Made by a program: the position numbers and the translations under genes | Notes under the pieces: model-generated | Told to the model about the DNA's origin: nothing | The model's database searches: none | What the model saw: only the letters and a program-made list of their open reading frames with translations | Shown here: positions 1 to 64,000 of the stretch, piece by piece | Position numbering within the stretch: the stretch's first letter is position 1 | How the letters are laid out: the number at the start of each line of letters is the position of its first letter | Assembly: GCA_030692045.1 (NCBI GenBank) | Contig: JAUYCX010000049.1 | Span: 106,643 to 170,642 of the forward strand | DNA length: 64,000 nt | Source: Candidatus Omnitrophota bacterium | GTDB lineage: Bacteria; Omnitrophota; Gorgyraeia; JAUYCX01 | Direction of reading: 5' to 3'

Positions 1-18
1 TTTATTGTTTTTCTGCCA

Positions 19-1104
19 GTGATAATTTTGGATAAAACCAAAAGAAAAAAATCGTCAAATTTTTACAATATCCTAATAATTGAATTATGGGGCATCGGAG
101 ATTTGGTAATGATGAGCCCTATTTTAAAATCACTGAAATCGGGTTTTCCACAAGCTAGGATTACTTTACTTTCAAAGAATTTCGGAAAAGATTTATTAGG
201 TAATTGCGAATATGTCGACAAGTTTGTTGAATTTGATTTCCCCTGGACTCGTTTCAAAGGAAAATATAGATTATGGGATTGGGATTGGAAATCTCTAATT
301 AGAATAATTAAAAAACTAAAAAAAGAAAAATTTGATTTGGTGTTGGATGCGCGCGGAGATATCAGGAATAATTTATTATCTTTTTTAGTCGGAACAGAGA
401 AAAGAGTCGGCTATGGTTGGAGAGGCGCAGGTTATTTTTTAACAGATATAGGAAGTCCTGATTTTAAGCTTCAGCACAGATCAAAGGCATGGATTAATTT
501 GTTATTTCATTTAGGCATAAAAGAAATTAGCGATAAGCCGTTTATATCCATTGAAAGAAAGGCAGCCGATGGTGCAACAGACTTCCTAAGAAATCAGGGT
601 ATAAGAGATGGCGAGCTCGTAATAGGCATTCATCCCGGAGCAGGAGTAAAAACAAGATGCTGGCCTCTTGATAGATTTGCAAAGGTTGCAGAGTATATCA
701 GAGACAATTACCATGCAAAGATACTTGTTTTTGTTGAGCCAGGGGGTTACGCAAATGATATCCCTGTAAAAGGAGAAATTCTGAAGGTTAAGCTGGTTTT
801 AAGGGAATTGATAACTTTGATCAGTAAATTAGACCTGTTAATTTGTAATGATTCCGGGGTTATGCATATTGCAAGCGCTGTCGATACTCAAACTATAGCA
901 ATATTTGGCCCCGGAGATATAACTAAGATAGGGCCTATTGGAGACAAGTGCAAAGTAGTTATGAAGCAAAATGTTTCTTGCCGCCCTTGTTTTGATAATT
1001 GTAAATTTGATAGGCCTTTTTGTTTAGATGCGATAAAAGTCGTGGAAGTTATTGAGGCAGTCGATAGTGTTGTAGGAAAAGATAACGTGAGATTATCTGT
1101 TTAA
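19..1104 (+). CDS. Glycosyltransferase family 9 (LPS heptosyltransferase-like)
   Basis: 361-aa ORF. The N-terminal block IIELWGIGDLVMMSPILKSLK and the C-terminal block LICNDSGVMHIASAV..IAIFGP match the two signature regions of RfaF/RfaC-type GT9 enzymes. GTG start at 19; the frame stays open back to position 1, so the true start may lie upstream of the window. Confidence 0.8.
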   Translation: MIILDKTKRKKSSNFYNILIIELWGIGDLVMMSPILKSLKSGFPQARITLLSKNFGKDLLGNCEYVDKFVEFDFPWTRFKGKYRLWDWDWKSLIRIIKKLKKEKFDLVLDARGDIRNNLLSFLVGTEKRVGYGWRGAGYFLTDIGSPDFKLQHRSKAWINLLFHLGIKEISDKPFISIERKAADGATDFLRNQGIRDGELVIGIHPGAGVKTRCWPLDRFAKVAEYIRDNYHAKILVFVEPGGYANDIPVKGEILKVKLVLRELITLISKLDLLICNDSGVMHIASAVDTQTIAIFGPGDITKIGPIGDKCKVVMKQNVSCRPCFDNCKFDRPFCLDAIKVVEVIEAVDSVVGKDNVRLSV

Positions 1105-1139
1105 TTAGTTGGCTGTAGGCCGTTAAAAGGATTTTAAAA

Positions 1140-2678
1140 TTGAAAGTAGTTCTTATAAGCACAGATGAAAGTCCGGTAGCCATGGGTGTTAAGGCCCTGT
1201 CGTCAAACTTGATTAAGCATGGCTTTAAGACTGCAATAGTGATTATGTCCAGTTGGAGAAAGGACTTTGGAAATTTTTGTTGGGAAAACTTGGAGGAAGT
1301 CTGTAAAGATGTTAAATTAATAGGAATTTCTTGCATGACCCACGGAGTCTTAAAAGCCATTGAGGTAAAAAATAGGCTTCAAAGAAAAACAAAAGCCCAT
1401 TTTATAATCGGAGGGATTCACGCCACCTTGTCTGCGGAGAGCCTTTTGGATAATTTTGAATTAATTTGTTTAGGGGAGGGCGAAGACGTAGTGGTTGAAT
1501 TAGCCAAGCGCCTTAGCAGCAACGAACCTTTTTATGATATTCCCGGGTTGTGGGCGAAATTTGATGGGAAAATCTTTAAAAATCAATGCCAGCCATTAAG
1601 TAAAGATTTAAACGATTATCCTTTTCCTGACTATGATTTAAGCCATCAATTTATTTTGGAATCAGATAGGCTTGTGCCGATGGAGGGCTCGCATATTATT
1701 TGTGATTATTTTGAAGTTATGGGTGCTCGAGGGTGCCCCCATAACTGTGCATTTTGCTCAAACTATAAGATTAAACAGGATTTTCCGTGGAGAAAGATTG
1801 TAAGGCAATATTCCATTGATTATTTTATCAACCATTTAAAAGAAATTTGCAGGGTTTATCCGCAGGTGAGGAGTTTTTGGCTGGAAGACGATACTTTTTT
1901 TGCCAAGGAATATAATCATATTCAAGAATTTGCTCAGAGATATAAGAAAGAAATTAATAAACCTTTCTGTATTCTTATTTCTCCCTGGACGTATGATGAA
2001 GAAAAGGTAAAGCTTCTCATTGAAGCAGGCATGGATAGGATAATTTTTGGCATACAAAGCGGTAGTGAAAATACAAATTACAATATTTATAGTCGAAGAA
2101 TATCCAATAAAAAGATTTTAGAAATAACCCATTCACTTAATAAATTTAAAGGCATGCTGCCTTATTATGATTTTATCGGAATGAATCCTTTTGAAACAAG
2201 AGATGATTTAATAAGCACTATCCAGCTTGTCAAGAAGTTTCCCGCGCCGTTTTTCATATTCAGTAATAATTTAGCTTTTTATCCCGGCACTAAAATTCGC
2301 GAACTCGCTGTGAAAGCGGATTTAGATATGAGTAGGAGAGATAGGCATACAGACGCAAAACACGGTTATTCAATCTTAAAAAATGAAAAAATTGAGCATA
2401 AACTTTTCCATCTTTTATTTTTAATGATGGGAGGTAAGGCCAATAACTTTAAAATTGGGCTTATACCCAGATTTCTTATTTCTGACTATGCAATTAAATT
2501 TTATTGCTTTCTTGATGAAAAGTTAAGTTGTTTAGTGAATAAAATTATTTCATTATTTAGTACAGCTTTAATGTATACTGATTGGAAAGCGTTTTTAAGA
2601 AAACATCTTAGACGTAAGCAGATCGCTATGCTTAAGTCAATTTATTATAAAGTTTTTTTGGAAAGGGTTGATAAATGA
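1140..2678 (+). CDS. B12-binding-domain radical SAM protein (paralogue 1)
   Basis: 512-aa ORF with a TTG start. N-terminal cobalamin-binding-type Rossmann region (IIGGIHATL, CLGEGEDVVVEL), LNDYPFPDYDL linker, and 4Fe-4S motif GARGCPHNCAFCSN (CxxxCxxC). Confidence 0.85.
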   Translation: MKVVLISTDESPVAMGVKALSSNLIKHGFKTAIVIMSSWRKDFGNFCWENLEEVCKDVKLIGISCMTHGVLKAIEVKNRLQRKTKAHFIIGGIHATLSAESLLDNFELICLGEGEDVVVELAKRLSSNEPFYDIPGLWAKFDGKIFKNQCQPLSKDLNDYPFPDYDLSHQFILESDRLVPMEGSHIICDYFEVMGARGCPHNCAFCSNYKIKQDFPWRKIVRQYSIDYFINHLKEICRVYPQVRSFWLEDDTFFAKEYNHIQEFAQRYKKEINKPFCILISPWTYDEEKVKLLIEAGMDRIIFGIQSGSENTNYNIYSRRISNKKILEITHSLNKFKGMLPYYDFIGMNPFETRDDLISTIQLVKKFPAPFFIFSNNLAFYPGTKIRELAVKADLDMSRRDRHTDAKHGYSILKNEKIEHKLFHLLFLMMGGKANNFKIGLIPRFLISDYAIKFYCFLDEKLSCLVNKIISLFSTALMYTDWKAFLRKHLRRKQIAMLKSIYYKVFLERVDK

Positions 2679-4189
2679 AAGTTTTATTTTTCCACAGAAA
2701 TGCTGAATGGATCGGGATAGAATATCTTTCCAGCATTCTAAAGAAAGCTGGCCATGAAACTGAATTAATATTTGATCCCGGCGCCGGAGATGTGGAGTAT
2801 AAATTCAGATTTATTGAGAAAATTTTTGACGTCACAGAAAAGATGATTAAAATGGCCAAGGCATACAAGCCGGACCTGATTGCCTTTTCATGTTTAACTA
2901 ATTTATATCCATGGGTAAATAAAATGTCCCGCTTGATAAAAGAGGTTATGGATGTGCCTATTATCGTAGGGGGGCTTCATCCCACGCTCCTTCCCGAATA
3001 CGTGATAAAAAACCCTTACATTGATATGATATGCATTGGCGAAGGAGAAGAGGCGCTTTTGGAATTGGTGGAAAGCATGCAGAGCGGTTGTATAAATTAT
3101 TCCACAAAAAATATCTGGTTCAAAAGGAATGGAGAGGTTATAAGAAATCCCGTAAGGCCGCTTATCCAAAATTTAGATTCTTTGCCTTTCCCGGATAAAT
3201 CTCTTTTCAGGAAATACGGTTGTTTTTCTGAAAGGATTTATGTTATGACTACACGGGGTTGCCCCTATCAATGCTCATATTGTTACAATTCTTATTACAA
3301 AAAATTATTAAATTTCCCCGGTTTTTCGTATTTGCGACGTCGCAGCGTTAGAAATGTTATAGATGAACTCAAATTTTTTAAATCTCAATATCCTATTAGG
3401 GAAGTATTTTTTTGCGATGATATATTTACCATAGACGATAAGTGGATTAAAAATTTTTGTATTATTTATAAAAAAGAAATAAATCTACCTTTTAAAGCCT
3501 TTGTTCATCCAAAAACCGTTAAAAGAGAGATTATGAAACTTTTAAAAGATGCAGGGTGTATTTATGTAGATATCGGCATAGAATCCGGCAGCGAGGAAGT
3601 AAGAAGAAAGATATTAAAAAGGCATATGAGCAATCAGGATATTATCAATGCCGCCAAAATATTAAAAGAAGTTGGGATTAAATTTTGCACTCTAAACATG
3701 GTAGGGCTTCCTACCGAGACAGCACAACAGATGCGAGAGACTTATGAGTTGAATAAGATTATAAAACCAGACGGTGCCATTGTTTCAATTTTTTATCCGT
3801 ATCCCAAGACAGAACTTGCGGATTTTTGTTTAGAAAACAAACTAATTGCCCCAGAAGAATATGAAAAAATTTGCAATGGAGAAGGCGGCGGGTATAAGGA
3901 CAGTTGCATTATTATCAAAAATACAGATTTAAAAGAAGCTAAAAGACAGCTAATTTTAATTCCTTTTTTGACCAGAACACCTGCTTTTCTTCATCCCATA
4001 ATTAAAGCTTTGCCAATTAATAATTTTACGAGAATTCTTTCAATACCTTTTCTTTCTATACCGAGAAATAATTATATCCGCACAAAAGAATCTTTGACTA
4101 TGTTTATGAAATCCAATTTTTTGTATTTTTTTAGCAAAAAATTTCCTTTTAACATTTCTGATAAGGAACAATCTTGCGCCACAAAATAA
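2675..4189 (+). CDS. B12-binding-domain radical SAM protein (paralogue 2)
   Basis: 504 aa; the ATG overlaps the upstream stop (ATGA). Blocks IVGGLHPTL and CIGEGEEALLEL, linker LDSLPFPDKSLF, cluster motif TTRGCPYQCSYCYN. Confidence 0.88.
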   Translation: MKVLFFHRNAEWIGIEYLSSILKKAGHETELIFDPGAGDVEYKFRFIEKIFDVTEKMIKMAKAYKPDLIAFSCLTNLYPWVNKMSRLIKEVMDVPIIVGGLHPTLLPEYVIKNPYIDMICIGEGEEALLELVESMQSGCINYSTKNIWFKRNGEVIRNPVRPLIQNLDSLPFPDKSLFRKYGCFSERIYVMTTRGCPYQCSYCYNSYYKKLLNFPGFSYLRRRSVRNVIDELKFFKSQYPIREVFFCDDIFTIDDKWIKNFCIIYKKEINLPFKAFVHPKTVKREIMKLLKDAGCIYVDIGIESGSEEVRRKILKRHMSNQDIINAAKILKEVGIKFCTLNMVGLPTETAQQMRETYELNKIIKPDGAIVSIFYPYPKTELADFCLENKLIAPEEYEKICNGEGGGYKDSCIIIKNTDLKEAKRQLILIPFLTRTPAFLHPIIKALPINNFTRILSIPFLSIPRNNYIRTKESLTMFMKSNFLYFFSKKFPFNISDKEQSCATK

Positions 4190-4207
4190 AGAGGAAGAAG
4201 TATACCT

Positions 4208-4969
4208 ATGAAATTATCTATTATTATGCCGGTTTATAATGAGATTGAAAGTATCGAGCATATACTAAGAAGAGTTTCGGAAGTAAAGTATGACAAGGAA
4301 ATTATAATAGTTGATGATGGCTCTAAGGATGGAACGCGCGAGTTCTTAAAAAATAACAAAGCTGATTTTGATGGCGTAAAGGTTTTCTACCACGATGTAA
4401 ATTCAGGCAAGACTGCGGCTATCCGCACAGCGCTTAAGTATATTACAGGCGATATTGTTATTATCCAAGACGCAGATTTAGAATATAATCCAACTGACTA
4501 TAAGCAATTAATTGAACCCATAATTTCTGGTGAATTTGAGGTTGTTTACGGCTCAAGATTTTTAAATTTAGATAAACGTTTTGTTATTTGGCATTGGTTC
4601 CTTAATAAATTTTTAGGCAGGCATTATGAAGTTATTTATTTATCGCATTTCTTTGGGATACTGTTTTTAAATCTGTTAGCGTTTTTGCTTTATGGCGTGA
4701 AGATAACAGACATTGCCACCGGCTACAAGGTGTTTAAATCCGAGATAATAAAGGAAATATGGCTTGATACTAACCGTTTTGAATTTTGTTATGAAATAAC
4801 CGCAAAAATAGCCAAAAGAAATATTAGGATAAAAGAGGTGCCCATAAAATACCATCCCCGTTCAATTCTTAAGGGAAAGAAGATTACATGGAAAGATGGT
4901 ATCAGGGCTGCGCTGACACTTATAAAATATAAATTTAAAAACATTAAAAATGAAAGCCATACTTATTAA
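4208..4969 (+). CDS. GT2 glycosyltransferase, DPM1/GtrB/ArnC-like (probable polyprenyl-phosphate sugar synthase)
   Basis: 253 aa. The series LSIIMPVYNE .. IIIVDDGSKDGT .. IIQDADLEYNP .. YGSRF is the GT-A fold series typical of the DPM1-like clade. A hydrophobic stretch sits mid-protein and an SD-like GAGGAAG lies upstream. Confidence 0.75.
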   Translation: MKLSIIMPVYNEIESIEHILRRVSEVKYDKEIIIVDDGSKDGTREFLKNNKADFDGVKVFYHDVNSGKTAAIRTALKYITGDIVIIQDADLEYNPTDYKQLIEPIISGEFEVVYGSRFLNLDKRFVIWHWFLNKFLGRHYEVIYLSHFFGILFLNLLAFLLYGVKITDIATGYKVFKSEIIKEIWLDTNRFEFCYEITAKIAKRNIRIKEVPIKYHPRSILKGKKITWKDGIRAALTLIKYKFKNIKNESHTY

Positions 4970-6377
4970 TCCGTATCCCTATTATGCAAGAGGAGTGGAG
5001 GGGATTGTTTATCCTCCCTTAGGGCTTATCTATTTAGCTTCAGTTGCTAAGAATCGTAATTTAGGCGATATGAGAGTATTAGATGCCAATATTATGAAAT
5101 TGGAGAATAAAGGAGTGATTGCCCAGATATTGGATTACAACCCAGATATAATCGGTATTTCCAGTAATATCGTAACACACAGATCTGCATTAGAATTGGC
5201 AAAATTAATAAGGCTAAATGGAATGAAACAACTTTTATTAGTAGGCGGTCCGTACCCAGTTTTATTTCCAGACAAGTATTTAGAATATTGCGATATCATA
5301 GTAAACGGAGAAGGCGAAGAAACCTTTTGCGATATCCTCGAAGCGTGCAGATATAAAAAGGAGATTTTTTCGCTCAAGGGTATATTATATAAGAAGGACA
5401 ATTCTATTTTCCACAATAAAAATAGAGAATTCATGGATAATCTCGACGATATTCCGTTTCCAGACTACACATTACTTAAGCCCTCAATTGACTATTACAG
5501 CAAACGCGCAAGGATTATTAAGAATATAATGGCGCCGGTAATGACTTCAAGAGGCTGCCCTTACCAGTGCACCTACTGTAATAAAAGCGTATTTGGCTCG
5601 ACATTTAGATGCCGCACTCCAGAAAACATTTTAATGGAGATAGAATGGTTGCATAAAAATTTTAAGGTTGATCAGATTGATATATTAGACGATAATTTTA
5701 ATCTTATTCCAGAAAGAGCAGAAAAGCTTTTGGATAAGATAATCGATACGGATTTAAATATAGCCATAAGCTGCCATAATGGATTGCGCGCTGATAAAAT
5801 TTCAGATAGCTTTGCAGAAAAACTCAAGAAAAGCGGTGTATTCAAAGTAGGCTTAGGTATAGAAACTGCGGATTTTAAATTGATGCAGACCATAAAGAAA
5901 AATTTAGATTTGAATAAAGTTAAAGATGCGATAACCGCATTGCGAAAACAACGGATTACCGTACACGGGTATTTTATTTTTGGCTTGCCAGGTGATACAC
6001 CTTCCAGTATGAAGCGTACTATAGAATTTGCCAAAGATGTTAATCCTCATTTCTGTAACTTTGCTACTTGTATTCCGTTTCCAGGGACAGAGGTGTACAA
6101 TATCGTAAGAAAAGAAGGGACTTTCTTGGAAGATGTGGATAATGGCGTTTCTTCAGGATTCTTCGATGGGAAGGTTTTTTTTGAGATAAATGGGACAAAA
6201 GCTAAAGATGTATCTTACTATTGCAAAAAGGCTTATAAGGATTTTTATTTTAATGCCGAGAAAATCTTAGATATTGCTTTTACAATTAAGAATTTTAGAG
6301 AACTAAAATGGGTGCTTTCAACATCTTTGTCACTGGTAAAAAATATGCTGTTTAGCTTAGGCAAAAAGCAGTCATGA
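4950..6377 (+). CDS. B12-binding-domain radical SAM protein (paralogue 3)
   Basis: 475 aa with an MKAILINPYP start. Blocks LVGGPYPVL and VNGEGEETFCDI, linker LDDIPFPDYTLL, cluster motif TSRGCPYQCTYCNK. Overlaps the upstream GT2 by 20 nt. Confidence 0.88.
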   Translation: MKAILINPYPYYARGVEGIVYPPLGLIYLASVAKNRNLGDMRVLDANIMKLENKGVIAQILDYNPDIIGISSNIVTHRSALELAKLIRLNGMKQLLLVGGPYPVLFPDKYLEYCDIIVNGEGEETFCDILEACRYKKEIFSLKGILYKKDNSIFHNKNREFMDNLDDIPFPDYTLLKPSIDYYSKRARIIKNIMAPVMTSRGCPYQCTYCNKSVFGSTFRCRTPENILMEIEWLHKNFKVDQIDILDDNFNLIPERAEKLLDKIIDTDLNIAISCHNGLRADKISDSFAEKLKKSGVFKVGLGIETADFKLMQTIKKNLDLNKVKDAITALRKQRITVHGYFIFGLPGDTPSSMKRTIEFAKDVNPHFCNFATCIPFPGTEVYNIVRKEGTFLEDVDNGVSSGFFDGKVFFEINGTKAKDVSYYCKKAYKDFYFNAEKILDIAFTIKNFRELKWVLSTSLSLVKNMLFSLGKKQS

Positions 6378-7825
6378 AGATTAAAAAAGCTTTTCTAATT
6401 TATCCTCCTACAGGTCTATATATGAGAGATGATAGGTGCCAGGCGCCTGTAAAAGGGATGGCAGCTCAACCCATTCGCACTCCCTTAGATTTGGCATATA
6501 TCGCATCTACTTTGGAGAATGTTGGTGTAGAGTGTAAAATAAAAGACTATCCATCTGAGAAGCAAGGTTGGCCAAACTTCGAAGAAGATTTAAAAAAGTT
6601 TAAACCAGATGTCCTTGTAATAAGCGTAACTACTCCAACTCTTGTCGCTGATTTAACTGCTGCTAGCTTAGCTAAAAGATTTAAAAATGATATCCTGGTT
6701 ATATCTAAAGGTGCGCATTATCTCGTAGAGGATGAAGAGGTGCTTAAAAAGTTTCAGGATTTGGATATCATAATTAGAGGAGAATCTGAATTTACTGTTG
6801 CCGAAATCGTCTCCTCAGACAATCTTGAGAATGTTCTAGGAATTACTTTTAGAAAAAATGGGCTTATTAAAAGAACCCCTAATAGGCCTTTGCTGGAGAA
6901 TTTGGACAGTTTACCTTTTCCTGCCCGGCACCTTTTGAATAATGAATTATACTTAACTCCCGATACAAAAGAGCCGATAACTCTCATTTATACCGGACGG
7001 GGATGTTTTCACCAGTGTGTTTTTTGCGCAGTTCCTTTTGTAGCGGGTCACAAAGTAAAACTTCGCTCACCCCAGATTATAGTTTCAGAGATTGAAGAAT
7101 GTATCAAGAAGTATAATATTAGAAACTTTTTCTTCAGAGCAGATACATTTACTTGGGATGAAAAGTGGGTTATTGAGATATGTAAGCTAATTATTGATAA
7201 GGATATACAGATACGTTGGGGAACTAACAGCAGGGTTGATACTATAAATGAGAACAGACTGCATTGGATGAAAAAGGCAGGATGTTGGGTTATCGGATTT
7301 GGGGTTGAAAGCGGTAATCAGGAATCTTTAGACCTGATGAAAAAGAAAACCAAGGTTAAAGATGCTTTCAGGGCAATATCGCTTTGCAAGAGATATGGAA
7401 TAAAAACATACGCTTTATTTGTTATAGGATTTCCTTGGGAGAAACGCTCAGATATAAAAGATACAATTAGGTTGACTAAAGCATTAAATCCCTCTTTTAT
7501 TGATATAAATATTGCCTATCCTTTACCCGGTACAGAATTATTCAGATTAGCAAAAAAAGAGAATCTCTTTAACGAGAAAGATCTCCATGGCTATGATTAC
7601 GCCAAGCCGCTTATAAGAACCAAATATTTAACTACAAAGGAACTGATAAATCTGAGACGCTGGGCATTATTAAGTTTTTATTTAAGGCCAAGCTATATCG
7701 CAAGGACACTTTTATCTATAAGGTCGCCTAAAATTTTGTTTAGTTATATAACATCAGGTATACAGCTTATTTACAAAACTTTCAGCAGCGAATTACACGT
7801 TGAGGAATTCAGAGAGGAGATGTGA
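6374..7825 (+). CDS. B12-binding-domain radical SAM protein (paralogue 4)
   Basis: 483 aa with an ATGA overlap. Blocks ISKGAHYLV and IRGESEFTVAEI, linker LDSLPFPARHLL, cluster motif TGRGCFHQCVFCAV. Confidence 0.85.
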   Translation: MKIKKAFLIYPPTGLYMRDDRCQAPVKGMAAQPIRTPLDLAYIASTLENVGVECKIKDYPSEKQGWPNFEEDLKKFKPDVLVISVTTPTLVADLTAASLAKRFKNDILVISKGAHYLVEDEEVLKKFQDLDIIIRGESEFTVAEIVSSDNLENVLGITFRKNGLIKRTPNRPLLENLDSLPFPARHLLNNELYLTPDTKEPITLIYTGRGCFHQCVFCAVPFVAGHKVKLRSPQIIVSEIEECIKKYNIRNFFFRADTFTWDEKWVIEICKLIIDKDIQIRWGTNSRVDTINENRLHWMKKAGCWVIGFGVESGNQESLDLMKKKTKVKDAFRAISLCKRYGIKTYALFVIGFPWEKRSDIKDTIRLTKALNPSFIDINIAYPLPGTELFRLAKKENLFNEKDLHGYDYAKPLIRTKYLTTKELINLRRWALLSFYLRPSYIARTLLSIRSPKILFSYITSGIQLIYKTFSSELHVEEFREEM

Positions 7826-7835
7826 GCCGCTAAAT

Positions 7836-8891
7836 ATGGAAAAAGATAAAAACAGAGCATTATTAAAAAATTCTAACAAAAAGAGAAATATAGTCGAAGC
7901 ATTAGTTATTTTCTTTTTATTTTTAAGCGCGGCTTTTTCAATTTCCTATTGGGCAATTGCTAAATACGATGTTTATAGTGACTATACTGCTTGCGGTGAT
8001 GCCCAACAATACATAAAAATGAGTAGGCATGATTATTCTAACGTACAGCAAAGATACAGAAATAGGCCATTAATGCCATTTATAGTTTCTTTGCTTAATG
8101 ACCATTTGAAAATTGATAACTTTTTAAATAAATATTATGAAAATGTAGAAAATAAGATTATCCAGTTAAATTTTGGTATTGTGAATATATTAGCCATTGC
8201 ACTAACGGCATTGTTGTTTTTTTATTACTGCATTTATTTAAATTTCTCTAAATGGGAAAGTTTAGTTGGTTCATTTCTCTTTTTAACTTCTTTTTTTGTG
8301 GTGACATATTTTACAATTCCTATGGTTGACTCCTTATCTGCATTTTTCATAATGGCTGGATTTTATGCGGTTTTGCGTAGTTCATTATTAGGTTTATCCT
8401 TATCATTTTTATTGGGCGTGTTTACGAAAGAGACAACCTTTGTTATTTTGCCTTTGATATTATTAGAGGAAAGAAGATTGTTTACAAAAAAACTTTTAGT
8501 CTGCTTACCGGGCATTATTTCTTATATTATTTTTGTTATCTTCTTTCAGGACAAAGCCGATGCTACTTTTTATATCTTCAAAGATGTTGTTAAAATATTA
8601 AAAGGGAATTTTATTCAAGTAAGTATGCGTGAATTTAGTTTCTACACCCTAATAGAAAATATACAGATATTTATGTTTCTTTGGATTTTATTTATATATG
8701 CGCTATTTAAGTGTAAGAAACCGGTTTTCTTAAAACGGGTAGTTTGGTTGCTTATTATTCCTGTTTTCACACCATTACTGCCAGGTGCAGTAGTGGGTAG
8801 AGCGGTTTTTTACCTTTTTCCGATTGTTATCCCATTTGCCTTATTGGCACTTAGAGATATTTTAGTCTCAAAAGTAAAAGAAAATTATTAA
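7836..8891 (+). CDS. Polytopic integral membrane protein (possible GT-C-type transferase or polymerase)
   Basis: About 350 aa with roughly 9-10 hydrophobic helices by eye. An acidic GDAQQY segment follows the first helix. I prefer the ATG at 7836 to the TTG at 7800, which overlaps the upstream gene. No soluble catalytic motif was recognised. Confidence 0.4.
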   Translation: MEKDKNRALLKNSNKKRNIVEALVIFFLFLSAAFSISYWAIAKYDVYSDYTACGDAQQYIKMSRHDYSNVQQRYRNRPLMPFIVSLLNDHLKIDNFLNKYYENVENKIIQLNFGIVNILAIALTALLFFYYCIYLNFSKWESLVGSFLFLTSFFVVTYFTIPMVDSLSAFFIMAGFYAVLRSSLLGLSLSFLLGVFTKETTFVILPLILLEERRLFTKKLLVCLPGIISYIIFVIFFQDKADATFYIFKDVVKILKGNFIQVSMREFSFYTLIENIQIFMFLWILFIYALFKCKKPVFLKRVVWLLIIPVFTPLLPGAVVGRAVFYLFPIVIPFALLALRDILVSKVKENY

Positions 8892-8905
8892 TTTCGCCTT
8901 CAAAA

Positions 8906-10390
8906 ATGGATAAGCATAATATTCATAATTTAAATAAAAAAATAAATTATCTGGGAATTACGCTATTAGGATTATTTTCTTTGGGGTATTGTATATTTGA
9001 AAATTTATTTGCTGAGATAAATATACAACTTAATTTTCTGGATTTTCCCATATTCATAGGAGAGATATTATTTTTTTTCTGCTTAATCTTATTACTTATA
9101 AAATGGGCCATTAATAAAGAAAAAAATGTTTTTTTTAATTATGTCATATTTATTTACTTTTTATTTGTTCTGGTTAAGGCTTATGGAGGATATTTGGTGT
9201 GGGGGCCATTAGCCTTAAGGCACTCGGCTTTATTTTATTACCCTTTATTTGCTGTTTTTGGCTATTCATTTTTTAGGCTTGATTATTTCAGAGATAAAAG
9301 AAAATTAGCTTTAGTTTTAATTTTATTATTTATTTCCATTATTTTTACTATTAACTCGAGTTATAAGTTTATCTGTTTTATCTTGGCTTTTGTGCTTATA
9401 AAAACTTTCCCCAAAGGTTTATTAAAGTATCTGTTTTTATTTCTTTTTGTTGCTTTTGTTCCTTATAAAGATTTCTTGTCAGGTAAGAGAACAATGTGGA
9501 TAAGCAATATTGTATCCGGGATATTTTTGATAGTTACTTTAAATTTTATTTTTAAAATAAAAAGGTCTCATCGTTTGGTTTTGTATGGAATTCTGTGTCT
9601 GTTCTTTAGTATTGGTTTAATTAAGTTTGCAGATAAAAATGCCTTAAGCACTATTATAAATTTGAAAGAGAATTTCAGTCGCTTTAAGGTCTTGAATGAT
9701 ATGATTTTGGCACAAAAGGAAAATTTTATAATGAGTAACTTAGGAAAGCCTCGGCTTTATAACAAAGGCATAGAAACAGAGCCTCATATATATACAGAGC
9801 TTTCTAAAGAAAGTCCGGCTAAGCCGATATTGGAACAATCTTTACAAAAGCAACAGGATGAAACCCATGAATTTCTTCAACCTACCCTTCTTCAACCCAC
9901 CACTCCTATTGAACAAAAAACTAAAAATCTCGGAAAATTAGATACAAGTTATCTCAATAATTCTTTTCGAATATTTATCTGGCAGGATTTATTGGAGGCG
10001 CTTATTACTGAAAAACCAATCTTTGGATTTGATTTTGGCAAGCCCTTTCGCTCTAAAAGCATTGAAATTTTAAATATAGCTCACGGCGAATGGACAAGGG
10101 ATGGTTGGATAGCTGTTCACAATTCTTATTTAGAGATGATATATAGGGCCGGAATAATAGGCATTTTATTGGTAGTAACTACTTTTGTAATTTTGTTTAA
10201 AATGATTATGATTTCAATAAAATTAAAATTAATAAATGGGGTTTTACTTTGTGCAGTGCTTATAAATTGGATAATATCAGCCAGTTTTATGCCAGTTTTG
10301 GAATTACCATACAAGGCAATTCCATTTTGGATTTGTTTTGGGATGACTTTGTGTTATTTAAAGAATTATAAGAAAATCGCTTCGCGATAA
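8906..10390 (+). CDS. O-antigen ligase/polymerase family membrane protein (Wzy_C-type)
   Basis: 494 aa with many TM helices and a large hydrophilic loop. After the loop comes HGEWTRDGWIAVHNSYLEMIYRAGIIGILL, which resembles the conserved H..N.yLe...e.GiiG block of the Wzy_C domain. Confidence 0.65.
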   Translation: MDKHNIHNLNKKINYLGITLLGLFSLGYCIFENLFAEINIQLNFLDFPIFIGEILFFFCLILLLIKWAINKEKNVFFNYVIFIYFLFVLVKAYGGYLVWGPLALRHSALFYYPLFAVFGYSFFRLDYFRDKRKLALVLILLFISIIFTINSSYKFICFILAFVLIKTFPKGLLKYLFLFLFVAFVPYKDFLSGKRTMWISNIVSGIFLIVTLNFIFKIKRSHRLVLYGILCLFFSIGLIKFADKNALSTIINLKENFSRFKVLNDMILAQKENFIMSNLGKPRLYNKGIETEPHIYTELSKESPAKPILEQSLQKQQDETHEFLQPTLLQPTTPIEQKTKNLGKLDTSYLNNSFRIFIWQDLLEALITEKPIFGFDFGKPFRSKSIEILNIAHGEWTRDGWIAVHNSYLEMIYRAGIIGILLVVTTFVILFKMIMISIKLKLINGVLLCAVLINWIISASFMPVLELPYKAIPFWICFGMTLCYLKNYKKIASR

Positions 10391-10434
10391 GAAGCTATCT
10401 TTGGCGTAGACTACCAATAGGACATAGTACTATT

Positions 10435-11766
10435 ATGAATTTCTCAAAAGGATTTATAAAATATGCAAAAAATACAGGTTATTTATTAGTCGGAAAGATT
10501 ATTAAACTATTTGTTACATTTACTGTTGGTGTATGTCTTATTAGGTATTTAGGGCCTACACAATATGGGCTTCTTAGCTATGCGATAAGTTTTACGCTTT
10601 TATTCAATGTATTATCCGACTTAGGATTAGATTACATTATTGTTAGAGATTTAGTAAAAAGCAAAGGGGAAAATGAGAGAAATGAGATGTTGATTTCGGC
10701 TTTTTTGTTGAAATTATTAGGGGCCGTGCTCGTTGTTGTGATTATACTGATAGCAATTAATGTTTTATCCTTTAGTTCATATACAAAGGTACTTATTTTT
10801 ATCATATCCTTAGGGATGTTGTTTGAGCCGTTCAATGTTATAGACCTTTATTTTCAATCAAAGGTGCTTGCTAAGTTTATAGTTTATCCTCAGATATTTT
10901 CTCTGGCTATAGCATCTTCTCTGAATTTGTTATTTATTTATCTCAAACTACCCTTGATATATCTTGCCTGTATTGTAATTCTTGAGACCATAATCACGGG
11001 TATCGGTTTATATATTTCCTTTAAACTTAATAAACAAAAGATTTTTGTATTAAAATGGAGAGTTATCTTAGCGAAAATGAGGCAATTATTAAGAGACTCT
11101 TGGCCGTTAATTATATCTTGTATTGCGATTTCAATATATATGCATATAGACCAGGTAATGATTAAGGCGATGTTAAATACTGCCGAAGTTGGGTATTATG
11201 CTGTCGCGGTAAAAATATGTGAAATTTTTTATACTATCCCGATGATCTTGACTGCTTCTTTATTCCCGGCAATTATAAATGCAAAATTAAAAGATAAAGA
11301 GCTATATTATGACAGATTGCAGAAATTATTTAGGTTTCTTTTTTGGACTGCTGTAGCCATATCGATATCGATAACTATAGCCGCCAAGCCAATGATAAAT
11401 ATCTTATACGGCCATGAATTTTCTGCTGCTGCAAAAGTATTAAGCATATACATATGGGCAAGCGTATTTATTTTTCTGGGCGTAGCAAGCGGAAAATGGG
11501 TTATTAATGAAAATTTACAGGTATATATTATGTTTTATACGATAATCGGAGCAGTTGTAAACGTAATTTTAAATTTACTATTAATACCTGCGATGGGTAT
11601 AAATGGTGCGGCAATTGCCGCCGTTATTTCTCAACTTATTTCTGCTGTGTTCTGTAATTTGCTGAACAAAAAAACAAGAATAATTTTTTTACTCCAAATG
11701 AAATCGTTTAATGCAATAACAGCATGGAGACTATGTAGGAAATATATTTTTGAATCAAGCACATAA
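10435..11766 (+). CDS. wzx: Wzx-type polysaccharide flippase (MOP/PST family)
   Basis: 443 aa with about 12 TM helices. It shows the typical PST-family N-terminus (KNTGYLLVGKIIKLFVTF..RYLGP..YGLLSYA) and a C-terminal half with GINGAAIAAVISQ. Confidence 0.75.
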   Translation: MNFSKGFIKYAKNTGYLLVGKIIKLFVTFTVGVCLIRYLGPTQYGLLSYAISFTLLFNVLSDLGLDYIIVRDLVKSKGENERNEMLISAFLLKLLGAVLVVVIILIAINVLSFSSYTKVLIFIISLGMLFEPFNVIDLYFQSKVLAKFIVYPQIFSLAIASSLNLLFIYLKLPLIYLACIVILETIITGIGLYISFKLNKQKIFVLKWRVILAKMRQLLRDSWPLIISCIAISIYMHIDQVMIKAMLNTAEVGYYAVAVKICEIFYTIPMILTASLFPAIINAKLKDKELYYDRLQKLFRFLFWTAVAISISITIAAKPMINILYGHEFSAAAKVLSIYIWASVFIFLGVASGKWVINENLQVYIMFYTIIGAVVNVILNLLLIPAMGINGAAIAAVISQLISAVFCNLLNKKTRIIFLLQMKSFNAITAWRLCRKYIFESST

Positions 11767-11786
11767 CATGTGCGCATAGTTTATTT

Positions 11787-12974
11787 ATGAAAAACAGGAT
11801 TAATAAATTAATAAATATAATAACTGTCGTTGTTCTATTAGCCAGTGGGGTTGTTTTATTAGAAATGATGGCCAGACTTGCTTGGCATTATAAATATAAC
11901 AAATGGCTGGAAAAAGAGTTGCATGGATTTGAGCGCATAGATTATAGAAGGGGAATTATCATCCCTAAAGAGAATACCATAGAAACAGTAAAGAGCTACA
12001 AAGAAGACTTAATGAAATTTGGGAAGACTCTTGGTTTGAAATATTTTTATGAAACAGCCCCATATCTCACTTCACAAGATGATTCAACAGTACTCTTTAG
12101 TAACAATAAATATGGTTTTAAGGGGCCAGAAATTTCTATGCCGAAGCCGGATTCGGTTTTTAGAATTTTAACTATTGGGGATTCATGTACATGGGGGCCG
12201 CCGAGTGATTATTATTCTTATCCGCGAATTATGGAAAGGGAATTGAGTCGTTTAATTGATAATAAATTTAGAATAGAAGTAGTCAATGCTGGAGTTTACG
12301 GATATAATTTTGAACGCGTTATAAAAAGAATAGATGAGTTTTTAGCTATCGACCCAGATTTAATTATAATATATCTTGGGTGGAATAGAACTATTTTTAG
12401 GGCGGATATTCAAAAAAATATGTTTCTGTATCGTAATCTTGCATTATATAAAATTTTTTACCATCTTGTAGTAAATCGAAAAGATACAGGCTTAAATGAA
12501 GATTATAGTAAAACTACCTTTTATAATACTCGAGCAATTGAAAATAACAAGTTTCAAGCCTATAATTTTAACTATGATATCAATGATCTTGATGTAATTA
12601 TAAGAAAAATAAAGGATAAGAATAAATCCATAAAGGTTATGCTAATTACTTTAGCGGGATTATTTGATTTGAGAGTAAATCCTGATCAGCGTAGTTTGGA
12701 CATCGGATATCCAATAGCATCTACCAATAATTTATACATATTGTCGTTATTAACCGCAAAGTTCAATAGCGAGTTGAGAAATTACGCTCGAAGTGAAGGG
12801 TTGCCTATAATCGATTTCGAACTATATGCACTTGAGAATTTTGTACCAAGAAGCAGATATTTTTTTGATTCTGTTCATCCCACGATTGAAGGTTATCTAA
12901 AGATGGGCAGATTTTTCGCAAATGAGATTATAAGAATTCTTAATTTGCAAAAGGTAAAAGAAGGGCATTATTAG
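11787..12974 (+). CDS. Membrane-anchored SGNH/GDSL hydrolase-type esterase
   Basis: 395 aa with an N-terminal hydrophobic anchor. Block I is ILTIGDSCTWG, a GxND-like block is NAGVYGYN, and block V is FDSVHPT (DxxH). Confidence 0.7.
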   Translation: MKNRINKLINIITVVVLLASGVVLLEMMARLAWHYKYNKWLEKELHGFERIDYRRGIIIPKENTIETVKSYKEDLMKFGKTLGLKYFYETAPYLTSQDDSTVLFSNNKYGFKGPEISMPKPDSVFRILTIGDSCTWGPPSDYYSYPRIMERELSRLIDNKFRIEVVNAGVYGYNFERVIKRIDEFLAIDPDLIIIYLGWNRTIFRADIQKNMFLYRNLALYKIFYHLVVNRKDTGLNEDYSKTTFYNTRAIENNKFQAYNFNYDINDLDVIIRKIKDKNKSIKVMLITLAGLFDLRVNPDQRSLDIGYPIASTNNLYILSLLTAKFNSELRNYARSEGLPIIDFELYALENFVPRSRYFFDSVHPTIEGYLKMGRFFANEIIRILNLQKVKEGHY

Positions 12975-12980
12975 AGAATT

Positions 12981-14876
12981 ATGTGCGGAATATGCGGAAT
13001 TTATAATTTTAATAAAAAAGCTCAGGTTAATCCTGAGCATTTACGGCAGATGTGTGAAGTGATGCGCCACCGTGGGCCGGATGACCAAGGTTTTTATGTA
13101 AACCAAAACCTTGGATTAGGGCATCTACGCCTAAGTATTATTGATATTGTCGGCGGACATCAGCCGATGTTTAACGAAAACAATTCTATTTTAATTGTTC
13201 ATAATGGCGAAATTTATAATTTTTTAGAACTAAGAGAAGAGCTTCTTTCGCACGGGCACATTTTTAAAACTAATTCAGACACCGAGGTCATTATTCATGC
13301 CTACGAAGAATATGGAAAAGAATGTGTGAATAAATTCAACGGGATGTGGGCTTTTGTTATCTGGGATAAAAATGAAGAAACTTTATTTTGTTCGCGCGAT
13401 AGGTTTGGAATAAAGCCTTTCTATTATTACTATGATGGTAATAAATTTATATTCGCCTCTGAAATAAAAACATTTTTCGTGTTAGTTGATATAGAAAAAC
13501 TTGAGAATTTTAAAAAAACTTATGAATATATTGTGTATGGAAACCAGGACAGCTTTGAAGAAACAATGTTTAGGGGTATATATCAGCTAAAAGCTGGCCA
13601 CAACTTAATTTTAAAAAATAAGCGAATTAATATATATCGTTACTGGGATTTAAAAGATAGCCCGAATAATTATGACTTAGAATTTAAGAACAAGGAAAAA
13701 CTGTATAGCCAGTTTAGGGATTTATTATTTAGTTCGGTATTGTTACATAGGCATAGCGATGTTGATGTTTGGACCTTATTAAGCGGGGGGCTGGATTCTT
13801 CAGCATTGGTCTGCGTTCAGAAACAGATGAAAGAGCAGGGCCTTATTAATTCCCCAATAAAAACCATATCCATTGTTCACGAGCAAAAAGAAATTAACGA
13901 ATATGAATATGTAAAAGAGGTGCTTGATAGTGATAATATAATAAATTATGCAATTAATTGCGATGAAGGCGATGTTGTTAGTTCGCTTGAAAAAGTTGTT
14001 TATATCCAAGACGAGCCCTTTTCTCAAATGATTACTTTTAATCATTATTTTTTAATGAAGAAACTTTCAGAAAATAGAATAAAAGTTGTTTTAAGCGGTC
14101 AAGGCGCGGATGAATGTTTAGCCGGATACCTTCCGTTATTATCCAGTTACTATTTTGCTGATTTATTAAGATCATTTAAGATTTTAAAATTGCTAGAAGA
14201 AATGAAACATTGTATAAAAAGAAATAACCCGGTTTTTTACCCCATGCCTTTACTTTTGATGCAGATGATAAAAAGCATAGTTTCAAGAAGGCTGGCAAGT
14301 TTTATTAAAGCAAAATTTGTTGAGAAAAGTTTAGGTTTTATTTCTAAAGAATTCAATAAATTTGAAAGAAATATCTCACTGTTTATTCAAACCAAAAAAA
14401 ACTTTAGTATTCTTAATAACAATTTGTATCGAATGTTAATGAACGATTCTTTGCCGCGCATTTTACGCCTGGAAGACCGAAATTCAATGTCTTTTTCTAT
14501 CGAAGAGAGGGTTCCTTTTTTAGATTATCGCCTTGTGGAATTTTTCTTTTCGCTTTCAAATTCTCAAAAAATAGATAATGGTGTATCAAAGAAAATTCTT
14601 AGAGAAAGTTTAAAAGGTATTTTACCTGAAAAAATACGCACGAGAATAACCAAATTGGGTTTTAATGCGCCGGAAAAAGAATGGTTAAGATCAGAAAAAT
14701 TATTTTCATATTTACAGGATATTAATTATAAGCAAATTCTTTCAACGGGGCTTATAGATAGAAATTTATTTGAAACTGAATTTAAAAAATTTCGAGAAGG
14801 GACTTCGCCTTACAGACCGGTTATTTGGCGCGCTGTTAATTATATTATTTGGAAAAAAGTTTATGGCATTGCTTAA
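12981..14876 (+). CDS. Asparagine synthase-family glutamine amidotransferase (AsnB-like, copy 1)
   Basis: 631 aa. MCGICGI supplies the N-terminal nucleophile Cys2 of class II glutaminases. LLSGGLDSSALV is the PP-loop of the synthetase domain. Confidence 0.9.
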   Translation: MCGICGIYNFNKKAQVNPEHLRQMCEVMRHRGPDDQGFYVNQNLGLGHLRLSIIDIVGGHQPMFNENNSILIVHNGEIYNFLELREELLSHGHIFKTNSDTEVIIHAYEEYGKECVNKFNGMWAFVIWDKNEETLFCSRDRFGIKPFYYYYDGNKFIFASEIKTFFVLVDIEKLENFKKTYEYIVYGNQDSFEETMFRGIYQLKAGHNLILKNKRINIYRYWDLKDSPNNYDLEFKNKEKLYSQFRDLLFSSVLLHRHSDVDVWTLLSGGLDSSALVCVQKQMKEQGLINSPIKTISIVHEQKEINEYEYVKEVLDSDNIINYAINCDEGDVVSSLEKVVYIQDEPFSQMITFNHYFLMKKLSENRIKVVLSGQGADECLAGYLPLLSSYYFADLLRSFKILKLLEEMKHCIKRNNPVFYPMPLLLMQMIKSIVSRRLASFIKAKFVEKSLGFISKEFNKFERNISLFIQTKKNFSILNNNLYRMLMNDSLPRILRLEDRNSMSFSIEERVPFLDYRLVEFFFSLSNSQKIDNGVSKKILRESLKGILPEKIRTRITKLGFNAPEKEWLRSEKLFSYLQDINYKQILSTGLIDRNLFETEFKKFREGTSPYRPVIWRAVNYIIWKKVYGIA

Positions 14877-14914
14877 AAGATATTGGTTGTAACTTGGCAA
14901 GTATTGGATCTAAT

Positions 14915-16075
14915 ATGCAAAAGAAAGTAACATTTGTTACTCATGTATGCACTCATTATACGATAAAGCTTTTTGAACTCCTATCAGAAAAGCATAAGTT
15001 TAAGTTTTATTTTACCGGAAGCGGTAGAAATTATAGGGATAAGAATAACGAAGTTCCTTGTGGGAATTTTGACGGTAAGTATCTTAAGGGGGTCTTTATA
15101 TTCCCTAAGTTTGGAATGACATTTGGTTTATTTAAAATATTATTTGAAAAACAGGATATTTTTATCAAGACTATTGTTGATAGGTTTGCCTTGCCTTTTG
15201 TTTTTTTGGTTGCAAAAATTTTAATAAAGCCTTTTATTTTATGGACAGGCATGTGGATGCATCCTAACACATTTTTTCATAAGATATCATATGGTTTTAC
15301 GAAGTTCATCTATCGACATTCTGACGCTATAATCGTGTATGGCGAGCATGTGAAGCGGTATCTTGTTGGGCTGGGTATTGATACAGAGAAAATATTTATT
15401 GCTCCACATTCAGTAGACAATACTCTTTTTGATTTGACGGCGAGTGATGTAGAAAAGTCTCAACTGAAGAAGAATTTAGGTCTTAACGGAGGCAAGATTA
15501 TCCTTTGCGTAGGTCGCTTAGAAGAATGCAAAGGACATAAGTATCTAATTGAAGCTATTGCGATGATTAAAGATATACCTGTAACTTTGCTTCTAATCGG
15601 CCGAGGTTCAAAAAAAGACGCTCTAGAACAACAGTGTAAGTCATCCTCTATTAAGTATCGATTTTTAGGCTATGTCCCCAACGATCAACTTTACCGATAT
15701 TTTTCTATAGCCGAGATTTTCGTGCTACCTTCAATTACGACTAAAGATTTTAAAGAACCTTGGGGTTTAGTCATTAATGAGGCCATGAATCAAGGTTGTC
15801 CTATTATTGCTACAGATGCTGTTGGAGCTGCGGCCGGAGGTTTGGTTGAAAACGGGAAAAATGGCTTAATTGTTCCTGAGAAGAATAGTTTAGCTTTAAA
15901 AGAGGCAATAGAAGCTTTGTTAAGAGACCAGAAGTTGAGAGATCAGATGAGCCAGTCTTCCAGAGAAAGAATAAAAAAATGGTCAATAGAAAAAATGGTT
16001 ACAGGGTTTATTAGTGCAATTGATTTTGTTAGTCAGCCACCACAAAAGGATTCGGTTGGGCTTTTTCAATCATAA
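14915..16075 (+). CDS. GT4 (GT-B fold) glycosyltransferase
   Basis: GRLEECKGHKYLIEA .. LLLIGRGSKK .. EPWGLVINEAMNQGCPIIATDAVG..GLVENGKNGLIV is the GT4 E-x7-E region. I prefer the ATG at 14915 (MQKKVTFVTH) to the track start at 14849, which overlaps the asnB-like gene. Confidence 0.85.
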   Translation: MQKKVTFVTHVCTHYTIKLFELLSEKHKFKFYFTGSGRNYRDKNNEVPCGNFDGKYLKGVFIFPKFGMTFGLFKILFEKQDIFIKTIVDRFALPFVFLVAKILIKPFILWTGMWMHPNTFFHKISYGFTKFIYRHSDAIIVYGEHVKRYLVGLGIDTEKIFIAPHSVDNTLFDLTASDVEKSQLKKNLGLNGGKIILCVGRLEECKGHKYLIEAIAMIKDIPVTLLLIGRGSKKDALEQQCKSSSIKYRFLGYVPNDQLYRYFSIAEIFVLPSITTKDFKEPWGLVINEAMNQGCPIIATDAVGAAAGGLVENGKNGLIVPEKNSLALKEAIEALLRDQKLRDQMSQSSRERIKKWSIEKMVTGFISAIDFVSQPPQKDSVGLFQS

Positions 16076-16102
16076 TTTGGACATGAGTGAGTAGCAGTAT
16101 AA

Positions 16103-17065
16103 ATGAAAACGAATTCTAAAAAAACATTAATTTCAATTGTAGCTACCTTTTTCAACGAAGAAGGGAATCTAGGGCCCTTATATTCTAAGGTTAAAGAAGT
16201 TTTTGAGAATATTGACTATGAATTCGAATTAATCTTAATCGATGATGCTAGCGAAGATGATTCGCTTGAAATTGCCAGGAAATTGCGCCTAAAAGATCCT
16301 CGGGTAAAAATTTTGTCGCTTACCCGGCGTTTCGGACATCAGGCATCGCTATCTGCCGGCATAGATTATGCTGAGGGTGATGCAGTGATTTTAATGGATT
16401 CTGATTTACAGCATCCGCCCGAAGTCATTCCAGAACTGCTTAAGAAATGGCGCGAGGGTTATGAAAATGTCTATACTATTCGTAAGGTTACAAAGAACAA
16501 TCCCTTCTTTAAAAAGTTTTGTTCCGTTATTTTTTATCGAATTTTTCGCGCCTTAACAAAGATAGACCTGCCTATGAACAGCGCTGATTTTCGGCTGTTG
16601 GATAGAAAAGTAGTTTTGCAGCTTAGAAAAATCCAAGAAAGAAATCGTTTTTTAAGAGGAATCATTGCTTGGACAGGGTTTAGGTCGGTTGGCATAGATT
16701 ATCAAGATGCACCGCGGCATAGCGGAGAGATAAAGTATGGCTTCAAAAAGAAGCTTTTTTTAGCCATAGATGCCGTTACTTCTTTTAGCATCAAGCCTCT
16801 TTATTTAGGAGTTGTTATTGGTTTTATTTTTGCGGTTTTGGGTTTTGTCTATTTTGTCTATGTACTATATATTTCAATTTTTACTGATACAGATATCCCT
16901 GGTTGGGCCTCCGTAGCTTCCTTATTATCTATATTAGGCGGCATTCAATTAATTGTTGTGGGATTAATCGGAATTTATATAGGTAAAATTTTTGAGGAGG
17001 TTAAACAGCGCCCGCTATACTTAATTCGCTATGCTAAAGGTTTTGACAAAAAAATACTTGAGTAA
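16103..17065 (+). CDS. GT2 polyprenyl-phosphate glycosyltransferase (GtrB/ArnC-like)
   Basis: 320 aa. The series ISIVATFFNEEGNL .. LILIDDASEDDS .. ILMDSDLQHPPE, plus two C-terminal TM helices (LYLGVVIGFIFAVLGFV, LLSILGGIQLIVVGLIGIYI), is the architecture of bactoprenol-phosphate sugar synthases. Confidence 0.8.
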   Translation: MKTNSKKTLISIVATFFNEEGNLGPLYSKVKEVFENIDYEFELILIDDASEDDSLEIARKLRLKDPRVKILSLTRRFGHQASLSAGIDYAEGDAVILMDSDLQHPPEVIPELLKKWREGYENVYTIRKVTKNNPFFKKFCSVIFYRIFRALTKIDLPMNSADFRLLDRKVVLQLRKIQERNRFLRGIIAWTGFRSVGIDYQDAPRHSGEIKYGFKKKLFLAIDAVTSFSIKPLYLGVVIGFIFAVLGFVYFVYVLYISIFTDTDIPGWASVASLLSILGGIQLIVVGLIGIYIGKIFEEVKQRPLYLIRYAKGFDKKILE

Positions 17066-17090
17066 TAATTTAGAAGTATTAGAAAAGGTT

Positions 17091-17166
17091 TGAGTGAGTA
17101 AAGGTAAGAGAGTAAATAATAAAAAACATTAGTTTCAATTGTGGCCGTTTTTCAATAGTGAGCCCT
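17091..17166 (+). repeat. Decayed copy of the RBS/5' end of the GtrB-like GT2 gene (source 16084-16178)
   Basis: TGAGTGAGTA .. AAAAAACATTAgTTTCAATTGTgGC .. TTTTTCAA .. GCCCT at 17091-17166 parallels TGAGTGAGTA .. AAAAAACATTAaTTTCAATTGTaGC .. TTTTTCAA .. GCCCT at 16084-16178. The downstream copy has an in-frame stop and indels. Confidence 0.6.
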
Positions 17167-17208
17167 AAAAAATAAGAAGTAAAATAACAATGTGGATAGT
17201 TGAATATT

Positions 17209-18615
17209 ATGAGTATTAAGGTTCTGCTTCTAAATCCCATTAAGCCAGGGCAGGATTTTAATGTTAATGTAGACCCTGTTATTATAAGACATACCGGCGC
17301 GCAAACGAAAGCAGGTATTTTTTCTCCATTGGGGCTTATGTATATCGCATCTATTTTACGCAATAATAAGATAGAGGTAAAAATAATTGACCCTGTACCA
17401 GAGGGCCGTTCTTTCGAATCCGTACTTGATATAGGGAAAGAATTCGATATTATAATTGTGCCGCTTGCTACCTCAAACATAAGTGGAACAATTAAATTAT
17501 TTGATAATCTTAAAGGCAAGATACGAGTATTAATCGGTACGTACGCTACTGTGATATCCGACCAGTTGCTTCGGGAAAATAAATGTGACATTGTTGTAAA
17601 CGGTGAAGCAGAGATGACGCTACTGGAATTGTGCAAAGCGGAAGGCAGTCCGAAAGATATCATAGGGTTAAGTTATATAAAGGACTATAAGGTCATCAAA
17701 AACTCCGACAGGCCACTTATAGAAGATCTTGATTCATTGCCTTTTCCCGCCAGAGATCTTATCGATAATAATCTTTATTCAGATATTTTTTTTGGAAAAC
17801 CTACCGCATTAGTCTTAACTAGTCGGGGTTGTCCTTATGAATGTAGCTTTTGCTCTGTAAAGTTTGTATATGGAAGGCGTTTAAGAGTAAGAAGCGTTAA
17901 GAATATTATAGAAGAGCTAGAGGAGATAGTTTTTAAGTACTGTATAAAGAATATTTTTTTTATTGATGATATATTCCCAGTAAACGAAGATAGAGTTATC
18001 CAGATATGCGATGCGATAATTAAACATAATTTGAAAATAAGCTGGGTTTGCAACTGCCACATTAATCTTATTACCAAAAGAATGCTTGAGCATATGGAAA
18101 AAGCGGGATGCAAAGAAATCCGTTATGGCATAGAATCTGCCTCAGCCGATATACTTAAAGGAATGAAAAAGAATATAACTCCTCAACAAGCAATTAAGGT
18201 AATCCGAATGACAAAAGAAGTCGGCATTATTCCATCGGGTTTCTTTATGATTGGTTTTCCTGGGGAAACAGTTGAGATGATAAGAGATACGGTTAATTTT
18301 GCTAAAATGCTTAACCCACTTTATGCCGTATTTACTATAACGATACCTGCGCCGGGTTCTGAGCTTTATTACTCTTTGCCGTTTTCCAAGAGGACTGAGT
18401 TAGTTGATAAGTTTGACACAGTAAATTCAGATACAACAAATATATGCGGTATTGAGCCGTATATCCTCACAAGAGAGCTTAAAAGGGCATATATTTCTTT
18501 TTATTTATCTTGGCGCTTCTTTTGTAATTTTATGTCGCAAGCAATACAGAGGCCTTCTGCGGCAGTCTCCGTTTTACGAATGTTATTACAGGGAGGCATT
18601 AAGATTTTTAACTAA
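17209..18615 (+). CDS. B12-binding-domain radical SAM protein (paralogue 5)
   Basis: I prefer the ATG at 17209 (MSIKVLLLNP) to the TTG at 17200. Blocks LIGTYATVI and VNGEAEMTLLEL, linker LDSLPFPARDLI, cluster motif TSRGCPYECSFCSV. Confidence 0.88.
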   Translation: MSIKVLLLNPIKPGQDFNVNVDPVIIRHTGAQTKAGIFSPLGLMYIASILRNNKIEVKIIDPVPEGRSFESVLDIGKEFDIIIVPLATSNISGTIKLFDNLKGKIRVLIGTYATVISDQLLRENKCDIVVNGEAEMTLLELCKAEGSPKDIIGLSYIKDYKVIKNSDRPLIEDLDSLPFPARDLIDNNLYSDIFFGKPTALVLTSRGCPYECSFCSVKFVYGRRLRVRSVKNIIEELEEIVFKYCIKNIFFIDDIFPVNEDRVIQICDAIIKHNLKISWVCNCHINLITKRMLEHMEKAGCKEIRYGIESASADILKGMKKNITPQQAIKVIRMTKEVGIIPSGFFMIGFPGETVEMIRDTVNFAKMLNPLYAVFTITIPAPGSELYYSLPFSKRTELVDKFDTVNSDTTNICGIEPYILTRELKRAYISFYLSWRFFCNFMSQAIQRPSAAVSVLRMLLQGGIKIFN

Positions 18616-18625
18616 GCGACGTTAT

Positions 18626-19657
18626 ATGAAAAATAAGATTCTTTCGGTTTGTGTGGTAGGGGCAGGTTCCGTAGCGGTAAATCACATTAAAGCATATAAA
18701 AGAAATGCTCATGTGAAACTTGTAGCTGTTGCGGCTAGGGAAGAGGAAAAGCTGAAACGTTTCTGTCGTTATTTTAAGGTCAACAAATATTATACGGACT
18801 ACAGGAAAATGCTGGCAGCTGAAAAACCCGAAGCAGTAAGTGTTTGTACTCCTCCCCATACACATGCCCAGATTTCTATTGACGCTCTTAAGGCTGGTTG
18901 CCATGTATTATGCGAGAAGCCAATAGCTAATACATTATCCGAGGCCGATCGGATGATCGCCGTGTCAAAAGAGACAAATAGATTACTTCTGATAAGTTTT
19001 CCTTTAAGGTTTATGAAGGAATATATGCAGGTTAAGGAAGTTATTAAATCAGGAATTTTGGGGCAGGTGAAGATTATTTGGTTTAGACGAGGTAGGGGAT
19101 TGCCTAGTCAGGAGTGGTATTTGGATAAGAGTAAATCGGGAGGCGTTATGTGCGAATTAGCAATCCACGGGATCGATTTGATAAGGTGGCTATCTGATTC
19201 TCCTGTTATTTCAGTGACCGCTGAGGCGATAGACGGTGTTTATAACTTGGGTAAAGAAGATAATGCATGGATTATTGTTAAATTTAAAAATGGCGCTATG
19301 GGTGTAGTGGGTAGTTCTTATAGTTATCCCTTTTTCGAGGCGGATTTTGGTGTTTGCGGCGATAAAAAGGCATTAAGGTTATTCAGGGGAAAGACGCTTA
19401 TTGAAGATTTAAAAAAAAGACACACTTTATTATCAACTTTTATAAGGTATTGCATGGAATCATTTATATTGCCTTACAGAATTATTATGGAGAAGCCATT
19501 CGAGAGAGAGGTAGAACATTTTATCAATTGTACACAGGGTAAGTGTAATTCGCTTTTAAGCGCAGAGAATGCAAGAACAAATTTAGATATAATTCTTAAA
19601 GCATTAGATTCTGTAAATAATGGGAAAAGAATATATCTAAATGAAATCGGTAACTGA
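18626..19657 (+). CDS. Gfo/Idh/MocA-family NAD(P)-dependent oxidoreductase
   Basis: The N-terminal Rossmann block is KILSVCVVGAGSVAVNHIKAY, followed by VLCEKP. I prefer the ATG at 18626; the track start at 18452 would overlap the rSAM gene by more than 160 nt. Confidence 0.8.
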   Translation: MKNKILSVCVVGAGSVAVNHIKAYKRNAHVKLVAVAAREEEKLKRFCRYFKVNKYYTDYRKMLAAEKPEAVSVCTPPHTHAQISIDALKAGCHVLCEKPIANTLSEADRMIAVSKETNRLLLISFPLRFMKEYMQVKEVIKSGILGQVKIIWFRRGRGLPSQEWYLDKSKSGGVMCELAIHGIDLIRWLSDSPVISVTAEAIDGVYNLGKEDNAWIIVKFKNGAMGVVGSSYSYPFFEADFGVCGDKKALRLFRGKTLIEDLKKRHTLLSTFIRYCMESFILPYRIIMEKPFEREVEHFINCTQGKCNSLLSAENARTNLDIILKALDSVNNGKRIYLNEIGN

Positions 19658-19729
19658 TGTTGATATTGTCGGTGTTGTATTCATTTTTTTCATAAGTTCG
19701 CCTGATAGTTGATTTATGGTTCGAATAAT

Positions 19730-21001
19730 ATGAAACCATTATTAATCTGTTTCTTAATCTTTATTGCGGTTATTTCATCGGTATTATCGTGGCATAACAT
19801 GATTTATCAGGCAGACAGCCTTCCTTCTTTTTATAAAGACGAGGTTGCCAATGTTCAAGATGCTGTTTCTTTCTTTGCAAATGGAGTTTATAAGAATGAC
19901 AGGTATGGTTTGGCTTACACCAGTGGTATTGCAGTAACTTGGCCAAGTGCTATTGGTTGGTATATTGGCCACAATATGCTTGCATCCAGACTTGCATGCG
20001 CATTTTTTTCTTGGCTTTTTGGCATTTTGCTGGGATTTTGGTTCTTCAGGCGCAATAAATACACTTCGTTAGAGTCGATAACAGCTGCCGTTTGTCTTTG
20101 GGGATTGACTATTACTACACCATTTGCTCTGCCATACTGGTTTGGGTTTATGTATAATCTGGGAGAATTAAATACCATTATTTTGATTGTTTTTGGTCTC
20201 TTCTTACTTTCAAAACATCCAATGCTAAGTACATTTATTTTTGGCATTTCTTTATGGCAGGGAAAATTTATTTATTCTCCTTTAGTGTGGGCCATATTAT
20301 TAGGAAATATTTTCTCTCAGAAATTGTCTACGAAGAGAATGCTGACTAGTTTTTTGGTGCATATAGTTGTCTTTCTGTTGCCATTATTTATCTGGATGGG
20401 ATGGATTTTTTTGAGGTTTGATATTTTAATGATAAAACAGTGGTTGTTTGATGAGCTAAGTTGGTTGAACAGTAATAAAGCTGTTCATGCGCCAGCCGTA
20501 TCATCGATGAAATTTTCATTAGGAGCACTCAAAGAGCGACTAAGTTCGTCGGATTTTGAATGGGTAAGTTACACATTAGGGACTAAGATGAAAAATTTAT
20601 GGTTTTCATTTGGTGCTATAGGTGCAACACTTATGGGGTTGATTATGGCGAAGAAGAAAATATTGAGTATTTCAGATAGAGAAAAGTGGATAAGTATTAT
20701 GGCTAGTATCGGTATTGGGTTTTATAGTGTGTTGTATTTCTTTATTCGTCCATATATGTGGCAAAGGTATTTTCATCCGGCTATTTATACTGGTTTTGGA
20801 CTTTTTGTATTTTGGTTTTTAAAATGGATAAGAAAGAGCTCGCTTAATCTTAAACCTTTATTTTATGCAGCCGCATTTTTTTTAATCATTCTACAGGGAA
20901 TTAGTGCAGTTAAACATCCTATTCTCCAGCCTAAAACATCTTATGCTCGCTCATGTACGGATTTGTATAGCGCCAAATGCGATCCCACTCTGTACAAATG
21001 A
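19730..21001 (+). CDS. Polytopic membrane protein, GT-C-like (tentative)
   Basis: About 423 aa with more than 10 hydrophobic helices. An acidic FYKDEVANVQDA segment directly follows the first helix, where GT-C enzymes carry their catalytic D/E motif. I prefer the ATG at 19730 to the TTG at 19709. Confidence 0.4.
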   Translation: MKPLLICFLIFIAVISSVLSWHNMIYQADSLPSFYKDEVANVQDAVSFFANGVYKNDRYGLAYTSGIAVTWPSAIGWYIGHNMLASRLACAFFSWLFGILLGFWFFRRNKYTSLESITAAVCLWGLTITTPFALPYWFGFMYNLGELNTIILIVFGLFLLSKHPMLSTFIFGISLWQGKFIYSPLVWAILLGNIFSQKLSTKRMLTSFLVHIVVFLLPLFIWMGWIFLRFDILMIKQWLFDELSWLNSNKAVHAPAVSSMKFSLGALKERLSSSDFEWVSYTLGTKMKNLWFSFGAIGATLMGLIMAKKKILSISDREKWISIMASIGIGFYSVLYFFIRPYMWQRYFHPAIYTGFGLFVFWFLKWIRKSSLNLKPLFYAAAFFLIILQGISAVKHPILQPKTSYARSCTDLYSAKCDPTLYK

Positions 21002-21120
21002 TAGGAATATTCATATCATATTAGCTCGTCATTCATACTGATATTTGTAATAACGAGAGAGATATGCATTGAAAATAACAAAAATTGAATTATTAGAGTA
21101 AGATGACTATTGGATAAAAA

Positions 21121-22323
21121 ATGCATTTTAAAAGGAAATATTTATTTGTTATTTTATCAATTTTTTGGGGATGTATTCTAACCATCATAACGACGGAAAT
21201 CTTATTACATTTGATTGGTCCAGATTGGCTTAAACAACGAATGAAAGAAGTGGGTGTAAACAATATAACTGGTGCCGATCCTAAATCTTTTGGTTCAGAT
21301 AAAGGTTGGCCGATAGTACGGGACAAAGAAAAATTCATTAAATTCGTTCCATTTAGTCATTTCCATATTCGACACTATGAATATGATGTAGAGGCAAGTA
21401 TCGATAAATGGGGAGGAAGGCGTACGGCCCAATCTTGCAATAAACATAGCGGAGAAATTATCCCTTTTCTTGGAGATTCTTTTGTTTTTGGCGTAGGCGT
21501 AAAAGATGAAGAAACTTTCGTAAGTCTAATATCACAGAAATTGCCGTACTGTTTTATTAATTTAGGAACTCCTGGATCGTCTCTGCCTAGACAATTGGAT
21601 ATTATTGAGCAAAGACACCAAGAGTTAAATACTCCCTCCGTTTATATTTTTAATTTTTTTATTGGAAATGATTTTACCAATTTATTCGATAAAAATGTTT
21701 TAATAAATAGCAAGAATAAGCCCACAAAATTATTTCCTTTAAGGGGAAAGAAATCTACGCAAATGTTGGAAGCAGTTAATGATTTTGTTCGCCAGAATTC
21801 TCTATTGCGAAAGTGCTATCTTATTCAATTTATTAAGGCTAAATTACTCGTTCTTTACAATGATTTCTTGGCATCTAGGGGAGTGATTAAGCGTACAGAT
21901 GATGAAATATTCCATGTGATTCAGGACAGTAGGCATTTTAGGAAAATGCAGTATATTTTGGATGAAGAACTGAGGCGCTTAGATAAGTTGGCGAAAGAAT
22001 TAAATTTTAAAGCCGTTTTTATTCTAATACCTGATAGGCATCAGGTTGAAAAAGAACGCCTGTTGCTTAAATTGAAATATTATGGAATAAATAGGCAAAA
22101 CATAGATATTAGATTGCCTAATCGAGTTATGAAGGAAAAATTAAGCAACTTTAATATCCCTTTTATTGACCTTTTGGAGTGTTTAGAAGAAAAACATCGC
22201 ATCTCTCCAAATGTTCGTTTATATTATATTTTAGATAACCATTTAACAGCTAAAGGGCATAAAGCTGTAGCTGATTGTATCTTTTACCCGTTAAATTCCA
22301 TTATTTCTAAATATTGGAAATAG
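21121..22323 (+). CDS. Membrane-anchored SGNH-like hydrolase/acyltransferase (AlgJ/AlgX/DltD-like)
   Basis: 400 aa with an N-terminal anchor helix. Block I is IPFLGDSFVFGVG. The C-terminal LDNHLTAKGH resembles the D-x-H(W/L)T motif of AlgJ-type SGNH proteins. Confidence 0.6.
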   Translation: MHFKRKYLFVILSIFWGCILTIITTEILLHLIGPDWLKQRMKEVGVNNITGADPKSFGSDKGWPIVRDKEKFIKFVPFSHFHIRHYEYDVEASIDKWGGRRTAQSCNKHSGEIIPFLGDSFVFGVGVKDEETFVSLISQKLPYCFINLGTPGSSLPRQLDIIEQRHQELNTPSVYIFNFFIGNDFTNLFDKNVLINSKNKPTKLFPLRGKKSTQMLEAVNDFVRQNSLLRKCYLIQFIKAKLLVLYNDFLASRGVIKRTDDEIFHVIQDSRHFRKMQYILDEELRRLDKLAKELNFKAVFILIPDRHQVEKERLLLKLKYYGINRQNIDIRLPNRVMKEKLSNFNIPFIDLLECLEEKHRISPNVRLYYILDNHLTAKGHKAVADCIFYPLNSIISKYWK

Positions 22324-22348
22324 TTTTTTATATTGGAAATAGTTTTTT
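22311..22348 (+). repeat. Perfect 19-bp tandem duplication spanning a stop codon
   Basis: ATATTGGAAATAGTTTTTT occurs at 22311-22329 and again at 22330-22348. The first copy contains the last codons and the TAG stop of the SGNH-like gene. Confidence 0.9.
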
Positions 22349-22354
22349 TAAATT

Positions 22355-23056
22355 ATGAAAGTAGTAATTTTGTGCGGTGGAAAAGGTACTCGGATGGGCA
22401 ATGAAGAATTGCCCAAGGCGCTTTTTTTGGTTGGTGATAAGCCAATTCTATGGCATATTATGCGCATTTACGCTCATTACGGACTCAAGGATTTTGTATT
22501 ATGCTTAGGATACAAAGCTAACAATATAAGGAAGTATTTTTCAGATGTAAAAAGTTGGAAGATAAATTTTGTAGATACTGGATTAGGTACTAACACTGGC
22601 GGCAGAATAAGAATGATTAGAAATTATATCAATGATGACTATTTTTTGGCAACTTATGGAGACGGATTAGCAGATGTAAATATTCTTGATATAATAAAAT
22701 TTCACAAAAATCATAAGAAAATCGCAACCCTTACAGCGGTTAAGCCTCGTTCTCCATTTGGTATTGTAGGTATAGATTCCCATACAAAGGCAGTAACTCA
22801 TTTTGAAGAGAAACCCATTTCAGACCATTGGATAAATGGGGGTTTTTTTGTTTTTAATAAAGAAATTTTTAATTACTTAAGAGATGATGATGTGTTAGAA
22901 AGAGATACATTTAGAAGGTTAGTTAAAGATAAAAATTTAGTTGCATTTAAACACAATGGTTTTTGGGAATGTATGGATACATATAAAGATAATTTAAGGT
23001 TAAATGAACTTTGGTCAAATAACAATGCGCCTTGGGCAATTTGGAAAGGAAAATGA
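22355..23056 (+). CDS. rfbF: Glucose-1-phosphate cytidylyltransferase
   Basis: MKVVILCGGKGTRMG..LPKALFLVGDKPILWHIM .. ATYGDGLADVNI .. GFWECMDTYKDNLRLNELW..NAPWAIW is collinear with RfbF-type CDP-glucose pyrophosphorylases. Confidence 0.8.
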   Translation: MKVVILCGGKGTRMGNEELPKALFLVGDKPILWHIMRIYAHYGLKDFVLCLGYKANNIRKYFSDVKSWKINFVDTGLGTNTGGRIRMIRNYINDDYFLATYGDGLADVNILDIIKFHKNHKKIATLTAVKPRSPFGIVGIDSHTKAVTHFEEKPISDHWINGGFFVFNKEIFNYLRDDDVLERDTFRRLVKDKNLVAFKHNGFWECMDTYKDNLRLNELWSNNNAPWAIWKGK

Positions 23057-23059
23057 GCA

Positions 23060-24049
23060 ATGGATAATTTCTGGCGAAATAAACGCGTATTAATCACAGG
23101 AGCAAATGGCTTTTTAGGTTCGCATTTGTCAATTGCACTTTTAAAAAAAGAAGCTTTTATTATAGGTATTATCAAAGAAGATCCTAAATATGCTTATTTA
23201 AAAATTGCTTTAAATGAATTATTTAATCCAAAGATAAAATTAATAAAATCTGATATTGTCAATTTTAAATCACTTTCTAAAATATTTAAAGACCATAAAC
23301 CCGATATATGTATGCATGTTGCTGCACAGCCGATAGTAGGAATTGCAAATAAATCACCCCTGTCTACCTTTGAAGCTAATATCAAAGGGACCTGGAATAT
23401 TTTAGAGTTAGCGCGACTTTACAAAACAAAAGCAGTAATTGTTGCCTCAAGTGATAAGGCATATGGCGAGCATAAAAAATTGCCTTATAAAGAAGATGCA
23501 GCTCTTTTAGCTTTACACCCGTATGATGCTTCAAAAGCCTGCGCAGATATGCTTACTCGATGCTACGCTCATACCTATAGTTTAAATACGGCAGTTACAC
23601 GCTGTGCTAATATTTATGGGCCAGGAGATTTTAATTTTTCCAGAATTATACCAGACACTATACGTTTAGCTATTTTAAACCAAAATCCTGTTATCCGCAG
23701 TGACGGGACTCCTTTAAGAGATTATATTTTTATAAATGATATAGTTGATGGCTATCTTATTTTTTCGGAAAAGCTATATTGCAACAAGATTAAGCCAGGT
23801 GAGGTTTTTAATTTTGGAACAGGTAGACCCATTAGCGTTTTAAATTTGGTAAACAAAATTCTTCTAATAGCAAAAAAACAAAAATTAAAACCTAAAATCT
23901 TAAGTAAAGGAAAGATTAAAGGCGAAATCGATAAACAATATTTGTCAAGTAGCAAGGCAAAAGCACTGCTTGGCTGGAAATGTCGAAAATCTTTAACCGA
24001 AGGCTTAAAGATTACTTATACTTGGTATGCTAATCATTTGAAACATTAA
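23060..24049 (+). CDS. Extended SDR, CDP-glucose 4,6-dehydratase-like
   Basis: NFWRNKRVLITGANGFLGSHL, HVAAQPIVG, SSDKAYG, YDASKACAD (YxxxK) and NIYGPGDFNFSRIIPD parallel the RfbG pattern. It sits directly downstream of rfbF. The exact substrate cannot be determined from sequence. Confidence 0.6.
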   Translation: MDNFWRNKRVLITGANGFLGSHLSIALLKKEAFIIGIIKEDPKYAYLKIALNELFNPKIKLIKSDIVNFKSLSKIFKDHKPDICMHVAAQPIVGIANKSPLSTFEANIKGTWNILELARLYKTKAVIVASSDKAYGEHKKLPYKEDAALLALHPYDASKACADMLTRCYAHTYSLNTAVTRCANIYGPGDFNFSRIIPDTIRLAILNQNPVIRSDGTPLRDYIFINDIVDGYLIFSEKLYCNKIKPGEVFNFGTGRPISVLNLVNKILLIAKKQKLKPKILSKGKIKGEIDKQYLSSSKAKALLGWKCRKSLTEGLKITYTWYANHLKH

Positions 24050-24067
24050 TTATTAAAATGTTGAAAT

Positions 24068-24829
24068 ATGGCAGATACATTAAAACGCTTTGATATCTTA
24101 GGAGTAAAGGTTTCAGCAATCAATATGGAAGATGCTTGTTCATTTATTAATGAAGCTATTATTAAAAATAAAAAAATATATGTTTGTGTATGTCCGGTAA
24201 GCACAATTATGGAATGTTACAGAAATAAAAATATATTAAAAAGTGTTAATTTAGCAGATTTAGTTACTCCTGACGGGATGCCGGTTGTTTGGATGGGAAA
24301 GATAAAAGGGCACAATAATATCCGCAGGGTTTATGGCCCAGATTTAATGTTAGAAACTTGCAAACTATCCCAGAAGAGTGGTTATAGAAATTATTTTTAT
24401 GGCTCTACCGATTATTGCTTAGGTAAGCTTCAAAATAGGCTAAAACAAATTTTCCCAAATTTGATAATATCAGGTGTATTTTCCCCGCCTTTTAGTGAAT
24501 TATTCTTTGAAGAAGATGGCAGAGATATAGAAATAATAAATCAAAGCAAATCTCATATATTGTGGGTGGGCTTAGGTTCGCCAAAACAAGACATTTGGAT
24601 GAGTAAATTTAGAGATAAATTAAATGTTCCTGTAATAATCGGAGTTGGAGCGGCATTTGATTTTTTAGCAGGGACTAAAATCCAGGCACCCCGTTGGATT
24701 AGAGATAGTGGTTTCGAATGGTTTTTTAGATTAATCACTGAGCCAAAAAGGCTATGGCGTAGATACTTGGTAGATGGCAGCCTTTTTATATATTATGCGG
24801 CAAGGGAATTGATTTTTAAAGGTTTTTAA
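24068..24829 (+). CDS. WecB/TagA/CpsF family glycosyltransferase (GT26)
   Basis: 253 aa. ILGVKVSAINMEDA .. LVTPDGMPVVW .. ILWVGLGSPKQDIWM .. IGVGAAFDFLAG..QAPRW are the diagnostic GT26 blocks. Confidence 0.85.
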   Translation: MADTLKRFDILGVKVSAINMEDACSFINEAIIKNKKIYVCVCPVSTIMECYRNKNILKSVNLADLVTPDGMPVVWMGKIKGHNNIRRVYGPDLMLETCKLSQKSGYRNYFYGSTDYCLGKLQNRLKQIFPNLIISGVFSPPFSELFFEEDGRDIEIINQSKSHILWVGLGSPKQDIWMSKFRDKLNVPVIIGVGAAFDFLAGTKIQAPRWIRDSGFEWFFRLITEPKRLWRRYLVDGSLFIYYAARELIFKGF

Positions 24830-24899
24830 CTTTAACTGCAAAAAAGACTTACCACAAAAAATAAATCTAAAACAAAACTCCTTCCTATAAATTATCGTC

Positions 24900-24929
24900 T
24901 TGCCAATTGAATAAAAATTATGGTATAAT
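24900..24929 (+). promoter_or_regulatory. Candidate sigma70-type promoter with extended -10 upstream of the phosphoglycosyltransferase gene
   Basis: TTGCCA lies at 24900-24905, followed by an 18-nt spacer and TGgTATAAT, with TATAAT at 24924-24929. This is one of only three intergenic gaps longer than 100 nt. The ATG at 24938 is 8 nt downstream of the -10 and has no SD, which suggests a leaderless transcript. Confidence 0.35.
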
Positions 24930-24937
24930 TCATTTCT

Positions 24938-26335
24938 ATGTATTATCAAGATAGAAGGCGAATACATACTATTTATTTAATTCTAGATATCATTCTAATA
25001 AGCATTTCTTTTTATTTACCTTGTAAAATTAATCCTGATTCAATTCCTCAGAGTTTGGTAGAATTTAAACCCTATTTTTCTGTATTTGCTATCTGGACCC
25101 TTAGTTTAATATTTCTTTTGAATAATTTGCATCTTTATGCAACTGACCGCTCACTAAGCATTTCTAAAGAGTGGGGGCAGGTAGTCAAATGTGTTTTATT
25201 CTCTTCTGTTTTAGCTGCGCTTTTCATTTTCGCGCTTAAGGCAGTTATCTTTTCGCGTTTAGTTTTTATAGAGTCAACATTTTTACTGGCATTAAGCCTT
25301 TCGTCCTTTCGCACAGTAAAAAGAATCTGGGTAAGGTACCTAATTCGAAATGGTTATTCTAATCTTAATATTTTAATTGTAGGTTCTGGTAATACAGGTT
25401 CAGCATTATCTGAAGAAATTCAAAATAATCCATATTTGGGATTAAGAATTGTAGGCTTTCTTGATGATAATAATACGCATAACACTCTTGGTTGTAAAGT
25501 CTTAGGCAAGATTAAGGATTTAGAGGATGTGGTGAAGAAGAATTTTGTTGATGAAATTTATGTAACTATACCTTCAGAGCGCAAGATAACTTCTGAAGTG
25601 CTTCTTCAAGCAATGAAGATGGGTAAGACAGTTAGGGTAGTAGCAGAACGATTTGACCTTCCTTATCAGCAAGTAGGTCTAAATTATATTGGCTTTATAC
25701 CCTTACTGACTTATTTTGAAAAGAACTTACACGGAACAGAGCAAGCTATCAAGCGCTTTTTAGATATTATTGTTTCAGTTATGCTTCTAATATTATTTTT
25801 GCCCTTACTTTTGATTATTGCTTTTTTAATAAAACTCGAAAGTCCAGGATCCGTATTTTATGTTTCAAAACGTAGCGGTAAAAAAGGAAAGATTTTCAAT
25901 TTTTATAAGTTCCGTTCAATGGTCCACGGTGCAGAAAATCATAAAGAAGCTTTACGACATAAATCTGAGGTCAAGGGTCCGATATTTAAAATAAGAAAGG
26001 ACCCGCGCATTACAAGCTTAGGAAGGTTTTTACGAAAATATAGCTTGGATGAGTTGCCTCAGCTAATTAATGTTTTGAAAGGGGATATGAGTTTAGTTGG
26101 TCCCCGGCCATTTCCTGTTGATGAGAGTCAGAAATTAGAAAATAGGCATATGCCAAGATTAAATATTACACCAGGAATAACGGGATTAGCTCAAATTAAA
26201 GGCCGTTCAGATTTATCTTTCCGTAAATGGGCAAAATGGGATTTATGGTATTTTAATCATTGGTCTTTAGGATTGGATTTAAAAATTTTATGGTGGACAC
26301 TACCGGCTGTTTTGAAGGGAAAAGGGGCTTATTGA
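24938..26335 (+). CDS. Polyprenyl-phosphate sugar-1-phosphate transferase (WbaP/EPS-type initiating PGT)
   Basis: 465 aa with N-terminal TM helices and a central Rossmann-like ILIVGSGNTGSAL. The C-terminal Bac_transf domain contains FYKFRSM and DELPQLINVLKGDMSLVGPRP. Confidence 0.9.
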   Translation: MYYQDRRRIHTIYLILDIILISISFYLPCKINPDSIPQSLVEFKPYFSVFAIWTLSLIFLLNNLHLYATDRSLSISKEWGQVVKCVLFSSVLAALFIFALKAVIFSRLVFIESTFLLALSLSSFRTVKRIWVRYLIRNGYSNLNILIVGSGNTGSALSEEIQNNPYLGLRIVGFLDDNNTHNTLGCKVLGKIKDLEDVVKKNFVDEIYVTIPSERKITSEVLLQAMKMGKTVRVVAERFDLPYQQVGLNYIGFIPLLTYFEKNLHGTEQAIKRFLDIIVSVMLLILFLPLLLIIAFLIKLESPGSVFYVSKRSGKKGKIFNFYKFRSMVHGAENHKEALRHKSEVKGPIFKIRKDPRITSLGRFLRKYSLDELPQLINVLKGDMSLVGPRPFPVDESQKLENRHMPRLNITPGITGLAQIKGRSDLSFRKWAKWDLWYFNHWSLGLDLKILWWTLPAVLKGKGAY

Positions 26336-26841
26336 AGATTAGAGTCTCGAAAACAACTGCTGTTATAGCGATATTTATAATTATCTCTGCTTCCTTTGCA
26401 AGACAGGTAATGAATTATATAAAGGCTAACTTTGGCGAGAAAGGCTTCGCGGTTTTGATTGGCTCAGTTTTTATTATTTCTTTTTCATTATTTTTATTTT
26501 TCATTATAAAAAACAGTTTTAATTTTTTAAAAACATTGCTCGAAATATCATTATTATTTCTAGGTTTAATTTTGACTTGGCAAATAAAACTCCCTGAAGA
26601 GAAAATACATATTTTAGAATATGCAGTTTTGGGTTGGTTTTCTTGCAGAGATTTAATTAAGGTGAATTTGAGAACCAAAGGAACTATTTTAGCAAGTGTA
26701 TTTTGCATTGCAATTGGCCTCCTAGATGAGATATTCCAGGCAATTCTGCCATATCGTTTTTTTCAGTTTCGGGATATAGCGTTAAATAGTTTGGGTGGGT
26801 CGTGGGGAGTAATTTTGTATTCTCTTAGGTTAAAAAAGTGA
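26332..26841 (+). CDS. VanZ-like small membrane protein
   Basis: Four hydrophobic helices, and LLDEIFQAILPYRFFQFRDIALNSLGG resembles the VanZ family signature. The start is uncertain. A TTG at 26332 overlaps the upstream stop, while the track start at 26260 would overlap the PGT gene by 76 nt. Confidence 0.5.
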   Translation: MKIRVSKTTAVIAIFIIISASFARQVMNYIKANFGEKGFAVLIGSVFIISFSLFLFFIIKNSFNFLKTLLEISLLFLGLILTWQIKLPEEKIHILEYAVLGWFSCRDLIKVNLRTKGTILASVFCIAIGLLDEIFQAILPYRFFQFRDIALNSLGGSWGVILYSLRLKK

Positions 26842-27701
26842 AAGCATTTAGGATTTTTATAATTTTTGTCTTTTTAATTTTTAGCAAAGATTTGGTTTTC
26901 TGCGAAACTAAATGTTTAAAAATACATTTTCTTGATGTTGGTGAAGGAGATTCTGTTTTTATTGAAACGCAAGAAGGTAAGACTGTACTTGTAGATGGAG
27001 GTAACCTTATCAGCGGATTTGAAGTCGTTAAATTTTTAAAGAAAAAGAATATTCAGAGTTTAGATTATCTTATTTTTACTCACCCGGATTTAGACCACAT
27101 AGGAGGCGCTTTTTTCATACTACAGTTGCTTAATGCAAAAAATATTTATGATAATGGTGAGAAGTTAATTAAGGAAAACAAATTTTCTGATGTATATCGT
27201 TGGTATGATAAATTGGTTAGACAAAATAAGAATTACAGAATGCTTAAAGCCGATGATATGCTTTCCTTTGACGGTGTAGTTTTAAATGTGCTTTGGCCAC
27301 CAAAACCGCTCCCTTTTTCAGATTTTAATGCCAACTCTATAGTAATTATGCTTGAATACAAAGAATTCCATTGTCTTTTAACTGGTGATTTGACCGCTGA
27401 AGTAGAAAGGAAGCTTTTGGAACAAGAAATAAATTTGAAGGCAGATGTATTAAAAATAGGACATCATGGAGCAAATGACGCGAATTGCGAAGAGTTTATA
27501 AAAAGCGTTGCTCCAAAAATAGCAATTTTAAGTGTAGATAGTGAAAATTTCCGAGGATATCCCGCGCAAGAATCTATCGAGAGATTTGAGAAAGCAGGCG
27601 CAAGTTTATATAGAACAGACAAGGATAAAAATATTGTTTTAAGTATTTGCCAGAATAAAGATGGAAAACCCGTCATCAAAGTTACTAAAAATGTTAGATA
27701 A
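26838..27701 (+). CDS. Exported metallo-beta-lactamase-fold hydrolase (ComEC C-terminal-domain-like)
   Basis: 287 aa with a GTG start overlapping the upstream stop and an N-terminal signal-like helix. LDVGEGDSVFI and LIFTHPDLDHIGG (HxDxDH) plus KIGHHG match the ComEC/Rec2-type MBL domain. Confidence 0.7.
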   Translation: MKAFRIFIIFVFLIFSKDLVFCETKCLKIHFLDVGEGDSVFIETQEGKTVLVDGGNLISGFEVVKFLKKKNIQSLDYLIFTHPDLDHIGGAFFILQLLNAKNIYDNGEKLIKENKFSDVYRWYDKLVRQNKNYRMLKADDMLSFDGVVLNVLWPPKPLPFSDFNANSIVIMLEYKEFHCLLTGDLTAEVERKLLEQEINLKADVLKIGHHGANDANCEEFIKSVAPKIAILSVDSENFRGYPAQESIERFEKAGASLYRTDKDKNIVLSICQNKDGKPVIKVTKNVR

Positions 27702-28902
27702 AAAAACGCTGAAAGATAAATGGATAAATATTGCCGATATAATTGTAGAATATTGTTTATACGGGGCAATATTTTTCATTCCTAAGTCCAAAGCTGCAAT
27801 TGAGATATTTGTTTGTTTAGCAATCTTTTTCTTTTTGATAAAGAAAATACTAAAGCCAGATTTTAAATTTCTTAAGTCAATATCTTGCCTTTTTCTTTTA
27901 TTGTTTATTGTGTTTAGCGCTTTATCAATTTTTAATAGTCACATATATATTAAAAAAGGTCTACGGGCTTTAATTGGAAAGTGGATGGAATATGCCATAA
28001 TCTTTTTATTAGTGAAGGATACATTAAAAAACAAAATCCGTTTTCGCAATGCGATTTTTATTTTATTAATTTTTGGTGTAGTAGTTGGAATTGATGGTTT
28101 TATTCAAGGTTTGTCTGGGGTAGAACTTCTGTGGGATAACCCAATGGGTGTTACCAATAACGGTTTAGCTGCGATTACAGGGCCATTTCGACACCACAAT
28201 GATTTTGGTGCCTATTTATTAGTGATAATAGCTTTAATGATAGGGATATGGTTATCAGATAATTTAAAATTTATAAATAAAATTTTGTTAGCCTTTTGTA
28301 TAGGTTTATTATTACTTTCAATGTTATTAGCATATTCTCGGGGAAGCTGGTTAGGTTTTATCTTTGCATTGATTTTAATGTTAGCGTTATCTCGCAGGTT
28401 TAAGCTAATAATTCCTCTTTTAAGTATTTTTATTCTTTTATTATTTTTTCTTCCGGGCGTAAAAGGAAGAAGCATCCTTACCTTTCAGTTTAACTCGCCT
28501 AATTTACTTATATGGAATGATGCAGATAGGTTTAGGGTATGGGGAGTTGCTTTTAGAATGATTAGAGAAAATCCTTTTTTAGGCAAAGGTTTAGGAACAT
28601 TTATGGATTATTTTTCCAAGTACAAACCGAATATAGTTGTGCAGTATGCGCATAACTGCTTTTTACAAATTTGGGCAGAGGCAGGAATATTTAGCTTAGT
28701 CAGTTTTTTGGCATTTGCGGCTTCAGTTTTATTTGAGGGTATTAATAAATTTAAGCAGAATAATGATTTTGTGTTGTTAGGTTTAGTTGCGAGTATGTTT
28801 GCTTTTTTGGTTCATAGCTTTTTTGATACAAATCTGTACTCATTACAGCTTTCTATATTATTCTGGTTGTGTATGGGTTTGGTTTCTGCGAAAGCAAGAT
28901 AG
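27661..28902 (+). CDS. O-antigen ligase/polymerase family membrane protein (Wzy_C-type, second copy)
   Basis: 413 aa and polytopic. It carries AYSRGSWLGFIFALILM and YAHNCFLQIWAEAGIFSLVSF (the H.N..Lq...e.Gi block). An alternative ATG at 27691 would reduce the overlap with the upstream gene. Confidence 0.7.
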   Translation: MENPSSKLLKMLDKKTLKDKWINIADIIVEYCLYGAIFFIPKSKAAIEIFVCLAIFFFLIKKILKPDFKFLKSISCLFLLLFIVFSALSIFNSHIYIKKGLRALIGKWMEYAIIFLLVKDTLKNKIRFRNAIFILLIFGVVVGIDGFIQGLSGVELLWDNPMGVTNNGLAAITGPFRHHNDFGAYLLVIIALMIGIWLSDNLKFINKILLAFCIGLLLLSMLLAYSRGSWLGFIFALILMLALSRRFKLIIPLLSIFILLLFFLPGVKGRSILTFQFNSPNLLIWNDADRFRVWGVAFRMIRENPFLGKGLGTFMDYFSKYKPNIVVQYAHNCFLQIWAEAGIFSLVSFLAFAASVLFEGINKFKQNNDFVLLGLVASMFAFLVHSFFDTNLYSLQLSILFWLCMGLVSAKAR

Positions 28903-28921
28903 AATTTATGAAAATTATTAA

Positions 28922-29962
28922 TTGCTGATGTTGAATAGAATTCATGATTTACCGTCTATTTCTATAGTTATACCTACGCTAAATTCCAGCAAGACTATAA
29001 AAAATTGCTTAGATAGTATATTAATGCAAGATTATCCTTCAGATAAAATAGAAATAATTATTGCTGATGGAGGTTCTGCTGATAATACAATTAGTATTGT
29101 TAAAGACTTAAGTCAATCGCCCAATTTAAGAATAAATCTGATTTACAATAAGTTAAGGACGGGTGAATCAGGCAAGGCAGAAGGCATTAAATGTACAAAT
29201 AATGAAATTTTGGCTTTTATAGATAGTGATAATGTTTTGCCTGAGCCAGACTGGTTTAGAAAAATGGTTGAACCATTTCATAACCCAAGCATAGTTGCGT
29301 CAGAACCGCTTTATTATACTTATCGTAGAGAAGATGGTTATATAACAAGATATTGTTCTTTGATTGGAATGAATGACCCTATTTGTCTTTTTTTAGGAAA
29401 TTATGACCGTTACTGTTTGTTGACGAACAAATGGACTGAAGTAGCTATTGAGCAGATTGATAAAGCATCCTATAAAGAAGTGCGTTTCTTGAAAAACGAA
29501 ATGCCAACCATAGGTGCAAATGGTTTTTTTATTAGAAGGAATAAATTGCTAAATTATCCTATCAGAGACTATTTTTTTGATATCGATATCATACAGTTTT
29601 TATATTCCATAAATCCAAAAATAAAGATTGCTAAGGTAAAAAACGGCATTATTCATATCTTTTCCAATAATATATTTGAATTTATTTCTAAACAGATTAG
29701 ACGATTTACTGATTATACATATTATAATAGCTTGGGGCTACGTCGTTACAATTGGTATGCAATTCCAAAGAAAAAGTTTTTAAAATTTATTTTTTATACT
29801 TTGTTATGCATACCCCTTTTTTTCCAGGCAGTCAAGGGCTATCTTTTAAAAAGAGATCTTGCATGGTTCTTTCATCCTATAGCCTGTTGGATAACACTTT
29901 GTGTTTATTCTTTTCTATTTTTTAGAAATCTATTTTTTCCTTTAAAACCAAAAAAAAGATAA
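28922..29962 (+). CDS. GT2 glycosyltransferase
   Basis: ISIVIPTLNSSKTIKNCLDSILMQDYP .. EIIIADGGSADNT .. FIDSDNVL, with a C-terminal hydrophobic region. TTG start at 28922 or ATG at 28928. Confidence 0.8.
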   Translation: MLMLNRIHDLPSISIVIPTLNSSKTIKNCLDSILMQDYPSDKIEIIIADGGSADNTISIVKDLSQSPNLRINLIYNKLRTGESGKAEGIKCTNNEILAFIDSDNVLPEPDWFRKMVEPFHNPSIVASEPLYYTYRREDGYITRYCSLIGMNDPICLFLGNYDRYCLLTNKWTEVAIEQIDKASYKEVRFLKNEMPTIGANGFFIRRNKLLNYPIRDYFFDIDIIQFLYSINPKIKIAKVKNGIIHIFSNNIFEFISKQIRRFTDYTYYNSLGLRRYNWYAIPKKKFLKFIFYTLLCIPLFFQAVKGYLLKRDLAWFFHPIACWITLCVYSFLFFRNLFFPLKPKKR

Positions 29963-29966
29963 AGTT

Positions 29967-30191
29967 ATGTATGTACTTGGAATTAACTGCGGCCGTCATT
30001 CAACTGCCGCTTTGCTTAAAGATGGAAAGATTATCGGATGTGTAAGTGAAGAGAGATTTAAGAGGATTAAGAATTATTCTGGGTATCCAGATAAAAGTAT
30101 TAAGTATTTATTAGAATATGCAGGTATTAAGCCTTGGCAGTTAGATCTTGCGGCATTAGGCAATTTTCTTATTTCCAAAGAGAGGAGTTAA
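29967..30191 (+). pseudogene. N-terminal remnant of a NodU/CmcH-family carbamoyltransferase
   Basis: This 74-aa ORF begins MYVLGINCGRHSTAALLKDGKIIGCVSEERFKRIKNYSGYP. That is collinear with the first ~65 aa of the full-length carbamoyltransferase at 51912 (MNILGISCFYHDSAACLVRDGEIMGAVQEERFTRKKHDFNFP), after which it terminates. Full-length family members are about 600 aa. Confidence 0.7.
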
Positions 30192-30194
30192 AAA

Positions 30195-31532
30195 TTGTTA
30201 ACCAGAGAAAAAGTTATTTCTGTTATTGGTTTGGGAAAATTAGGTTTATGTATGGCAGCCTGCTTTGCAAGCAAGGGATACACGGTAATTGGTGTAGATA
30301 TCGATGAAATTAAAATTGATAGGGTAAATAAAGGAGTCTGTCCCATTAATGAAACGGGTTTAAGCGAGCTTATAAAAAAGTATAAAAATAGAATTCATGC
30401 CACCTATGATTATAAATTTGCGATTGAAAATTCACAAGTAACATTTATAGTTGTTGCCACACCCAGTAATGAAGATGGCAGTTATTCTAACGCTCAACTG
30501 GAAGCAGCTTGTATTGAAATTGCAGAAGTTTTAAAAAACAAAAGAGGATTTCATGTTATCTCAATTACAAGTACTGTTACGCCAGGTACTTTAGATAAAT
30601 TAGTTAAGCCATTATTTGAAAGGATAACAAATAAAAGATGCGGCAGAGATTTTGGTTTAGCATACAATCCTGAATTTATTGCCTTAGGTAGTGTAATAAA
30701 AGATTTTAGAAATCCTGATTTTATCTTAATTGGTGAATCGGATAAAAAAACCGGAGATGTCCTATCAACACTCTATAGAATCACTTGCGATAATAATCCT
30801 TATTTTGCCAGAATGAATTTTATTAATTCAGAAATTGCAAAATTAGCTCTCAATTGTTATGTGACTATGAAGATAAGTTTTGCTAATACCCTTGCTGAAG
30901 TTTGCGAAAAAGAGCCCGGAGCAAATGTCGATGTTATAACAAAAGCTATAGGCTTTGACAGAAGGATTGGTGAAAAATATTTAAAAGGAGGCTTAGGGTT
31001 TGGAGGCCCGTGTTTTCCTCGGGATAATCGGGCATTTATTGCCTTTGCCAAAGACATAAATTCTCAGGCGGAATTGTCAAAAACAGTTGATAATATAAAC
31101 AAACATCAGCTTGAAAGAATAACATCTTTGATTAAGAAAAAAATAAAAAAAGCAACTAAGGTAAGTATTTTGGGTCTATCCTATAAACCAAATACTGAAA
31201 TTATTGAAGATTCTCAGTCCGTTGATATAGCTTCAATAATAAAAGAATTGGGCGCAGAAGTTTTTGTTTATGACCCTCAAGCTAATTCAATTACTCAACG
31301 AATATATGGAAGCAGGTTTAAATATGCTTTGAGTGCCAAAGAGTGTTTAAAGAATTCTAAGATTTGTCTTATCACTACTGCCTGGGATGAGTTTAAGAAA
31401 ATTAAACCAACAGAATTCGAGAGATTAATGAGAAAGGATGCAATTTTAATTGATTGTTGGAGGTTATACGATAAAAGTAAATTTAAGAAGATTAATTATG
31501 TGTGTTTAGGTTTATTTAATTTGGGAAAGTAA
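30195..31532 (+). CDS. Nucleotide-sugar 6-dehydrogenase (UDP-glucose/GDP-mannose dehydrogenase family)
   Basis: 445 aa. TTG start 7 nt after an AGAGGAG SD. N-terminal VIGLGKLGLCMAACFASKGYTVIGVDID, catalytic-Cys block GLGFGGPCFPRDN, and a C-terminal UDP-binding region ILGLSYKPNT. Confidence 0.85.
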   Translation: MLTREKVISVIGLGKLGLCMAACFASKGYTVIGVDIDEIKIDRVNKGVCPINETGLSELIKKYKNRIHATYDYKFAIENSQVTFIVVATPSNEDGSYSNAQLEAACIEIAEVLKNKRGFHVISITSTVTPGTLDKLVKPLFERITNKRCGRDFGLAYNPEFIALGSVIKDFRNPDFILIGESDKKTGDVLSTLYRITCDNNPYFARMNFINSEIAKLALNCYVTMKISFANTLAEVCEKEPGANVDVITKAIGFDRRIGEKYLKGGLGFGGPCFPRDNRAFIAFAKDINSQAELSKTVDNINKHQLERITSLIKKKIKKATKVSILGLSYKPNTEIIEDSQSVDIASIIKELGAEVFVYDPQANSITQRIYGSRFKYALSAKECLKNSKICLITTAWDEFKKIKPTEFERLMRKDAILIDCWRLYDKSKFKKINYVCLGLFNLGK

Positions 31533-31566
31533 ATTGCCAGCACCCTAATTACAGAAAGGGGAATTT

Positions 31567-32592
31567 ATGGCTTTTGAGATCAGCGGTAAGAGAGTTTTAG
31601 TTACAGGAGGGGCTTCTTTTATTGGCTCTCATTTGGTAGATACATTAATTAAGCGAGGAGTTTCATTCATAAGGGTTGTTGATAATTTAAGTAGCGGGAA
31701 ATTGGAAAACATTATTGAACATATTAATGCAGGCAGAATAGAATTTCACAAAAGAGACCTTTTAGAGCCTGGCCTCGCTGACGAGATGGTTAAAGGTATA
31801 GATATTGTTTTTCATTTGGCAGCTGACCACGGTGGACGCGGTTATGTTGATTTGCACCAGTCAGCTTGTAGCACTAATTTAATTTTGGATGGGATTATGA
31901 TTAAGGCTTCTTACGAAGCAAAGGTGGATAAATTTATATTTGCTTCATCAGGTTGTGTATATCCTAATTTTAAACAAACAAATCCTAAGGAAATATTATA
32001 TCTTACAGAGGATATGGTTGGTCCTCCATATGATGCGGATAATATGTATGGTTGGGCAAAACTTATGGCTGAATTGTCGCTAAAGGCATACTATAAAGAT
32101 TTTGGAATGAAATCTGCTTCATGTCGGTTTTTTACTGTATACGGTGAACGAGGCATTGAAAATCATGCAGTTATAGCTATGATTGCTCGGGCCCTTATTA
32201 AGCAAAATCCTTTTCAAGTCTGGGGAACAGGAGAGCAAATTCGTAATTGGACGCATGTTAGTGACATCGTAAGCGGTATGATATTAGCGGCAGAGAAATT
32301 AGACGATGCGACTGCTATCAATTTGGGAACAATGGAAAGAACCACTGTTATAGAGGCAGTAAAAGAAGTTTTAAGATACACTGGCCACAAAGCGCAGATT
32401 GAATTTCATCCTGAAATGCCCACAGGCCCTTATAACAGGGTAGCAGATAATTCTTTGGCTAAGAGACTTTTGGGGTGGGAGCCGAAAATTAGATTTATGG
32501 ACGGTTTACATAAAACTATTGATTGGTATTTTACTCATAAGAATAAGGAGAAAGTGGCAAAAGAATTAGATGTAATGCTTACAGAAAGGTAG
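31567..32592 (+). CDS. Extended SDR NAD-dependent epimerase/dehydratase
   Basis: KRVLVTGGASFIGSHLVDTL and YGWAKLMAE (YxxxK). Its position next to the sugar dehydrogenase is compatible with a UDP-uronate decarboxylase or epimerase, but the specificity cannot be determined from sequence. Confidence 0.75.
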   Translation: MAFEISGKRVLVTGGASFIGSHLVDTLIKRGVSFIRVVDNLSSGKLENIIEHINAGRIEFHKRDLLEPGLADEMVKGIDIVFHLAADHGGRGYVDLHQSACSTNLILDGIMIKASYEAKVDKFIFASSGCVYPNFKQTNPKEILYLTEDMVGPPYDADNMYGWAKLMAELSLKAYYKDFGMKSASCRFFTVYGERGIENHAVIAMIARALIKQNPFQVWGTGEQIRNWTHVSDIVSGMILAAEKLDDATAINLGTMERTTVIEAVKEVLRYTGHKAQIEFHPEMPTGPYNRVADNSLAKRLLGWEPKIRFMDGLHKTIDWYFTHKNKEKVAKELDVMLTER

Positions 32593-32612
32593 TATAGAGG
32601 CGGATTTAATTT

Positions 32613-33506
32613 GTGAGGTTGTTTATGGGAAGAATTTTTAAATCTTTGTTTCTAATTTTAAGGCCAAAACATTGGATTAAAAATCTTTTTATTTTTGCAG
32701 GACCGTTTTTTTCTCTCAATTTCTTTGTTTATGACAATATCAAAAAGCTTTCTTTGGGATTTATCTGCTGGTGTGGAATTTCCAGCGCAACTTATATTTT
32801 CAATGACATAATTGATAGAAAAGAGGATGCGTTTCATACACTTAAAAAAAGACGACCGATTTCTTCTGGCTTAATAAGCACAAACTTAGCATGGATTGTT
32901 TTTATACTTCTAAGTTTATTTTTCTTTTTAATTGCCTTCTGCATTAAGACCTCTTTTGGGTATCTAATTTTAGCTTATTTTTTAATTAATCTACTCTATT
33001 CATTATATTTAAAGCATGTTTTTATTTTAGATGTGATGTGCATTTCATTTGGTTTTATCTTAAGAGTAATTTCTGGAGCGATGCTGATAAATGTGGGATT
33101 TTCTGAATGGCTTATAATGTGTACCTTACTTCTTTCACTTTTACTTGGTTTTGGCAAGCGTCAAGAAGAGATAACTTCTTTAGAAAAGGTTGCAATGCAT
33201 CACCGTAGAGTTTTAAAAGATTATGACGTGGGTTTTTTGCAGCATATCCCATATGTTTTAGTATCTTCTACAATTGTTTGCTACATGCTTTATACAGTTT
33301 CGCAAGAGGCGGTTAGGAAATTTGGAACTAAAAATCTTATCTATACAACAGTTTTTGTGATTTATGGACTTTTTAGATATGTTTATGTAGTTAATGAAAA
33401 GAAAAAGGGTGCAGATCCAACTCAAATTATATTCCAGGATTTGCCCAGTGTAATAAACATCTTATTATGGATTATGGTTTCAGGGTTTATTATTTACCTA
33501 TTATAA
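32613..33506 (+). CDS. UbiA-superfamily polyprenyl-phosphate phosphoribosyltransferase-like (decaprenyl-phosphate 5-phosphoribosyltransferase family)
   Basis: LRPKHWIKNLFIFAGPFFS, SATYIFNDIIDRKEDAFHTLKKRRPISSG, YLKHVFILDVMCISFGFILRVISGA and GFGKRQEEI are collinear with the mycobacterial Rv3806c-type enzyme as I recall it (RPRQWVKN, NDxxDxxxDxxHPxKxxRP). About 8-9 TM helices. GTG start at 32613 or ATG at 32625. Confidence 0.75.
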   Translation: MRLFMGRIFKSLFLILRPKHWIKNLFIFAGPFFSLNFFVYDNIKKLSLGFICWCGISSATYIFNDIIDRKEDAFHTLKKRRPISSGLISTNLAWIVFILLSLFFFLIAFCIKTSFGYLILAYFLINLLYSLYLKHVFILDVMCISFGFILRVISGAMLINVGFSEWLIMCTLLLSLLLGFGKRQEEITSLEKVAMHHRRVLKDYDVGFLQHIPYVLVSSTIVCYMLYTVSQEAVRKFGTKNLIYTTVFVIYGLFRYVYVVNEKKKGADPTQIIFQDLPSVINILLWIMVSGFIIYLL

Positions 33507-33519
33507 AGGAGAATGAAAA

Positions 33520-34536
33520 ATGAGGATATTAATAACAGGTGTTCCTGGATGGTTAGGCGGGAGATTCTTAGAGATTTTAATTAAGGGGTTTGAAAATGAG
33601 GGCCCTATAAATGATTGGAAGATAAGATGCCTTGCTTTAGACGCCATAGACTTAAGTTTCATAAATAACCTTTCTCAATATAAGAAAATTGAGGTTATTT
33701 TGGGAGATATAACAAAAAAAGATACTTTAAAGAATGCAGTCAAAGATATAGATATAATTTTTCATATTGTGGGAATAATCCATCCTAAAAAAATAAAAGA
33801 ATTGTATCAAGTTAATACATTAGGAACTCTTAATTTAATTTCTGAAGCATTTTATGCAGGGGTTAAGAGATTTATTCATATAAGCAGTAATTCTGTGGCT
33901 GGAACTAATCTTAAGCGTCATATTTTAATGAAAGAAGAGGATGAACCAATGCCCTATTTGAATTATGGGTTAAGCAAATACTATGCAGAGTGCATTGTAA
34001 AAGGTTTTCAAGAATCTGGCAAGATTGAAACAGTGATACTGCGCCCTTGCTGGTTCTATGGGCCCAATCAGCCTAAAAGGCAGACAAAATTTTTTAAAAT
34101 GATTCAAAAAGGAAACCCAATTGTTTTTGGTAATGGATTAAATTTTAGAAGTATGAGTTATGTTGATAATACAATATTAGCAATGATTTTAGCTGTCGAG
34201 ACTAAGGAAGCTGTGGGACAAACCTATTGGATAGCAGACTCTCGTCCATATACTACATTGGAGATATATCAGACCGTTGCTGAGCTTCTTGAGGTAAAAA
34301 ACTTTAAACCCAAATTTCTTCCTAATTTTTCTTCGGAAATTTTTTTAATGGCGGATAAACTCTTTCAGTCATTAGGTATATATCAGACAGAAATCCATGT
34401 TGCTGGAGAGATGAATAAAGATATTGCCTGTAGTATTGATAAGGCACGCTTAGAACTCGGTTACGAACCAAAGATAGAACTAAGAGAAGGGATGCGGCGT
34501 TCCATAGAATGGTGCCGAAAACAAGGATTGTTGTAA
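33520..34536 (+). CDS. Extended SDR NAD-dependent epimerase/dehydratase/reductase
   Basis: MRILITGVPGWLGGRFLEIL and YGLSKYYAE (YxxxK). 338 aa. It starts 13 nt downstream of the UbiA-like gene. Confidence 0.75.
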   Translation: MRILITGVPGWLGGRFLEILIKGFENEGPINDWKIRCLALDAIDLSFINNLSQYKKIEVILGDITKKDTLKNAVKDIDIIFHIVGIIHPKKIKELYQVNTLGTLNLISEAFYAGVKRFIHISSNSVAGTNLKRHILMKEEDEPMPYLNYGLSKYYAECIVKGFQESGKIETVILRPCWFYGPNQPKRQTKFFKMIQKGNPIVFGNGLNFRSMSYVDNTILAMILAVETKEAVGQTYWIADSRPYTTLEIYQTVAELLEVKNFKPKFLPNFSSEIFLMADKLFQSLGIYQTEIHVAGEMNKDIACSIDKARLELGYEPKIELREGMRRSIEWCRKQGLL

Positions 34537-34539
34537 GTA

Positions 34540-35937
34540 ATGAGAATTTTATTAATTGCACCCATAAAAGATAGCTACTCTGGATTAGCTCAATATCCAC
34601 CTGTTGGCTTGGGTTATCTTGCCACTAGCGTTAGAAAATCTGGACATAGCGTAAGGATACTTGATTGCGTTAAAGAACAAATGGATTTTCTTAAATTTGA
34701 ATATTTTATTAAAAATAATAATTTTGATGTTATTGGTATTACAGTTTGGTCGTTATCTTTAAGAGAGGTAAAAAATAGTTTGGAAATAATTAAGAGAAAT
34801 AACCCTAAGGCAATTACGGTTATAGGTGGTCCTCATCCATCAGCTTTACCCGAAGATTCATTAAGATTCTTCAGGGAAGTTGATTTTGGTTTTAAAGGTG
34901 AAGCAGAGATAGGGTTTGCGCGTTTTATTGACCTACTTAACCATGGCGGATGTAATTTTCAAGATATTCCTGGTTTAATCTGGCGTAGTAGAGATAAGGT
35001 TATCTCTAACGCACCTATATGGGCAGATAATTTAGATGAATTAGGATTTCCCAGCTGGGATTTGATTAATCCACGGGATTATTTTATGCCAGGCGCTTTA
35101 GTAAGCAAAGACACAGCTGTGCTTACTTGCACAAGAGGTTGTCCTTATCAATGCACTTTTTGTTCTGCATGGATAACTGCCGGAAGAAAAATAAGGTGCC
35201 GCTCCATAAAACACATACTCAGCGAAATAGAATATCTTAGTTCTAATTTTGGCATTAGAATTTTTGATATTCCCGACGAGAATTTCACTTTTGATAAAAA
35301 ATATGTTATGGATTTTTGTGAAGCGGTTATGCAATATAATGGAAAGTTTGAGTTCTTCTTGCCAAATGGCATTAGGTTAGATTCTTTAAATAGAGAATTA
35401 CTTATTACGATGAGAAAGGCAGGTTTCAGAAGAGAAGTTGCGGTGGGAATTGAATCTGGCTCGGAAAGGGTGCTTAAATTAATGAAGAAAAATCTTTCAC
35501 TTGATAAAGTAAAGGAGAAGATAAAATTACTTAATCAGGCTGGATTTAGGCCAATTGGTTATTTTATTGTGGGTTTTCCCGGAGAGTCGAGAGAGGATTT
35601 AAGAAAAACCTTAAGGTTAGCGCTCAATCTTAAATTATATGCCGCAGCATTTACGCCGTTTGCGCCTATGCCTGGCACAGAGGCAACAGATTATATTCTG
35701 AAAAACAAAGAATTGCCAGAGGATTTTGATTTTACTTCTATAACAACTGATAAGGTTGCCTATGCCCCAGTTGGTATGACAAAACAAGAATTGAATAAGT
35801 TTAGAAAATATGCCCTTCTAAGATTTAATCTTAGACCACGCCCTTTGTTTTATTACCTATCAAATTATAATAGCTTTCGCTTCGCATTTGTAAAATTTTT
35901 GAATTTATTTTTCAAAAACGGACAAGTGGATTCCTAA
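34540..35937 (+). CDS. B12-binding-domain radical SAM protein (paralogue 6)
   Basis: 465 aa. Blocks VIGGPHPSA and FKGEAEIGFARF, linker LDELGFPSWDLI, cluster motif CTRGCPYQCTFCSA. The gap to the upstream SDR gene is 3 nt. Confidence 0.88.
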   Translation: MRILLIAPIKDSYSGLAQYPPVGLGYLATSVRKSGHSVRILDCVKEQMDFLKFEYFIKNNNFDVIGITVWSLSLREVKNSLEIIKRNNPKAITVIGGPHPSALPEDSLRFFREVDFGFKGEAEIGFARFIDLLNHGGCNFQDIPGLIWRSRDKVISNAPIWADNLDELGFPSWDLINPRDYFMPGALVSKDTAVLTCTRGCPYQCTFCSAWITAGRKIRCRSIKHILSEIEYLSSNFGIRIFDIPDENFTFDKKYVMDFCEAVMQYNGKFEFFLPNGIRLDSLNRELLITMRKAGFRREVAVGIESGSERVLKLMKKNLSLDKVKEKIKLLNQAGFRPIGYFIVGFPGESREDLRKTLRLALNLKLYAAAFTPFAPMPGTEATDYILKNKELPEDFDFTSITTDKVAYAPVGMTKQELNKFRKYALLRFNLRPRPLFYYLSNYNSFRFAFVKFLNLFFKNGQVDS

Positions 35938-35942
35938 GAAAA

Positions 35943-37811
35943 TTGAGAAAATTAATGGAAATCAAGAATAAAATTACTCTTGTCTTGGTTTTTATCTTAT
36001 TTTTTGGTTTTCTGCTACGTTTATGGGGTATAGGATTTGGTCTTCCTTATCTATCACATCCTGACGAAACAAGGGTTATTTTAGATACGCTTTCAATGGG
36101 CCATAGATTTAGTTTAATACCCCAGCGTCCGGATTATTCACTGCTTTATAGATATTTGCTTTTAGGATTATATGGTTGTTATTTTGTCGTGGGAAAATTG
36201 CTTGGCATATTTAGAGATTTGAATGATTTTGCATTTAAATTTATGGTTAATCCCACAGCCATCTATATTATTTCACGAATGGTTAGTGTAATCTTCGGAA
36301 CTCTAACTGGACTATTTTCTTATTTATTAGCAAAAAGGTTCTTTGATAAAACAACCGCTTTTGTAACAATGTTATTTGTTCTTTTTGAATTTCAGCTGCT
36401 TCAACATTCACAATGGGCAATATATCCAGCCGTATTTAGCTTTACTACATTGTTAGCTATTTATTCTATGTTTAGAGTTATTAAAGAACCTTCTTTAAAA
36501 AATTTTATTTTGATGGGAGTTTTTAATGGTATTTCGATTTCAACTCAGAATCATGGAATATTTTTACTGCCACCCCTAGCGATAACAGTTTTATTTCATT
36601 TTTTTGATAACAAAAATATTTTAGACAGAAAAGTTTTCTTTAAGAATTATTCTGCTTTAATTTTGAGTTTGGTAATTTTTAGTCTTTTAGGAAATTTTTA
36701 TTGGTTTTTTATCTTTAAAAAAACTTTTCTTAAATACTCTGAACTTATAGGAGTAACTAAGGTTGGCTTTGCCTCGAAGCCGCCTTATGCTAATAATATT
36801 TTCAGTTTGGTTTTTTGGTTTGTTAGTGAGCTTATAAGACAAGATGGGATCTTGGGAATTTTTTTAGTATTAGGTTTAATCTATTCAATAATTAAGCATA
36901 CTAAATTCGATATTGTTTTTTTAGCTTATGTAGTTACCAATTTATTTATATTCTCGGGTTGGGGTTTTAGGTTGCTACATGATATGTTAGGGGTAATGCC
37001 TATAATTTGTGTTTTTGGGGCTCGAGCGCTGGTTGACTTATTAAAAAAAATAAGATTTAAGGAGGCTTCGATAGGCATGGTCGCTTGTTTAATTTCCCTT
37101 CCATTGATATGCGATTCAGTTATTGTTGACATAAAAAAGAACAATCTTGATACAAGGCAACTAACAAAAGATTGGATTGAGCAAAATATTCCCAGTACCC
37201 AAAAGATAGCTATTGATTGGTACGTCTTTAGCGTAGCGTTAAATAGCGACATTCCATTGTATTTTAGAAATCCTGTTGCAAGAAAATATTATGAAGAGAA
37301 TATTCCTGATAAGATAAAAGAGTTATATGTTGATTATCTGAAAAATAAACCTGTTTATGACATAATCGAGATTATGGAATCAAGTGATAAGCCACACTGG
37401 CCTTCTGATATGCCACTTGAAGCCGTGAAAGAAGCTAATAGGCATGCCTTCTATAGAGACATATACAGCAAATTTAATTTTAGGTCTTTAGAATATCTCA
37501 AGAAAGAAAACGTTAAATATATCATTATTTCAAGTTACCTTTATGGCTTCTTTTTGTTAGATTCAGACTATAATAAAAGAGACCTCTTCAATCCCTTTAT
37601 AAAAGATAGGCCTTGGATAAATTTCAGTCAGTCAAACTATTATATAGATGATAAGAGATATGGATTATTATATTTTATAAGTCGAGATGCAAGAAATTTT
37701 TATCTTCCTCTTTTAAAAAATGAGCTTAAAGGCGTAGTCTTGATAAAAGAATTTAAACCGGATAACTGGCATTTAGGACCGATAATTAAAATTTATAAAG
37801 TAACACGATGA
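35943..37811 (+). CDS. GT-C glycosyltransferase, ArnT/PMT-like (GT39/GT83-type)
   Basis: 622 aa. GLPYLSHPDETRVILDTLSM follows the first helix and matches the PDETRY-type acidic loop motif of ArnT-like enzymes. There are about 11-13 TM helices and then a ~220-aa soluble C-terminal domain. TTG start at 35943 or ATG at 35955. Confidence 0.7.
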   Translation: MRKLMEIKNKITLVLVFILFFGFLLRLWGIGFGLPYLSHPDETRVILDTLSMGHRFSLIPQRPDYSLLYRYLLLGLYGCYFVVGKLLGIFRDLNDFAFKFMVNPTAIYIISRMVSVIFGTLTGLFSYLLAKRFFDKTTAFVTMLFVLFEFQLLQHSQWAIYPAVFSFTTLLAIYSMFRVIKEPSLKNFILMGVFNGISISTQNHGIFLLPPLAITVLFHFFDNKNILDRKVFFKNYSALILSLVIFSLLGNFYWFFIFKKTFLKYSELIGVTKVGFASKPPYANNIFSLVFWFVSELIRQDGILGIFLVLGLIYSIIKHTKFDIVFLAYVVTNLFIFSGWGFRLLHDMLGVMPIICVFGARALVDLLKKIRFKEASIGMVACLISLPLICDSVIVDIKKNNLDTRQLTKDWIEQNIPSTQKIAIDWYVFSVALNSDIPLYFRNPVARKYYEENIPDKIKELYVDYLKNKPVYDIIEIMESSDKPHWPSDMPLEAVKEANRHAFYRDIYSKFNFRSLEYLKKENVKYIIISSYLYGFFLLDSDYNKRDLFNPFIKDRPWINFSQSNYYIDDKRYGLLYFISRDARNFYLPLLKNELKGVVLIKEFKPDNWHLGPIIKIYKVTR

Positions 37812-38812
37812 ATCAATCCCCCTTAGTTAGTGTTATCATCACCAATTTTAATGGAATCAAATATTTGAGGAATTGTTTTGAATCGTTATATGCAGGTTCA
37901 TACAAGAATATAGAAATTATTTTTGTAGATAATGGCTCAGCAGATGGTAGTTTGGAATTTGTGCATCAGGCATTTAAAAATATAAAAACAATAGATAATA
38001 AAGACAATTTAGGCTTATCCATCGCCTCCAATAGGGGCGCAGAAATTGCAGATGGTAAATATTTGTTTTTTTATAATAATGATACGATTGCAGATACGGA
38101 TTTAATTAGTAATTTAGTGAAGGCTATGGAAAATGATTCTAAAATAGGTATTGCTGGTTGTAAAACTTATACTTATGATGGGAAGTATTTAATCAATGCT
38201 GGGGTTGCTTGCGATATTTTTGGTTATCCATATGGAAAGGGTAAGCCATTTTATGTGGATGCAGGAATTTTCATAAGAAAAGACTTATTTTATAAAATAG
38301 GCAAGTTTGATGAGAAGATGTTTCTTTATGGAGAAGACAGAGACATTTGTTGGAGGTGTTGGTTGTATGGGTATAAAGTTGCGGTAATTGAGAATGCAAA
38401 ATTTTTACATAACAGTGCCTGTATAACAAGGGATTTAAAGCAGTATCGTACTAATATAAATAAACGCTTTTGGGGAGAGCTTAATTCGTTGCGTTCAATA
38501 TTAAAGAATTATAGCGTTGGATTTATTTTTTTTATTTTATTACTTTTTATGCTGATGAATTTAGTCGAGATATTGGCATTTTTTATCAAAGGAAAATTTA
38601 AAATAATTAAGTATGTTTATATCAAATCTTATATTGAGAATCTAAAAAGCATAGAAGATACTTTAAGAAAAAGAAAAACGATTCAGCAAGAAAGAAGGGT
38701 TTCTGATTTTAAAATAGTCAATCATATGTCAAAAATTAGCGGCAAATTAAAATTATTTCTGGATATGGGGATACCGAAGTTTAGCGAAAATGTAAAATAC
38801 GGTAATGCTTAA
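37808..38812 (+). CDS. GT2 glycosyltransferase
   Basis: VSVIITNFNGIKYLRNCFESL .. EIIFVDNGSADGS .. FFYNNDT .. LYGEDRDICWR, with a C-terminal TM helix. ATGA overlap with the GT-C gene. Confidence 0.85.
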   Translation: MNQSPLVSVIITNFNGIKYLRNCFESLYAGSYKNIEIIFVDNGSADGSLEFVHQAFKNIKTIDNKDNLGLSIASNRGAEIADGKYLFFYNNDTIADTDLISNLVKAMENDSKIGIAGCKTYTYDGKYLINAGVACDIFGYPYGKGKPFYVDAGIFIRKDLFYKIGKFDEKMFLYGEDRDICWRCWLYGYKVAVIENAKFLHNSACITRDLKQYRTNINKRFWGELNSLRSILKNYSVGFIFFILLLFMLMNLVEILAFFIKGKFKIIKYVYIKSYIENLKSIEDTLRKRKTIQQERRVSDFKIVNHMSKISGKLKLFLDMGIPKFSENVKYGNA

Positions 38813-40019
38813 GAATAATTTATCAAAAAATGATGTATTATTATGCGGGCTTGCCTTTACCAGCAGGACAGAAACCTTAGAGGAATACCTTAAAGATAAG
38901 GTAAGGTCGTTGACGGTAGTCGCAATTTCCAGCTGTTTTTTAAAAGAGAATTTAAGTTATTGCCGGGTATATGAAAATGGTATTTTGGCCGATAAATTCA
39001 AGATACCCAATCTTCGAATTAAGGATTATAAATGGTACCGTCAGCCGTTAATTTTGTTAGTGTTTATTATAAACTGGTTATCAATTGCTCTCGTTGTCTT
39101 GAAGCTTAAAAAAAGGTTTGATTTGTGTATAGGCATATCTCATTCTTTTACTTTTATGGGAGTGATATTCAAAAAGTTTAGAATAGTAAGAAAACTCTTA
39201 TATTATTGCATCGATTACTATATACCACAGGACAAGATTAATTTTAATTCCTTATTTGTGAGGATGATAAATTTTATAGAACGCTTTATAGTAAAGAATT
39301 CAGATTACGTATGGGATATTTCTCCAAACATTGCTGAATACAGGGCAAAAGTTGGCGGAGTTAAAAAATTCTCTTATAAAAATATGATTGTCCCTTTAGG
39401 ATATGCAAGTCATTTAAAGAGGTTCGAGTCTATAGAAAATATTAACCGTTGGGATATAGGTTTTGTCGGTACCATTACTGTCAGCCAAGGATTACAGCTT
39501 TTAATAGAGTCATTACCGGATATTGTGAAGGAATTTCCTTTGGTTAGAGTAAAAATTATTGGAGATGGCCCTTTTTTAAAAGAATTGAAAGCAAATGTTC
39601 ATCAAAGAGGATTGAAGGATTATTTTAATTTTCTTGGTTTTATAAAAGAAGAAAAAAAGATGCTTGATATACTTTCTAAGTGTGCAATTGGAGTAGCGCT
39701 GTGGAATCATTCAATTGACGATAAGAATATTATTTGTGCCGATCCTGGTAAAACTAAATTATATGCTTTGTGTGGATTGCCGATGATTGTAACTAAAGTT
39801 GCCTCTATTGCTGATGAGGTTAAAAGGCGAAAAGCGGGATTAGTTATTGAGTATGATCTTAAAGCATTGATTGAGGCATTCGATTATTTATTAAAGAGTG
39901 ATGAGACTCTACGTTTATATAGAGAGAATGCTGCATCCCTTGGTAGGAAATACACATCAGAGCATATCTTTGATTGCGCATTTAAAGAAGCATTTAATAT
40001 TTTTAACATTTTAGAATAA
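38805..40019 (+). CDS. GT-B fold glycosyltransferase (GT4-like)
   Basis: 404 aa. GFVGTITVSQGLQLLIESLPDIV..VRVKIIGDGP and ADPGKTKLYALCGLPMIVTK resemble the GT4 C-terminal domain. The N-terminal half is divergent and includes a hydrophobic segment. Confidence 0.6.
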   Translation: MLKNNLSKNDVLLCGLAFTSRTETLEEYLKDKVRSLTVVAISSCFLKENLSYCRVYENGILADKFKIPNLRIKDYKWYRQPLILLVFIINWLSIALVVLKLKKRFDLCIGISHSFTFMGVIFKKFRIVRKLLYYCIDYYIPQDKINFNSLFVRMINFIERFIVKNSDYVWDISPNIAEYRAKVGGVKKFSYKNMIVPLGYASHLKRFESIENINRWDIGFVGTITVSQGLQLLIESLPDIVKEFPLVRVKIIGDGPFLKELKANVHQRGLKDYFNFLGFIKEEKKMLDILSKCAIGVALWNHSIDDKNIICADPGKTKLYALCGLPMIVTKVASIADEVKRRKAGLVIEYDLKALIEAFDYLLKSDETLRLYRENAASLGRKYTSEHIFDCAFKEAFNIFNILE

Positions 40020-40028
40020 GAATATTTT

Positions 40029-40730
40029 ATGAGAGATAAAGGATTGATGTTTGATATTAATGTATCTGCCTTACAAGAGTTTATTACTGAACCTTGGAAG
40101 CACGGTCCCCATTTTAAGGCTTTAAAATATATTCTATCTGATTCCAAAGTCTTAGATGTTGGTTGCTCGAAGGGTTATATAGCAGATTTGCTTAAGTTTA
40201 AGAAATGTTATGTAGTGGGAATAGAAAAAGATAAACCTACATCTAATATAGCGAGAAAATATTGTAATGAAGTAATCACAACCGATATTGAAAATTTTGC
40301 TGAATTGCCCTATCCTGATGGTTTTTTTGATTTTATTTTATGTTTAGATGTGTTGGAACATATCGCAAGGCCGGATATTATTTTAGATAAATTGAGAAAC
40401 TATTTATCAAATAATGGTAGTATTATAGTTTCATTACCCAATATAGCCCGTTTTGAAAATCGTCTAAAATTACTTTTTGGAAAGTTTGATTATAACGAAA
40501 AAGCAAGCGCCTTTAATAAGGGTCATCTTAGATTCTTCACTTTAAAGACCGCAAAAGACTTAGTCCAATCTGCTGGTTTTAGAATTATAAAGATTGAGTA
40601 TACAGGCTTATGTTCGATTGTAAAGGTTTTTCCCGCGTTAACTGCTTTTCAATTTTTATTAGTAGCAAAGAAAAATATTTTATTTGAGTGTACTAAGAAA
40701 GACAAGAAGGAGATATCGTGGACGAGATAA
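40029..40730 (+). CDS. Class I SAM-dependent methyltransferase
   Basis: Motif I is KVLDVGCSKGYIADLL. The post-I and motif II regions are VVGIEKD and FDFILCLDVLEHIARPD. 233 aa. Confidence 0.8.
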   Translation: MRDKGLMFDINVSALQEFITEPWKHGPHFKALKYILSDSKVLDVGCSKGYIADLLKFKKCYVVGIEKDKPTSNIARKYCNEVITTDIENFAELPYPDGFFDFILCLDVLEHIARPDIILDKLRNYLSNNGSIIVSLPNIARFENRLKLLFGKFDYNEKASAFNKGHLRFFTLKTAKDLVQSAGFRIIKIEYTGLCSIVKVFPALTAFQFLLVAKKNILFECTKKDKKEISWTR

Positions 40731-41686
40731 CTAATAAAGTAAAAAAAATGTATGAATCGTATCCATTTCCTAGTTGTAATATGATTAATGTTGCATACGG
40801 CAATCGTGTTAAGGATGATTTAAGTAAAAGAGGATATGTTGTTAATAAACTAAAAATTTTAGAAGCTGGCTGCGGAACAGGAGAAAAGGCAATTTCTTTA
40901 GCCAAGGTTTTCTGTGACTCTGAAGTGATAGGCTGGGATGTTTCTAAGGTGAGCGTAGAAAAAGCTGATCAGCTGGCAAAAAAAGAAAAAGTCAATAATA
41001 TGAAATTTGAAAATGTCGATTTGTTAAATGTAGATTTATACAAATATGAGGGATATTTTGATTTAATTATTTCTTGGGGCGTAATTCATCATCTGTCAGA
41101 TACTGTTAAGGGATTAGAAAATTTAGGGTTATGTTTAAAGCCAACTGGATTGATTTATGTTTGGGTATATGCCTTGCATTCTTTGCAAAGAATAGAAACT
41201 CGACTCTGTAGAGAGACGATTAAAATTTTACTTAAAAAAGATGGATTCTCTTACGAAAAAGGTATCAAGATTGCCAATGCCATAAAAGGACTTTTGAAGA
41301 CCCTTAACTATTCTGGCAAGAAAGATTTTCTAATGCGCTTAAAATGGTTTTTTAATAAAGATGTAAACAAGAAACAAGTGATTTTACATATTTTAAAGAA
41401 TATACGAAAAATAAAACTTAGCTTAGATTATGATGCAAATATAGTGGATGCCTTTTTACATGCGAATGAAAAGGATTATAGTGTAAGAATGGTCTTTGAT
41501 GAAGCAGAAAAAGCTGGTCTTGAGGTAGTTGATTTTATTGAACCTACTTCAAAAATAGAGGACTTTGTAAAATCTGATTTCGTTAGGAGGCTTTACTATG
41601 GTCTAGATTTAATTGATAGATTAGAAGTTATGGAGCGTATAGTTAATCCCGGAAATCTCATATTTTTAGCAAAAAGAAAAATATAA
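40718..41686 (+). CDS. Class I SAM-dependent methyltransferase
   Basis: GTG start 6 nt after an AAGGAG SD. Motif I is KILEAGCGTGEKAISLA, followed by VIGWDVS and FDLIISWGVIHHLSD. 322 aa with a C-terminal extension. Confidence 0.8.
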   Translation: MDEITNKVKKMYESYPFPSCNMINVAYGNRVKDDLSKRGYVVNKLKILEAGCGTGEKAISLAKVFCDSEVIGWDVSKVSVEKADQLAKKEKVNNMKFENVDLLNVDLYKYEGYFDLIISWGVIHHLSDTVKGLENLGLCLKPTGLIYVWVYALHSLQRIETRLCRETIKILLKKDGFSYEKGIKIANAIKGLLKTLNYSGKKDFLMRLKWFFNKDVNKKQVILHILKNIRKIKLSLDYDANIVDAFLHANEKDYSVRMVFDEAEKAGLEVVDFIEPTSKIEDFVKSDFVRRLYYGLDLIDRLEVMERIVNPGNLIFLAKRKI

Positions 41687-43600
41687 ATGTGTGGAATTTG
41701 TGGATTTATAGGTTTTAAAGACGAAAAGCTTCTTAAGGAGATGACAGATACAATTTCCCATCGTGGTTTGGATGATGAGGGATATTATTCAACGGATGAG
41801 ATAAATTTAGGTTTTAGGCGTCTAAGTATTATAGATTTAAAAGGTGGTAATCAACCTCTTTGTAATGAAGAAAAAAGTATTTGGAGTGTTTGCAATGGTG
41901 AAATATATAATTTTAAAGAAATAAAAGAAGAACTGATTAAATATGGTCATATTTTTAATACTGATACAGACACAGAAATTTTACCACATTGTTATGAACA
42001 GTGGGGGATAGATTTTGTAACTCGAATTAATGGTATGTTTGCTTTTGCTCTTTGGGATGGAAATATAAAGAAATTATTTTTAGTGAGAGATAGATTAGGC
42101 ATAAGGCCTTTGCATTATACATTTGATGACAGAAAGTTGGTGTTTGCTTCTGAAGTGAAGGCAATTTTGAAATACGATAATTTTAGAAAAGAATTAGACT
42201 ATAATGCTATAGATGATTTTTTAACTTTTCGTTATATCCCTGGAGATGTGACATTCTTTAAAAATATAAAGATTTTAGAACCGGCACATATATTAATTTA
42301 TCATAACGGTGCAATTGATATTAAGAAATACTGGGATATTACGATGGAAGAAGACTTTAGTATTCAAAGACAAGAATACATTCAGCGCTTTTCTTCTCTG
42401 TTGGATTCTTCTGTAAAAAGATGTCTTTTAAGTGATGTGCCTTTGGGTGTTTATTTAAGCGGAGGATTAGATTCTTCTGTGATAGCAGGCCTTGTAAAAA
42501 AGAATTATGGAGAAGATTTGGTAGTTTTTTCTCATGGATTTGATGGAGAGGAAGATGAGTTAAGATTTGCTAGAAAAGTTGCCAAATTCTTAAATGCAAA
42601 AAATTATGAAATATTTATCGAGGAGAAACATTTAGAGTTATTGCCTGATATTATCTATCATTTGGATATGCCAATTGCCAATTCTGATATTATCGGATTT
42701 TTTCTTTTGGCAGGATTAGCGCAAAAACATGTCAAGGTTATCCTTACAGGAGAAGGTTCCGATGAATTATTCGGTAGTTACGTACATCAAGAGATGCTTT
42801 ATTATGGATACAAGTTAAAGCGGTTGTTGCCTAAAAATGTGATTAAAAATGTATTACCTTGGTTTATTAAGCAAAGCCCTTTATGGTTAATAAATAAATT
42901 CTTTCGATATCCAGGATATTCTTTAGATAATGAGTCGCGTCTTAAGTTATTAGATTATTTCGAATCTTCAAATTTGGCTTCAGACTATTTCTGTATAAAT
43001 TCTCTTTTTAATCAGAGGCAGAAAGAAAGTTTATATTCAGATGATTTTAAAAATAAAGTGAAATATTCTAACTCTCCAGCAAAAAAAGTTTTGCAAGATA
43101 TACTTTACGATGAAAACATAAAACATATTTTTAACCGCTTAATTTATCTTGAATTTAAATATTGGCTGCCTACTTATCATTTGATGAAAGAAGATAAGAT
43201 TGCCATGTCATTTTGCTTAGAATCTCGTTATCCCTATTTAGACCATGAGATTGTTGAATTTATGGGAAGTCTGCCTGTTAGTTTAAAGAAAAAGGGTCTG
43301 AAGAGAAAATATCTCTTAAGAAAGATATCAAAAAATTTGGTGCCGGAAGAGATTAGAAATCGGCCAAAAGGACCCATACTGGTTCCTATTAATAAATGCT
43401 TTGACAAATCTTTTGAGCAAAAGTTAAGAGAATTATTTACGCCTGAAAAAGTAAAAAAAAGAGGAATTTTTCATTATGAATATTTAAAAAATCTAATCAA
43501 TAATCGAAAACAAAATCCTTTTTTATATGATCGGCAATTATTCGCATTACTTACTTTGGAAATTTGGTTTAATCTTTTTGTAGACAAAAATGGAAGATAA
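41687..43600 (+). CDS. Asparagine synthase-family glutamine amidotransferase (AsnB-like, copy 2)
   Basis: 637 aa. MCGICGF supplies the Cys2 nucleophile and YLSGGLDSSVIA is the PP-loop. The ATG directly abuts the upstream stop. Confidence 0.9.
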   Translation: MCGICGFIGFKDEKLLKEMTDTISHRGLDDEGYYSTDEINLGFRRLSIIDLKGGNQPLCNEEKSIWSVCNGEIYNFKEIKEELIKYGHIFNTDTDTEILPHCYEQWGIDFVTRINGMFAFALWDGNIKKLFLVRDRLGIRPLHYTFDDRKLVFASEVKAILKYDNFRKELDYNAIDDFLTFRYIPGDVTFFKNIKILEPAHILIYHNGAIDIKKYWDITMEEDFSIQRQEYIQRFSSLLDSSVKRCLLSDVPLGVYLSGGLDSSVIAGLVKKNYGEDLVVFSHGFDGEEDELRFARKVAKFLNAKNYEIFIEEKHLELLPDIIYHLDMPIANSDIIGFFLLAGLAQKHVKVILTGEGSDELFGSYVHQEMLYYGYKLKRLLPKNVIKNVLPWFIKQSPLWLINKFFRYPGYSLDNESRLKLLDYFESSNLASDYFCINSLFNQRQKESLYSDDFKNKVKYSNSPAKKVLQDILYDENIKHIFNRLIYLEFKYWLPTYHLMKEDKIAMSFCLESRYPYLDHEIVEFMGSLPVSLKKKGLKRKYLLRKISKNLVPEEIRNRPKGPILVPINKCFDKSFEQKLRELFTPEKVKKRGIFHYEYLKNLINNRKQNPFLYDRQLFALLTLEIWFNLFVDKNGR

Positions 43601-44654
43601 TTTCTGGAAGAATAAAAAAGTTTTAATAACCGGCGGAACGGGATTTTTGGGAAAACATCTTGCAGATGCCTTGTTAAAAAAAGATGCCATTTTACGTATT
43701 TTAGATTTTCGTAAACCTGTTGAAGAAATTAAAGGAATTGAATTTTTTGAAGCTGATATTAGAGATAAGAATAAGATAAATGAACTTTGTAGGGGCTCTG
43801 ACCTAATATTTCATTTGGCTGCTATGCCCTCAATTGCAAAGGGAAAATTTAAACAGTATTATGAGGTTAATGTTTTGGGAACCAACAATATTCTTGAAGG
43901 TGCACATAATTATGGAATAAAAAAGGTCGTACATGTATCAAGCAGCACAGTTTATGGTATGCCTCGTGAGTTTCCTTTAAAAGAAACCAGCCCTACACAA
44001 CCGCTGGGAAAATATAGCAGCACTAAATTAGAAGCAGAACGACTTTGCAATGAGTTTATGAATAAAGGAATAAGTATCTCAATTATTCGCCCACGGGTTA
44101 TTATCGGTCCTGGGCGTATCGGCATTTTTAGTATTCTGTTTGAGCGTATCATAAACAACAAGCCAGTGTATATTTTGGGGAAAGGGGATAATGTATTTCA
44201 GTTTACGAATGTATTTGATATGGCATCGGCATGTATTAAAGCAGCAGAATATGAAAAATCAGATTTATTCAATATTGGCTGCGAGGAAGTTTCGCCTGTT
44301 AAAGAAGAATTGAAAGGTTTGATAAGTTATGCAAAAAGTAGTTCGCAAATTATTTCTCTTCCAGCAAACTTGACAAAGGCAGGTCTTTGGGCACTATCTT
44401 TTCTTGGTATGTCTCCTTTGGTAGAGGAACAATTTATGATTGCGGATAAAAATTTTAAACTCGACACAACATACGCAAAAGAGAAATTGGACTGGTTTCC
44501 GATATATAGTAATTTGGATTCGTTAATTCAGGCATATGATTGGTATGCAAAGAATGAAAATTTAGCATCGAGACAGTATAAAAGTTTATTTAGCGTGCTG
44601 GGAAAATTTAGGCATAGCCACTTGGGCGGTTTTCAAAATCAAAAACGTGGATAA
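43590..44654 (+). CDS. Extended SDR NAD-dependent epimerase/dehydratase (3beta-HSD-like)
   Basis: KKVLITGGTGFLGKHLADALL and YSSTKLEAE (YxxxK). 354 aa. Overlaps the upstream gene by 11 nt. Confidence 0.75.
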   Translation: MEDNFWKNKKVLITGGTGFLGKHLADALLKKDAILRILDFRKPVEEIKGIEFFEADIRDKNKINELCRGSDLIFHLAAMPSIAKGKFKQYYEVNVLGTNNILEGAHNYGIKKVVHVSSSTVYGMPREFPLKETSPTQPLGKYSSTKLEAERLCNEFMNKGISISIIRPRVIIGPGRIGIFSILFERIINNKPVYILGKGDNVFQFTNVFDMASACIKAAEYEKSDLFNIGCEEVSPVKEELKGLISYAKSSSQIISLPANLTKAGLWALSFLGMSPLVEEQFMIADKNFKLDTTYAKEKLDWFPIYSNLDSLIQAYDWYAKNENLASRQYKSLFSVLGKFRHSHLGGFQNQKRG

Positions 44655-45438
44655 TAAAGATTCTAAATTTAAAAAAGAAATACAAAATTATTGGACTAAA
44701 AATGTTCCTGGATTGGAGATTACCTCCCGCAAATTTAAGACAGATGAAAAGGAGTTTTATATAGATGTTGATAACTTCCGTTATAAATATGATTCCTACG
44801 TTATTCCTTTAATTGATTCCTTTACAAAAGCAGGAAGTTGCATTTTAGAAATTGGTTGTGGTTTGGGCTCTGACAGCCGTTATATGGCTAAAAAGGAAGC
44901 CAATGTTATAAGCCTTGATTTATCTTGGCAAAATGTTTTTTTTACTTTGAAAGGACTGAGTTTATTAAATTTAGATGGTAATGGCATTTGCGCTGACGCA
45001 GAAAATTTACCCTTTAAAGACAGTACCTTTGATGTGGTTTACTCGTTCGGAGTTTTGCATCATACGCCAAATACAGAAAAAGCAATCGAAGATATTTATA
45101 GAGTGCTAAAGCCAAATGGAAAATGCACAATAATGCTTTATCATAAAGGTTATGCTTATTATCTACTTTTGTTGTTGCATGGGTATAAGCAACTTTTAGG
45201 GATTTATAATAAAGAAAAATTGATGAGTGAATATGACCATACACCACTTTCAAAATTATATTCCAAAAAAGAAATAAATTTATTATTTCGGAAATTTAAA
45301 GATTTAAATTTAGAGATTACAACTTATGGGGGAATACAGGCGCATCCTTTCTTAAAATTTATCTACAAGTTATTTAGACATAATGAATTTTTGCTGCGTA
45401 ATTTTGGTTCTTTCGTTATCGTTAAATGCAGAAAATGA
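44647..45438 (+). CDS. Class I SAM-dependent methyltransferase
   Basis: GTG start. Motif I is ILEIGCGLGSDSRYMA, followed by VISLDLS and FDVVYSFGVLHHTPN. Confidence 0.8.
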   Translation: MDNKDSKFKKEIQNYWTKNVPGLEITSRKFKTDEKEFYIDVDNFRYKYDSYVIPLIDSFTKAGSCILEIGCGLGSDSRYMAKKEANVISLDLSWQNVFFTLKGLSLLNLDGNGICADAENLPFKDSTFDVVYSFGVLHHTPNTEKAIEDIYRVLKPNGKCTIMLYHKGYAYYLLLLLHGYKQLLGIYNKEKLMSEYDHTPLSKLYSKKEINLLFRKFKDLNLEITTYGGIQAHPFLKFIYKLFRHNEFLLRNFGSFVIVKCRK

Positions 45439-46136
45439 ATATTCTTGTTTCGATATTTAGATTAAGTGCATATCTTCATTCATCATTTTTTTATAAACGA
45501 AAGGTCGCTTCTATTTTAGGACATAGTCTTAAAGAAATAAATTTAATTTATAAAGAGGTTAGCAGTTCGCAGTGGTTCAAGGAAATTGCCCAAAAAAAGA
45601 ATATTAAGCAAGGGCTTTTTGATTTCAGTATGTTATCTCCCTTGAGGGCACAAACATTATATGTTCTTTGTAGGATAGCGAAGCCAGAAATAGTGGTTGA
45701 GACAGGCGTTTCTGAAGGTTTTTCTTCAACTTTTATTCTGCAGGCGTTAGAGAAAAATAATAAAGGTCATCTTTATTCCATAGATTTGCCTAATCAGCCA
45801 GGACAAAAGTTGCCAGAGAATAAGACAACCGGTTGGCTTATTCCCGAAGACCTTAAGAAAAGATGGATGCTTATCTTAGGTTCATCACGAGAGAAACTGT
45901 CTGCGCTTTTAAATGATTTAAAAAATATCGATATTTTCTTTCATGATAGCGACCACAGTTATGAAAATATGATGTTTGAATTTGAATCAGCTAAATCATA
46001 TCTTAAAAGTGGAGGGTTTTTACTTTCTGATGATATCACTGACAATAATTCCTTCAGGGATTTTTGTAACTTTAACAAATGCAATTATGTAAGATTATTT
46101 AAGTTGGGTATAATAAAAAAGATTAGCATTTTATGA
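45426..46136 (+). CDS. Class I SAM-dependent methyltransferase (Methyltransf_24/CmcI-like, tentative)
   Basis: IVVETGVSEGFSSTFILQAL .. LYSIDL .. IFFHDSDHSYENM resembles the CmcI/O-methyltransferase-type fold. 236 aa. Confidence 0.6.
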   Translation: MQKMNILVSIFRLSAYLHSSFFYKRKVASILGHSLKEINLIYKEVSSSQWFKEIAQKKNIKQGLFDFSMLSPLRAQTLYVLCRIAKPEIVVETGVSEGFSSTFILQALEKNNKGHLYSIDLPNQPGQKLPENKTTGWLIPEDLKKRWMLILGSSREKLSALLNDLKNIDIFFHDSDHSYENMMFEFESAKSYLKSGGFLLSDDITDNNSFRDFCNFNKCNYVRLFKLGIIKKISIL

Positions 46137-47611
46137 ATAAGAAAGTTGATGTAGTTTTATTCGGTTCAATTTTACCACCAGCTGATTTTAGAATTACCCC
46201 AGGTAGTTTCCCTTTAGGGTTATTGGCCCTGGCTCCAATTTTAAAACAGAAAGGATTATCTGTTGAGGTCATTAGTGGTGCTTTTAGGGATGCCCATCAG
46301 AGGTTAGAAGATACCATTAAACGTTGCAGATATTTCGGCGTTTCTTCTATGACTGGGCCATATTTAAAGATGGCAATTGATGTTTCAAAAGCAGTAAAAA
46401 GAAAATATCCTCATATTCCTATTATTTGGGGAGGAGTGCACGCTACATTATTATACGAAGAGACGATTAAAGAAGATTATGTTGATGTGATAGTAAGAGG
46501 CATGGGGGAAGATACGCTTTGGAGCTTAATAGAAGCATTGGAGAAAGGGCTGCCATTGAGTAATATTAAAGGAATTACATATAAAATTAACGGAAGAATA
46601 ATCTCTAATTCCGATATAGATATACCCGATATAAATAAATTTCCCAGTTTTGATTACAGTGACTTTTTGTCATATCGAGATGATATAAGTGAACTTCCTT
46701 ATATTTCAAGCAGAGGCTGTCCCTATGGCTGCACTTTTTGTGTGGCAAGCAAACTATATAATCGCAAATATTATTTTTATTCTGCAGAGAGAATGTTTGA
46801 GGATATAAGTGGACTTGTTGATGCATTTGGCTGCAATAGATTTACTTTTTGGGATGATAATCTTTTTGTTATAAAAGATAGATTAAAAAATTTCTGCCGG
46901 TTGCTGGTAGACAACGATATTAAGATTAAATGGTCGGCTTTTTGTCATTGTGATTTATTTCTAAAATATGATGATGAAATGGTAAGGCTAATGAAAGAAG
47001 CGGGCTTGGAGAATATTAGTTTTGGAGCCGAATCGGGTTCTCTCAAAATCCTAAATTTGATTAAGAAAAAGATAACACCTGAACAGATAGTCTCTTGTGT
47101 TTTAAGGACAAAGGAATTTAATATAGATGCTGATTTTACATTTATGACTGGTTTTCCGCAGGAAACAATGGATGATTTTAAACAAACGCTCTCACTTTTT
47201 AAAGAAATGCTAAAGATAAATCCTGATATTAGTATTAGGCTGTTTGCTTTTACTCCCTATCCTAAAATTCCAATTTTGGAGCAGGAACCGAGTCTTGCGC
47301 AATACTTTCCAAATACTATAGACAGCTGGGCTATTTTAACCTATCAAAATTATATTCCACAATGGTTAGATAAGGGTCGCCAAAAATTAATCGATAATAT
47401 CGTTTGGATGGTAAATTTTCTTTCCCGCAAGCAAAGACCAAAGACCCAGAACATTTTTTTTAATCTTTTACTTTACCTATATCATCTTAGCGCTTTATTC
47501 AGGCTAAAAATTAATTTCTTATCCTATGCTTTTGAATGGAAATTATTTAAATTCGCTTATAAAATTAACGCAAGGCTTATAGTGCAAAAAACTACAGAAT
47601 GGAAACTGTAA
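46133..47611 (+). CDS. B12-binding-domain radical SAM protein (paralogue 7)
   Basis: 492 aa with an ATGA overlap. Blocks IWGGVHATL and VRGMGEDTLWSL, linker INKFPSFDYSDF, cluster motif SSRGCPYGCTFCVA. Confidence 0.85.
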   Translation: MNKKVDVVLFGSILPPADFRITPGSFPLGLLALAPILKQKGLSVEVISGAFRDAHQRLEDTIKRCRYFGVSSMTGPYLKMAIDVSKAVKRKYPHIPIIWGGVHATLLYEETIKEDYVDVIVRGMGEDTLWSLIEALEKGLPLSNIKGITYKINGRIISNSDIDIPDINKFPSFDYSDFLSYRDDISELPYISSRGCPYGCTFCVASKLYNRKYYFYSAERMFEDISGLVDAFGCNRFTFWDDNLFVIKDRLKNFCRLLVDNDIKIKWSAFCHCDLFLKYDDEMVRLMKEAGLENISFGAESGSLKILNLIKKKITPEQIVSCVLRTKEFNIDADFTFMTGFPQETMDDFKQTLSLFKEMLKINPDISIRLFAFTPYPKIPILEQEPSLAQYFPNTIDSWAILTYQNYIPQWLDKGRQKLIDNIVWMVNFLSRKQRPKTQNIFFNLLLYLYHLSALFRLKINFLSYAFEWKLFKFAYKINARLIVQKTTEWKL

Positions 47612-49059
47612 AATCGGAGAGAAAAGATATCCATAAGATTATTCTTTTTAATGTAAACGATGCTTTTCCTGCAGGAGAAATATTTCAGGAACCTGCTCTG
47701 GGTTTGGGTTATATAAAGTCATATTTTGATATGTACTCTCATTTAAAAGACAAAATCAATATAACAATTTTAAAAAAAGATATTTGGCAGACGCTTGTAA
47801 TAGAGAAACCCGATGTCATTGGCATATCTTCTGTTACTCAAGATTATACCAACGCCATAAAATATGCCAAGAAAATTAAGCAGGCTGGTTCCAAGGCCTT
47901 AATAATAATTGGCGGAATACATATAAGTAATCTACCTGAATCATTCAATGATGTTTTTGATATTGGAGTAACAGATGAGGGAGAACAAACCTTTAAAGAA
48001 TTAATTGAATCAATCTATGAATTTGGTTTTGACAAAGAAAGATTAAGAACGATAAAAGGCCTGCTTTATAAAGAAGGAGAGGAGCTGGTAATGACAGGCA
48101 GAAGGGCCTTGATTGATGATTTAGATTCCATTCCGCCGCCATATAGAAAGTATCTAAAATTTAATACCCTTTTACACATCCTTACTGCAAGGGGCTGTCC
48201 TTACAAATGTGCTTATTGCTCATCGAGTGCTTTTTGGGGATATAAAGTAAGATTTCATTCGCCCAAAAGAATAATAGATGAGATGATAGAGTTAATTAAA
48301 GAATACCACCTTATGCACATTTCTATTTGGGATGATTTATTTGCCATTAACAAAAAGAGACTAAGAGAAATTGTTAATTTAATTAAAGATAATAGAGCAG
48401 TTTTTAAAGATATTACCTTCGGCGTTACAGCTAGGCCAAATGTTGTGGATGAGGAATTATGCGAATTATTAAGAGAGATGAATGTAACCCGTGTTTCTTT
48501 AGGCATCGAATCTGGGTCCGATAAAATGCTTAAAGTTTTGAATCGCAATATTACTGTTGAACAAAACCACAAGGCAGTCAAGGTACTTAAAAAATATAAG
48601 TTTACAGTTAACGGGGGAGTTATTGTCGGTTCACCTCAAGAGTCATTGGATGATTTAGAGAAGACCTATGACTTTGTATTAAGTTCTGAATTGGATGGAG
48701 GAGGAATTGGACTGGCGCTTCCCTATCCAAATACAGAATTCTGGAATTTCGCTAAGAAAAGAAATTTAGTGAGTGCCGATATGGACTTTTCAAAATTGGT
48801 TTTAATTCAGGATCCCACCAAATTAAAGGCAGAAGATGATTTTATATTTTTAAATGATACATTAAGCCGAAAGGATTTTCTTGAAATAGCCATAAAAATT
48901 CATAAATTATTTGTTAAAAAGAATGCTCTATCTTTTTTTAACCGCAAGAATTTTAATTTAAGAAATGTCAGAATGTCACTAAGTAATCCAAAATTATTTT
49001 TTCCATTCATAATGTATAATTTTAAAAAATTAATTAGGAGCTTATGTTTTCATGGCTAA
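47599..49059 (+). CDS. B12-binding-domain radical SAM protein (paralogue 8)
   Basis: 486 aa. Blocks IIGGIHISN and VTDEGEQTFKEL, linker LDSIPPPYRKYL, cluster motif TARGCPYKCAYCSS. Confidence 0.85.
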   Translation: METVKSERKDIHKIILFNVNDAFPAGEIFQEPALGLGYIKSYFDMYSHLKDKINITILKKDIWQTLVIEKPDVIGISSVTQDYTNAIKYAKKIKQAGSKALIIIGGIHISNLPESFNDVFDIGVTDEGEQTFKELIESIYEFGFDKERLRTIKGLLYKEGEELVMTGRRALIDDLDSIPPPYRKYLKFNTLLHILTARGCPYKCAYCSSSAFWGYKVRFHSPKRIIDEMIELIKEYHLMHISIWDDLFAINKKRLREIVNLIKDNRAVFKDITFGVTARPNVVDEELCELLREMNVTRVSLGIESGSDKMLKVLNRNITVEQNHKAVKVLKKYKFTVNGGVIVGSPQESLDDLEKTYDFVLSSELDGGGIGLALPYPNTEFWNFAKKRNLVSADMDFSKLVLIQDPTKLKAEDDFIFLNDTLSRKDFLEIAIKIHKLFVKKNALSFFNRKNFNLRNVRMSLSNPKLFFPFIMYNFKKLIRSLCFHG

Positions 49060-50092
49060 TTTTATTACTAGGTTCAGAAATTTAATAGTTGATTCATACC
49101 GAGGCAAGAAGATTATGCATTATTTATTAAAATCATTTATTTTTACTAAGAATCCAGTGTATAGATATTTGTGCCTTAAAGATATCCGTAATAAAATACC
49201 TTCTTTGGAAAAATTACCTGTTTTTGTCACAATCGAAAATACAAATTTGTGTAATCTTTCTTGCATTTTTTGCGCTAATGAGCAGATGGCAAGAAAAAGA
49301 GGTTTTATGGATGATAATTTATTCAAATCAATAATTGACCAATGCGTTTATCACGGAATTCCTAATGTATTAGTTCAAGGTTTTGGAGAACCGCTATTAG
49401 ATAAAGATTATGTTTCTAAAATAAGGCTTGCAAAGGAAAAGGGAATAAAATTTGTGCATTGTGTAACGAATGGAGTTTTGCTAAACAAGGCTCTTTCAGA
49501 AGAACTAATCAATGCAGGATTAGATTATATTTATATAAGCATTGATGCGGCAACCCCTGAAGTTTATAGCCAGGTACATCATTTACCTTCCAAGCAAATA
49601 CCCAGCGACGATTTTTTCACCATTGTTGAAAATATAGAACAGCTCATTAATATTAAGAAAAAAAATAGAACAAAAAAGCCTTTTATTGAAGTTCGGTTTA
49701 AAGATTTCGAACTAAATAAAAAAGACCTAATTTGTTTTATGGATAAGTATCGTGGAAGAGTAGATAAAGTAAACATTTACATGAATATTACTAATTGGCC
49801 CGGAAGCACTATCAGAAATAATTTACCCAGAGTAAGAATGCTGAAATTTCCCTGCTTTAATCTTTGGTCAACTTTATATGTTAGTTATGAAGGAAAGGTT
49901 TCACTTTGTTGTCAGGATTATGAATGTAAAGTTGTGATAGGGGATGTAAAAAAAGAGTCTCTTATAGAAATATGGAATGGGCATAAATTAAAAAATTTTC
50001 GCACTTTGCATTTAGAAAATAAGTTTGATGAAATTTCGATTTGTGGAGATTGTGTGGTAAATACTCATCTAGTTACTCCTTGGTGGCAATAG
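49052..50092 (+). CDS. Radical SAM protein with SPASM/twitch-type C-terminal auxiliary-cluster domain
   Basis: 346 aa. The N-terminal cluster motif is NTNLCNLSCIFCAN. The C-terminal region CFNLWSTLYVSYEGKVSLCC fits C-x13-G-x4-C, and ICGDC follows. Confidence 0.8.
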   Translation: MANFITRFRNLIVDSYRGKKIMHYLLKSFIFTKNPVYRYLCLKDIRNKIPSLEKLPVFVTIENTNLCNLSCIFCANEQMARKRGFMDDNLFKSIIDQCVYHGIPNVLVQGFGEPLLDKDYVSKIRLAKEKGIKFVHCVTNGVLLNKALSEELINAGLDYIYISIDAATPEVYSQVHHLPSKQIPSDDFFTIVENIEQLINIKKKNRTKKPFIEVRFKDFELNKKDLICFMDKYRGRVDKVNIYMNITNWPGSTIRNNLPRVRMLKFPCFNLWSTLYVSYEGKVSLCCQDYECKVVIGDVKKESLIEIWNGHKLKNFRTLHLENKFDEISICGDCVVNTHLVTPWWQ

Positions 50093-50097
50093 AAAAT

Positions 50098-51915
50098 ATG
50101 ACAAAAAAGAAAATATTTTTTGTTCTGATTTTTTTTATTATACTTGAAATGATTATGACTTATCCACTTATTTTTAAAATAAATAGCCATATTCCTGGTT
50201 TTTTTTCAACCGATGAGCCTTATTCAGTCTTATGGAACGCTTGGTTTACAAAATACTCTTTAAAGCACGATCTTTCTATTAAAAAAACAGATTTTTTGGC
50301 ATATCCATTTGGAATAGATTTTTTTACTAATAAGCCAATAAATTATTTATGGTTTCTTATTAATTATTCTTACTCTATTTTGACAAATCCAGCATTAACC
50401 TACAATTTACAGATTATTTTTAATTTTTTATGTGCTGCTTTATTTACTTTCTTAGTAGTCTATCAACTTACCAAGAATGCCTTTTCTTCATTTTTATCAG
50501 GCATTGTCTTTAGTTTTTGTCCATATCTATTTGTGCGTTCTTGGCAGCATCTGGGTGAAACTTATCTTTGGACTATGCCTTTTGCTTTATGGGGTTTATT
50601 TCTTTTAAAAGATAAGTTATCGAACGGAAGAAAAACATTATTCATTTTAGGATTAGTCCTTACCACAATTGGTTTTAATTTCTATTATGTCGGGATTATT
50701 TTATTTACATTTTTTGTCTACTTTTTCCTAAATTATTTAAGGAATAACTCTTTTAAAAAAAAGAATGAGATGAGTTTCATTAAGAATGTTATCTTTTTAG
50801 GTTTTTTTGCTTTTTTAATTCTGCTGTTTCAGTTTCTCCCTGTAGTTAAAGGTATTATTAATGCATCTAGTTCCATTGCCTCAGCTCAAAATCCTTATCG
50901 CAGGCCATTTGAAGATTTATTTCTTTATTCAGCTAAGCCCTTGAGTTATTTTTTGCCTCCTGCTGTTCATCCCATATTTGGCAAGTTTACAGAGCAATTT
51001 ATAGGTTCTCCTTTTTATGGAGTTAGTTTTACTGAGCATGCGCTTTTTTTAGGTTGGGTGCCGCTTATTTTGGCTTTTATCGCAGTGCGAAGATATTGGA
51101 AAAATAAGAAACTCCTAACTCCTAACTCTGAACTACGAACTAACGAAGATTTTTATATTGGCTTTTTCATATTTCTGGCAATCGCGGCTTGGTTTTTCTC
51201 TCAGCCACCCTGGTGGAAAATAGGTCAATTCAAAATTTATTTACCTTCATTATTTATGTATAAACTACTTCCTATGTTTCGCGCTTATTGCAGATTTGGA
51301 ATTGTGGTAATGTTAGCTGTCGCAGTTTTAGCAGGGTTTGGTCTAAAGTTTATTTTAGATAAATTTAAAACTCAAAAAACAAAAATTATTATAACTTCAA
51401 TTTTTTGTGGTTTAATTCTCTTTGAATTTTGGAATTATCCGCCTTTTAAGGTGATTGATGTTAGCAAGGTGCCCCAAGTTTATTATTGGCTTAAACAACA
51501 GCCTAAAGATATTGTCATTGCAGAGTATCCTTTAGACGACAAAGGGCCAAATGAGATGTACAAATTTTATCAAACAAAACATGAAAAGAAAATTATTAAC
51601 GCCACTATACCTGCTACTTATGCTAATAAAGTTACAAAAGCAATTATTAAATTATCTGACCCATATTCAGCTGGGATTTTGAAATGGCTGGGAGTAAAAT
51701 TTGTGCTTGTGCATAGAGAAGACTATTTAAGATCAGAACTGGTTGAACAACACGATGAATTAAATAAGATTCCTAAAAACCCGGGTCTTAAATTAGTTAA
51801 AAATTTTCCTTCCCAAGTTTGTCCACAAAAGGACATAATGTGTGTTCAGAAAACTGGAATAATTGATGTTTATGAAGTAATAGCAAAGCCTATAAGGCCA
51901 GAAGCAAAAGAATGA
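50098..51915 (+). CDS. Large polytopic membrane protein with C-terminal soluble domain (GT-C/YfhO-like, tentative)
   Basis: About 605 aa from the ATG at 50098 (MTKKKIFFVL). After the first helix comes MTYPLIFKINSHIPGFFSTDEPYSVLWNAWF, which contains an acidic DE motif. There are more than 11 TM helices and then a ~170-aa hydrophilic tail. Confidence 0.45.
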   Translation: MTKKKIFFVLIFFIILEMIMTYPLIFKINSHIPGFFSTDEPYSVLWNAWFTKYSLKHDLSIKKTDFLAYPFGIDFFTNKPINYLWFLINYSYSILTNPALTYNLQIIFNFLCAALFTFLVVYQLTKNAFSSFLSGIVFSFCPYLFVRSWQHLGETYLWTMPFALWGLFLLKDKLSNGRKTLFILGLVLTTIGFNFYYVGIILFTFFVYFFLNYLRNNSFKKKNEMSFIKNVIFLGFFAFLILLFQFLPVVKGIINASSSIASAQNPYRRPFEDLFLYSAKPLSYFLPPAVHPIFGKFTEQFIGSPFYGVSFTEHALFLGWVPLILAFIAVRRYWKNKKLLTPNSELRTNEDFYIGFFIFLAIAAWFFSQPPWWKIGQFKIYLPSLFMYKLLPMFRAYCRFGIVVMLAVAVLAGFGLKFILDKFKTQKTKIIITSIFCGLILFEFWNYPPFKVIDVSKVPQVYYWLKQQPKDIVIAEYPLDDKGPNEMYKFYQTKHEKKIINATIPATYANKVTKAIIKLSDPYSAGILKWLGVKFVLVHREDYLRSELVEQHDELNKIPKNPGLKLVKNFPSQVCPQKDIMCVQKTGIIDVYEVIAKPIRPEAKE

Positions 51916-53729
51916 ATATTTTAGGAATTTCCTGTTTTTATCATGATAGCGCAGCTTGTCTTGTGCGAGACGGAGAGATTATGGGTGCAGTTCAGGAAGA
52001 ACGCTTTACCCGTAAGAAGCATGATTTTAATTTCCCCATAAACTCAATTAACTGGTGTTTAAAAGAAGGCGGTATTTGTGCTAATGATTTAGATTTTGTT
52101 GTCTTTTATGAAAAACCTTTTATAAAATTTGAAAGGATTTTAGAGACATATCTTACCTATGCGCCAGTAGGAATAAAGCAGTTTCTTCAGTCTTTGCCTT
52201 TATGGTTAAAACAGAAACTTTGGATTCCAGAGTTTATCTCTAAAGAGTTAAATTATAAAGGCAAAATTCTTTTTACTGGTCATCATGAGTCGCACGCTGC
52301 CTCTGCATTTTATCCATCGCCATTTAAAGAAGCCGCTTTTTTAACTATGGATGGCGTGGGAGAATGGGATACAGCAAGTTTTGGAATAGGCAAAGACAAT
52401 GATATTGAAATCTTATACACGCTTAAATTTCCCCATTCATTAGGATTGCTTTATTCTGCTTTTACTTATTATACAGGTTTTAAGGTAAATTCAGGAGAAT
52501 ATAAACTGATGGGCTTAGCTCCTTATGGAGAACCAAAATATGTAGATGTAATTTTAAATAAATTGATTGATATTAAAGAGGATGGTTCATTTAGGCTAAA
52601 TATGGAATATTTTGAATATTGTTATGGTTTTAGGATGATTAACTTCCGATTTGAAAAGTTATTTGGAGGGCCTGCCAGAAAGCCAGAAACGAAAATTACC
52701 CAAAAAGATATGGATATCGCTGCCTCAATCCAAAAAGTAACTGAGGAGATAATGCTTAGGATGGCTGGCCATGTCTATAAAATTACTGGTTTAGATAGTC
52801 TTTGTTTAGCCGGGGGTGTTGCTTTAAACTGTGTAGGTAATGGCAAAATTCTTCGAGAATGTCCTTTTAAGAATATCTGGATTCAACCAGCCTCAGGGGA
52901 TGCAGGAGGAGCTTTAGGAGCCTCTCTTTTTATTTGGTATAAATATTTAGATAACAAAAGAATTTGCGATAATAAAAATGATAAACAAAAGGCTTCTTTA
53001 TTGGGCCCATATTTTAGCGACAATTATATCCAAGATTTTCTTATAAAGGAGGGGGTTACTTATAAGAAATTATCTTGCTTGGAAATACCCAATATAGTTT
53101 CTGATTTGATTATTAGTGGCAATATCATTGGCTGGTTTCAGGGCCGTTTAGAATTTGGTCCTCGAGCATTAGGTGCAAGAAGTATTATTGGTGATGCTAG
53201 AAATCCCGAAATGCAATCCCGCATGAACTTAAAAATAAAATATCGCGAATCTTTTCGACCGTTTGCACCCACAGTTTTAAAGGAATATGTTTCAAGTTGG
53301 TTTGATTTGGATAGAGAAAGTCCTTATATGCTTTTGGTAGCTCCTGTTGAAGAAGGTAAAAGAGTAAAGGTAGAAAATCCCGCTACTAATCTGCAAGGAT
53401 TTGATAAATTAAAGGTAGTTCGCTCTAAAATCCCGGCAGTTACGCATGTTGATTATTCAGCCAGAATCCAAACAATTAAAAGAGAAGACTTACCTCTTTA
53501 TTATGATATGATTAATTTATTTTTTAAAAAAACTGATTGCCCTGTTATAATAAATACTTCATTTAATGTCCGGGGAGAACCGCTTGTATGTACACCCGAA
53601 GATGCTTTTAAATGTTTTATGAGGACAGAAATGGATTATTTGTTAATTGGAAGTTTCTTGTTGGATAAAAAGGAACAAAAACCTTTTGAGAAAGATATTA
53701 AATGGAAAGAAGTTTTTGAATTGGATTGA
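51912..53729 (+). CDS. Carbamoyltransferase (NodU/CmcH family)
   Basis: 605 aa. MNILGISCFYHDSAACL, GHHESHAASAF, LAGGVALNCV, GPRALGARSIIGD and NTSFNVRGEPLVCTP are the canonical N- and C-domain blocks. Confidence 0.9.
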   Translation: MNILGISCFYHDSAACLVRDGEIMGAVQEERFTRKKHDFNFPINSINWCLKEGGICANDLDFVVFYEKPFIKFERILETYLTYAPVGIKQFLQSLPLWLKQKLWIPEFISKELNYKGKILFTGHHESHAASAFYPSPFKEAAFLTMDGVGEWDTASFGIGKDNDIEILYTLKFPHSLGLLYSAFTYYTGFKVNSGEYKLMGLAPYGEPKYVDVILNKLIDIKEDGSFRLNMEYFEYCYGFRMINFRFEKLFGGPARKPETKITQKDMDIAASIQKVTEEIMLRMAGHVYKITGLDSLCLAGGVALNCVGNGKILRECPFKNIWIQPASGDAGGALGASLFIWYKYLDNKRICDNKNDKQKASLLGPYFSDNYIQDFLIKEGVTYKKLSCLEIPNIVSDLIISGNIIGWFQGRLEFGPRALGARSIIGDARNPEMQSRMNLKIKYRESFRPFAPTVLKEYVSSWFDLDRESPYMLLVAPVEEGKRVKVENPATNLQGFDKLKVVRSKIPAVTHVDYSARIQTIKREDLPLYYDMINLFFKKTDCPVIINTSFNVRGEPLVCTPEDAFKCFMRTEMDYLLIGSFLLDKKEQKPFEKDIKWKEVFELD

Positions 53730-54145
53730 AGGTTAAAGCTTATATGGATAAACTAAATTTAGAGAAAGAAAATTTGAGAAAATTCGGGCTAACAATGGGC
53801 GTTGTTTTTCTTATTATTACATTATTTATTCTATTCAAACATAAAAATTATAACTTAACTACTTTGATCGTCTCTGCAGTATTTTTTGTTATTACTTTAA
53901 CTGTGCCGATATTTTTAAAACCCATATATGTAATTTGGATGAGGTTAGCATATGTGTTAAGTTGGATTAATACGAGATTAATTCTATTCTTACTTTTTTA
54001 CCTTATCTTTACTCCCATTGGGCTAATAATGAAGCTATTTGGGGCTGATTTATTAGAAAGAAAGATTGATAAATCCCAGGATTCCTATTGGATAAAGCAG
54101 GACAAAAAGGCATTTGTTAAACGGCAGTATGAAAGACAATTCTAA
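53726..54145 (+). CDS. SxtJ-like small membrane protein
   Basis: 139 aa with three hydrophobic helices. It begins LRKFGLTMGVVFLII. It sits immediately after, and overlaps, the carbamoyltransferase gene, as sxtJ homologues do. TTG start at 53726 or ATG at 53744. Confidence 0.55.
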   Translation: MKVKAYMDKLNLEKENLRKFGLTMGVVFLIITLFILFKHKNYNLTTLIVSAVFFVITLTVPIFLKPIYVIWMRLAYVLSWINTRLILFLLFYLIFTPIGLIMKLFGADLLERKIDKSQDSYWIKQDKKAFVKRQYERQF

Positions 54146-54156
54146 AAGGGGTGAAT

Positions 54157-54315
54157 ATGAGTAAGCTCTATATATTGAAAGAATTCTGGTATTTTTTAAA
54201 AGAGAGAAAAAAATGGTGGCTTATGCCAATAGTTATAATGCTTTTGCTTCTGGGTTCTTTAATCTTTTTTACTCAGTCTTCGGCAGTTGCGCCTTTTATT
54301 TATACGCTTTTTTGA
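54157..54315 (+). CDS. Small membrane protein, SxtK/DUF5989-like (not in supplied ORF track)
   Basis: My own translation gives MSKLYILKEFWYFLKERKKWWLMPIVIMLLLLGSLIFFTQSSAVAPFIYTLF, 52 aa, ending at a TGA at 54313-54315. An AAGGGG SD-like sequence lies just upstream. The basic KERKKWW segment followed by a single TM helix matches the tiny proteins that accompany carbamoyltransferase/SxtJ pairs. Confidence 0.6.
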   Translation: MSKLYILKEFWYFLKERKKWWLMPIVIMLLLLGSLIFFTQSSAVAPFIYTLF

Positions 54316-54363
54316 AGATATGCTGCTAATTATTTGAATTGTAAACTTTGACAAAGGAGAAAG

Positions 54364-55146
54364 ATGTTTAAAAAAATAGTTAAATTTACTTTGTTGCTGG
54401 TTTTAATTTTTTGCATTATTTTTTCTATAATTGAGATAAATTCTCAAAGGCCTGTTCAAGTACTAAAAAGTTTGTTAAAGAAAGATGGTTTAAGCAGTCA
54501 AGGCTTCAAACTTAAACTTAACTTTTTGTTAGTAATTCCTGTTGGTGAGGCAAAAATTGAAAATTTAGGCATAGAGACATTTAGGAATAGAGAATTAATT
54601 CATATTAGGGCACAAGCAGAGTCTTTAAATTATTTTAAAAGCTTATTTTATGCTAAGGCAAACATAAATTCTTATATCGAACCCAAAGAATTAGATTCAA
54701 TTTATTTTATGCAGCATCTTGAGATATCAAATAAGCCAAATGATGATAGAGAGATTAGCTATGACCAAAAAAGGCACATAATGAGATATCAAGGGCTTAG
54801 GGGTGTGGAAGAACGAGTAATTGATGAACACGCACAGGACCCGCTCTCAGCGATTTTTTATATTCAAAATAAGGTTTTTAACATAAATGAAGAATTCAAA
54901 TTGAGTATGAACACAAATCAGAAGAATTATATTCTTAAAGCAAGGGTTATAGCAAAGGAATCTATCCAAGTTGCACATAAGAATTATGAACTTTGGGTTA
55001 TTCAGGCAAGCGTTGCAAGAAAAGATAAAAATCCGCGGCATAAAACAAGCTTTAAAATTTGGTTTCTAGATAATGGCAGCCAGAAAATACCCCTTCTAAT
55101 TAAAGCAACGACAAATATTGGACCAATTGTGGCAAAAGCAAATTAG
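54364..55146 (+). CDS. Hypothetical exported/anchored protein (DUF3108-like, tentative)
   Basis: 260 aa with an AAGGAG SD and an N-terminal hydrophobic signal or anchor. The remainder is hydrophilic with an alternating, beta-rich pattern. I recognised no catalytic motif. Confidence 0.4.
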   Translation: MFKKIVKFTLLLVLIFCIIFSIIEINSQRPVQVLKSLLKKDGLSSQGFKLKLNFLLVIPVGEAKIENLGIETFRNRELIHIRAQAESLNYFKSLFYAKANINSYIEPKELDSIYFMQHLEISNKPNDDREISYDQKRHIMRYQGLRGVEERVIDEHAQDPLSAIFYIQNKVFNINEEFKLSMNTNQKNYILKARVIAKESIQVAHKNYELWVIQASVARKDKNPRHKTSFKIWFLDNGSQKIPLLIKATTNIGPIVAKAN

Positions 55147-55154
55147 AGATTAAA

Positions 55155-56222
55155 ATGAAAATCGGCATTGATATTCGTTCAACCTTAAAACAAAGAACCG
55201 GCATTGGTCAATACATCTTAAGCTTGATAAATCATCTTGCTAAAATTGATTTAGAAAATAAATATTTTCTTTACAGCAAAAAAAAGATAATTGATAGAAA
55301 AAGAAAGCTTCCTAAATTGCCAGGTCAAAATTTCTCACATCGAATAGATTATTTTTCATTTGGGCCTGATAAGTTGTTAAAGGATGTTGATATTTATCAT
55401 ACCTCAAGCTTTGACCTGAAACCGCCTCAGCGTTGCCAACTTGTGTTGACTGTTCAAGACGTTATAAATAAAGCTTATCCCAAAGGCCATACGCAGGATA
55501 CAATTAAAACAATAGATAGACAGCTAAAAGAAGTGTTGCCGCTTGCCAAAAGGATTGTTGTTGACTCAGAATGCACAAAAAGAGATCTTCTAAAGTGGTA
55601 TCCAGTAGATGAAAGAATAGTTAGAATTGTTTATCCTGGAGTTAATCCATGGTTTTCTTGGCAGGATGTTAAAAAACAAGATATTATACTATTTGTTGGG
55701 ACTATTGAGCCGAGAAAAAATATTGAAAATTTAATCAGGGCATTTGATATTTTGAAAAAGCAATACCATATTGCACACAAACTAATGATTATTGGCATGA
55801 AGGGATGGATGTGTGAGGGAGTTTTTAGTTTAGTTAAAGAATTGAAATTGACACAAGAAGTTATCTTTAAAGATTTTATTGCAAATGAGAATTTAGCCGC
55901 ATGGTATTCTCAGGCACAAGTTTTTGTTTATCCATCATTTTATGAGGGTTTTGGTTTTCCAATTGTGGAAGCATTTGCAAGCGGAGTTCCAGTTGTAACC
56001 TCAAATGTTTCTTCTTGCCAAGAGATAGCCGGTGAAGCCGCTTTATTAGTTGACCCACAAAGTGTAGAACAATTAAAAGATGCTATTTTAAGATTATTAG
56101 AAGATAAATCTTTGAGAGAGTCCTTAATAAATAAAGGTTTTGTGAGGGCAAAATCATTTTCCTGGGAAAGGGCGGCAAAAGAAGTGTTCTCTGTTTATAA
56201 GGAGGCCCTTGGTGCTGGTTAG
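55155..56222 (+). CDS. GT4 (GT-B fold) glycosyltransferase
   Basis: MKIGIDIRS .. FVGTIEPRKNIENLIRAF .. PSFYEGFGFPIVEAFASGVPVVTSNVSSCQEIAGEAALLVDP is the classic GT4 E-x7-E region. Confidence 0.88.
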   Translation: MKIGIDIRSTLKQRTGIGQYILSLINHLAKIDLENKYFLYSKKKIIDRKRKLPKLPGQNFSHRIDYFSFGPDKLLKDVDIYHTSSFDLKPPQRCQLVLTVQDVINKAYPKGHTQDTIKTIDRQLKEVLPLAKRIVVDSECTKRDLLKWYPVDERIVRIVYPGVNPWFSWQDVKKQDIILFVGTIEPRKNIENLIRAFDILKKQYHIAHKLMIIGMKGWMCEGVFSLVKELKLTQEVIFKDFIANENLAAWYSQAQVFVYPSFYEGFGFPIVEAFASGVPVVTSNVSSCQEIAGEAALLVDPQSVEQLKDAILRLLEDKSLRESLINKGFVRAKSFSWERAAKEVFSVYKEALGAG

Positions 56223-57057
56223 TGGTTTTACAATTGTTAGAAATGCTATAAAATTCAATTATCCAGTTGTGGAATCGATAAAGTCAATTCTTCCTATTTG
56301 TGATGAGTTTATCGTTAATGTAGGAGACTGCGAAGATAATACTTTAGAACTTATTCAATCAATTAAAGACCCCAAACTAAAGATTATTCGTAATAATTGG
56401 GATTTTTCTAAGGGAGAATTGGTTTTGTCTCAACAGTCAAATATCGCTTTATCGCAATGTAAAGGAGATTGGGCAATTTACCTTCAGAGCGATGAAGTAA
56501 TACATGAAAAAGATTTACCGCGTTTAAAAAAAATTATGCAAAAGTTTTTAAGCGAAGCTAATATAGATGCACTTCGATTTAAGTGGCTGCATTTTTATGG
56601 CAGCTTCTACCGGTATAGAATAGACAGCGGTTGGTTTCAGAAGGAAGATAGAATTATCAGAAATAATGGGCAGATACATTTGTATAGCGGTGCTTTTGGT
56701 TTTGAAAGGAAAGATAAAAAGCCTTTAAGAAGAATAAAAACAGGATGCTTTATTTATCATTATGGTTGGGTTCAGCCACCTGATACTATGACCAAGCGAA
56801 GAATAAATGCCGAAAGCATAGGTTTTACTCAACTTTTCAAAGAAGAACGAGTTCAAAATTATGATTACGGCAACTTAGAAAGGTTCCCCATATATTTTGG
56901 TACGCACCCTAATGTAATGAATGAGCGTATTTTATCCCACCAATTAAGCCGAGAAGATTGTGCAAAGATTAGTCGCAAATATTGGTGGTCTCCATTTAGG
57001 ATATTTCGAGTTAGATATAAGACATTTAAGAGGGTAGACATAAGGATATGTAGATGA
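56209..57057 (+). CDS. GT2-like glycosyltransferase (divergent)
   Basis: 282 aa. TTG/GTG start directly after a strong AAGGAGG SD. SGFTIVRNAIKFNYPVVESIKSILPICDEFIVNVGDCEDNT and YLQSDEV resemble a GT-A nucleotide-binding region and DxD-like motif. Confidence 0.55.
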   Translation: MVLVSGFTIVRNAIKFNYPVVESIKSILPICDEFIVNVGDCEDNTLELIQSIKDPKLKIIRNNWDFSKGELVLSQQSNIALSQCKGDWAIYLQSDEVIHEKDLPRLKKIMQKFLSEANIDALRFKWLHFYGSFYRYRIDSGWFQKEDRIIRNNGQIHLYSGAFGFERKDKKPLRRIKTGCFIYHYGWVQPPDTMTKRRINAESIGFTQLFKEERVQNYDYGNLERFPIYFGTHPNVMNERILSHQLSREDCAKISRKYWWSPFRIFRVRYKTFKRVDIRICR

Positions 57058-58472
57058 ATGAATCTATGAGAAATAATTTATATGCGGTTATCTTAGCCGG
57101 AGGAGTGGGAAGCCGATTTTGGCCCTTAAGCCGAGAACAAGAACCAAAGCAGTTCTTAAATGTCTTTGGAAGCCAGACTCTTCTGCAAGACACAATTTGG
57201 CGCATAAGAACAAAAATTAGAAAAGAAAATATTTATTTAGTTACTAACTCTATGTATATCCATGATATCAAAAAACAAATTGCAAAATTTAATATCCCCC
57301 AAAAAAATATTCTTCTTGAGCCAGAAGGCAAGAATACTGCACCGGCTATCGGTTTAGTTGCAATGCAGCTACTTTTTCAAGATAAAGATGCAGTTATGTT
57401 AGTTTTACCTTCTGATCATTTAATATTAAGACCAAAAGCTTTTCTAAGAGTTATTGATAGGGCTGTTAACTTAGCGAAGAAAAATTTTTTGGTTACGTTA
57501 GGGATTATTCCAAATAGACCAGAAGTTGGTTATGGATATATAAAGGTTGTTAAAAAACGGCTTGGCAAAATAAGGGTTGGCTGTGTAGAAAAGTTTATTG
57601 AGAAGCCATCTCTAGAAAAGGCTGTAGGATTTCTTAAAAGCAAGAATTATGTTTGGAATAGTGGAATTTTTATTTGGAAGGCGAGTTTAATTCTGGAAGA
57701 AATAAAAAAATATCTGCCGGAATTATATAAGAGTTTAGAAGAAATTAAAAATATGCAAGAAATTTATCCAATTTGGAAGACTATAAAGCCTATTTCCATT
57801 GATTATGGCGTCTTGGAAAAGTCAAAACGATTAATCACAATTCCCGCCAATATTAGTTGGACAGATTTAGGCAGTTGGGATGCCTTATTAGGAGTTCTAA
57901 AAAAGGATAAAAACTCAAATGTGTTTAAGGCAGATTCTTTGGATATCGGAAGCAAAAATATTTTTGTTTGGGGAGGAAAAAGACTTATTGCTACTGTTGG
58001 ACTTGAAGATTTAATTTTGATAGATACCCCTGATGCGCTACTTGCTTGTCGGCGTGAATTATCCCAAAATGTAAAAAATATAGTTGAGCTATTAAAAAAA
58101 CATAAGCGCGAAGAAAGAATTCTGCATAAAACTGTTAAAAGACCGTGGGGCTCTTACACAATACTAGATACAGGCACGGGCTATAAGATAAAAATAGTTG
58201 AGATAGAGCCAAGACAGCGCCTAAGCCTACAGCTTCATAAAAGGCGCGCCGAACACTGGGTAGTTGTTGAAGGAAAAGCAAAAATCCAAAAGGGTAGAAA
58301 AAATTTCTATGTTAATCAAAATGAAAGTATTTATATTCCTGCCAATAAATTACACCGTTTGGAAAATCCCCTAAAGGTGCCTTTAAAGATTGTTGAAGTT
58401 CAAACAGGAAAACTCCTGCAAGAGGATGATATCGTGCGTTTTAAAGACGATTATGAAAGAATTAAGCCATAA
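57054..58472 (+). CDS. manC: Mannose-1-phosphate guanylyltransferase / mannose-6-phosphate isomerase (type II PMI-GMP)
   Basis: 472 aa. The N-terminal block is AVILAGGVGSRFWPLSRE..PKQFL. The C-terminal cupin region is RPWGSYTILD..YKIKIVEIEPRQRLSLQLHKRRAEHWVVVEGKA. Confidence 0.88.
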   Translation: MNESMRNNLYAVILAGGVGSRFWPLSREQEPKQFLNVFGSQTLLQDTIWRIRTKIRKENIYLVTNSMYIHDIKKQIAKFNIPQKNILLEPEGKNTAPAIGLVAMQLLFQDKDAVMLVLPSDHLILRPKAFLRVIDRAVNLAKKNFLVTLGIIPNRPEVGYGYIKVVKKRLGKIRVGCVEKFIEKPSLEKAVGFLKSKNYVWNSGIFIWKASLILEEIKKYLPELYKSLEEIKNMQEIYPIWKTIKPISIDYGVLEKSKRLITIPANISWTDLGSWDALLGVLKKDKNSNVFKADSLDIGSKNIFVWGGKRLIATVGLEDLILIDTPDALLACRRELSQNVKNIVELLKKHKREERILHKTVKRPWGSYTILDTGTGYKIKIVEIEPRQRLSLQLHKRRAEHWVVVEGKAKIQKGRKNFYVNQNESIYIPANKLHRLENPLKVPLKIVEVQTGKLLQEDDIVRFKDDYERIKP

Positions 58473-59550
58473 GAAAATATTAATTATAAATCCATTCGGC
58501 ATAGGCGATGTGTTATTTACATTCCCCGTTATTAGAGCTATAAAAGAAAAAGGCGAAGATATTTTTGTTGGTTTCTGGTGCAATGAGAGGGTAGAGCCAA
58601 TCTTAAAAAATAATCCCTATATTGATAAAATATTTGCAATGTCAAAAGGAGATATCAAAAAAATTTATTCTAAATCTAAGATTAAAGGAATGGTTGAATC
58701 TCTAAAACTTTTATCCAGCATTAGAAAGGAACATTTCGATATGTCCTTTGATGTTTCTTTAGATTATCGTTATAATTTAATCTCTCAATTAGCTGGAATA
58801 AAAAGACGCGTAGGATTTAACTATAAAAACCGCGGCAGATTTCTTACTGAAAGAATAGATATTGACGGGTTTAATGGTAAGCATGTGGTGGAATATTACT
58901 TAGATGCATTAAAACTTTTCAATATTGAAGTTAAAAATAAGCCAATGATGGAGTTATTTTTGTCAAAGGAAGACACAGATTGGGCAGATAATTTTTTAAA
59001 AGGTTTCAAGGTAACAGATAATGACCTATTGATTGGAATTGCTCCTGCAGGGGGCTTAAGCTGGGGAGGGAGTGCCTTTTATTTACGCTGGAGCGAAGAG
59101 AAATTTGCTTATTTATGCCAAGCCTTGATAAATAAATATAATGCTAAAATAATTCTTTTTGGTTCTTTTGATGAAATAGGCATCTGCAAAAACATAGAAT
59201 CTTCATTAATAGAATCTTCTTTAAAGGGAAATATTATAAATACGGCAGGCGTATTAACATTAGCTCAATTTGCCGCTTTATTAAAAAAATGCAAAATAGC
59301 TATTTGTAATGATGCCGGTCCTTTACATGTAGCGGTTGCCTTGGGTTTAAAAACAGTTTGTATTTGTGGACCAGTTGACGAAAAAGTTTACGGCCCTTAC
59401 CCAAATAATGAGAATACTCGCATAGTTAAAGCAGGCTTAAGCTGTCAGCCCTGTTATCAAAGATTTAAGATGTCTAATTGCCAAGATAAAAAATGCCTTG
59501 AAGATTTAGAAGTAGACGCTGTATTTGAAAAGGTCAGGGAATTATTATGA
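58453..59550 (+). CDS. Glycosyltransferase family 9 (heptosyltransferase-like, second copy)
   Basis: I prefer the ATG at 58453 (MKELSHKKILIINPFGIGDVLFTFPVIRAIK). The C-terminal block is IAICNDAGPLHVAVALGLKTVCICGP. The track start at 58390 lies deep inside manC. Confidence 0.8.
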   Translation: MKELSHKKILIINPFGIGDVLFTFPVIRAIKEKGEDIFVGFWCNERVEPILKNNPYIDKIFAMSKGDIKKIYSKSKIKGMVESLKLLSSIRKEHFDMSFDVSLDYRYNLISQLAGIKRRVGFNYKNRGRFLTERIDIDGFNGKHVVEYYLDALKLFNIEVKNKPMMELFLSKEDTDWADNFLKGFKVTDNDLLIGIAPAGGLSWGGSAFYLRWSEEKFAYLCQALINKYNAKIILFGSFDEIGICKNIESSLIESSLKGNIINTAGVLTLAQFAALLKKCKIAICNDAGPLHVAVALGLKTVCICGPVDEKVYGPYPNNENTRIVKAGLSCQPCYQRFKMSNCQDKKCLEDLEVDAVFEKVRELL

Positions 59551-60656
59551 AGGTGGAATTTACAAATTTAAAACAGCAATATCTAGAAATTAAATCTGAG
59601 GTCGATGCTGGCTTAAAGAAGCTTTTCTCTAAATCAAATTTTATTTTAGGCAAAGAAGTAAAAGATTTTGAGAAAGCTTTTTCTCATTACTGCGGGTCTA
59701 AATTTGGCGTGGGGCTAAATTCCGGAACAGATGCCTTATTTTTAGGTTGTTTAAGTTTAGGAATTGGGCAGGGTGATGAGGTAATTGTTCCTGCCTTTAC
59801 ATTTATTGCAACAGCCTTTGCAGTTACTTATACAGGTGCAAAGGTGGTATTTGTAGATATTGATGAAAAAACCAAAACAATCGATGTTAAAAAAATCGAA
59901 AAGGCAGTTACTAAAAAAACTAAGGCAATTATTCCAGTCCACCTCTATGGACAGAGCGCTGACATGGATGAGATAATTGCAATTGCTAAAAGACATAAAT
60001 TGAAGATAATCGAAGATGCCGCACAGGCGCACGGTGCACAATACAAAGGAAGGTCTTGCGGTTCAATGTCAGATGTGGGTTGTTTTAGTTTTTATCCTAC
60101 TAAAAATTTAGGTGCTTTTGGCGATGGTGGAATGGTTGTAACTGACAATAAAAAGATATATGAGAAATTAACCATGCTTAGGGACTGTGGACGATTAGGA
60201 AGATACAAACATACAATCAAAGGATATAACTCTCGTCTGGACACAATGCAGGCAGTTATGCTGACTGCAAAACTAAAACATCTTGATAAATGGAATAAAA
60301 TGCGTCAAGAAAATGCTTCCCTTTATAATAGTCTTTTAAAAGACGAAGAAAAGATAATAACTCCCTTTCAGGCTGAAAATAGAAACCACATTTTTCATAT
60401 CTATGCAGTGAGGGTTAAAAAAAGAGATTTTATTATTGAAAGTATGCTCAAAAAAGGCATCAATGCACTTATTCACTATCCTTTTCCTTTACACTTGCAA
60501 GAGGCATATCAGGAATTAGGATATAAAAAGGGTGACTTCCCGATAGCAGAAAAAGTTGCCTCAGAAATAATTTCTCTACCCATGTCGCCTCATTTAAGCA
60601 AGGAAAAGATAAAATTCGTAGCCAAGATTCTTAAGGACTTAATAGATGGCAGATAA
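59547..60656 (+). CDS. DegT/DnrJ/EryC1/StrS-family PLP-dependent sugar aminotransferase
   Basis: 369 aa. GVGLNSGTDALFL, IIEDAAQAHGA and SFYPTKNLGAFGDGG, with the Schiff-base Lys retained. That argues for a transaminase rather than an E1-type 3-dehydrase. Confidence 0.88.
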   Translation: MKVEFTNLKQQYLEIKSEVDAGLKKLFSKSNFILGKEVKDFEKAFSHYCGSKFGVGLNSGTDALFLGCLSLGIGQGDEVIVPAFTFIATAFAVTYTGAKVVFVDIDEKTKTIDVKKIEKAVTKKTKAIIPVHLYGQSADMDEIIAIAKRHKLKIIEDAAQAHGAQYKGRSCGSMSDVGCFSFYPTKNLGAFGDGGMVVTDNKKIYEKLTMLRDCGRLGRYKHTIKGYNSRLDTMQAVMLTAKLKHLDKWNKMRQENASLYNSLLKDEEKIITPFQAENRNHIFHIYAVRVKKRDFIIESMLKKGINALIHYPFPLHLQEAYQELGYKKGDFPIAEKVASEIISLPMSPHLSKEKIKFVAKILKDLIDGR

Positions 60657-61419
60657 GCTTGCCTTAACAGTAGTTGTTTTAACCAAGAATGAGCAAGATA
60701 ATATTGCTGAATGCTTAAATAGCGTTTTTGGCTGGACAGACGAGATTATCGTGGTCGATGATGAGAGTAGTGATAAGACTAGAGAAATTGCCAATAATTT
60801 TACAGATAAGGTTTTTATAAGAAAAATGGATGTGGAAGGCATTCAACGTAACTGGGCTTACTCCCAGGCAAAAAATGAGTGGGTTCTAAGTTTGGATGCC
60901 GATGAAATGGTAAGTGCCCAATTACAAGAAGAAATCTCCTTGGTACTTAAAAATAATACAATGTATAATGGTTTTTCTATTCCTTTAAGAAATTATATTG
61001 GTAATTATTGGGTTAAGCATAGTGGTTGGTATCCTGCCAGTAAACTACGTTTATTTAAGAAAGACAAGTTTCAATATGAAGAGGTTGAGGTTCACCCTCG
61101 TGCATTTTTAGAAGGCAAGGAGTCTCGTTTAACCAAAGATATTATCCATAAAGGTTATCCTAATTTAGAGCATTTTTTTGCCAGCCTAAACCGCCAAACT
61201 ACGCTGGAGGCAAAAAAATGGATAACTACAAATAGACATATGAGTTTAGGAAGAGCAATCTGGCGGACAATTGATAGATTTATCCGCTCTTTTTTTGTGA
61301 AAAAAGGTTACAAGGATGGTTTTGTAGGTTTTATGATTGCATTTTTTGCCAGTTTGTATCAGGTGATAAGTTTCGTTAAATATCGCGAAATGCAAAGTTA
61401 TCTTAAAGGAGATGATTAA
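60646..61419 (+). CDS. GT2 glycosyltransferase (LPS-core-type)
   Basis: LTVVVLTKNEQDNIAECLNSV .. EIIVVDDESSDKT .. LSLDADE. 257 aa and apparently soluble. Confidence 0.82.
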   Translation: MADKLALTVVVLTKNEQDNIAECLNSVFGWTDEIIVVDDESSDKTREIANNFTDKVFIRKMDVEGIQRNWAYSQAKNEWVLSLDADEMVSAQLQEEISLVLKNNTMYNGFSIPLRNYIGNYWVKHSGWYPASKLRLFKKDKFQYEEVEVHPRAFLEGKESRLTKDIIHKGYPNLEHFFASLNRQTTLEAKKWITTNRHMSLGRAIWRTIDRFIRSFFVKKGYKDGFVGFMIAFFASLYQVISFVKYREMQSYLKGDD

Positions 61420-62457
61420 ATGAAGATATTAATTACCGGTGGCGCAGGTTTGGTTGGCTCGCATTGTGCAGAATACTTTGCATTAAAGAATGATAGGGTC
61501 GTGATTCTGGATAATTTGATGCGTTCAAAGATTTTTGGTTTTGACAAAGAAACAGTGAAATACAACTGGAATTATCTTAAGAGGTATAAAAATATAATTC
61601 GTATTAAGGGAGATGTGCGAAACGAAAGAGATGTTTTCAAGGCATTAGGCAAAGGTGTTGATGCGGTGATTCATACTGCTGGCCAGCCGGGAGTTCCTTC
61701 TTCGGTGAGGATACCCAAAGAAGATTTTAGCATTAATGCCTTTGGCACACTCAATGTCTTAGAATGCACACGTAAAGTCAACCCAAAAGCAGCCTTTGTT
61801 TATTGTTCCACAAACAAAGTCTATGGAGAAAATGTGGATAAAATACCTTTAAAGGAATTGAAAAGCCGTTATGCTTACGATGGTGTTCGTGGAGTTTCTG
61901 AGGCAATGTCTACAGATTTAACAGGACATACCCCTTATGGAGTCAGCAAGCTTACAGGTGATTTATACGTCCAGGAATACGCCCACATATATAAAATGAA
62001 GACAGCTGTGTTTAGGATGTCCTGTATTTATGGGACACGGCAATTTGGTTTTGAGGACCAAGGGTGGGTAGCTTGGTTTATTATTGCCACACTCTTTAAA
62101 AAACCAATTACAATTTATGGCAATGGCAAGCAGGTAAGAGACCTATTGTATGTTACAGATTTGGTTGAAGGCTTTGATAAATTTATTAAATCCAAATCCA
62201 AGTTTGAATTATTTAATATCGGTGGCGGCAAGAATAATACCATTTCACTTTTAGAATTTTTAGAAGAGATTGAGAGGCAGACTTGTAAAAGACCAAAGGT
62301 AAGATTTGCCTCTTGGCGGCCTTCTGACCAAAAGGTTTATATCTCAGACATTTCAAAAATTAGAGAAAGGCTTAATTGGCAACCAACAATTGGCGTTAAG
62401 GAAGGGATAATCAGACTTCTTAGATGGGTAAGATGCAATGAAAATTATTTTTCTTGA
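61420..62457 (+). CDS. Extended SDR epimerase (CDP-paratose 2-epimerase-like)
   Basis: MKILITGGAGLVGSHCAEYF, YGVSKLTGD (YxxxK) and FGFEDQGWVAWF resemble the RfbE/CDP-tyvelose epimerase subgroup. The specificity cannot be determined from sequence. Confidence 0.65.
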   Translation: MKILITGGAGLVGSHCAEYFALKNDRVVILDNLMRSKIFGFDKETVKYNWNYLKRYKNIIRIKGDVRNERDVFKALGKGVDAVIHTAGQPGVPSSVRIPKEDFSINAFGTLNVLECTRKVNPKAAFVYCSTNKVYGENVDKIPLKELKSRYAYDGVRGVSEAMSTDLTGHTPYGVSKLTGDLYVQEYAHIYKMKTAVFRMSCIYGTRQFGFEDQGWVAWFIIATLFKKPITIYGNGKQVRDLLYVTDLVEGFDKFIKSKSKFELFNIGGGKNNTISLLEFLEEIERQTCKRPKVRFASWRPSDQKVYISDISKIRERLNWQPTIGVKEGIIRLLRWVRCNENYFS

Positions 62458-63037
62458 TAGGGATGGAGTAATTAACCGTTATCCCGGAAGAAAAAAATAT
62501 GTTACTAAATTAAGGGAATTTCATTTTCTACCCGGAAGCTTAGAGGCGATTAAGAAATTAAGCCAGGCAAAATTTAATATCTTTGTTATTTCCAATCAGG
62601 CTGGCGTCAACAAAGGAATTTTTACTAAAAATAAATTACAACATATTACTAAAAATATGCTTGAGAAAATACGCCTTGGCAAAGGGAGAATAAGATCTGT
62701 TTTGTATTGTATACATCAAGAGGCTGATAACTGTTCCTGCAGAAAACCCAAGTTAGGGCTTATTGAAAAGGCATTAAGAATTTTAGGAAATAAAAAAATA
62801 ACCAAAAAAAATGCCTTTTTTGTAGGTGATAGTATTTTGGATATGGCAACAGGAAAAAATGCAGGTTGTTCAACCATGTTAGTGCTTTCTGGAAAGGAAC
62901 GGCAACACAATAAGAGAAATTGGAAAGTTAAGCCCGATTATATTGTCAAAGACTTATTAACTGCCTCAAAAATAATCCTCAATGAAAATTTTGATTATCC
63001 ATGCCTCAGCCGGTCAAGGACACAAACGCGCTGCTGA
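62438..63037 (+). CDS. gmhB: D-glycero-D-manno-heptose 1,7-bisphosphate phosphatase (HAD family)
   Basis: IIFLDRDGVIN (DxD nucleophile), ISNQAGV, the Zn-site-like CIHQEADNCSCRKP, and FVGDSILDMATGKNAG. Confidence 0.8.
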   Translation: MKIIFLDRDGVINRYPGRKKYVTKLREFHFLPGSLEAIKKLSQAKFNIFVISNQAGVNKGIFTKNKLQHITKNMLEKIRLGKGRIRSVLYCIHQEADNCSCRKPKLGLIEKALRILGNKKITKKNAFFVGDSILDMATGKNAGCSTMLVLSGKERQHNKRNWKVKPDYIVKDLLTASKIILNENFDYPCLSRSRTQTRC

Positions 63038-64000
63038 GGCAATTTTCAATATCATAAGGCAAGAAACTTGCCATAATGTTGCAATCATTGATTCCTTTGA
63101 TTTCACAAATAGCTTATTTAAATTCTTATATAAAAAAGGTTATGCCTTTTTAGTAACTCACTTTCCGTCGGTTTGGGGTTTTTTTTATCGCCACACAGAT
63201 AAACCTCGCCATACATTTCTTAATTCATTTTTTAGTTTTTTTAATAATAATTTAAATTCTCCTAAGTTAAGAACTTTTCTTATGAAGGAAAAGCCTGATG
63301 TAATAATCTCAACCCATTTTTTTGCAAATGAAGTTATTTCAGAATTAAAAAAGAAAAATTTAGTTGAAGCAGAGCTTATTTGCATTATCACAGATTTCTT
63401 GGTGCACCATTATTGGTTGTCAGATGGCGTAGATAAATATTTAGTTGCTTGCTGGAAGACAAAGGAGCAACTGCTGTCATTAGGCGTTGTAGAAGAGAAG
63501 ATTAGGATTACAGGCATTCCTATAGATTCTAAGTTTTTTTTAGAGACTGATAGAAATGATATTTGCCAAAGATTAAATTTAAATCCTAATAAATTCAGCG
63601 CGCTTGTTGCAACCGGCACTTTTGGATTTAAGATAATTGAGCAAGTGGTCAACCTACTAAGAGATGAAGTACAACTATTAATTGTTTGTGGAAATAATAA
63701 AAGGCTATTTCAAAAGTTAAGCTCAATTAATCATGAAAACTTAAAGGTATTTGGATTGATTACGAATATGCATGAGCTTATGTCTGTGGTAGATGTAATT
63801 GTTACAAAACCGGGGGGATTAACTATCTCTGAAGCATTGGTTAAAAATTTACCGATGATTTTTATTTCACCAATTCCTGGTCAGGAAACGAATAATGCAA
63901 AGTTTTTTCAAGATAACGGATTGGCTGTGAATGCAAAAAATTTATTTCAAATAAAAGAAATAATTACCCAGTTTAAAAATAATAAAGATTCTTTAGAGCA
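62982..64000 (+). CDS. GT28-type glycosyltransferase (MGDG synthase/UgtP/MurG-like), 3' partial
   Basis: This ORF is absent from the track because it runs off the window. My own translation begins MKILIIHASAGQGHKRAAEAIFN .. PDVIISTHFF .. ITDFLVHHYW and ends with VIVTKPGGLTISEALVKNLPMIFISPIPGQETNNAKF. Overlaps gmhB by 56 nt. Confidence 0.7.
   Translation, partial: MKILIIHASAGQGHKRAAEAIFNIIRQETCHNVAIIDSFDFTNSLFKFLYKKGYAFLVTHFPSVWGFFYRHTDKPRHTFLNSFFSFFNNNLNSPKLRTFLMKEKPDVIISTHFFANEVISELKKKNLVEAELICIITDFLVHHYWLSDGVDKYLVACWKTKEQLLSLGVVEEKIRITGIPIDSKFFLETDRNDICQRLNLNPNKFSALVATGTFGFKIIEQVVNLLRDEVQLLIVCGNNKRLFQKLSSINHENLKVFGLITNMHELMSVVDVIVTKPGGLTISEALVKNLPMIFISPIPGQETNNAKFFQDNGLAVNAKNLFQIKEIITQFKNNKDSLE

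Follow-up and report, generated by a model that had tools for sequence, protein, structure and literature searches.

Radical SAM (rSAM) enzymes that act on sugars are known from several systems. HpnJ and calditol synthase work on lipid-anchored sugars, GenK and GenD1 perform class B C-methylation of sugars, and AprD4 is an rSAM dehydratase with AprD3 as its reductase partner. As the cases of AprD4 and ArsL show, a B12-like domain is no proof of cobalamin binding; that of AprD4 binds none. C-methylation is the dominant chemistry of class B rSAM enzymes. Fom3 edits a cytidylylated substrate. No characterised LPS or capsule precedent was found in 2026 reviews or by a targeted literature search, which agrees with the sequence-only reading of this DNA that preceded the present analysis; it had named no characterised LPS, O-antigen or capsule pathway with such a density of these enzymes.

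The locus and its nine rSAM genes

The window (the whole stretch of DNA that was analysed, 64,000 nucleotides) is 99% coding, its genes overlap, and the locus reads from a single strand. Nine rSAM genes stand among approximately 55 genes, and no other ORF in the window matched Radical_SAM. Pfam searches of the window revealed an LPS-type gene set (GT9 and Wzy_C, two genes each, with Wzx, Bac_transf and WecG), accompanied by many GT2 and GT4 genes and by nucleotide-sugar enzymes (several nucleotidyltransferases, SDR dehydratases/epimerases, UGDH, ManC and a DegT aminotransferase). Judged by these genes, this is an LPS-type surface-glycan locus, as had been proposed earlier. Its host is an uncultured bacterium, probably of the Omnitrophota. 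No cobalamin riboswitch was found in the window. The GT9 and rSAM genes are the following:

19..1104, + strand: left-edge gene of the locus, GT9 heptosyltransferase family (Pfam Glyco_transf_9, E 1.6e-32)
58390..59550, + strand: second GT9 heptosyltransferase-family gene, part of the conserved backbone (Pfam; 44% orthologue in comparison locus L084, order kept)
1140..2678, + strand: R1, class B rSAM, the most divergent paralogue (Radical_SAM 65.9 bits, B12-binding 37.9 bits)
2675..4189, + strand: R2, class B rSAM (Radical_SAM 99 bits, B12-binding 72.6 bits)
4950..6377, + strand: R3, class B rSAM, HpnJ/BchE-like (Pfam; HpnJ 170 bits, cut-off 578)
6374..7825, + strand: R4, class B rSAM, HpnJ-like, single-Gly GG variant (Pfam; HpnJ 238 bits against 578)
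17200..18615 (first ATG 17209), + strand: R5, class B rSAM, HpnJ-like, single-Gly variant (Pfam; HpnJ 206 bits)
34540..35937, + strand: R6, class B rSAM between an SDR and a GT-C gene (Pfam Radical_SAM and B12-binding)
46133..47611, + strand: R7, class B rSAM with no close family (Pfam Radical_SAM and B12-binding)
47599..49059, + strand: R8, class B rSAM, BchE-like below cut-off (Pfam; NCBIfam)
49052..50092, + strand: S9, BtrN-like rSAM with a SPASM/twitch auxiliary-cluster domain (Radical_SAM 70.9 bits; SPASM 59.4 bits, cut-off 21.5)

In R1–R8, the matches to Radical_SAM (E 6e-18 to 2e-28) and to B12-binding PF02310 (E 2e-9 to 3e-20) all exceed the Pfam gathering scores, which confirms the shared architecture that had been assigned to the eight ORFs by eye; DUF4070 gave no Pfam match in any of them. 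Each of the nine ORFs contains one single CxxxCxxC element, in the form RGC(P/F)(Y/H)xCx(F/Y)C in R1–R8 (CPHNCAFC in R1) and CNLSCIFC in S9. The GGxHxT-like, GEGE-like and LD(S/D)(L/I)PFP-like blocks previously claimed for the eight are real, though R3 (GGPYPV), R4 (SKGAH) and R5 (-GTY) have a degenerate GG block. Its first Gly is missing in R4 and R5, and the single-Gly variant is kept across both orthologue families, with (A/S)KG(A/G)H as the conserved motif in the R4 family.

Pairwise identity among R1–R8 is 23–35%, so they are not recent copies. R3, R4, R5 and R6 have outside orthologues at 52–61%, compared with at most 35% within the window, and the earlier description of old, distinct paralogues rather than a recent amplification stands. 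Related loci of R4 number 79 (35–61% identity), the R5 orthologue group lies at 42–52%, and the nearest non-self relative of R7 among 1.84 billion cluster representatives is 40% identical. The cut-off of a named NCBIfam family was reached by none of R1–R8. The top match of R1 is HpnJ (74 bits, far below cut-off); R2 lies closest to a ladderane-type lipid-biosynthesis B12 rSAM (top, 134 bits) and to HpnJ, both below cut-off. S9, with its C-x13-G-x4-C ... CxxC tail, had been read as a SPASM/twitch rSAM with BtrN as precedent, and this proved correct: BtrN is its best PDB match (E 2e-12), and all four cysteine positions of the BtrN twitch domain align with cysteines in S9.

Partner genes and variable slots

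The rSAM genes are interspersed with candidate polyprenyl-phosphate sugar synthases, membrane proteins and soluble partners:

4208..4969, + strand: GT2_253, AglJ/PpgS-like GT2, candidate polyprenyl-phosphate hexose synthase (Pfam GT2; NCBIfam matches under cut-off to AglJ, 119 bits, and PpgS, 63 bits)
7800..8891, + strand: unk363, polytopic membrane protein, possibly GT-C-like (approximately 9–11 predicted TM segments)
16103..17065, + strand: GT2_320, PgfS/ArnC-like polyprenyl-phosphate sugar synthase (full-length PgfS 256 bits, ArnC 162 bits, both below cut-off; predicted C-terminal TM helices)
18626..19657 (true ATG 18626), + strand: GFO, GFO/IDH/MocA NAD(P) oxidoreductase, partner of R5 (Pfam; closest NCBIfam families UDP-GlcNAc 3-dehydrogenase, 172 bits, and inositol 2-dehydrogenase, 159 bits)
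19730..21001, + strand: unk430, rare membrane protein, probable GT-C-fold transferase (21 homologues; no Pfam match)
32613..33506, + strand: UbiA-family polyprenyl-phosphate phosphoribosyltransferase, DPPR-synthase-like (NCBIfam NF008977, 267 bits, cut-off 234)
33520..34536, + strand: extended SDR adjoining UbiA (Pfam 3Beta_HSD/Epimerase; 75% orthologue in L083)
35943..37811, + strand: PMT2_622, PMT_2-family GT-C glycosyltransferase (Pfam PMT_2 44.7 bits, above threshold; PMT 37.1 bits)
40029..40730, + strand: MT233, class I methyltransferase that co-occurs with R6 and S9 (Pfam; 50% orthologue in L086, absent from L083)
50098..51915, + strand: unk624, DUF6311/YfhO-like GT-C-fold glycosyltransferase (AF2 pLDDT 87.8, pTM 0.89)

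The AF2 model of unk624 shows a GT-C fold, since its top 22 Foldseek matches in the PDB are all GT-C enzymes (probability 1.0). The protein has 488 homologues (52–64% identity among the matches listed) and is conserved in uncultured bacteria, the named members being all Omnitrophota. For unk430, the model (pLDDT 87.3; D37-E38 invariant) matches ALG12 and ArnT in Foldseek (probability 1.0, TM approximately 0.5), at E values of only 0.007–0.07, so unk430 is probably a GT-C-fold transferase. The PMT match of unk363 is sub-threshold (E 0.0018), and hhalign detected no relation between unk363 and unk430.

The sequence-only reading had described a repeated order of lipid-phosphate sugar synthase, rSAM and GT-C-like membrane protein. 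This order is borne out around UbiA, GT2_320, unk624 and probably unk430, but not for the nearest orthologue of R6 (53%, in L086), whose neighbours are orthologues of MT233, MT263 and GT4_404, with that of S9 approximately 5 kb upstream, rather than UbiA or GT-C genes. The slots of the rSAM genes lie beside polyprenyl-phosphate sugar synthases and/or directly upstream of GT-C-fold transferases, and their content varies. Orthologues of GT2_320 (64–68%) are always upstream of those of unk430 (50–62%). In L168 no gene separates the two; the place between them is taken by R5 and GFO in the window, by a methyltransferase in L166, and in L170 by YdjC together with a formyltransferase and a methyltransferase. 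Upstream of unk624, R7-R8-S9 in the window are replaced by two other class B rSAMs in L084, by a methyltransferase in L083, and by a methyltransferase, an acyltransferase and a gene of no assigned family in L081.

Specific pairs are nevertheless retained. R5 orthologues adjoin GFO orthologues (42–47%) in three of three contexts, the R3-R4 pair is kept in L009 (55% and 59%), and in L003, L004 and L054 the gene immediately upstream of the R4 orthologue is a GT2_253 homologue (49–55%). UbiA is paired with an R4-like gene in 16 loci. The expectation that the rSAM genes would be conserved with the glycan genes does not hold for the glycan backbone: in L083, ten backbone genes occur in the same order (49–75% identity) without R6, R7, R8 and S9. 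On this comparative evidence, the rSAM genes are accessory, interchangeable cassettes in variable tailoring slots, with specific pairs conserved.

R6 retrieved 42 loci with a length of 8 kb or more, and glycan-type genes were present in 33 of them. Among the distant R4-like genes, many (Sumerlaeota) stand without glycan genes nearby. Queries with non-rSAM genes retrieved six loci, three of which carry class B rSAMs. Loci with a single class B rSAM only make up 68 of 79 in one comparison set and 58 of 80 in the other, and the maximum is six in 18 kb. With nine rSAMs, the window lies at the extreme of the sample, yet it is not the sole multi-rSAM glycan locus.

A possible route of sugar editing and its alternatives

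We consider it reasonably probable that the eight class B rSAMs and the BtrN-like S9 are accessory sugar-tailoring enzymes of the LPS-type locus. We infer the substrate (an activated, probably lipid-linked sugar in the cytoplasm), the chemistry and the use of cobalamin. A membrane-associated synthase (candidates are GT2_253, the PgfS/ArnC-like GT2_320 and the DPPR-synthase-like UbiA) would place a sugar on polyprenyl phosphate at the cytoplasmic face. The adjoining rSAM enzyme or enzymes would then edit the activated sugar by radical chemistry, at times together with a redox enzyme, for example the GFO oxidoreductase beside R5. The edited lipid-linked sugar would be flipped across the membrane; a survey of the window without dedicated flippase models turned up no small gene of the GtrA or ArnEF type. 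Finally, the downstream GT-C-fold enzyme (PMT2_622, unk624 or probably unk430) would move the sugar onto the glycan. For most of these rSAMs C-methylation is the most likely reaction because it dominates class B chemistry; for R5 with GFO, a two-step radical and redox conversion, e.g., deoxygenation or rearrangement, is more likely, and S9 likely performs a radical alcohol dehydrogenation. The C-methylated, branched or rearranged sugars predicted earlier may be among the products, and the host may, as was also predicted, be an anaerobe in need of cobalamin.

Gene order alone fits editing on a nucleotide sugar or on a lipid-linked sugar alike. The rSAMs might act on soluble NDP- or CMP-sugars before lipid transfer, with their adjacency to synthases reflecting co-regulation of one pathway. 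The nucleotide-sugar-making enzymes of the locus would suit such a scheme, as would the R5 orthologues of L171 and L172, which adjoin NTP_transferase, SDR and UGDH genes, and the closest R6 orthologue among soluble methyltransferases and a GT4. We find it doubtful all the same, since R5-GFO sits exactly inside a synthase/membrane-transferase pair that does without it in L168, 35 of 79 loci pair an R4-like gene with UbiA or a DPM-like GT2 (even outside glycan clusters in Bacteroidota), and HpnJ, the nearest named family, and calditol synthase use lipid-anchored sugars. A narrower alternative concerns cobalamin: R4, R5 and perhaps others could be independent of it, as AprD4 is, and R5 with GFO could form a deoxygenating dehydratase/reductase pair rather than a methylase. 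Compared with PDB sequences, the eight-protein profile matches AprD4 best (E 7e-43), the NCBIfam scores of AprD4 are highest for R4, R5 and R6 (97–109 bits), these scores are joined by the single-Gly variant conserved in the R4 and R5 families, and R5 is always accompanied by an NAD(P) oxidoreductase, a pairing that parallels AprD4 with AprD3. However, the match spans the rSAM core only (profile positions 159–387), whereas the proven cobalamin enzymes OxsB, CysS and TokK align across the N-terminal domain too; the scores are approximately one fifth of the family cut-off of 500, and every one of R1–R8 passes the B12-binding gathering score. We regard this alternative as unlikely.

Some or all of the rSAMs could instead modify a lipid (the polyprenyl carrier, lipid A acyl chains or membrane lipids) by HpnP/HpnR-like methylation or by C-C coupling of the ladderane-associated or tetraether-synthase type. 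This reading, which draws on the ladderane-type match of R2, on weak matches of S9 to the tetraether/macrocyclic archaeol synthase 7tol (E 1.7e-7) and to Tes, and on the hydrophobic, basic C-terminal tails of R1, R7 and R8, appears quite improbable, as the lipid-family scores of R2 and S9 are far under the cut-offs, genes for fatty acids, isoprenoids or lipid A acyl chains are absent from the window, and other genomes have sugar-tailoring enzymes in the same slots (methyltransferases, YdjC deacetylase, formyltransferase, acyltransferase). Hardly any weight is given to peptide or protein modification (RiPP-type or side-chain methylation, cf. ApyD, PoyC and MgmA) with the glycan genes as mere neighbours. 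ApyD tops the NCBIfam list of R7 (148 bits) and is a strong match for R4 and R6, and MgmA (9ccb) ranks second among the PDB matches of the profile; against this, the ApyD-type scores are far under the cut-offs, no candidate precursor peptide, protease or exporter was seen in the tightly packed window, and orthologues of its rSAMs recur in glycan contexts across phyla.

The nine rSAMs in variable slots ahead of membrane sugar transferases suggest an unstudied route of surface-sugar editing, in which the kinds of enzyme are known and the surface-glycan context is an uncharacterised one for them.

Radical SAM genes and their families

The window is a single long gene array on the + strand, with about 33% GC and 99% coding sequence. 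It holds eight class B (B12-domain) radical SAM genes, R1–R8, and a ninth radical SAM gene, S9, of the SPASM/twitch type. No further Radical_SAM match was found among the other window ORFs in the Pfam search.

Radical SAM genes of the window (name, coordinates, strand, description)
R1, 1140-2678, +, class B radical SAM
R2, 2675-4189, +, class B radical SAM
R3, 4950-6377, +, class B radical SAM
R4, 6374-7825, +, class B radical SAM
R5, 17200-18615, +, class B radical SAM; first ATG at 17209
R6, 34540-35937, +, class B radical SAM
R7, 46133-47611, +, class B radical SAM
R8, 47599-49059, +, class B radical SAM
S9, 49052-50092, +, Radical_SAM + SPASM

The sequence-only reading had assigned a common B12-binding and radical SAM architecture to the eight proteins, and both Pfam models agree with it. 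Radical_SAM (PF04055) scores 66–100 bits in 8/8, and B12-binding (PF02310) scores 37.9–72.6 bits, in every case above the gathering score of 32.1, with R1, R4, and R5 nearest to the threshold. One CxxxCxxC [4Fe-4S] motif occurs in each of R1–R8 and S9. The motif blocks described by the same reading are visible in the alignment, except for a degenerate GG block in R3, R4, and R5. DUF4070, a model that it had proposed to check, matched none of the radical SAM ORFs in Pfam. It was right that the paralogues are not near-identical recent copies: pairwise identity among R1–R8 is 23–35% in an all-vs-all comparison. A recent amplification is ruled out by this divergence, together with the closer orthologues of R3–R6 in other genomes.

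None of the nine proteins reaches a curated NCBIfam cut-off. The top match of R1, R3, R4, and R5 is the hopanoid-associated HpnJ (TIGR03471), at 74–238 bits (R4 238, R5 206, R3 170) vs a cut-off of 577.6. BchE (TIGR02026, cut-off 481) is the best model for R6 and R8 (156–176 bits), with its maximum of 180 bits in R4. The closest models for R7 and R2 are ApyD and a ladderane-type lipid radical SAM enzyme, respectively, both below cut-off, and AprD4 (NF033070) scores at most 109 bits (R4) vs a cut-off of 500. Membership of HpnJ, BchE, AprD4, ApyD, the ladderane enzymes, or other NCBIfam equivalogs is ruled out by scores so far under the cut-offs. Among solved structures, a profile built from the eight proteins matched AprD4 best (E 7e-43), and also MgmA (9ccb), OxsB, CysS, TokK, and TsrM. 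The AprD4 match is limited to the radical SAM core, whereas the cobalamin enzymes OxsB, CysS, and TokK align over the N-terminal domain as well. R7 is without a close family, its closest non-self relative being 40% identical among 1.84 billion cluster representatives. As far as sequence comparison goes, R1–R8 are bona fide radical SAM enzymes of class B architecture that belong to no characterised subfamily. The same module is also seen in fused arrays: the giant proteins P0265, P0268, P0271, P0293, and P0366 (1,497–2,331 aa) each contain 3–5 separate class B radical SAM-like stretches, corresponding to what the window holds as separate paralogues.

The GG element of the classical B12 domain, which we take to be the one in the MetH motif, is replaced in R4 and R5 by a single-Gly variant that is kept across both orthologue families, as (A/S)KG(A/G)H in R4-like and (M/I)GTHAT in R5-like proteins. 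The Ser after strand 3 is absent in the R5-like proteins. As a less likely or partial alternative, R4 and R5 could be cobalamin-independent in the manner of AprD4. According to a 2026 review, AprD4 and ArsL have Rossmann-like domains and yet do not bind cobalamin, and no structural feature separates the methylases from other class B enzymes. For this reason, cobalamin use and chemistry are not readable from sequence, and no sequence rule for cobalamin binding was found in the literature. The window contains no cobalamin riboswitch, no match to any other Rfam family, and no tRNA.

S9 was expected to be of the SPASM type, and its Pfam SPASM score of 59.4 bits vs a cut-off of 21.5 agrees with this. 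Its best PDB match is BtrN, the twitch-domain radical SAM 2-deoxy-scyllo-inosamine dehydrogenase (E 2e-12, in two separate stretches), and the four auxiliary-cluster cysteine positions of the BtrN twitch domain all align with cysteines in S9. The two proteins also differ. S9 has 346 aa vs about 250 aa in BtrN, with extra cysteines and an N-terminal extension, and it scores as SPASM in Pfam but under every NCBIfam cut-off.

The glycan locus and the order of its modules

The genes around the radical SAM enzymes include two of the GT9 heptosyltransferase family, two Wzy_C genes, a Wzx-type flippase (Polysacc_synt), Bac_transf, and WecG, all above Pfam thresholds. GT2 and GT4 genes are numerous, and the locus also encodes nucleotide-sugar enzymes, two amidotransferases of the AsnB type, four class I methyltransferases, and one carbamoyltransferase. 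Judged by these domains, the surroundings are those of a typical LPS- or O-antigen-type pathway, and the surface-glycan setting proposed earlier is upheld.

Several smaller features of the locus may be recorded. The AsnB-type glutamine amidotransferases (12981-14876 and 41687-43600), together with a UDP-glucose/GDP-mannose dehydrogenase (30195-31532), suggest amidated uronic acids in the glycan. At 51912-54315, two small ORFs come after the carbamoyltransferase, a membrane ORF of 139 aa (53726-54145) and one of 54 aa (54151-54315). The trio is also found in L083, one of the comparison loci retrieved from other genomes with window proteins, with the small genes annotated there as SxtJ (PF19588) and DUF5989. 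In L168, the carbamoyltransferase is accompanied by a 132-aa ORF that bears no annotation and by DUF5989. The three genes seem to form a conserved carbamoylation unit. The interval 26260-27701, which separates the initiating phosphoglycosyl transferase from a Wzy_C gene, encodes a VanZ-family membrane protein and a protein with a metallo-beta-lactamase fold. The largest gap (29963-30194), when scanned for promoters and terminators, gave nothing informative.

A repeated order of lipid-phosphate sugar synthase, radical SAM enzyme, and GT-C-like membrane protein had also been claimed. It is present in two places: GT2_320, R5, GFO (a GFO/IDH/MocA oxidoreductase), and the membrane protein unk430 in one, and UbiA, an SDR gene, R6, and the membrane protein PMT2_622 in the other. 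A third cassette (methyltransferases, R7, R8, S9, and the membrane protein unk624) directly precedes a GT-C gene without an adjacent synthase, its upstream genes being the methyltransferases. It is plausible that a fourth place, with R1, R2, GT2_253, R3, R4, and the membrane protein unk363, follows the same order. As to gene boundaries, the mechanical ORF of GFO begins at a TTG inside R5 (18452-18626); the true start is likely the ATG at 18626, 11 nt past the R5 stop, a position consistent with a Pfam domain that starts at ORF residue 65.

The candidate synthases differ in how closely they match known families. UbiA (32613-33506) scores 267 bits vs a cut-off of 234 for decaprenyl-phosphate phosphoribosyltransferase. 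GT2_320 has C-terminal TM helices and aligns over its full length to the undecaprenyl-phosphate sugar synthases PgfS and ArnC, below their cut-offs, and GT2_253 is AglJ/PpgS-like only. On the transferase side, PMT2_622 passes Pfam PMT_2 and is a GT-C enzyme. Its C-terminal soluble part (35943-37811, residues about 503–570) weakly matches plant cystatins (4lzi, E 2e-4), which may reflect a cystatin-like periplasmic domain or chance. The identity of unk624 came solely via structure prediction, since it has no PDB or Pfam match by sequence. Its confident AF2 model (pLDDT 87.8) retrieves only GT-C enzymes among the top 22 PDB fold matches, including STT3, DPY19, AglB, AftD, PglB, ALG9, ArnT, and Pmt4. 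It has 488 homologues, which carry DUF6311 or YfhO annotations; those among the matches listed are 52–64% identical, and every named one listed comes from Omnitrophota. Together with the collinear contig L084 and the closest R4 orthologues (below), this points to a host that is probably a member of Omnitrophota. The AF2 model of unk430 (pLDDT 87.3) matches ALG12 and ArnT at a probability of 1.0 and a TM of about 0.5, with weak E values of 0.007–0.07. In both proteins, the first TM helix is followed by an invariant Asp-Glu pair. The predicted structures show a GT-C fold for unk624 and, more weakly, for unk430. No relationship among unk624, unk430, unk363, and PMT2_622 was detectable by hhalign, and the annotated ORFs of the modules include no unassigned small membrane ORF that could be a GtrA/ArnEF-type flippase.

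Radical SAM genes in related loci

Locus L083 contains, in unchanged order and at 49–75% identity, orthologues of SDR338, PMT2_622, GT2_334, GT4_404, the methyltransferase MT322, the amidotransferase AsnB2, SDR354, the methyltransferase MT263, unk624, and the carbamoyltransferase. It is without R6, the methyltransferases MT233 and MT236, R7, R8, and S9. The radical SAM genes had been taken to be conserved with the glycan genes, and for the glycan backbone this is ruled out by the collinear L083. Judged by gene content, they are accessory genes that appear to occupy variable tailoring slots.

Two such slots can be followed. GT2_320 orthologues (64–68%) always precede unk430 orthologues (50–62%), and the interval is empty in L168. 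In L166 it holds a methyltransferase, in L170 YdjC together with a formyltransferase and a methyltransferase, and in the window R5 and GFO. The slot upstream of unk624 orthologues holds R7-R8-S9 in the window, a methyltransferase in L083, and, in L081, an unknown gene along with a methyltransferase and an acyltransferase. In L084, a MAG contig (GCA_041643015.1) that carries an unk624 homologue and is collinear with the right-hand 13 kb of the window at 44–86% identity, the slot holds two unrelated class B radical SAM genes after a YfhO gene.

Some combinations recur in other genomes. R5 orthologues (44–52%) adjoin GFO orthologues (42–47%) in 3/3 contexts, each with a GT2 gene nearby in a glycan cluster. 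The closest R4 orthologues, which include some from Omnitrophota MAGs, sit after a GT2_253 homologue at 49–55% (L003, L004, L054), and the R3-R4 adjacency is also seen in L009, at 55% and 59%. In 16 loci from Brocadiales, other Planctomycetota, and Bacteroidota, often with ManC, an R4-like gene directly follows a DPPR-synthase-like UbiA (L021, L023, L026-L028, L042, L046, L048, L057, L058, L061, L062, L067, L071, L075, L076). In Bacteroidota, this pair sits among housekeeping genes (UvrC, LigA), a setting that suggests a core function. Orthologues of R6, S9, and MT233 co-occur in L086 and are jointly missing from L083. A tie of R6 to UbiA and GT-C genes is not supported, as the nearest R6 orthologue, in L086, has methyltransferase and GT4 genes as neighbours, with the S9 orthologue nearby. 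L086 also has a 1,714-aa ORF (1283-6427), without a window homologue, which separates the S9 orthologue from the MT233, MT263, and R6 orthologues.

On a wider scale, glycan-type genes are present in 33/42 of the R6-recovered loci that span 8 kb or more, and several of these loci hold four class B radical SAM genes. Class B radical SAM genes were found in 3/6 loci retrieved with non-radical SAM queries. L027, from a Planctomycetota groundwater MAG, has six class B radical SAM-like ORFs, some of them fragments, with GT9 and UbiA in about 18 kb, and is an independent multi-radical SAM glycan-type locus in another phylum. The R4-like genes of Sumerlaeota have no glycan neighbours. Linkage to glycan genes is broad without being universal. 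A conserved arrangement is found in Nitrospirota and Thermodesulfovibrionia, with a TPR protein, a protein of about 666 aa without a Pfam match, an R4-like gene, and, in most loci, a 233-aa GT2 (L020, L024, L025, L029, L039, L043, L044, L050, L051, L064, L074, L077).

Proposed lipid-linked sugar editing and known systems

Domain architecture, divergence, gene order, the presence and absence of genes, and the GT-C fold are shown by the analysis. The best-supported reading is a four-step model of lipid-linked sugar editing, in which the substrate, chemistry, and cobalamin use of the radical SAM enzymes are inferred. A membrane-associated synthase would form a polyprenyl-phosphate sugar, and the adjacent radical SAM enzyme or enzymes, sometimes with a redox partner, would edit this activated sugar at the cytoplasmic face. 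The edited product would be flipped, and the GT-C enzyme would pass it to the glycan. By analogy, this would be the ArnC/ArnD/ArnT logic with the tailoring step taken over by a radical enzyme; in the Arn system, the tailoring step acts on the lipid-linked sugar.

The main rival, less probable than this model, places the editing at the nucleotide-sugar stage. The nucleotide-sugar enzymes of the locus are compatible with it, and gene order fits either stage. Modification of lipids by the radical SAM enzymes is a less likely or partial alternative. The annotated window ORFs include no squalene-hopene cyclase or hpn genes as a hopanoid context. RiPP modification is likewise less likely or partial, and a RiPP cluster as such was rejected, as no precursor, protease, or exporter gene is seen among the genes of this 99% coding window. 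Within the model of lipid-linked editing, it is a rather improbable but specific proposal that the HpnJ-like R3, R4, and R5 with GFO edit the carbon skeleton of polyprenyl-phosphate-linked hexoses by radical ring contraction, carbocyclisation to a cyclitol-like residue, or deoxygenation. If true, GT-C enzymes would install carbocyclic or rearranged residues in the LPS-type glycan, and lipid-linked sugar editing would gain a new class beyond simple methylation.

The class B family comprises about 84,000 sequences in >100 groups, the largest of which are unexplored (2026 review). Polysaccharide, LPS, glycan, and polyprenyl substrates are not mentioned in 2026 reviews of B12-dependent and of lipid-modifying radical SAM enzymes, and targeted full-text searches found no paper that gives radical SAM enzymes a functional role in O-antigen or capsule pathways. 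An Omnitrophota preprint reports Radical_SAM domains within sugar-metabolism modules of giant proteins and does not analyse such loci. A known enzyme architecture and a known glycosylation logic are combined here in a way not found described. Radical SAM cassettes in a variable slot, flanked by a polyprenyl-phosphate sugar synthase and the GT-C transferase that goes with it, provide a testable context, with natural with/without comparisons (the window vs L083 and L168) and a conserved two-gene unit, R5 and GFO, suited to reconstitution. If the model is confirmed, radical chemistry would be an added bacterial route to surface-glycan diversity, with a bearing on phage and predator recognition. 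Several orphan class B subfamilies would gain functions, and new C-H-functionalising enzymes would become available for glycoengineering.

Among known systems, the modules resemble the three-component polyprenyl-phosphate systems ArnC/ArnD/ArnT, GtrB/GtrA/Gtr-GT-C, PgfS/PgfM, and CsbB/YfhO, which likewise pair a GT2 synthase bearing C-terminal TM helices with a GT-C transferase. They differ in that no small flippase gene was found in the window and in that radical SAM enzymes fill its tailoring slot, for which no case was found in the literature. With regard to chemistry, methylation is the default of class B enzymes, and cobalamin-dependent C-methylation of unactivated sp3 sugar carbons is established for GenK/GenD1 of gentamicin biosynthesis. 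These, however, are enzymes of secondary metabolism whose substrates are free pseudo-oligosaccharides and not surface-glycan precursors, and Fom3, GenK, and GenD1 were compared with R1–R8 through literature descriptions only. The pairing of R5 with GFO may resemble AprD4/AprD3, a radical SAM diol dehydratase with an NADPH reductase partner, described as established in a review; AprD4 itself lacks cobalamin, and the best scores among R1–R8 are about a fifth of its family cut-off.

HpnJ, which shares the B12-domain and radical SAM architecture, is proposed to turn BHT-glucosamine into a cyclitol ether. To our knowledge, this chemistry has not been demonstrated in vitro. Calditol synthase (Cds), compared by description only, is an archaeal radical SAM enzyme that remodels a hexose already attached to a membrane lipid, with a tetraether anchor. 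Both enzymes are proposed to act on lipid-anchored sugars, and in the window, which is without hopanoid genes, the anchor would be polyprenyl phosphate.

Follow-up and report, generated by a model that had tools for sequence, protein, structure and literature searches.

Why should genes for four cobalamin-type radical SAM proteins surround the gene for one small glycosyltransferase, and on which sugar would their products act? At positions 1140-8891 of the window, the 64-kb co-directional stretch of DNA analysed here, four such genes (rS1-rS4), a GT2 gene and a gene for a 351-aa polytopic protein (Mem) follow one another in the order rS1, rS2, GT2, rS3, rS4, Mem, with junctions of -4, +18, -20, -4 and +10 nt. 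This order, with junctions that overlap or span at most 18 nt, had been reported in an earlier note on this DNA and is confirmed by the open reading frames; the note had also proposed that all four radical enzymes modify one lipid-linked sugar. The region is best read as a composite part of an LPS/O-antigen locus of Omnitrophota type in a groundwater bacterium.

Gene content of the locus

Features are collected in Table 1. All four radical SAM proteins score above the Pfam gathering cut-offs for Radical_SAM (29.5 bits) and B12-binding (32.1 bits) and all four carry the CxxxCxxC motif (CPHNCAFC in rS1). None of them reaches the cut-off of any curated family among the NCBIfam models. phmmer E-values against their best solved relatives (AprD4, TokK) ranged from 1e-6 to 6e-25. 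The best solved relative is AprD4 for rS1 and also for rS4 (6e-25), with MgmA as a further match of rS4; solved relatives are MgmA, TokK and AprD4 for rS2, and TokK, MgmA and CysS for rS3. The top NCBIfam model for rS2 is a ladderane-associated family (below cut-off), and the curated family nearest to rS4 is HpnJ (238 bits, far below the cut-off of 577.6). Neither HpnJ nor AprD4 is a methylase. Of the two pairs that the earlier note had considered as possible sister lineages, rS1 and rS2 are indeed sisters in the phylogeny, but distant ones (31% identity), and rS3 and rS4 are not sisters. The window encodes eight B12-binding radical SAM proteins, half of which are rS1-rS4, and in addition one SPASM radical SAM protein.

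Table 1. Features at the start of the window (coordinates in nt; Radical_SAM and B12-binding scores are Pfam bits)
Feature	Assignment	Coordinates	Strand	Evidence
GT9	heptosyltransferase-family glycosyltransferase, 5' end cut by window start	19..1104	+	PF01075 1.6e-32
rS1	B12-binding radical SAM, most divergent of the four, GT9-linked family	1140..2678	+	Radical_SAM 65.9, B12-binding 37.9
rS2	B12-binding radical SAM	2675..4189	+	Radical_SAM 99.0, B12-binding 72.6
GT2	small soluble DPM1/ArnC/GtrB-like glycosyltransferase	4208..4969	+	PF00535 1.9e-33, motif IIQDADLEYNP
rS3	B12-binding radical SAM	4950..6377	+	Radical_SAM 82.7, B12-binding 58.5
rS4	B12-binding radical SAM, HpnJ-like clade	6374..7825	+	Radical_SAM 79.8, B12-binding 43.7
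Mem	351-aa polytopic, minimal GT-C-like glycosyltransferase candidate	7836..8891	+	AF2 model and Foldseek
Wzy_C-like	O-antigen ligase/polymerase family membrane protein, conserved Mem neighbour	8906..10390	+	PF04932 2e-8, above cut-off
Wzx/MOP	Wzx/MOP-superfamily flippase	10435..11766	+	Polysacc_synt 1.4e-31, MatE 1.4e-6, MurJ 9e-5

The rS4 clade adjoins polyprenyl-phosphate sugar synthases of two unrelated folds

GT2 is a probable polyprenyl-phosphate sugar synthase, judged from its sequence relatives. Its top NCBIfam models are AglJ (2e-34), PpgS, PgfS and ArnC, all below cut-off, and its best seven PDB sequences are those of the Pyrococcus Dol-P-Man synthase DPMS (residues 1-225 aligned, including the DADL motif), ArnC and GtrB. 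The DPM1/GtrB-like assignment made in the earlier note is supported, as GT2 groups with DPM1/ArnC/GtrB/AglJ/PpgS-type synthases and not with glycan-elongating GT2s.

Our strongest result concerns the neighbours of the rS4 clade, among which are polyprenyl-phosphate sugar synthases with two folds unrelated to each other. A DPM1/GtrB-like GT2 is encoded at most two genes away from the rS4 relative in 18 of 21 cases when relatives are at least 55% identical, and among the relatives below 49% identity a UbiA phosphoribosyltransferase adjoins in 23 of 51; many of these UbiA-rS4 loci are syntenic with one another and therefore are not independent samples. This UbiA matches the NCBIfam model for decaprenyl-phosphate phosphoribosyltransferase with 299 bits (cut-off 234). 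GT2 and UbiA synthases have neither fold nor sugar donor in common (nucleotide sugar versus PRPP), only the class of their product, a Pren-P-monosaccharide. That one radical SAM clade pairs with both speaks for a lipid-linked sugar as the substrate.

All rS3 orthologues found keep the place between GT2 and rS4 as far as their contigs reach: the order GT2-rS3-rS4 is found at four other loci, and rS3 and rS4 are adjacent on two further contigs that end before the position of GT2. In the GT2 tree, the rS4-adjacent GT2s, including that of the window, form a clade of their own, apart from Mem-linked GT2s without rS4, and therefore GT2-(rS3)-rS4 moves as a cassette. Also, rS2 is tied to DPM1-like GT2 genes at other loci; in one of them its orthologue comes immediately after a GT2 with 46% identity. 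Conserved neighbourhoods in other genomes thus bear out the proposed association with DPM1-like GT2s for rS2, rS3 and rS4.

Similar arrangements occur within the same window at 16103-18615 and 32613-37811, where a synthase and a B12-binding radical SAM protein are again combined: a GtrB-type GT2 (5ekp, 2e-79) followed by rS5, for which HpnJ is the best-scoring curated model as it is for rS4, and a UbiA-SDR-rS6-PMT_2 series. An Omnitrophica contig has the order GT2, rS2 orthologue, radical SAM, GDSL, PMT GT-C, and Scalindua japonica has radical SAM, GT2, radical SAM, radical SAM, SPASM radical SAM, with a PMT GT-C gene three genes 5' of the first radical SAM gene.

Some distant rS4 relatives are found in housekeeping contexts, adjoining GTP cyclohydrolase I and MetK.

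Mem is probably a GT-C-like glycosyltransferase

The start codon of Mem is the ATG at 7836, and a TTG at 7800 upstream is also in an open frame. Mem has about nine hydrophobic spans and contains GDAQQY which, like the motif in GT2, was present as reported. The fold prediction that the earlier note had suggested for this protein gave a GT-C-like fold (confident AF2 model; pLDDT 84.8, pTM 0.86). The best 23 Foldseek matches in the PDB are all of GT-C fold (STT3, ArnT, ALG9/12, PMT, PglB, Emb and the GT-C-like subunit PIG-U), at modest E-values of 2e-3 to 0.6 and TM scores of 0.36-0.58, and no WaaL or SEDS-type protein is among the 50 matches listed. Conserved residues of the family are D49, D55, R77 and P81, the Asp residues lying directly after TM1 in the first periplasmic loop, and what had been called a weak acidic motif falls at the position of the GT-C catalytic Asp. 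At the sequence level, Mem has a weak Pfam PMT match (1.8e-3, below cut-off), weak matches to the polymerase-type family EpsG are seen in 11 of 38 family members, and hhalign comparisons with the PMT_2 and Wzy_C proteins of the window were not significant. On the strength of the model, Mem is probably a GT-C-like glycosyltransferase that would transfer a sugar outside the cell.

Mem and a DPM1-like GT2 are co-localised at eight loci, and such a GT2 is close by in most loci with the Mem family, whatever the GT2 clade. Orthologues of the Wzy_C-like protein are encoded 3' of Mem at L014 (49% identity) and one further locus, and Wzy_C genes lie 5' of Mem at three others. The adjacent Wzx/MOP protein is a candidate flippase for an O-unit or for a lipid-linked monosaccharide.

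The block is composed of modules, and rS1 belongs with GT9

The expectation that the six genes form a conserved unit was not borne out. Apart from the window, L015 is the only contig with the full block, in the same order and with 65-84% protein identity, together with an extra radical SAM protein and a methyltransferase fusion (the rS2 orthologue forms one protein with a class I methyltransferase, and its gene lies directly beside GT2). Elsewhere it is split into GT9-rS1, GT2-(rS3)-rS4 (in many cases with a class I methyltransferase gene next) and GT2-Mem-Wzy_C-like modules. A GT2 of a different clade, without rS3 or rS4, adjoins the Mem orthologues of L014 and L016 (68-71% identity). Most rS4 orthologues have an adjacent GT2 and no Mem, and large polytopic or PMT_2-like proteins are usually close by these cassettes.

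GT9, whose full gene encodes 390 aa in L001, matches heptosyltransferase II/III NCBIfam models below cut-off. The rS1 family comprises about 65 clusters at 43% identity or more, from Omnitrophota, Scalindua, Geobacter, Lentisphaerota and Latescibacterota, and a GT9 lies beside or near rS1 orthologues at five loci. In Geobacter, Scalindua and Omnitrophota MAGs, rS1 and GT9 occur together without a DPM1-like GT2 and without Mem, and therefore it is unlikely that four enzymes act on one sugar. Probably, rS1 is part of the upstream heptosyltransferase-like module and modifies the sugar of that GT9.

Proposed pathway and alternatives

We propose an Arn/Gtr-like periplasmic glycosylation branch of the LPS locus, in which rS2-rS4 would tailor a lipid-linked sugar and rS1 would serve GT9; for this reading, drawn from gene content and homology, the chances seem to us about even. 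GT2 would move a sugar from a nucleotide sugar onto polyprenyl (undecaprenyl) phosphate at the cytoplasmic face, like DPM1, ArnC and GtrB. rS3 and rS4, and probably rS2 too, would then use radical chemistry to alter unactivated carbons of the lipid-linked monosaccharide. Among cobalamin-type radical SAM enzymes C-methylation is the most frequent activity and might be the reaction here, with oxygen-independent epimerisation or deoxygenation as alternatives. The tailored Pren-P-sugar would be flipped, possibly by the nearby MOP-family protein, and in the periplasm Mem, beside the Wzy_C-like ligase/polymerase, would pass it to an acceptor that may be LPS core, lipid A or O-antigen. Several results weigh against this reading: the scores of the radical SAM proteins below every curated cut-off, the weak sequence matches and modest Foldseek E-values of Mem together with the EpsG matches in its family, the single recurrence of the six-gene block, the lack of Mem in most GT2-rS4 cassettes, the housekeeping contexts of some distant rS4 relatives, the synteny among UbiA-rS4 loci and the absence of a GtrA/ArnEF-type flippase gene.

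Alternatively, the substrates of the radical SAM proteins in the cytoplasm might be soluble nucleotide sugars or a growing Und-PP-linked repeat unit, with GT2 and Mem delivering a pre-modified or unrelated sugar. Most tailoring of O-antigen sugars happens at the nucleotide-sugar level, and two SDR epimerase/dehydratase genes and a Leloir-type GT9 precede rS1 in four genomes. Also, the sugar-modifying relatives GenK and AprD4 take soluble substrates (PMC9204698). However, the rS4 clade is equally paired with a UbiA phosphoribosyltransferase, whose donor is PRPP and not a nucleotide sugar, one such pair (L074) stands without other sugar genes around it, and rS3 and rS4 separate the synthase gene from the GT-C-like one, with stop and start codons that overlap; we regard this explanation as unlikely.

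Somewhat less probable still is that there is no functional unit and that independent cassettes came to lie side by side by chance in a hypervariable surface-glycan locus, with Mem being a Wzy/EpsG-like polymerase or another non-transferase. Polysaccharide cassettes of Omnitrophota are reported to be hypervariable (bioRxiv 10.64898/2026.06.07.730766), rS1, rS2, the GT2-rS3-rS4 cassette and Mem are found separately in other contigs, and the weak EpsG matches would fit. Such chance is opposed by the recurrence of the full order in L015, by the company of Mem and DPM1-like GT2s in most loci regardless of GT2 clade, by the exclusively GT-C-fold top matches of Mem and by the like arrangement in Scalindua, where a small GT2 is flanked by several B12-binding radical SAM proteins with GT-C genes close by. 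It seems very improbable that the radical SAM proteins modify the polyprenyl chain (methylation, cyclisation, cross-linking) or build a stand-alone membrane polyprenyl-phosphate glycolipid that is not a donor, even though isoprenoid lipids are the substrates of many B12-binding radical SAM relatives (HpnP/HpnR, GDGT-modifying enzymes and the ladderane-associated family that tops the rS2 matches; PMC13459092), the lipid is common to GT2 and UbiA products, and no GT-C is near the UbiA-rS4 pairs of L074. Carrier lipids are recycled, so their modification would not reach the product; the cassette is accompanied by GT-C-like genes in the window and at six other loci, and isoprenoid-synthesis genes were not found within the window. 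In the proposed periplasmic branch, as the comparison with other genomes suggests, three B12 radical enzymes would remodel a sugar while it is on its lipid carrier, a previously undescribed step.

Comparison with known systems

The proposed branch resembles GtrA/GtrB/Gtr* (O-antigen glucosylation), ArnC/ArnD/ArnEF/ArnT (lipid A Ara4N) and the UbiA-type PPPRS/MATE/GT136 pentofuranose systems (Kelly et al. 2024, PMC11127046) in combining a Pren-P-sugar synthase with a polytopic GT-C-type transferase within an LPS/O-antigen locus. In these systems the lipid-linked donor is known to be tailored, by the deformylase ArnD and by the SDR epimerase ORF13 and DprE1/E2 (PMC11127046), whereas here the tailoring enzymes would be cobalamin-type radical SAM proteins; the term 'radical SAM' does not occur in that account of three-component systems. 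In contrast to GtrB and ArnC, the window GT2 lacks a C-terminal membrane anchor, Mem, at 351 aa, is small and lacks a periplasmic domain, and no GtrA/ArnEF-type flippase gene was found at this locus.

In the HpnI/HpnK/HpnJ hopanoid side-chain branch, a GT2 likewise puts a hexosamine on a lipid. The sugar, now lipid-linked and proposed to be glucosamine, is then the target of the cobalamin-type radical SAM protein HpnJ (PMC9204698, PMC13459092), whose model scores best among the curated families for both rS4 and rS5. However, squalene-hopene cyclase and other hpn genes are absent from the window, and rS4 does not come near the HpnJ cut-off. Since a glycosyl-phosphate donor would not survive the ring contraction proposed for HpnJ, a different reaction would be expected here.

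The class B radical SAM methylases GenK, GenD1, MoeK5 and Fom3 and the radical SAM diol dehydratase AprD4 belong to antibiotic pathways, have mostly soluble substrates and show low identity to rS1-rS4, but they have the same N-terminal B12-type Rossmann domain and CxxxCxxC radical SAM barrel and act on unactivated sugar carbons, in the case of MoeK5 on a lipid-phosphoglycerate-linked sugar.

Organization of the gene block and its setting

The order of six genes described in the earlier note, encoding four B12-binding radical SAM (rSAM) proteins (rS1 to rS4), one small DPM1/GtrB-like glycosyltransferase (GT2) and one polytopic membrane protein (Mem), was recovered in the window sequence together with the tight junctions (-4, +18, -20, -4 and +10 nt, in order) and the motifs IIQDADLEYNP and GDAQQY. 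The window originates from a groundwater metagenome and has a G+C content of about 33%, and all sizeable ORFs of its 64 kb lie on the forward strand. Within a very large glycan locus, the window carries eight genes for B12-rSAMs and one for a SPASM rSAM; the locus also encodes GT9, GT4, GT2, WecG, an initiating phosphoglycosyl transferase, two Wzy_C, Wzx, AsnB-type amidotransferases, SDR epimerases, methyltransferases and a carbamoyltransferase. The two AsnB-type genes suggest amidated uronic acids or similar substituents, and the two polytopic proteins that match no Pfam or NCBIfam model could represent additional transferases of GT-C-like type, or else polymerases.

Features of the studied block and of other regions of the window
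Feature	Positions	Strand	Description
rS1	1140-2678	+	B12-rSAM
rS2	2675-4189	+	B12-rSAM
GT2	4208-4969	+	PF00535 GT2
rS3	4950-6377	+	B12-rSAM
rS4	6374-7825	+	B12-rSAM
Mem	7836-8891	+	polytopic membrane protein
Wzx	10435-11766		MOP/Wzx-family protein, weak MatE match
AsnB-type	12981-14876		amidotransferase
GT2-rS5	16103-18615		GtrB/ArnC/PgfS-type GT2, directly followed by rS5
Polytopic protein	19709-21001		430 aa, about 6 TM, no Pfam/NCBIfam match
UbiA row	32613-38812		UbiA, SDR epimerase-like, rS6, 622-aa PMT_2 GT-C, GT2 (UbiA to PMT_2, 32613-37811)
AsnB-type	41687-43600		amidotransferase
rS7-rS8 row	46133-53729		rS7, rS8 and SPASM-domain rSAM in a row, 624-aa polytopic protein, carbamoyltransferase
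Polytopic protein	50041-51915		624 aa, about 8 TM, no Pfam/NCBIfam match

A promoter scan of positions 1-12000 was at background. In the same region, terminator-like sites were slightly more frequent than expected from shuffled sequence, and those in gene orientation fall inside coding sequence. Upstream of the block, synteny is conserved in comparison loci L001 (1-6897), L097 (2600-10026) and L005 (224-5621), with a backbone of polysaccharide deacetylase, Acetyltransf_6/FemAB-like protein, DegT aminotransferase, GT4, (two SDRs) and GT9, after which a variable rSAM insert follows.

GT2 resembles polyprenyl-phosphate sugar synthases

GT2 possesses a GT-A catalytic domain with a DAD/DxD motif (PF00535, 1.9e-33), and its QDADLEYNP aligns with DADLQHPP of the Pyrococcus Dol-P-Man synthase (DPMS) in an alignment covering residues 1-225. 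The best seven PDB sequences were Pyrococcus DPMS, ArnC (three) and GtrB (three). The top NCBIfam models, all below cut-off, were AglJ (2e-34), PpgS, PgfS, PgaC/IcaA and ArnC; no named-equivalog cut-off was reached by GT2, with AglJ coming closest (119 versus 325 bits). By these PDB and NCBIfam matches, GT2 sides with synthases of polyprenyl-phosphate-linked monosaccharides (Pren-P-sugars), as had been proposed, and not with glycan-elongating GT2s. Judged by its closest characterised relatives, which are Pren-P-sugar synthases, GT2 probably loads a sugar onto polyprenyl phosphate. The C-terminal TM anchor present in GtrB, ArnC and archaeal DPMS is absent from the 253-aa GT2, which resembles the short DPM1 type. 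Its single hydrophobic stretch (141-159) lies in the interface-helix region.

Mem is predicted to adopt a GT-C fold

A total of 45 Mem relatives was found, nearly all without annotation; where relatives of Mem, rS1 and rS2 carry an organism name, it is mostly that of a Candidatus Omnitrophota MAG. In an alignment of 38 Mem sequences, R77, P81, G194 and E199 are invariant, and at least 90% of the sequences share D49 and D55. Whether Mem, which has about nine TM spans, is a transferase or a polymerase had been left to fold prediction, and an AlphaFold2 model built with the 38-sequence alignment (pLDDT 84.8, pTM 0.86) matched proteins of GT-C fold: the best 23 Foldseek PDB matches were all of this kind (STT3, ArnT, ALG12, ALG9, PMT, PglB, Emb and the GT-C-like PIG-U subunit), with modest scores (E 2e-3 to 0.6; TM 0.36-0.58, normalised to the query). 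In GT-C enzymes the catalytic acid follows TM1, in the first extracytoplasmic loop. In Mem, D49 and D55 come shortly behind TM1, across the membrane from the N-terminus, which is predicted to be cytoplasmic because it is rich in Lys and Arg. Mem has, in these two residues, the conserved acid after TM1 that is looked for in a GT-C protein, and we infer a catalytic role for them.

At the sequence level, proof that Mem is a GT-C protein failed. Mem scored 18.4 bits with the Pfam PMT model (cut-off 22.7); within the family, PMT was matched by 7 of the 38 sequences and EpsG by 11, all weakly, and hhalign comparisons with the PMT_2 protein (E 0.19) and the Wzy_C proteins of the window were not significant. 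Since this support is weak, the GT-C assignment rests on the predicted fold, from which we read Mem as a putative minimal GT-C-like transferase; alternatively, it may have a polymerase-type role.

The four rSAMs are old, distinct lineages

In all four rSAMs the scores for PF04055 and for the N-terminal B12-binding domain, PF02310, pass the Pfam cut-offs, and CxxxCxxC is present, as is characteristic of class B (cobalamin-dependent) radical SAM proteins; they are predicted to bind cobalamin, and methylation of a substrate is a candidate activity. The curated NCBIfam families HpnJ, BchE, ladderane-associated, PhpK, MgmA and AprD4 were matched only far below their cut-offs, and none of the four proteins belongs to a curated family. 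Pairwise identities among rS1-rS4 amount to 23-31%, and all four have separate orthologues elsewhere, which rules out a recent tandem duplication; the four are old, distinct lineages. Of the two sister pairs considered earlier, rS1/rS2 stood as distant sisters (31% identity) in the rSAM tree, whereas rS3/rS4 did not, their nearest paralogues in the window being rS6 and rS5, respectively.

The rS1 family comprises about 65 clusters at at least 43% identity from several phyla. In the window, in an Omnitrophota MAG (L097) and in the Geobacter MAG L099, rS1 comes directly after the heptosyltransferase-family gene GT9, and Scalindua rubra (L098) has GT9 genes close to rS1; DPM1-like GT2 and Mem are both absent from rS1 loci L097, L098 and L099. 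The rS2 family is large, and rS2 abuts GT2 in the window and in L015, where the rS2 orthologue (82%) and a class I SAM methyltransferase domain form one 746-aa protein (4104-6344). This fusion suggests that both domains act on the same substrate. A like architecture is seen on Omnitrophica contig L100 (7299-16244), where a small GT2 (46% identical) is directly followed by rS2, and then by another rSAM, a GDSL gene and a PMT-type GT-C. Also, the anammox planctomycete Candidatus Scalindua japonica (BAOS01000001.1, 1-16000) has a small GT2 between several B12-rSAMs, two of them rS2-like, and a SPASM rSAM, and these genes adjoin a PMT-type GT-C. Orthologues of rS3 were found only between GT2 and rS4.

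Relatives of rS4 neighbour two unrelated Pren-P-sugar synthases

A scan of metagenomes for rS4 relatives gave 80 loci, which were grouped by identity to rS4, counting loci with a visible neighbour. At an identity of at least 55%, a DPM1/GtrB-like GT2 occurs within two genes in 18 of 21 loci, directly upstream in nine and with rS3 between GT2 and rS4 in five; five others combine a four-TM GtrB-like GT2 with a divergent downstream polytopic protein of about 650 aa. At 49-54%, none of five loci has a Pren-P-sugar synthase within two genes. Below 49%, UbiA, a phosphoribosyltransferase-type Pren-P-sugar synthase, is immediately adjacent in 23 of 51 loci, and GT2 lies within two genes in 11 of 51; many of the UbiA-rS4 loci have flanking genes in common and are thus not independent samples. 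Only six loci of this band with both sides visible have neither. The UbiA proteins of the window (267 bits) and L074 (299 bits) exceed the NCBIfam cut-off for decaprenyl-phosphate phosphoribosyltransferase (234). A class I methyltransferase of about 243 aa usually comes next after GT2-rS4 cassettes, and large polytopic or PMT_2-like proteins are nearby. The two-gene pair of UbiA and an rS4-like B12-rSAM at L074 (9117-11443), which recurs in about 22 further metagenome loci, sits among PmbA/TldD, type II secretion ATPase, PIN, Mfd and OEP genes, outside any glycan cluster.

GT2 and UbiA differ in fold and in donor and have in common only their product class, polyprenyl-phosphate monosaccharides, and this is our main argument that the rS4 clade works on lipid-linked sugars. 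The combination of synthase and rSAM is seen twice more in the window. In one case a full-length GtrB/ArnC/PgfS-type GT2 (5ekp, 2e-79; two C-terminal TM helices) precedes rS5, the closest paralogue of rS4 (35% identity; 206 bits with the HpnJ model), and the other is the UbiA row. The association is strong but not universal, because among ten unannotated neighbours of rS4 relatives that were scanned some are housekeeping genes, e.g., GTP cyclohydrolase I and MetK; the contexts of these few relatives rule out a universal neighbourhood.

The block is conserved only in part

The full block, for which conservation as a unit had been expected, was found once elsewhere, in L015, by exact-protein look-ups, and a profile search of metagenome contigs with the Mem alignment returned seven loci, none of which contains it. 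These searches rule out a fixed unit; the block is a unit only partly. In L015 the order is GT9, rS6-like, rS1 (84%), rS2 (82%, methyltransferase fusion), GT2 (69%), rS3 (74%), rS4 (73%) and Mem (65%). A DPM1-like GT2 adjoins Mem or lies within a few genes of it in eight loci (L002, L003, L005, L007, L008, L014, L015 and L016), and such loci usually also carry Wzy_C and GT9 genes. L014, for example, has GT9, an 88-aa ORF, GT2 (44%), Mem (68%) and a Wzy_C-like gene, and its rS1 orthologue precedes GT9 by two genes. L016 has GT2 (40%), Mem (71%) and an rS1 orthologue, and 4 kb upstream of these an orthologue of rS2. In the GT2 tree, rS4-linked GT2s, including those of the window and L015, form one clade and Mem-linked GT2s without rS4 another. 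Because of these separate clades, a GT2-(rS3)-rS4 cassette appears to have displaced the resident GT2 in the lineage of the window.

A model for tailoring of lipid-linked sugars

An Arn/Gtr-type periplasmic glycosylation branch is the best-supported model. GT2 would make a Pren-P-sugar, which rS3, rS4 and probably rS2 would tailor on the cytoplasmic face; after flipping, Mem would transfer the sugar to LPS core, lipid A or O-antigen, beside the Wzy_C-like protein. rS1 would serve the GT9 module, outside the GT2-Mem branch. For the flipping step, neither a small GtrA-like ORF nor an unassigned gap larger than about 640 nt was found in the window, which does encode the MOP/Wzx-family protein. 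We consider the GT2/Mem architecture likely, and the action of rS2-rS4 on the lipid-linked sugar is a tentative assignment, given slightly less than an even chance; for the branch and its tailoring taken as one statement, the balance is even.

As to the reaction, class B rSAMs are mostly C-methylases. Non-methylases of this class include HpnJ, BchE and OxsB (PMC9204698), and for HpnJ, which takes part in the formation of the hopanoid cyclitol ether, ring contraction of a lipid-linked glucosamine has been proposed (PMC9204698, PMC13459092). The nearest relatives of rS4 are not methylases and include the diol dehydratase AprD4. rS4 reaches only 238 bits with the HpnJ model (TIGR03471, cut-off 577.6), and no hpn or shc genes are present among the annotated ORFs of the window; by score and gene context, rS4 falls outside HpnJ. 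On chemical grounds, an HpnJ-type contraction would convert a glycosyl phosphate to a cyclitol phosphate, unusable by a GT-C. Because ring contraction would destroy the donor, we favour methylation, epimerisation or deoxygenation.

More broadly, cobalamin-type rSAMs might be an unrecognised class of auxiliary tailoring enzymes, acting directly on Pren-P monosaccharides in the periplasmic three-component glycosylation systems of anaerobic bacteria, with the rS4/HpnJ-like clade as core, partnering GT2 or UbiA interchangeably; with UbiA, they might provide oxygen-independent epimerised or C-methylated pentofuranose donors, replacing DprE1/E2. We regard this extension as possible, with the odds somewhat against it. 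Periplasmic decoration of LPS, O-antigens and cell walls draws on donors such as Und-P-Glc, Und-P-Ara4N and Dec-P-Araf, and to our knowledge few ways exist to diversify these donors, namely one deformylase and a few epimerases. If the model is true, surface sugars that are C-methylated, deoxygenated or epimerised and lack a nucleotide-sugar route would come within reach of uncultured anaerobes, among them Omnitrophota, anammox Planctomycetota and relatives of Geobacter; a large clade of orphan class B radical SAM proteins would obtain a substrate class, and glycoengineers would gain new tailoring steps. The idea is directly testable in E. coli, because the pairing with two unrelated synthases recurs.

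Comparison with known systems

Literature searches gave no link of radical SAM enzymes to polyprenyl-phosphate sugars, UbiA phosphoribosyltransferases or Omnitrophota LPS. The framework of synthase and GT-C is already known; cobalamin-type rSAMs inside it, one rSAM clade partnering two unrelated synthases and a GT-C-like protein as small as Mem do not appear in the searched literature. ArnD is a precedent for tailoring a lipid-linked donor. Further precedents are DprE1/E2 and, in the pentofuranose system of Citrobacter, an SDR epimerase; the authors who described that system were aware of no further epimerases in systems that glycosylate O-antigen side chains (PMC11127046). The UbiA row of the window looks like a pentofuranose three-component system of this kind, with an extra radical SAM enzyme.

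What the first reader, a model, noticed from the sequence alone, without database searches (positions are those of the whole stretch)
16103..21001. Second copy of the same gene order: GtrB/ArnC-like Und-P-sugar synthase - B12-rSAM - Gfo/Idh/MocA oxidoreductase - polytopic GT-C-like protein
The GT2 at 16103 has the DSDLQHPPE motif and two C-terminal TM helices, as in bactoprenol-phosphate glucose or L-Ara4N synthases. It is followed by rSAM paralogue 5, an NAD(P) oxidoreductase, and a ~423-aa multi-helix membrane protein with a KDE motif right after helix 1.

This is the same order of functions as the 32613-37811 cassette: lipid-P-sugar synthase, redox enzyme, B12-rSAM, membrane transferase. 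The proteins filling each role are unrelated between the two cassettes. The same design arising twice supports the idea that the rSAM substrates are lipid-phosphate monosaccharides.
Basis: partly seen in the sequence, partly recalled or inferred. Interest (0 to 1): 0.7.

Follow-up and report, generated by a model that had tools for sequence, protein, structure and literature searches.

The report
Sugar-tailoring radical enzyme pair inside periplasmic glycosylation cassette
Four neighbouring genes in a giant cell-surface sugar locus are really two separately inherited gene pairs, one that loads a sugar onto a lipid carrier and transfers it outside the cell using a previously unclassified membrane enzyme, and one radical-enzyme-plus-oxidoreductase pair that probably reshapes that sugar by unknown chemistry.

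Summary
All four genes are present as described. They are a GtrB-like GT2, a B12-domain radical SAM (rSAM), a Gfo/Idh/MocA oxidoreductase, and a 423-aa polytopic protein.

- **Membrane protein.** It matches no Pfam, NCBIfam or PDB sequence. Its AlphaFold model (pLDDT 84.7) resembles only GT-C enzymes, best ALG12 at TM 0.52. D37 is nearly invariant and E38 invariant after helix 1.
- **Two modules, not one unit.**
  - GT2 and the membrane protein co-evolve and are adjacent in all 10 homologous loci that retain upstream sequence. The genes inserted beside them vary: none, YdjC, YdjC plus formyltransferase plus methyltransferase, or here rSAM plus Gfo.
  - rSAM and Gfo orthologues are adjacent in 6 of 6 independent loci, against 0 of 80 paralogue loci. 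They recur beside other synthase-like GT2s and unrelated GT-C proteins, and beside glucose-1-phosphate cytidylyltransferase and CDP-glucose-dehydratase-like genes.
The recurring design is real. The "same order" claim is wrong, because the two middle genes are swapped. The "unrelated proteins" claim is only partly right.
- **Open question.** Whether the rSAM acts on lipid-phosphate sugar or CDP-sugar is unresolved. I slightly favour the nucleotide stage.

This is a new variant of known three-component periplasmic glycosylation systems.

The parts
16103..17065 (+). GtrB/ArnC-type GT2 polyprenyl-phosphate sugar synthase (320 aa; DSD...QHPPE motif; two C-terminal TM helices)
   Evidence: PF00535 at 2e-31. 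Full-length match to GtrB 5ekp at 2e-79 and to ArnC at 1e-40. NCBIfam PgfS at 4e-76, below its cutoff. It is 63-81% identical to the GT2 next to the membrane-protein homologue in 9 of the 10 homologous loci that retain upstream sequence, and 40% in the tenth, L098.
17209..18615 (+). B12-binding-domain radical SAM enzyme (468 aa, CX3CX2C at residue 208), HpnJ/AprD4-like; first half of a conserved rSAM-Gfo pair
   Evidence: PF02310 plus PF04055. Best NCBIfam match is HpnJ at 206 bits, against a cutoff of 578. Best PDB match is AprD4 6fd2 at 7e-24. The orthologue group is 42-52% identical, then identity drops to 36%. It is 23-35% identical to the seven other B12-domain rSAMs in the window.
18626..19657 (+). 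Gfo/Idh/MocA NAD(P) sugar oxidoreductase (343 aa), obligate partner of the rSAM (10-bp gap)
   Evidence: PF01408, PF22725 and PF02894. UDP-GlcNAc 3-dehydrogenase-like and IolG-like, both below cutoff. Orthologues at 42-47% identity sit beside the rSAM orthologue in 6 of 6 independent loci, against 0 of 80 paralogue loci.
19730..21001 (+). Polytopic membrane protein (423 aa), founding a small Pfam-less GT-C-like family; predicted periplasmic transferase using the lipid-phosphate sugar
   Evidence: No Pfam, NCBIfam or PDB sequence match. The family has 17 close homologues and 140 clusters among 1.84 billion representatives. AlphaFold model has pLDDT 84.7 and pTM 0.86. Foldseek finds ALG12 (TM 0.52, probability 1.00), ArnT, ALG6 and EmbC. 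E38, R87, E146 and R346 are invariant and D37 is nearly invariant.
21121..22323 (+). GDSL/SGNH-like protein following the membrane protein; the neighbourhood is conserved in the closest relative; role uncertain, possibly glycan O-acyl handling
   Evidence: Weak Pfam GDSL match. GDSL-like genes follow the homologue in L005.
22355..23056 (+). Glucose-1-phosphate cytidylyltransferase-like gene (short, 233 aa); candidate supplier of the CDP-sugar tailored by the rSAM-Gfo pair
   Evidence: TIGR02623 at 263 bits, cutoff 300. It is 42-48% identical to cytidylyltransferases beside the rSAM-Gfo orthologues in L008, L009 and L010. Comparable genes occur in only 1 of 80 paralogue loci.
23060..24049 (+). 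CDP-glucose 4,6-dehydratase-like SDR; candidate second step of the CDP-sugar route
   Evidence: TIGR02622 at 204 bits, cutoff 278. It is 43% identical to the SDR in the L010 operon of cytidylyltransferase, SDR, SDR, Gfo, rSAM.
32613..33506 (+). Comparator cassette 2: UbiA-type polyprenyl-phosphate phosphoribosyltransferase
   Evidence: NF008977 at 267 bits, above its cutoff of 234. PF01040.
33520..34536 (+). Comparator cassette 2: SDR epimerase/reductase
   Evidence: PF01370 and PF01073. Analogous to the auxiliary SDR epimerase described in PMC11127046.
34540..35937 (+). Comparator cassette 2: B12-domain rSAM paralogue (31% identical to the cassette 1 rSAM)
35943..37811 (+). Comparator cassette 2: PMT_2-type GT-C glycosyltransferase
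   Evidence: PF13231 at 2e-11 and PF02366 at 3e-9.

Best explanation
The region is a composite of two independently inherited two-gene modules that together decorate a cell-surface glycan from the periplasmic side.

**Module A: GT2 16103-17065 plus membrane protein 19730-21001.** This is a Gtr/Arn/Lgm-type system. The GtrB-like GT2 loads a monosaccharide onto undecaprenyl phosphate at the cytoplasmic face. After flipping, the new GT-C-fold protein transfers the sugar to LPS or O-antigen, using the conserved D37-E38 loop.

**Module B: rSAM 17209-18615 plus Gfo 18626-19657.** This is a cytoplasmic sugar-tailoring pair. I consider it most likely that it acts before lipid loading, on a CDP-hexose made by the nearby cytidylyltransferase and 4,6-dehydratase-like genes (22355-24049). 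The chemistry would resemble AprD4/AprD3: radical H-abstraction with dehydration or rearrangement by the rSAM, followed by NAD(P)H reduction of the ketone by Gfo. The product would be an unusual deoxy or rearranged sugar, which the GT2 and GT-C then install.

**What is shown and what is inferred**
- Shown: family assignments, the GT-C-like fold, the modular inheritance, and the gene associations.
- Inferred: the stage at which the rSAM acts, its chemistry, and the sugar and acceptor identities.
For: **Module A**
- GT2 is a full-length GtrB/ArnC homologue.
- The membrane protein model matches only GT-C structures at non-trivial TM scores. Acidic residues after TM1 are invariant.
- GT2 and the membrane protein are adjacent in all 10 homologous loci that retain upstream sequence, and their identities co-vary: 81/75, 75/72 and 68/62%.
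- Sibling cassettes carry YdjC, the family of the Und-P-GalNAc deacetylase NaxD.

**Module B**
- Gfo orthologues are adjacent to rSAM orthologues in 6 of 6 loci against 0 of 80 paralogue loci, Fisher p = 2e-9.
- The rSAM-to-Gfo gap is about 10 bp, against about 143 bp and 72 bp on the flanks.
- The closest relative has Gfo upstream of the GT2.

**Nucleotide-sugar stage**
- Glucose-1-phosphate cytidylyltransferase occurs in 4 of 6 loci against 1 of 80, p = 3e-5. It scores above the NCBIfam cutoff in L008 and L010.
- The L010 operon runs cytidylyltransferase, SDR, SDR, Gfo, rSAM.
- L102 has the pair among Leloir GTs, with no GT-C.

**AprD4-like chemistry**
- The top PDB match is AprD4.
- AprD4 works with the reductase AprD3.

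**Link to GT-C**
- The polytopic partner in L009, L010 and L104 folds as STT3/PglB/AftA-like GT-C.
- The short GT2s beside the pair match only DPMS, GtrB and ArnC in the PDB.
Against: - The window's GT2 is 75% identical to the GT2 of a GT2-YdjC-membrane cassette (L105). That cassette's sugar should be an N-acetylhexosamine, so a switch to a CDP-deoxyhexose donor would be surprising.
- To my knowledge, no polyprenyl-phosphate sugar synthase that uses CDP-sugars has been described.
- The rSAM's best family match is HpnJ, which acts on a lipid-anchored glucosamine.
- In the window, the pair sits exactly where YdjC sits in sibling cassettes.
- The GT-C call rests on a model with Foldseek E-values no better than 1e-2.
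- The window's cytidylyltransferase is short and scores below its family cutoff.
- Whether AprD3 belongs to the Gfo/Idh/MocA family could not be checked.
Confidence: 0.4

Rival explanations
1. The GT2 first makes an ordinary undecaprenyl-phosphate sugar, for example Und-P-HexNAc. The rSAM and Gfo then tailor it at the cytoplasmic membrane face while it is lipid-linked, before flipping and GT-C transfer. They would fill the role that YdjC, formyltransferase and methyltransferase fill in sibling cassettes.
For: - The pair is inserted between GT2 and GT-C, in the slot occupied by YdjC in L105, L004 and L006.
- GT2 stays 63-81% identical in 9 of the 10 homologous cassettes whatever tailoring genes are present, which suggests an unchanged donor.
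- The best rSAM family match is HpnJ, which acts after HpnI (GT2) and HpnK (YdjC) on a lipid-anchored sugar.
- There are precedents for tailoring lipid-phosphate sugars. They include NaxD, DprE1/E2, and the SDR epimerase acting on undP-Ribf.
- In cassette 2 the sugar comes from PRPP, so no nucleotide-sugar stage exists there.
- In L104 the rSAM stop codon overlaps the GT-C start codon.
Against: - The closest relative, L005, has Gfo upstream of the GT2, so the slot is not conserved.
- CDP-glucose genes are strongly co-localised with the pair and sit in one operon with it in L010.
- L102 has the pair without any GT-C or synthase-type GT2.
- The GT2s beside rSAM-Gfo orthologues are not orthologous to each other, at 20-40% identity.
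- Both enzymes lack membrane segments.
Confidence: 0.3
2. The adjacency is incidental. The rSAM-Gfo pair, with the CDP-glucose genes, makes a nucleotide sugar used by a cytoplasmic Leloir glycosyltransferase of the O-unit. The GT2 and GT-C independently add a different, untailored sugar. The four genes would then not form one pathway.
For: - The window is a single 64-kb co-directional glycan locus crowded with GTs and tailoring genes, so adjacency carries little weight.
- GT2 plus membrane protein function without rSAM or Gfo in other genomes, for example L093.
- rSAM-Gfo occurs without a GT-C in L102.
- The order is rearranged between the window and L005.
Against: - The pair sits beside a synthase-like GT2 and/or a large polytopic protein in 5 of 6 independent loci. 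This includes tight operons: L008 has rSAM-Gfo-GT2-membrane, and L104 has Gfo-rSAM-GT-C.
- In L009, L010 and L104 that polytopic protein is a PglB-like GT-C that carries Pfam's short DUF6798 domain.
- In both the window and L005, Gfo stays directly beside the GT2-membrane pair.
Confidence: 0.2
3. The 423-aa membrane protein is not a glycosyltransferase. It could be a flippase, a polymerase or ligase-like protein, or an acyltransferase that only superficially resembles GT-C enzymes.
For: - No sequence family match exists.
- Foldseek E-values are weak, best 1.3e-2, with TM 0.52.
- The cassette has no recognisable flippase.
Against: - Every structural hit with TM above 0.3 is a GT-C enzyme. Transporter hits have TM of about 0.15.
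- The near-invariant D37 and invariant E38 directly after TM1 match the GT-C catalytic loop position.
- The strict pairing with a GtrB-type synthase, with or without YdjC, mirrors the Arn, Lgm and Nax systems.
Confidence: 0.07

Closest known systems
GtrA/GtrB/GtrC O-antigen glucosylation (Shigella and Salmonella phages) and its GtrB structure (Synechocystis sll0501, PDB 5ekp)
   Same: The GT2 is a full-length GtrB homologue (E 2e-79) with the same DxD...QHPPE region and two C-terminal TM helices. It is paired with a polytopic GT-C-like transferase inside an LPS locus.
   Different: There is no GtrA-type flippase gene in the cassette. The transferase belongs to no described GT-C sequence family. 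Two extra cytoplasmic tailoring enzymes, the rSAM and Gfo, are embedded between the two genes.
ArnC/ArnD/ArnT, LgmA/LgmC/LgmB and FlmF2/NaxD/FlmK lipid A aminosugar systems
   Same: They share the logic of synthase, tailoring on the lipid-phosphate sugar, then GT-C. Sibling cassettes of the membrane-protein family have GT2-YdjC-membrane, which is exactly the Lgm/Nax composition. ArnC matches the GT2 at 1e-40.
   Different: The window lacks YdjC and has the rSAM plus Gfo instead. The membrane protein is much smaller than ArnT (423 aa, with no periplasmic domain) and is not detectably related in sequence. The acceptor is unknown.
Three-component pentofuranose systems: UbiA-type PPPRS, MATE flippase, GT136 GT-C, and an auxiliary SDR epimerase (Kelly et al. 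2024, PMC11127046); also mycobacterial DPPRS with DprE1/E2 and Emb/Aft
   Same: Cassette 2 (32613-37811) has the UbiA synthase above its family cutoff, an SDR and a GT-C. This is the same architecture, with redox tailoring of a lipid-phosphate sugar.
   Different: Cassette 2 additionally contains a B12-domain rSAM, which that paper does not mention (0 occurrences of 'radical'). Its GT-C is PMT_2-type. Cassette 1 uses a GT2 synthase rather than UbiA.
HpnI (GT2) / HpnK (YdjC) / HpnJ (B12-domain rSAM) hopanoid cyclitol-ether pathway
   Same: HpnJ is the best-scoring curated family for the rSAM (E 8e-61). That pathway combines a GT2, a YdjC deacetylase and an rSAM acting on a lipid-anchored hexosamine.
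   Different: The score is far below the HpnJ cutoff (206 against 578 bits). There are no hopanoid genes. A Gfo partner is not part of the Hpn pathway. The carrier here would be polyprenyl phosphate or CDP.
AprD4 (rSAM 1,2-diol dehydratase) with AprD3 (NADPH reductase): C3'-deoxygenation in apramycin biosynthesis
   Same: AprD4 is the closest solved structure to the rSAM (6fd2, E 7e-24). It is an obligate two-enzyme pair of rSAM plus nicotinamide-dependent reductase acting on a sugar ring.
   Different: The AprD4 family score is below its cutoff (106 against 500 bits). The substrates there are aminoglycoside pseudosaccharides. Homology between Gfo and AprD3 was not tested.
CDP-3,6-dideoxyhexose pathway (RfbF/DdhA, RfbG/DdhB, E1/DdhC, E3/DdhD, then an SDR)
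   Same: Cytidylyltransferase and 4,6-dehydratase-like genes accompany the rSAM-Gfo pair. In L010 the five-gene operon has the same length and logic, with rSAM and Gfo where E1 and E3 would be.
   Different: No E1 or E3 homologue lies beside the pair. The dehydratase-like SDR is below its family cutoff. The parallel is positional only.

Membership tests
Polyprenyl-phosphate glycosyltransferase (GtrB/ArnC/DPMS-type GT2) | GT-A GT2 catalytic domain with a DxD motif and the conserved (D/S)DLQHPPE region | tested here: met
   PF00535 at 2e-31. DSDLQHPPE at residue 99.
Polyprenyl-phosphate glycosyltransferase (GtrB/ArnC/DPMS-type GT2) | Full-length similarity to structurally characterised members, including the C-terminal two-helix membrane anchor | tested here: met
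   GtrB 5ekp matches residues 9-314 at 2e-79, and ArnC at 1e-40. Hydrophobic helices at about 225-255 and 271-289.
Polyprenyl-phosphate glycosyltransferase (GtrB/ArnC/DPMS-type GT2) | Transfers sugar from a nucleotide sugar to undecaprenyl phosphate | not testable with these tools
   Needs a membrane assay with labelled UDP- or CDP-sugars.
GT-C fold glycosyltransferases | Polytopic protein with about 10-13 TM helices whose 3D fold matches solved GT-C enzymes | tested here: met
   The model has pLDDT 84.7 and pTM 0.86. Foldseek finds ALG12 (TM 0.52, probability 1.00), ArnT (0.98), ALG6 (0.94) and EmbC (0.92). All other hits have TM of about 0.15. No hit has E of 1e-3 or better, so the support is moderate.
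GT-C fold glycosyltransferases | Conserved acidic residue(s) in the first extracytoplasmic loop right after TM1 | tested here: met
   D37-E38 are invariant in 17 close homologues. E38 is invariant and D37 at least 90% conserved in 64 diverse members.
GT-C fold glycosyltransferases | Membership of a described GT-C sequence family (Pfam PMT, PMT_2, STT3 and others; or a PDB relative) | tested here: not met
   No Pfam, NCBIfam or PDB hit for the protein, for 10 distant relatives, or for the family profile. There is no profile similarity to the PglB-like GT-C family of L104, the one carrying Pfam's short DUF6798 domain.
GT-C fold glycosyltransferases | Genomic pairing with a polyprenyl-phosphate sugar synthase | tested here: met
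   A GtrB-like GT2 is adjacent or within the same cassette in L001-L006, L093-L095, L098 and L105.
Cobalamin-dependent (class B) radical SAM enzymes | N-terminal B12-binding domain plus a radical SAM core with CX3CX2C | tested here: met
   PF02310 at 37.9 bits (cutoff 32.1) and PF04055 at 89.8 bits. CPYECSFC at residue 208.
Cobalamin-dependent (class B) radical SAM enzymes | Actually binds cobalamin and transfers methyl (AprD4 has the domain but does not use cobalamin) | not testable with these tools
   Needs cofactor analysis and the 5'-dA to SAH product ratio.
HpnJ equivalog (TIGR03471) | Score above the curated cutoff | tested here: not met
   206.3 bits against a cutoff of 577.6.
AprD4 family diol dehydratase (NF033070) | Score above the curated cutoff | tested here: not met
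   106.5 bits against a cutoff of 500, although AprD4 is the best PDB hit.
AprD4/AprD3-type rSAM-reductase pair | Obligate adjacent NAD(P)-dependent partner | tested here: met
   A Gfo orthologue is adjacent in 6 of 6 orthologue loci against 0 of 80 paralogue loci.
AprD4/AprD3-type rSAM-reductase pair | The partner is homologous to AprD3 | not tested
The paper that would state its family (PMC4943880) was not held.
Gfo/Idh/MocA oxidoreductases | N-terminal Rossmann NAD(P) domain, C-terminal alpha/beta domain, and an EKP motif | tested here: met
   PF01408 at 1.8e-30, PF22725 at 7e-23 and PF02894 at 2.7e-18. EKP is present.
Three-component periplasmic glycosylation system (synthase + flippase + GT-C) | A dedicated flippase (GtrA, ArnE/F, SMR or MATE) in the cassette | tested here: inconclusive
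   No flippase gene lies within 16103-21001. A Wzx/MATE-like gene at 10435-11766, and Wzx-like genes next to homologous cassettes in L105, L005 and L008, are candidates but remain unassigned.

The most novel reading that the evidence does not exclude
A B12-domain radical SAM enzyme and its Gfo/Idh/MocA partner remodel a monosaccharide while it is attached to undecaprenyl phosphate. The remodelling would be deoxygenation, C-methylation or HpnJ-like ring contraction. The product would be a lipid-linked donor of a sugar, or carbasugar, that never exists as a nucleotide sugar. A previously unclassified, minimal (423 aa) GT-C family then installs it on LPS. This would be the first radical SAM tailoring step on a polyprenyl-phosphate sugar, and a general design in uncultured anaerobes.
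Probability: 0.3. Interest if true: 0.8.

Novelty: new variant of a known kind. Interest (0 to 1): 0.6.

Why it matters
- **Scope of known systems.** Periplasmic three-component glycosylation (Gtr, Arn, Lgm, and the recently described pentofuranose systems) drives surface antigen diversity and antimicrobial-peptide resistance. Known tailoring of the lipid-linked donor is limited to deacylation and epimerisation.
- **The rSAM-Gfo pair.** A conserved radical SAM plus oxidoreductase pair is wired to such systems in several uncultured lineages. That points to an undescribed sugar, either deoxy, C-methyl or rearranged. Its chemistry could be a radical alternative to the E1/E3 route to dideoxyhexoses, or the first radical tailoring of a polyprenyl-phosphate sugar.
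- **The membrane protein.** It defines a small GT-C-like family that no database recognises. Adding it to GT-C catalogues would improve annotation of LPS loci.
- **Testability.** Both questions can be tested directly with a four- to six-gene heterologous construct.

Tried and rejected
1. **Sequence searches for the membrane protein.** Searches against Pfam, NCBIfam and PDB found nothing. This covered the single sequence, 10 distant relatives, and a 64-sequence profile. Only the fold comparison was informative.
2. **Genome scan for rSAM orthologues.** It returned only paralogues at 37% identity or less. I used these as a background set instead.
3. **Metagenome scan with the broad alignment.** The 64-sequence membrane-protein alignment had no conserved stretch and failed. 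I repeated the scan with the 17 close sequences.
4. **Profile comparison of the two GT-C families.** Comparing the membrane-protein family with the PglB-like GT-C family from L104 showed no relation, at probability 0.6%. The two GT-C partners of the rSAM-Gfo pair are therefore not detectably homologous.
5. **Literature.**
   - No paper combined "cobalamin-dependent radical SAM" with "undecaprenyl phosphate".
   - Searches for rSAMs in O-antigen clusters found nothing relevant.
   - The AprD4/AprD3 primary paper was not held, so the protein family of AprD3 stays unverified.
6. **Recent duplication of the rSAMs.** I rejected the idea that the eight B12-domain rSAMs are recent duplicates. They share only 23-35% identity.
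7. **Antisense ORF.** I treated the 194-aa ORF at 17079-17663 as spurious. It overlaps the rSAM start, and nothing supported it.

Full report
**Setting**

The 64-kb window is one co-directional glycan (LPS/O-antigen-type) locus at about 33% GC. It is bounded by GT9 heptosyltransferases. It contains a Wzx-like flippase, two Wzy_C proteins, many glycosyltransferases, five class I methyltransferases, eight B12-binding-domain radical SAM (rSAM) genes and one SPASM rSAM.

**Checking the observation**

The four genes are present as described.
- **GT2, 16103-17065.** It has PF00535. DSDLQHPPE starts at residue 99, and there are two C-terminal hydrophobic helices. It aligns over its full length to the GtrB structure 5ekp (E 2e-79) and to ArnC (1e-40).
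- **rSAM.** The real ATG is at 17209, giving 468 aa. It carries PF02310 and PF04055, with CPYECSFC at residue 208.
- **Oxidoreductase, 18626-19657.** It is a canonical Gfo/Idh/MocA protein with an EKP motif.
- **Membrane protein, 19730-21001.** It is 423 aa, with K36-D37-E38 directly after helix 1.

Two statements in the finding are inaccurate.
- The gene order differs between the cassettes. Cassette 1 is synthase, rSAM, redox, membrane. Cassette 2 is UbiA, SDR, rSAM, PMT_2.
- The proteins are not all unrelated. The two rSAMs are paralogues at 31% identity. Cassette 2's membrane protein has the Pfam PMT_2/PMT domains of GT-C enzymes and cassette 1's is GT-C-like by fold, so both are probably GT-C.

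**The membrane protein is a new GT-C-like family**

- It has no Pfam, NCBIfam or PDB sequence match.
- Only 17 homologues at 47-75% identity exist among 5.8 billion clustered proteins.
- A profile search of 1.84 billion representatives found only 140 clusters. Ten distant members also lack Pfam hits, and the family profile finds nothing in the PDB.
- An AlphaFold model built from the 17-sequence alignment is confident (pLDDT 84.7, pTM 0.86) and almost entirely helical.
- Foldseek against the PDB gave these hits:
  - ALG12: probability 1.00, TM 0.52
  - ArnT: 0.98
  - ALG6: 0.94
  - EmbC: 0.92
  - PIG-U and GPI mannosyltransferase I
- All transporter hits have TM of about 0.15. E-values are weak, best 1.3e-2, so the fold call is moderate rather than strong.
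- D37-E38 are invariant among close homologues. In 64 diverse members, E38, R87, E146 and R346 are invariant and D37 is nearly so. An acidic pair right after TM1 is the position of the catalytic loop in GT-C enzymes (established knowledge).

**The four genes are two modules**

*Module A: GT2 plus membrane protein.*
- In every homologous locus that retains upstream sequence, a GtrB-like GT2 sits in the same cassette. In nine of the ten it is 63-81% identical to the window's GT2, and in L098 it is a more divergent 40%.
- GT2 and membrane-protein identities co-vary: 81/75, 75/72 and 68/62%. They follow lineage, not cassette type.
- The genes placed beside or between them vary:

| Cassette arrangement | Loci |
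|---|---|
| GT2-membrane, nothing between | L093 |
| GT2-YdjC-membrane | L105 |
| GT2-YdjC-formyltransferase-methyltransferase-membrane | L004, L006 |
| GT2-methyltransferase-membrane-YdjC-formyltransferase | L001, L002, L003, L094, L095 |
| Gfo-GT2-membrane | L005 (closest relative; contig cut inside Gfo, which is 83% identical) |
| GT2-rSAM-Gfo-membrane | window |

- YdjC is the family of NaxD, which deacetylates undecaprenyl-phosphate-GalNAc before a GT-C adds galactosamine to lipid A. The family context is therefore that of Arn/Lgm/Nax-type periplasmic glycosylation.

*Module B: rSAM plus Gfo.*
- The rSAM has a clear orthologue group at 42-52% identity, followed by a drop to 36%.
- In all six independent loci examined, an orthologous Gfo is directly adjacent. 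These are the window, L008, L009, L010 (the same as L011 and L012), L102 (the same as L103) and L104. The Gfo proteins are 38-67% identical to each other and 42-47% identical to the window's.
- None of 80 loci holding paralogous B12-domain rSAMs has such a Gfo, Fisher p = 2e-9.
- In the window, the rSAM-to-Gfo gap is about 10 bp. The flanking gaps are about 143 bp and 72 bp.

**What accompanies the rSAM-Gfo pair elsewhere**

*Synthase-like GT2s and large polytopic proteins.*
- L008 has rSAM-Gfo-GT2 (241 aa)-806-aa membrane protein.
- L009, L010 and L104 have a membrane protein of about 615 aa. It carries Pfam's short DUF6798 domain (61 profile positions) near its C-terminus. In L104 its start overlaps the rSAM stop.
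- I modelled this roughly 615-aa protein (pLDDT 90.5). It is clearly GT-C, matching STT3, PglB, DPY19 and AftA at probability 1.00 and E down to 1e-4.
- It shows no profile similarity to the window's family.
- The short GT2s next to it match only DPMS, GtrB and ArnC in the PDB.
- Among more distant paralogue loci, the combination of rSAM, GtrB-like GT2 and PMT_2-type or other polytopic protein recurs in L014, L016, L053 and L058. In L075, a paralogue of the cassette 2 rSAM sits near a UbiA gene.

*CDP-glucose genes.*
- The nucleotidyltransferase near the pair is glucose-1-phosphate cytidylyltransferase. It scores 434 bits in L008 and 357 in L010, both above the cutoff of 300. The window's copy scores 263 bits and is short.
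- The neighbouring SDR is CDP-glucose 4,6-dehydratase-like.
- Such cytidylyltransferases, at 41-52% mutual identity, occur in 4 of 6 orthologue loci against 1 of 80 paralogue loci, p = 3e-5.
- L010 has the operon cytidylyltransferase, SDR, SDR, Gfo, rSAM.
- L102 has the pair among Leloir GTs, with no GT-C in view.

**Mechanism**

*Shown.*
- The family assignments, the fold, the modularity and the associations.
- Because rSAM enzymes need cytoplasmic SAM and reductant (established knowledge), tailoring must precede flipping.

*Inferred.* The stage and the chemistry.
- **For the nucleotide stage:** the CDP-gene linkage, the operon order in L010 and L008, and L102.
- **For the lipid stage:**
  - The pair occupies the YdjC slot.
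  - The GT2 is 75% identical to that of a YdjC-type cassette, which suggests an unchanged donor.
  - The best curated family is HpnJ, at 206 bits and below its cutoff. HpnJ acts after a GT2 and a YdjC on a lipid-anchored glucosamine.
  - Cassette 2's sugar derives from PRPP and has no nucleotide stage.
- **On the chemistry:** the best solved relative is AprD4. AprD4 is an rSAM diol dehydratase that needs the reductase AprD3. The obligate Gfo partner therefore favours a dehydration or rearrangement followed by reduction. A simple methylation fits less well, because known B12-dependent rSAM methylases need no such partner (my knowledge).

*Probabilities.*

| Model | Probability |
|---|---|
| rSAM-Gfo act at the nucleotide-sugar stage and feed the GT2 and GT-C | 0.40 |
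| rSAM-Gfo act at the lipid-phosphate stage | 0.30 |
| The two modules are unrelated pathways | 0.20 |
| The membrane protein is not a transferase | 0.07 |

**Comparison with known systems and novelty**

- The cassette works like the Gtr, Arn, Lgm and Nax systems and the three-component pentofuranose systems (PMC11127046). In the pentofuranose systems an SDR epimerase already tailors undP-ribofuranose.
- That paper does not mention radical enzymes. No paper in the library links cobalamin-dependent rSAMs with undecaprenyl phosphate.
- Three things are new:
  - a Pfam-less, minimal GT-C-like family;
  - a strictly conserved rSAM-Gfo pair tied to synthase-type GT2 and GT-C systems and to CDP-glucose genes;
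  - their fusion into one cassette here.
- I rate it a new variant of a known kind, with interest 0.6.

Noticed in passing
window 1140-7825, 17209-18615, 34540-35937, 46133-50092: One glycan locus holds eight B12-binding-domain radical SAM genes plus a SPASM radical SAM gene at 49052-50092. The eight share only 23-35% identity, so they are old paralogues rather than recent duplicates. Only the one at 17209 has a Gfo partner.
   Followed up: partly
window 32613-37811: Cassette 2 matches the published three-component pentofuranose system with an auxiliary SDR epimerase. Its UbiA-type phosphoribosyltransferase scores above the NCBIfam cutoff (267 against 234 bits). It carries an extra B12-domain rSAM. 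Because the sugar comes from PRPP, that rSAM could only act on a lipid-linked pentose if it belongs to the pathway. One archaeal locus, L075, has a 39%-identical rSAM about 3 kb from a UbiA gene.
   Followed up: partly
window 22355-23056: The glucose-1-phosphate cytidylyltransferase-like gene is short, at 233 aa against 255-266 aa. It matches the family model in two stretches, with about 25 residues missing, and scores below the cutoff (263 against 300 bits). It may be functional, divergent or decaying.
   Followed up: no
window 50041-51915: A 624-aa protein with about 9 predicted TM helices has no Pfam or NCBIfam match. It lies directly after three radical SAM genes. It may be another unclassified polytopic transferase.
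   Followed up: no
window 4208-4969: A 253-aa GT2 is sandwiched between two B12-domain rSAM genes (2675-4189 and 4950-6377). It is 34% identical to the short GT2 next to the rSAM-Gfo pair in L009.
   Followed up: no
window 7800-8891: A 363-aa protein with about 12 TM helices has no Pfam hit. It has only a weak NCBIfam match to the AZOBR_p60025 cell-surface glycopolymer formation family (27 bits, cutoff 150).
   Followed up: no
window 51912-54145: A carbamoyltransferase (605 aa) is followed by a small SxtJ-family protein. This suggests carbamoylation of the glycan.
   Followed up: no
L009 9317-10296 (minus strand): The CDP-glucose-dehydratase-like gene next to the cytidylyltransferase is split into three ORFs that are 41-59% identical to window 23060-24049. 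It is either a pseudogene or a product of assembly frameshifts.
   Followed up: no
L104 2888-2891; In L104 the start of the PglB-like GT-C (the roughly 615-aa protein with Pfam's short DUF6798 domain) overlaps the rSAM stop by 4 bp. Several such proteins and rSAM orthologues report identical longest-contig lengths (22094, 22128, 24684, 28251 and 8213 bp).
   Followed up: partly
window 21121-22323 and L005 2780-5654: GDSL/SGNH-like (AlgX-like) genes follow the membrane protein both in the window and in its closest relative. They may be a conserved fifth component, for example for O-acyl handling.
   Followed up: partly
window 17079-17663 (minus strand): A 194-aa antisense ORF overlaps the GT2-rSAM intergenic region and the rSAM start. 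Nothing supports it, and it is probably spurious.
   Followed up: no
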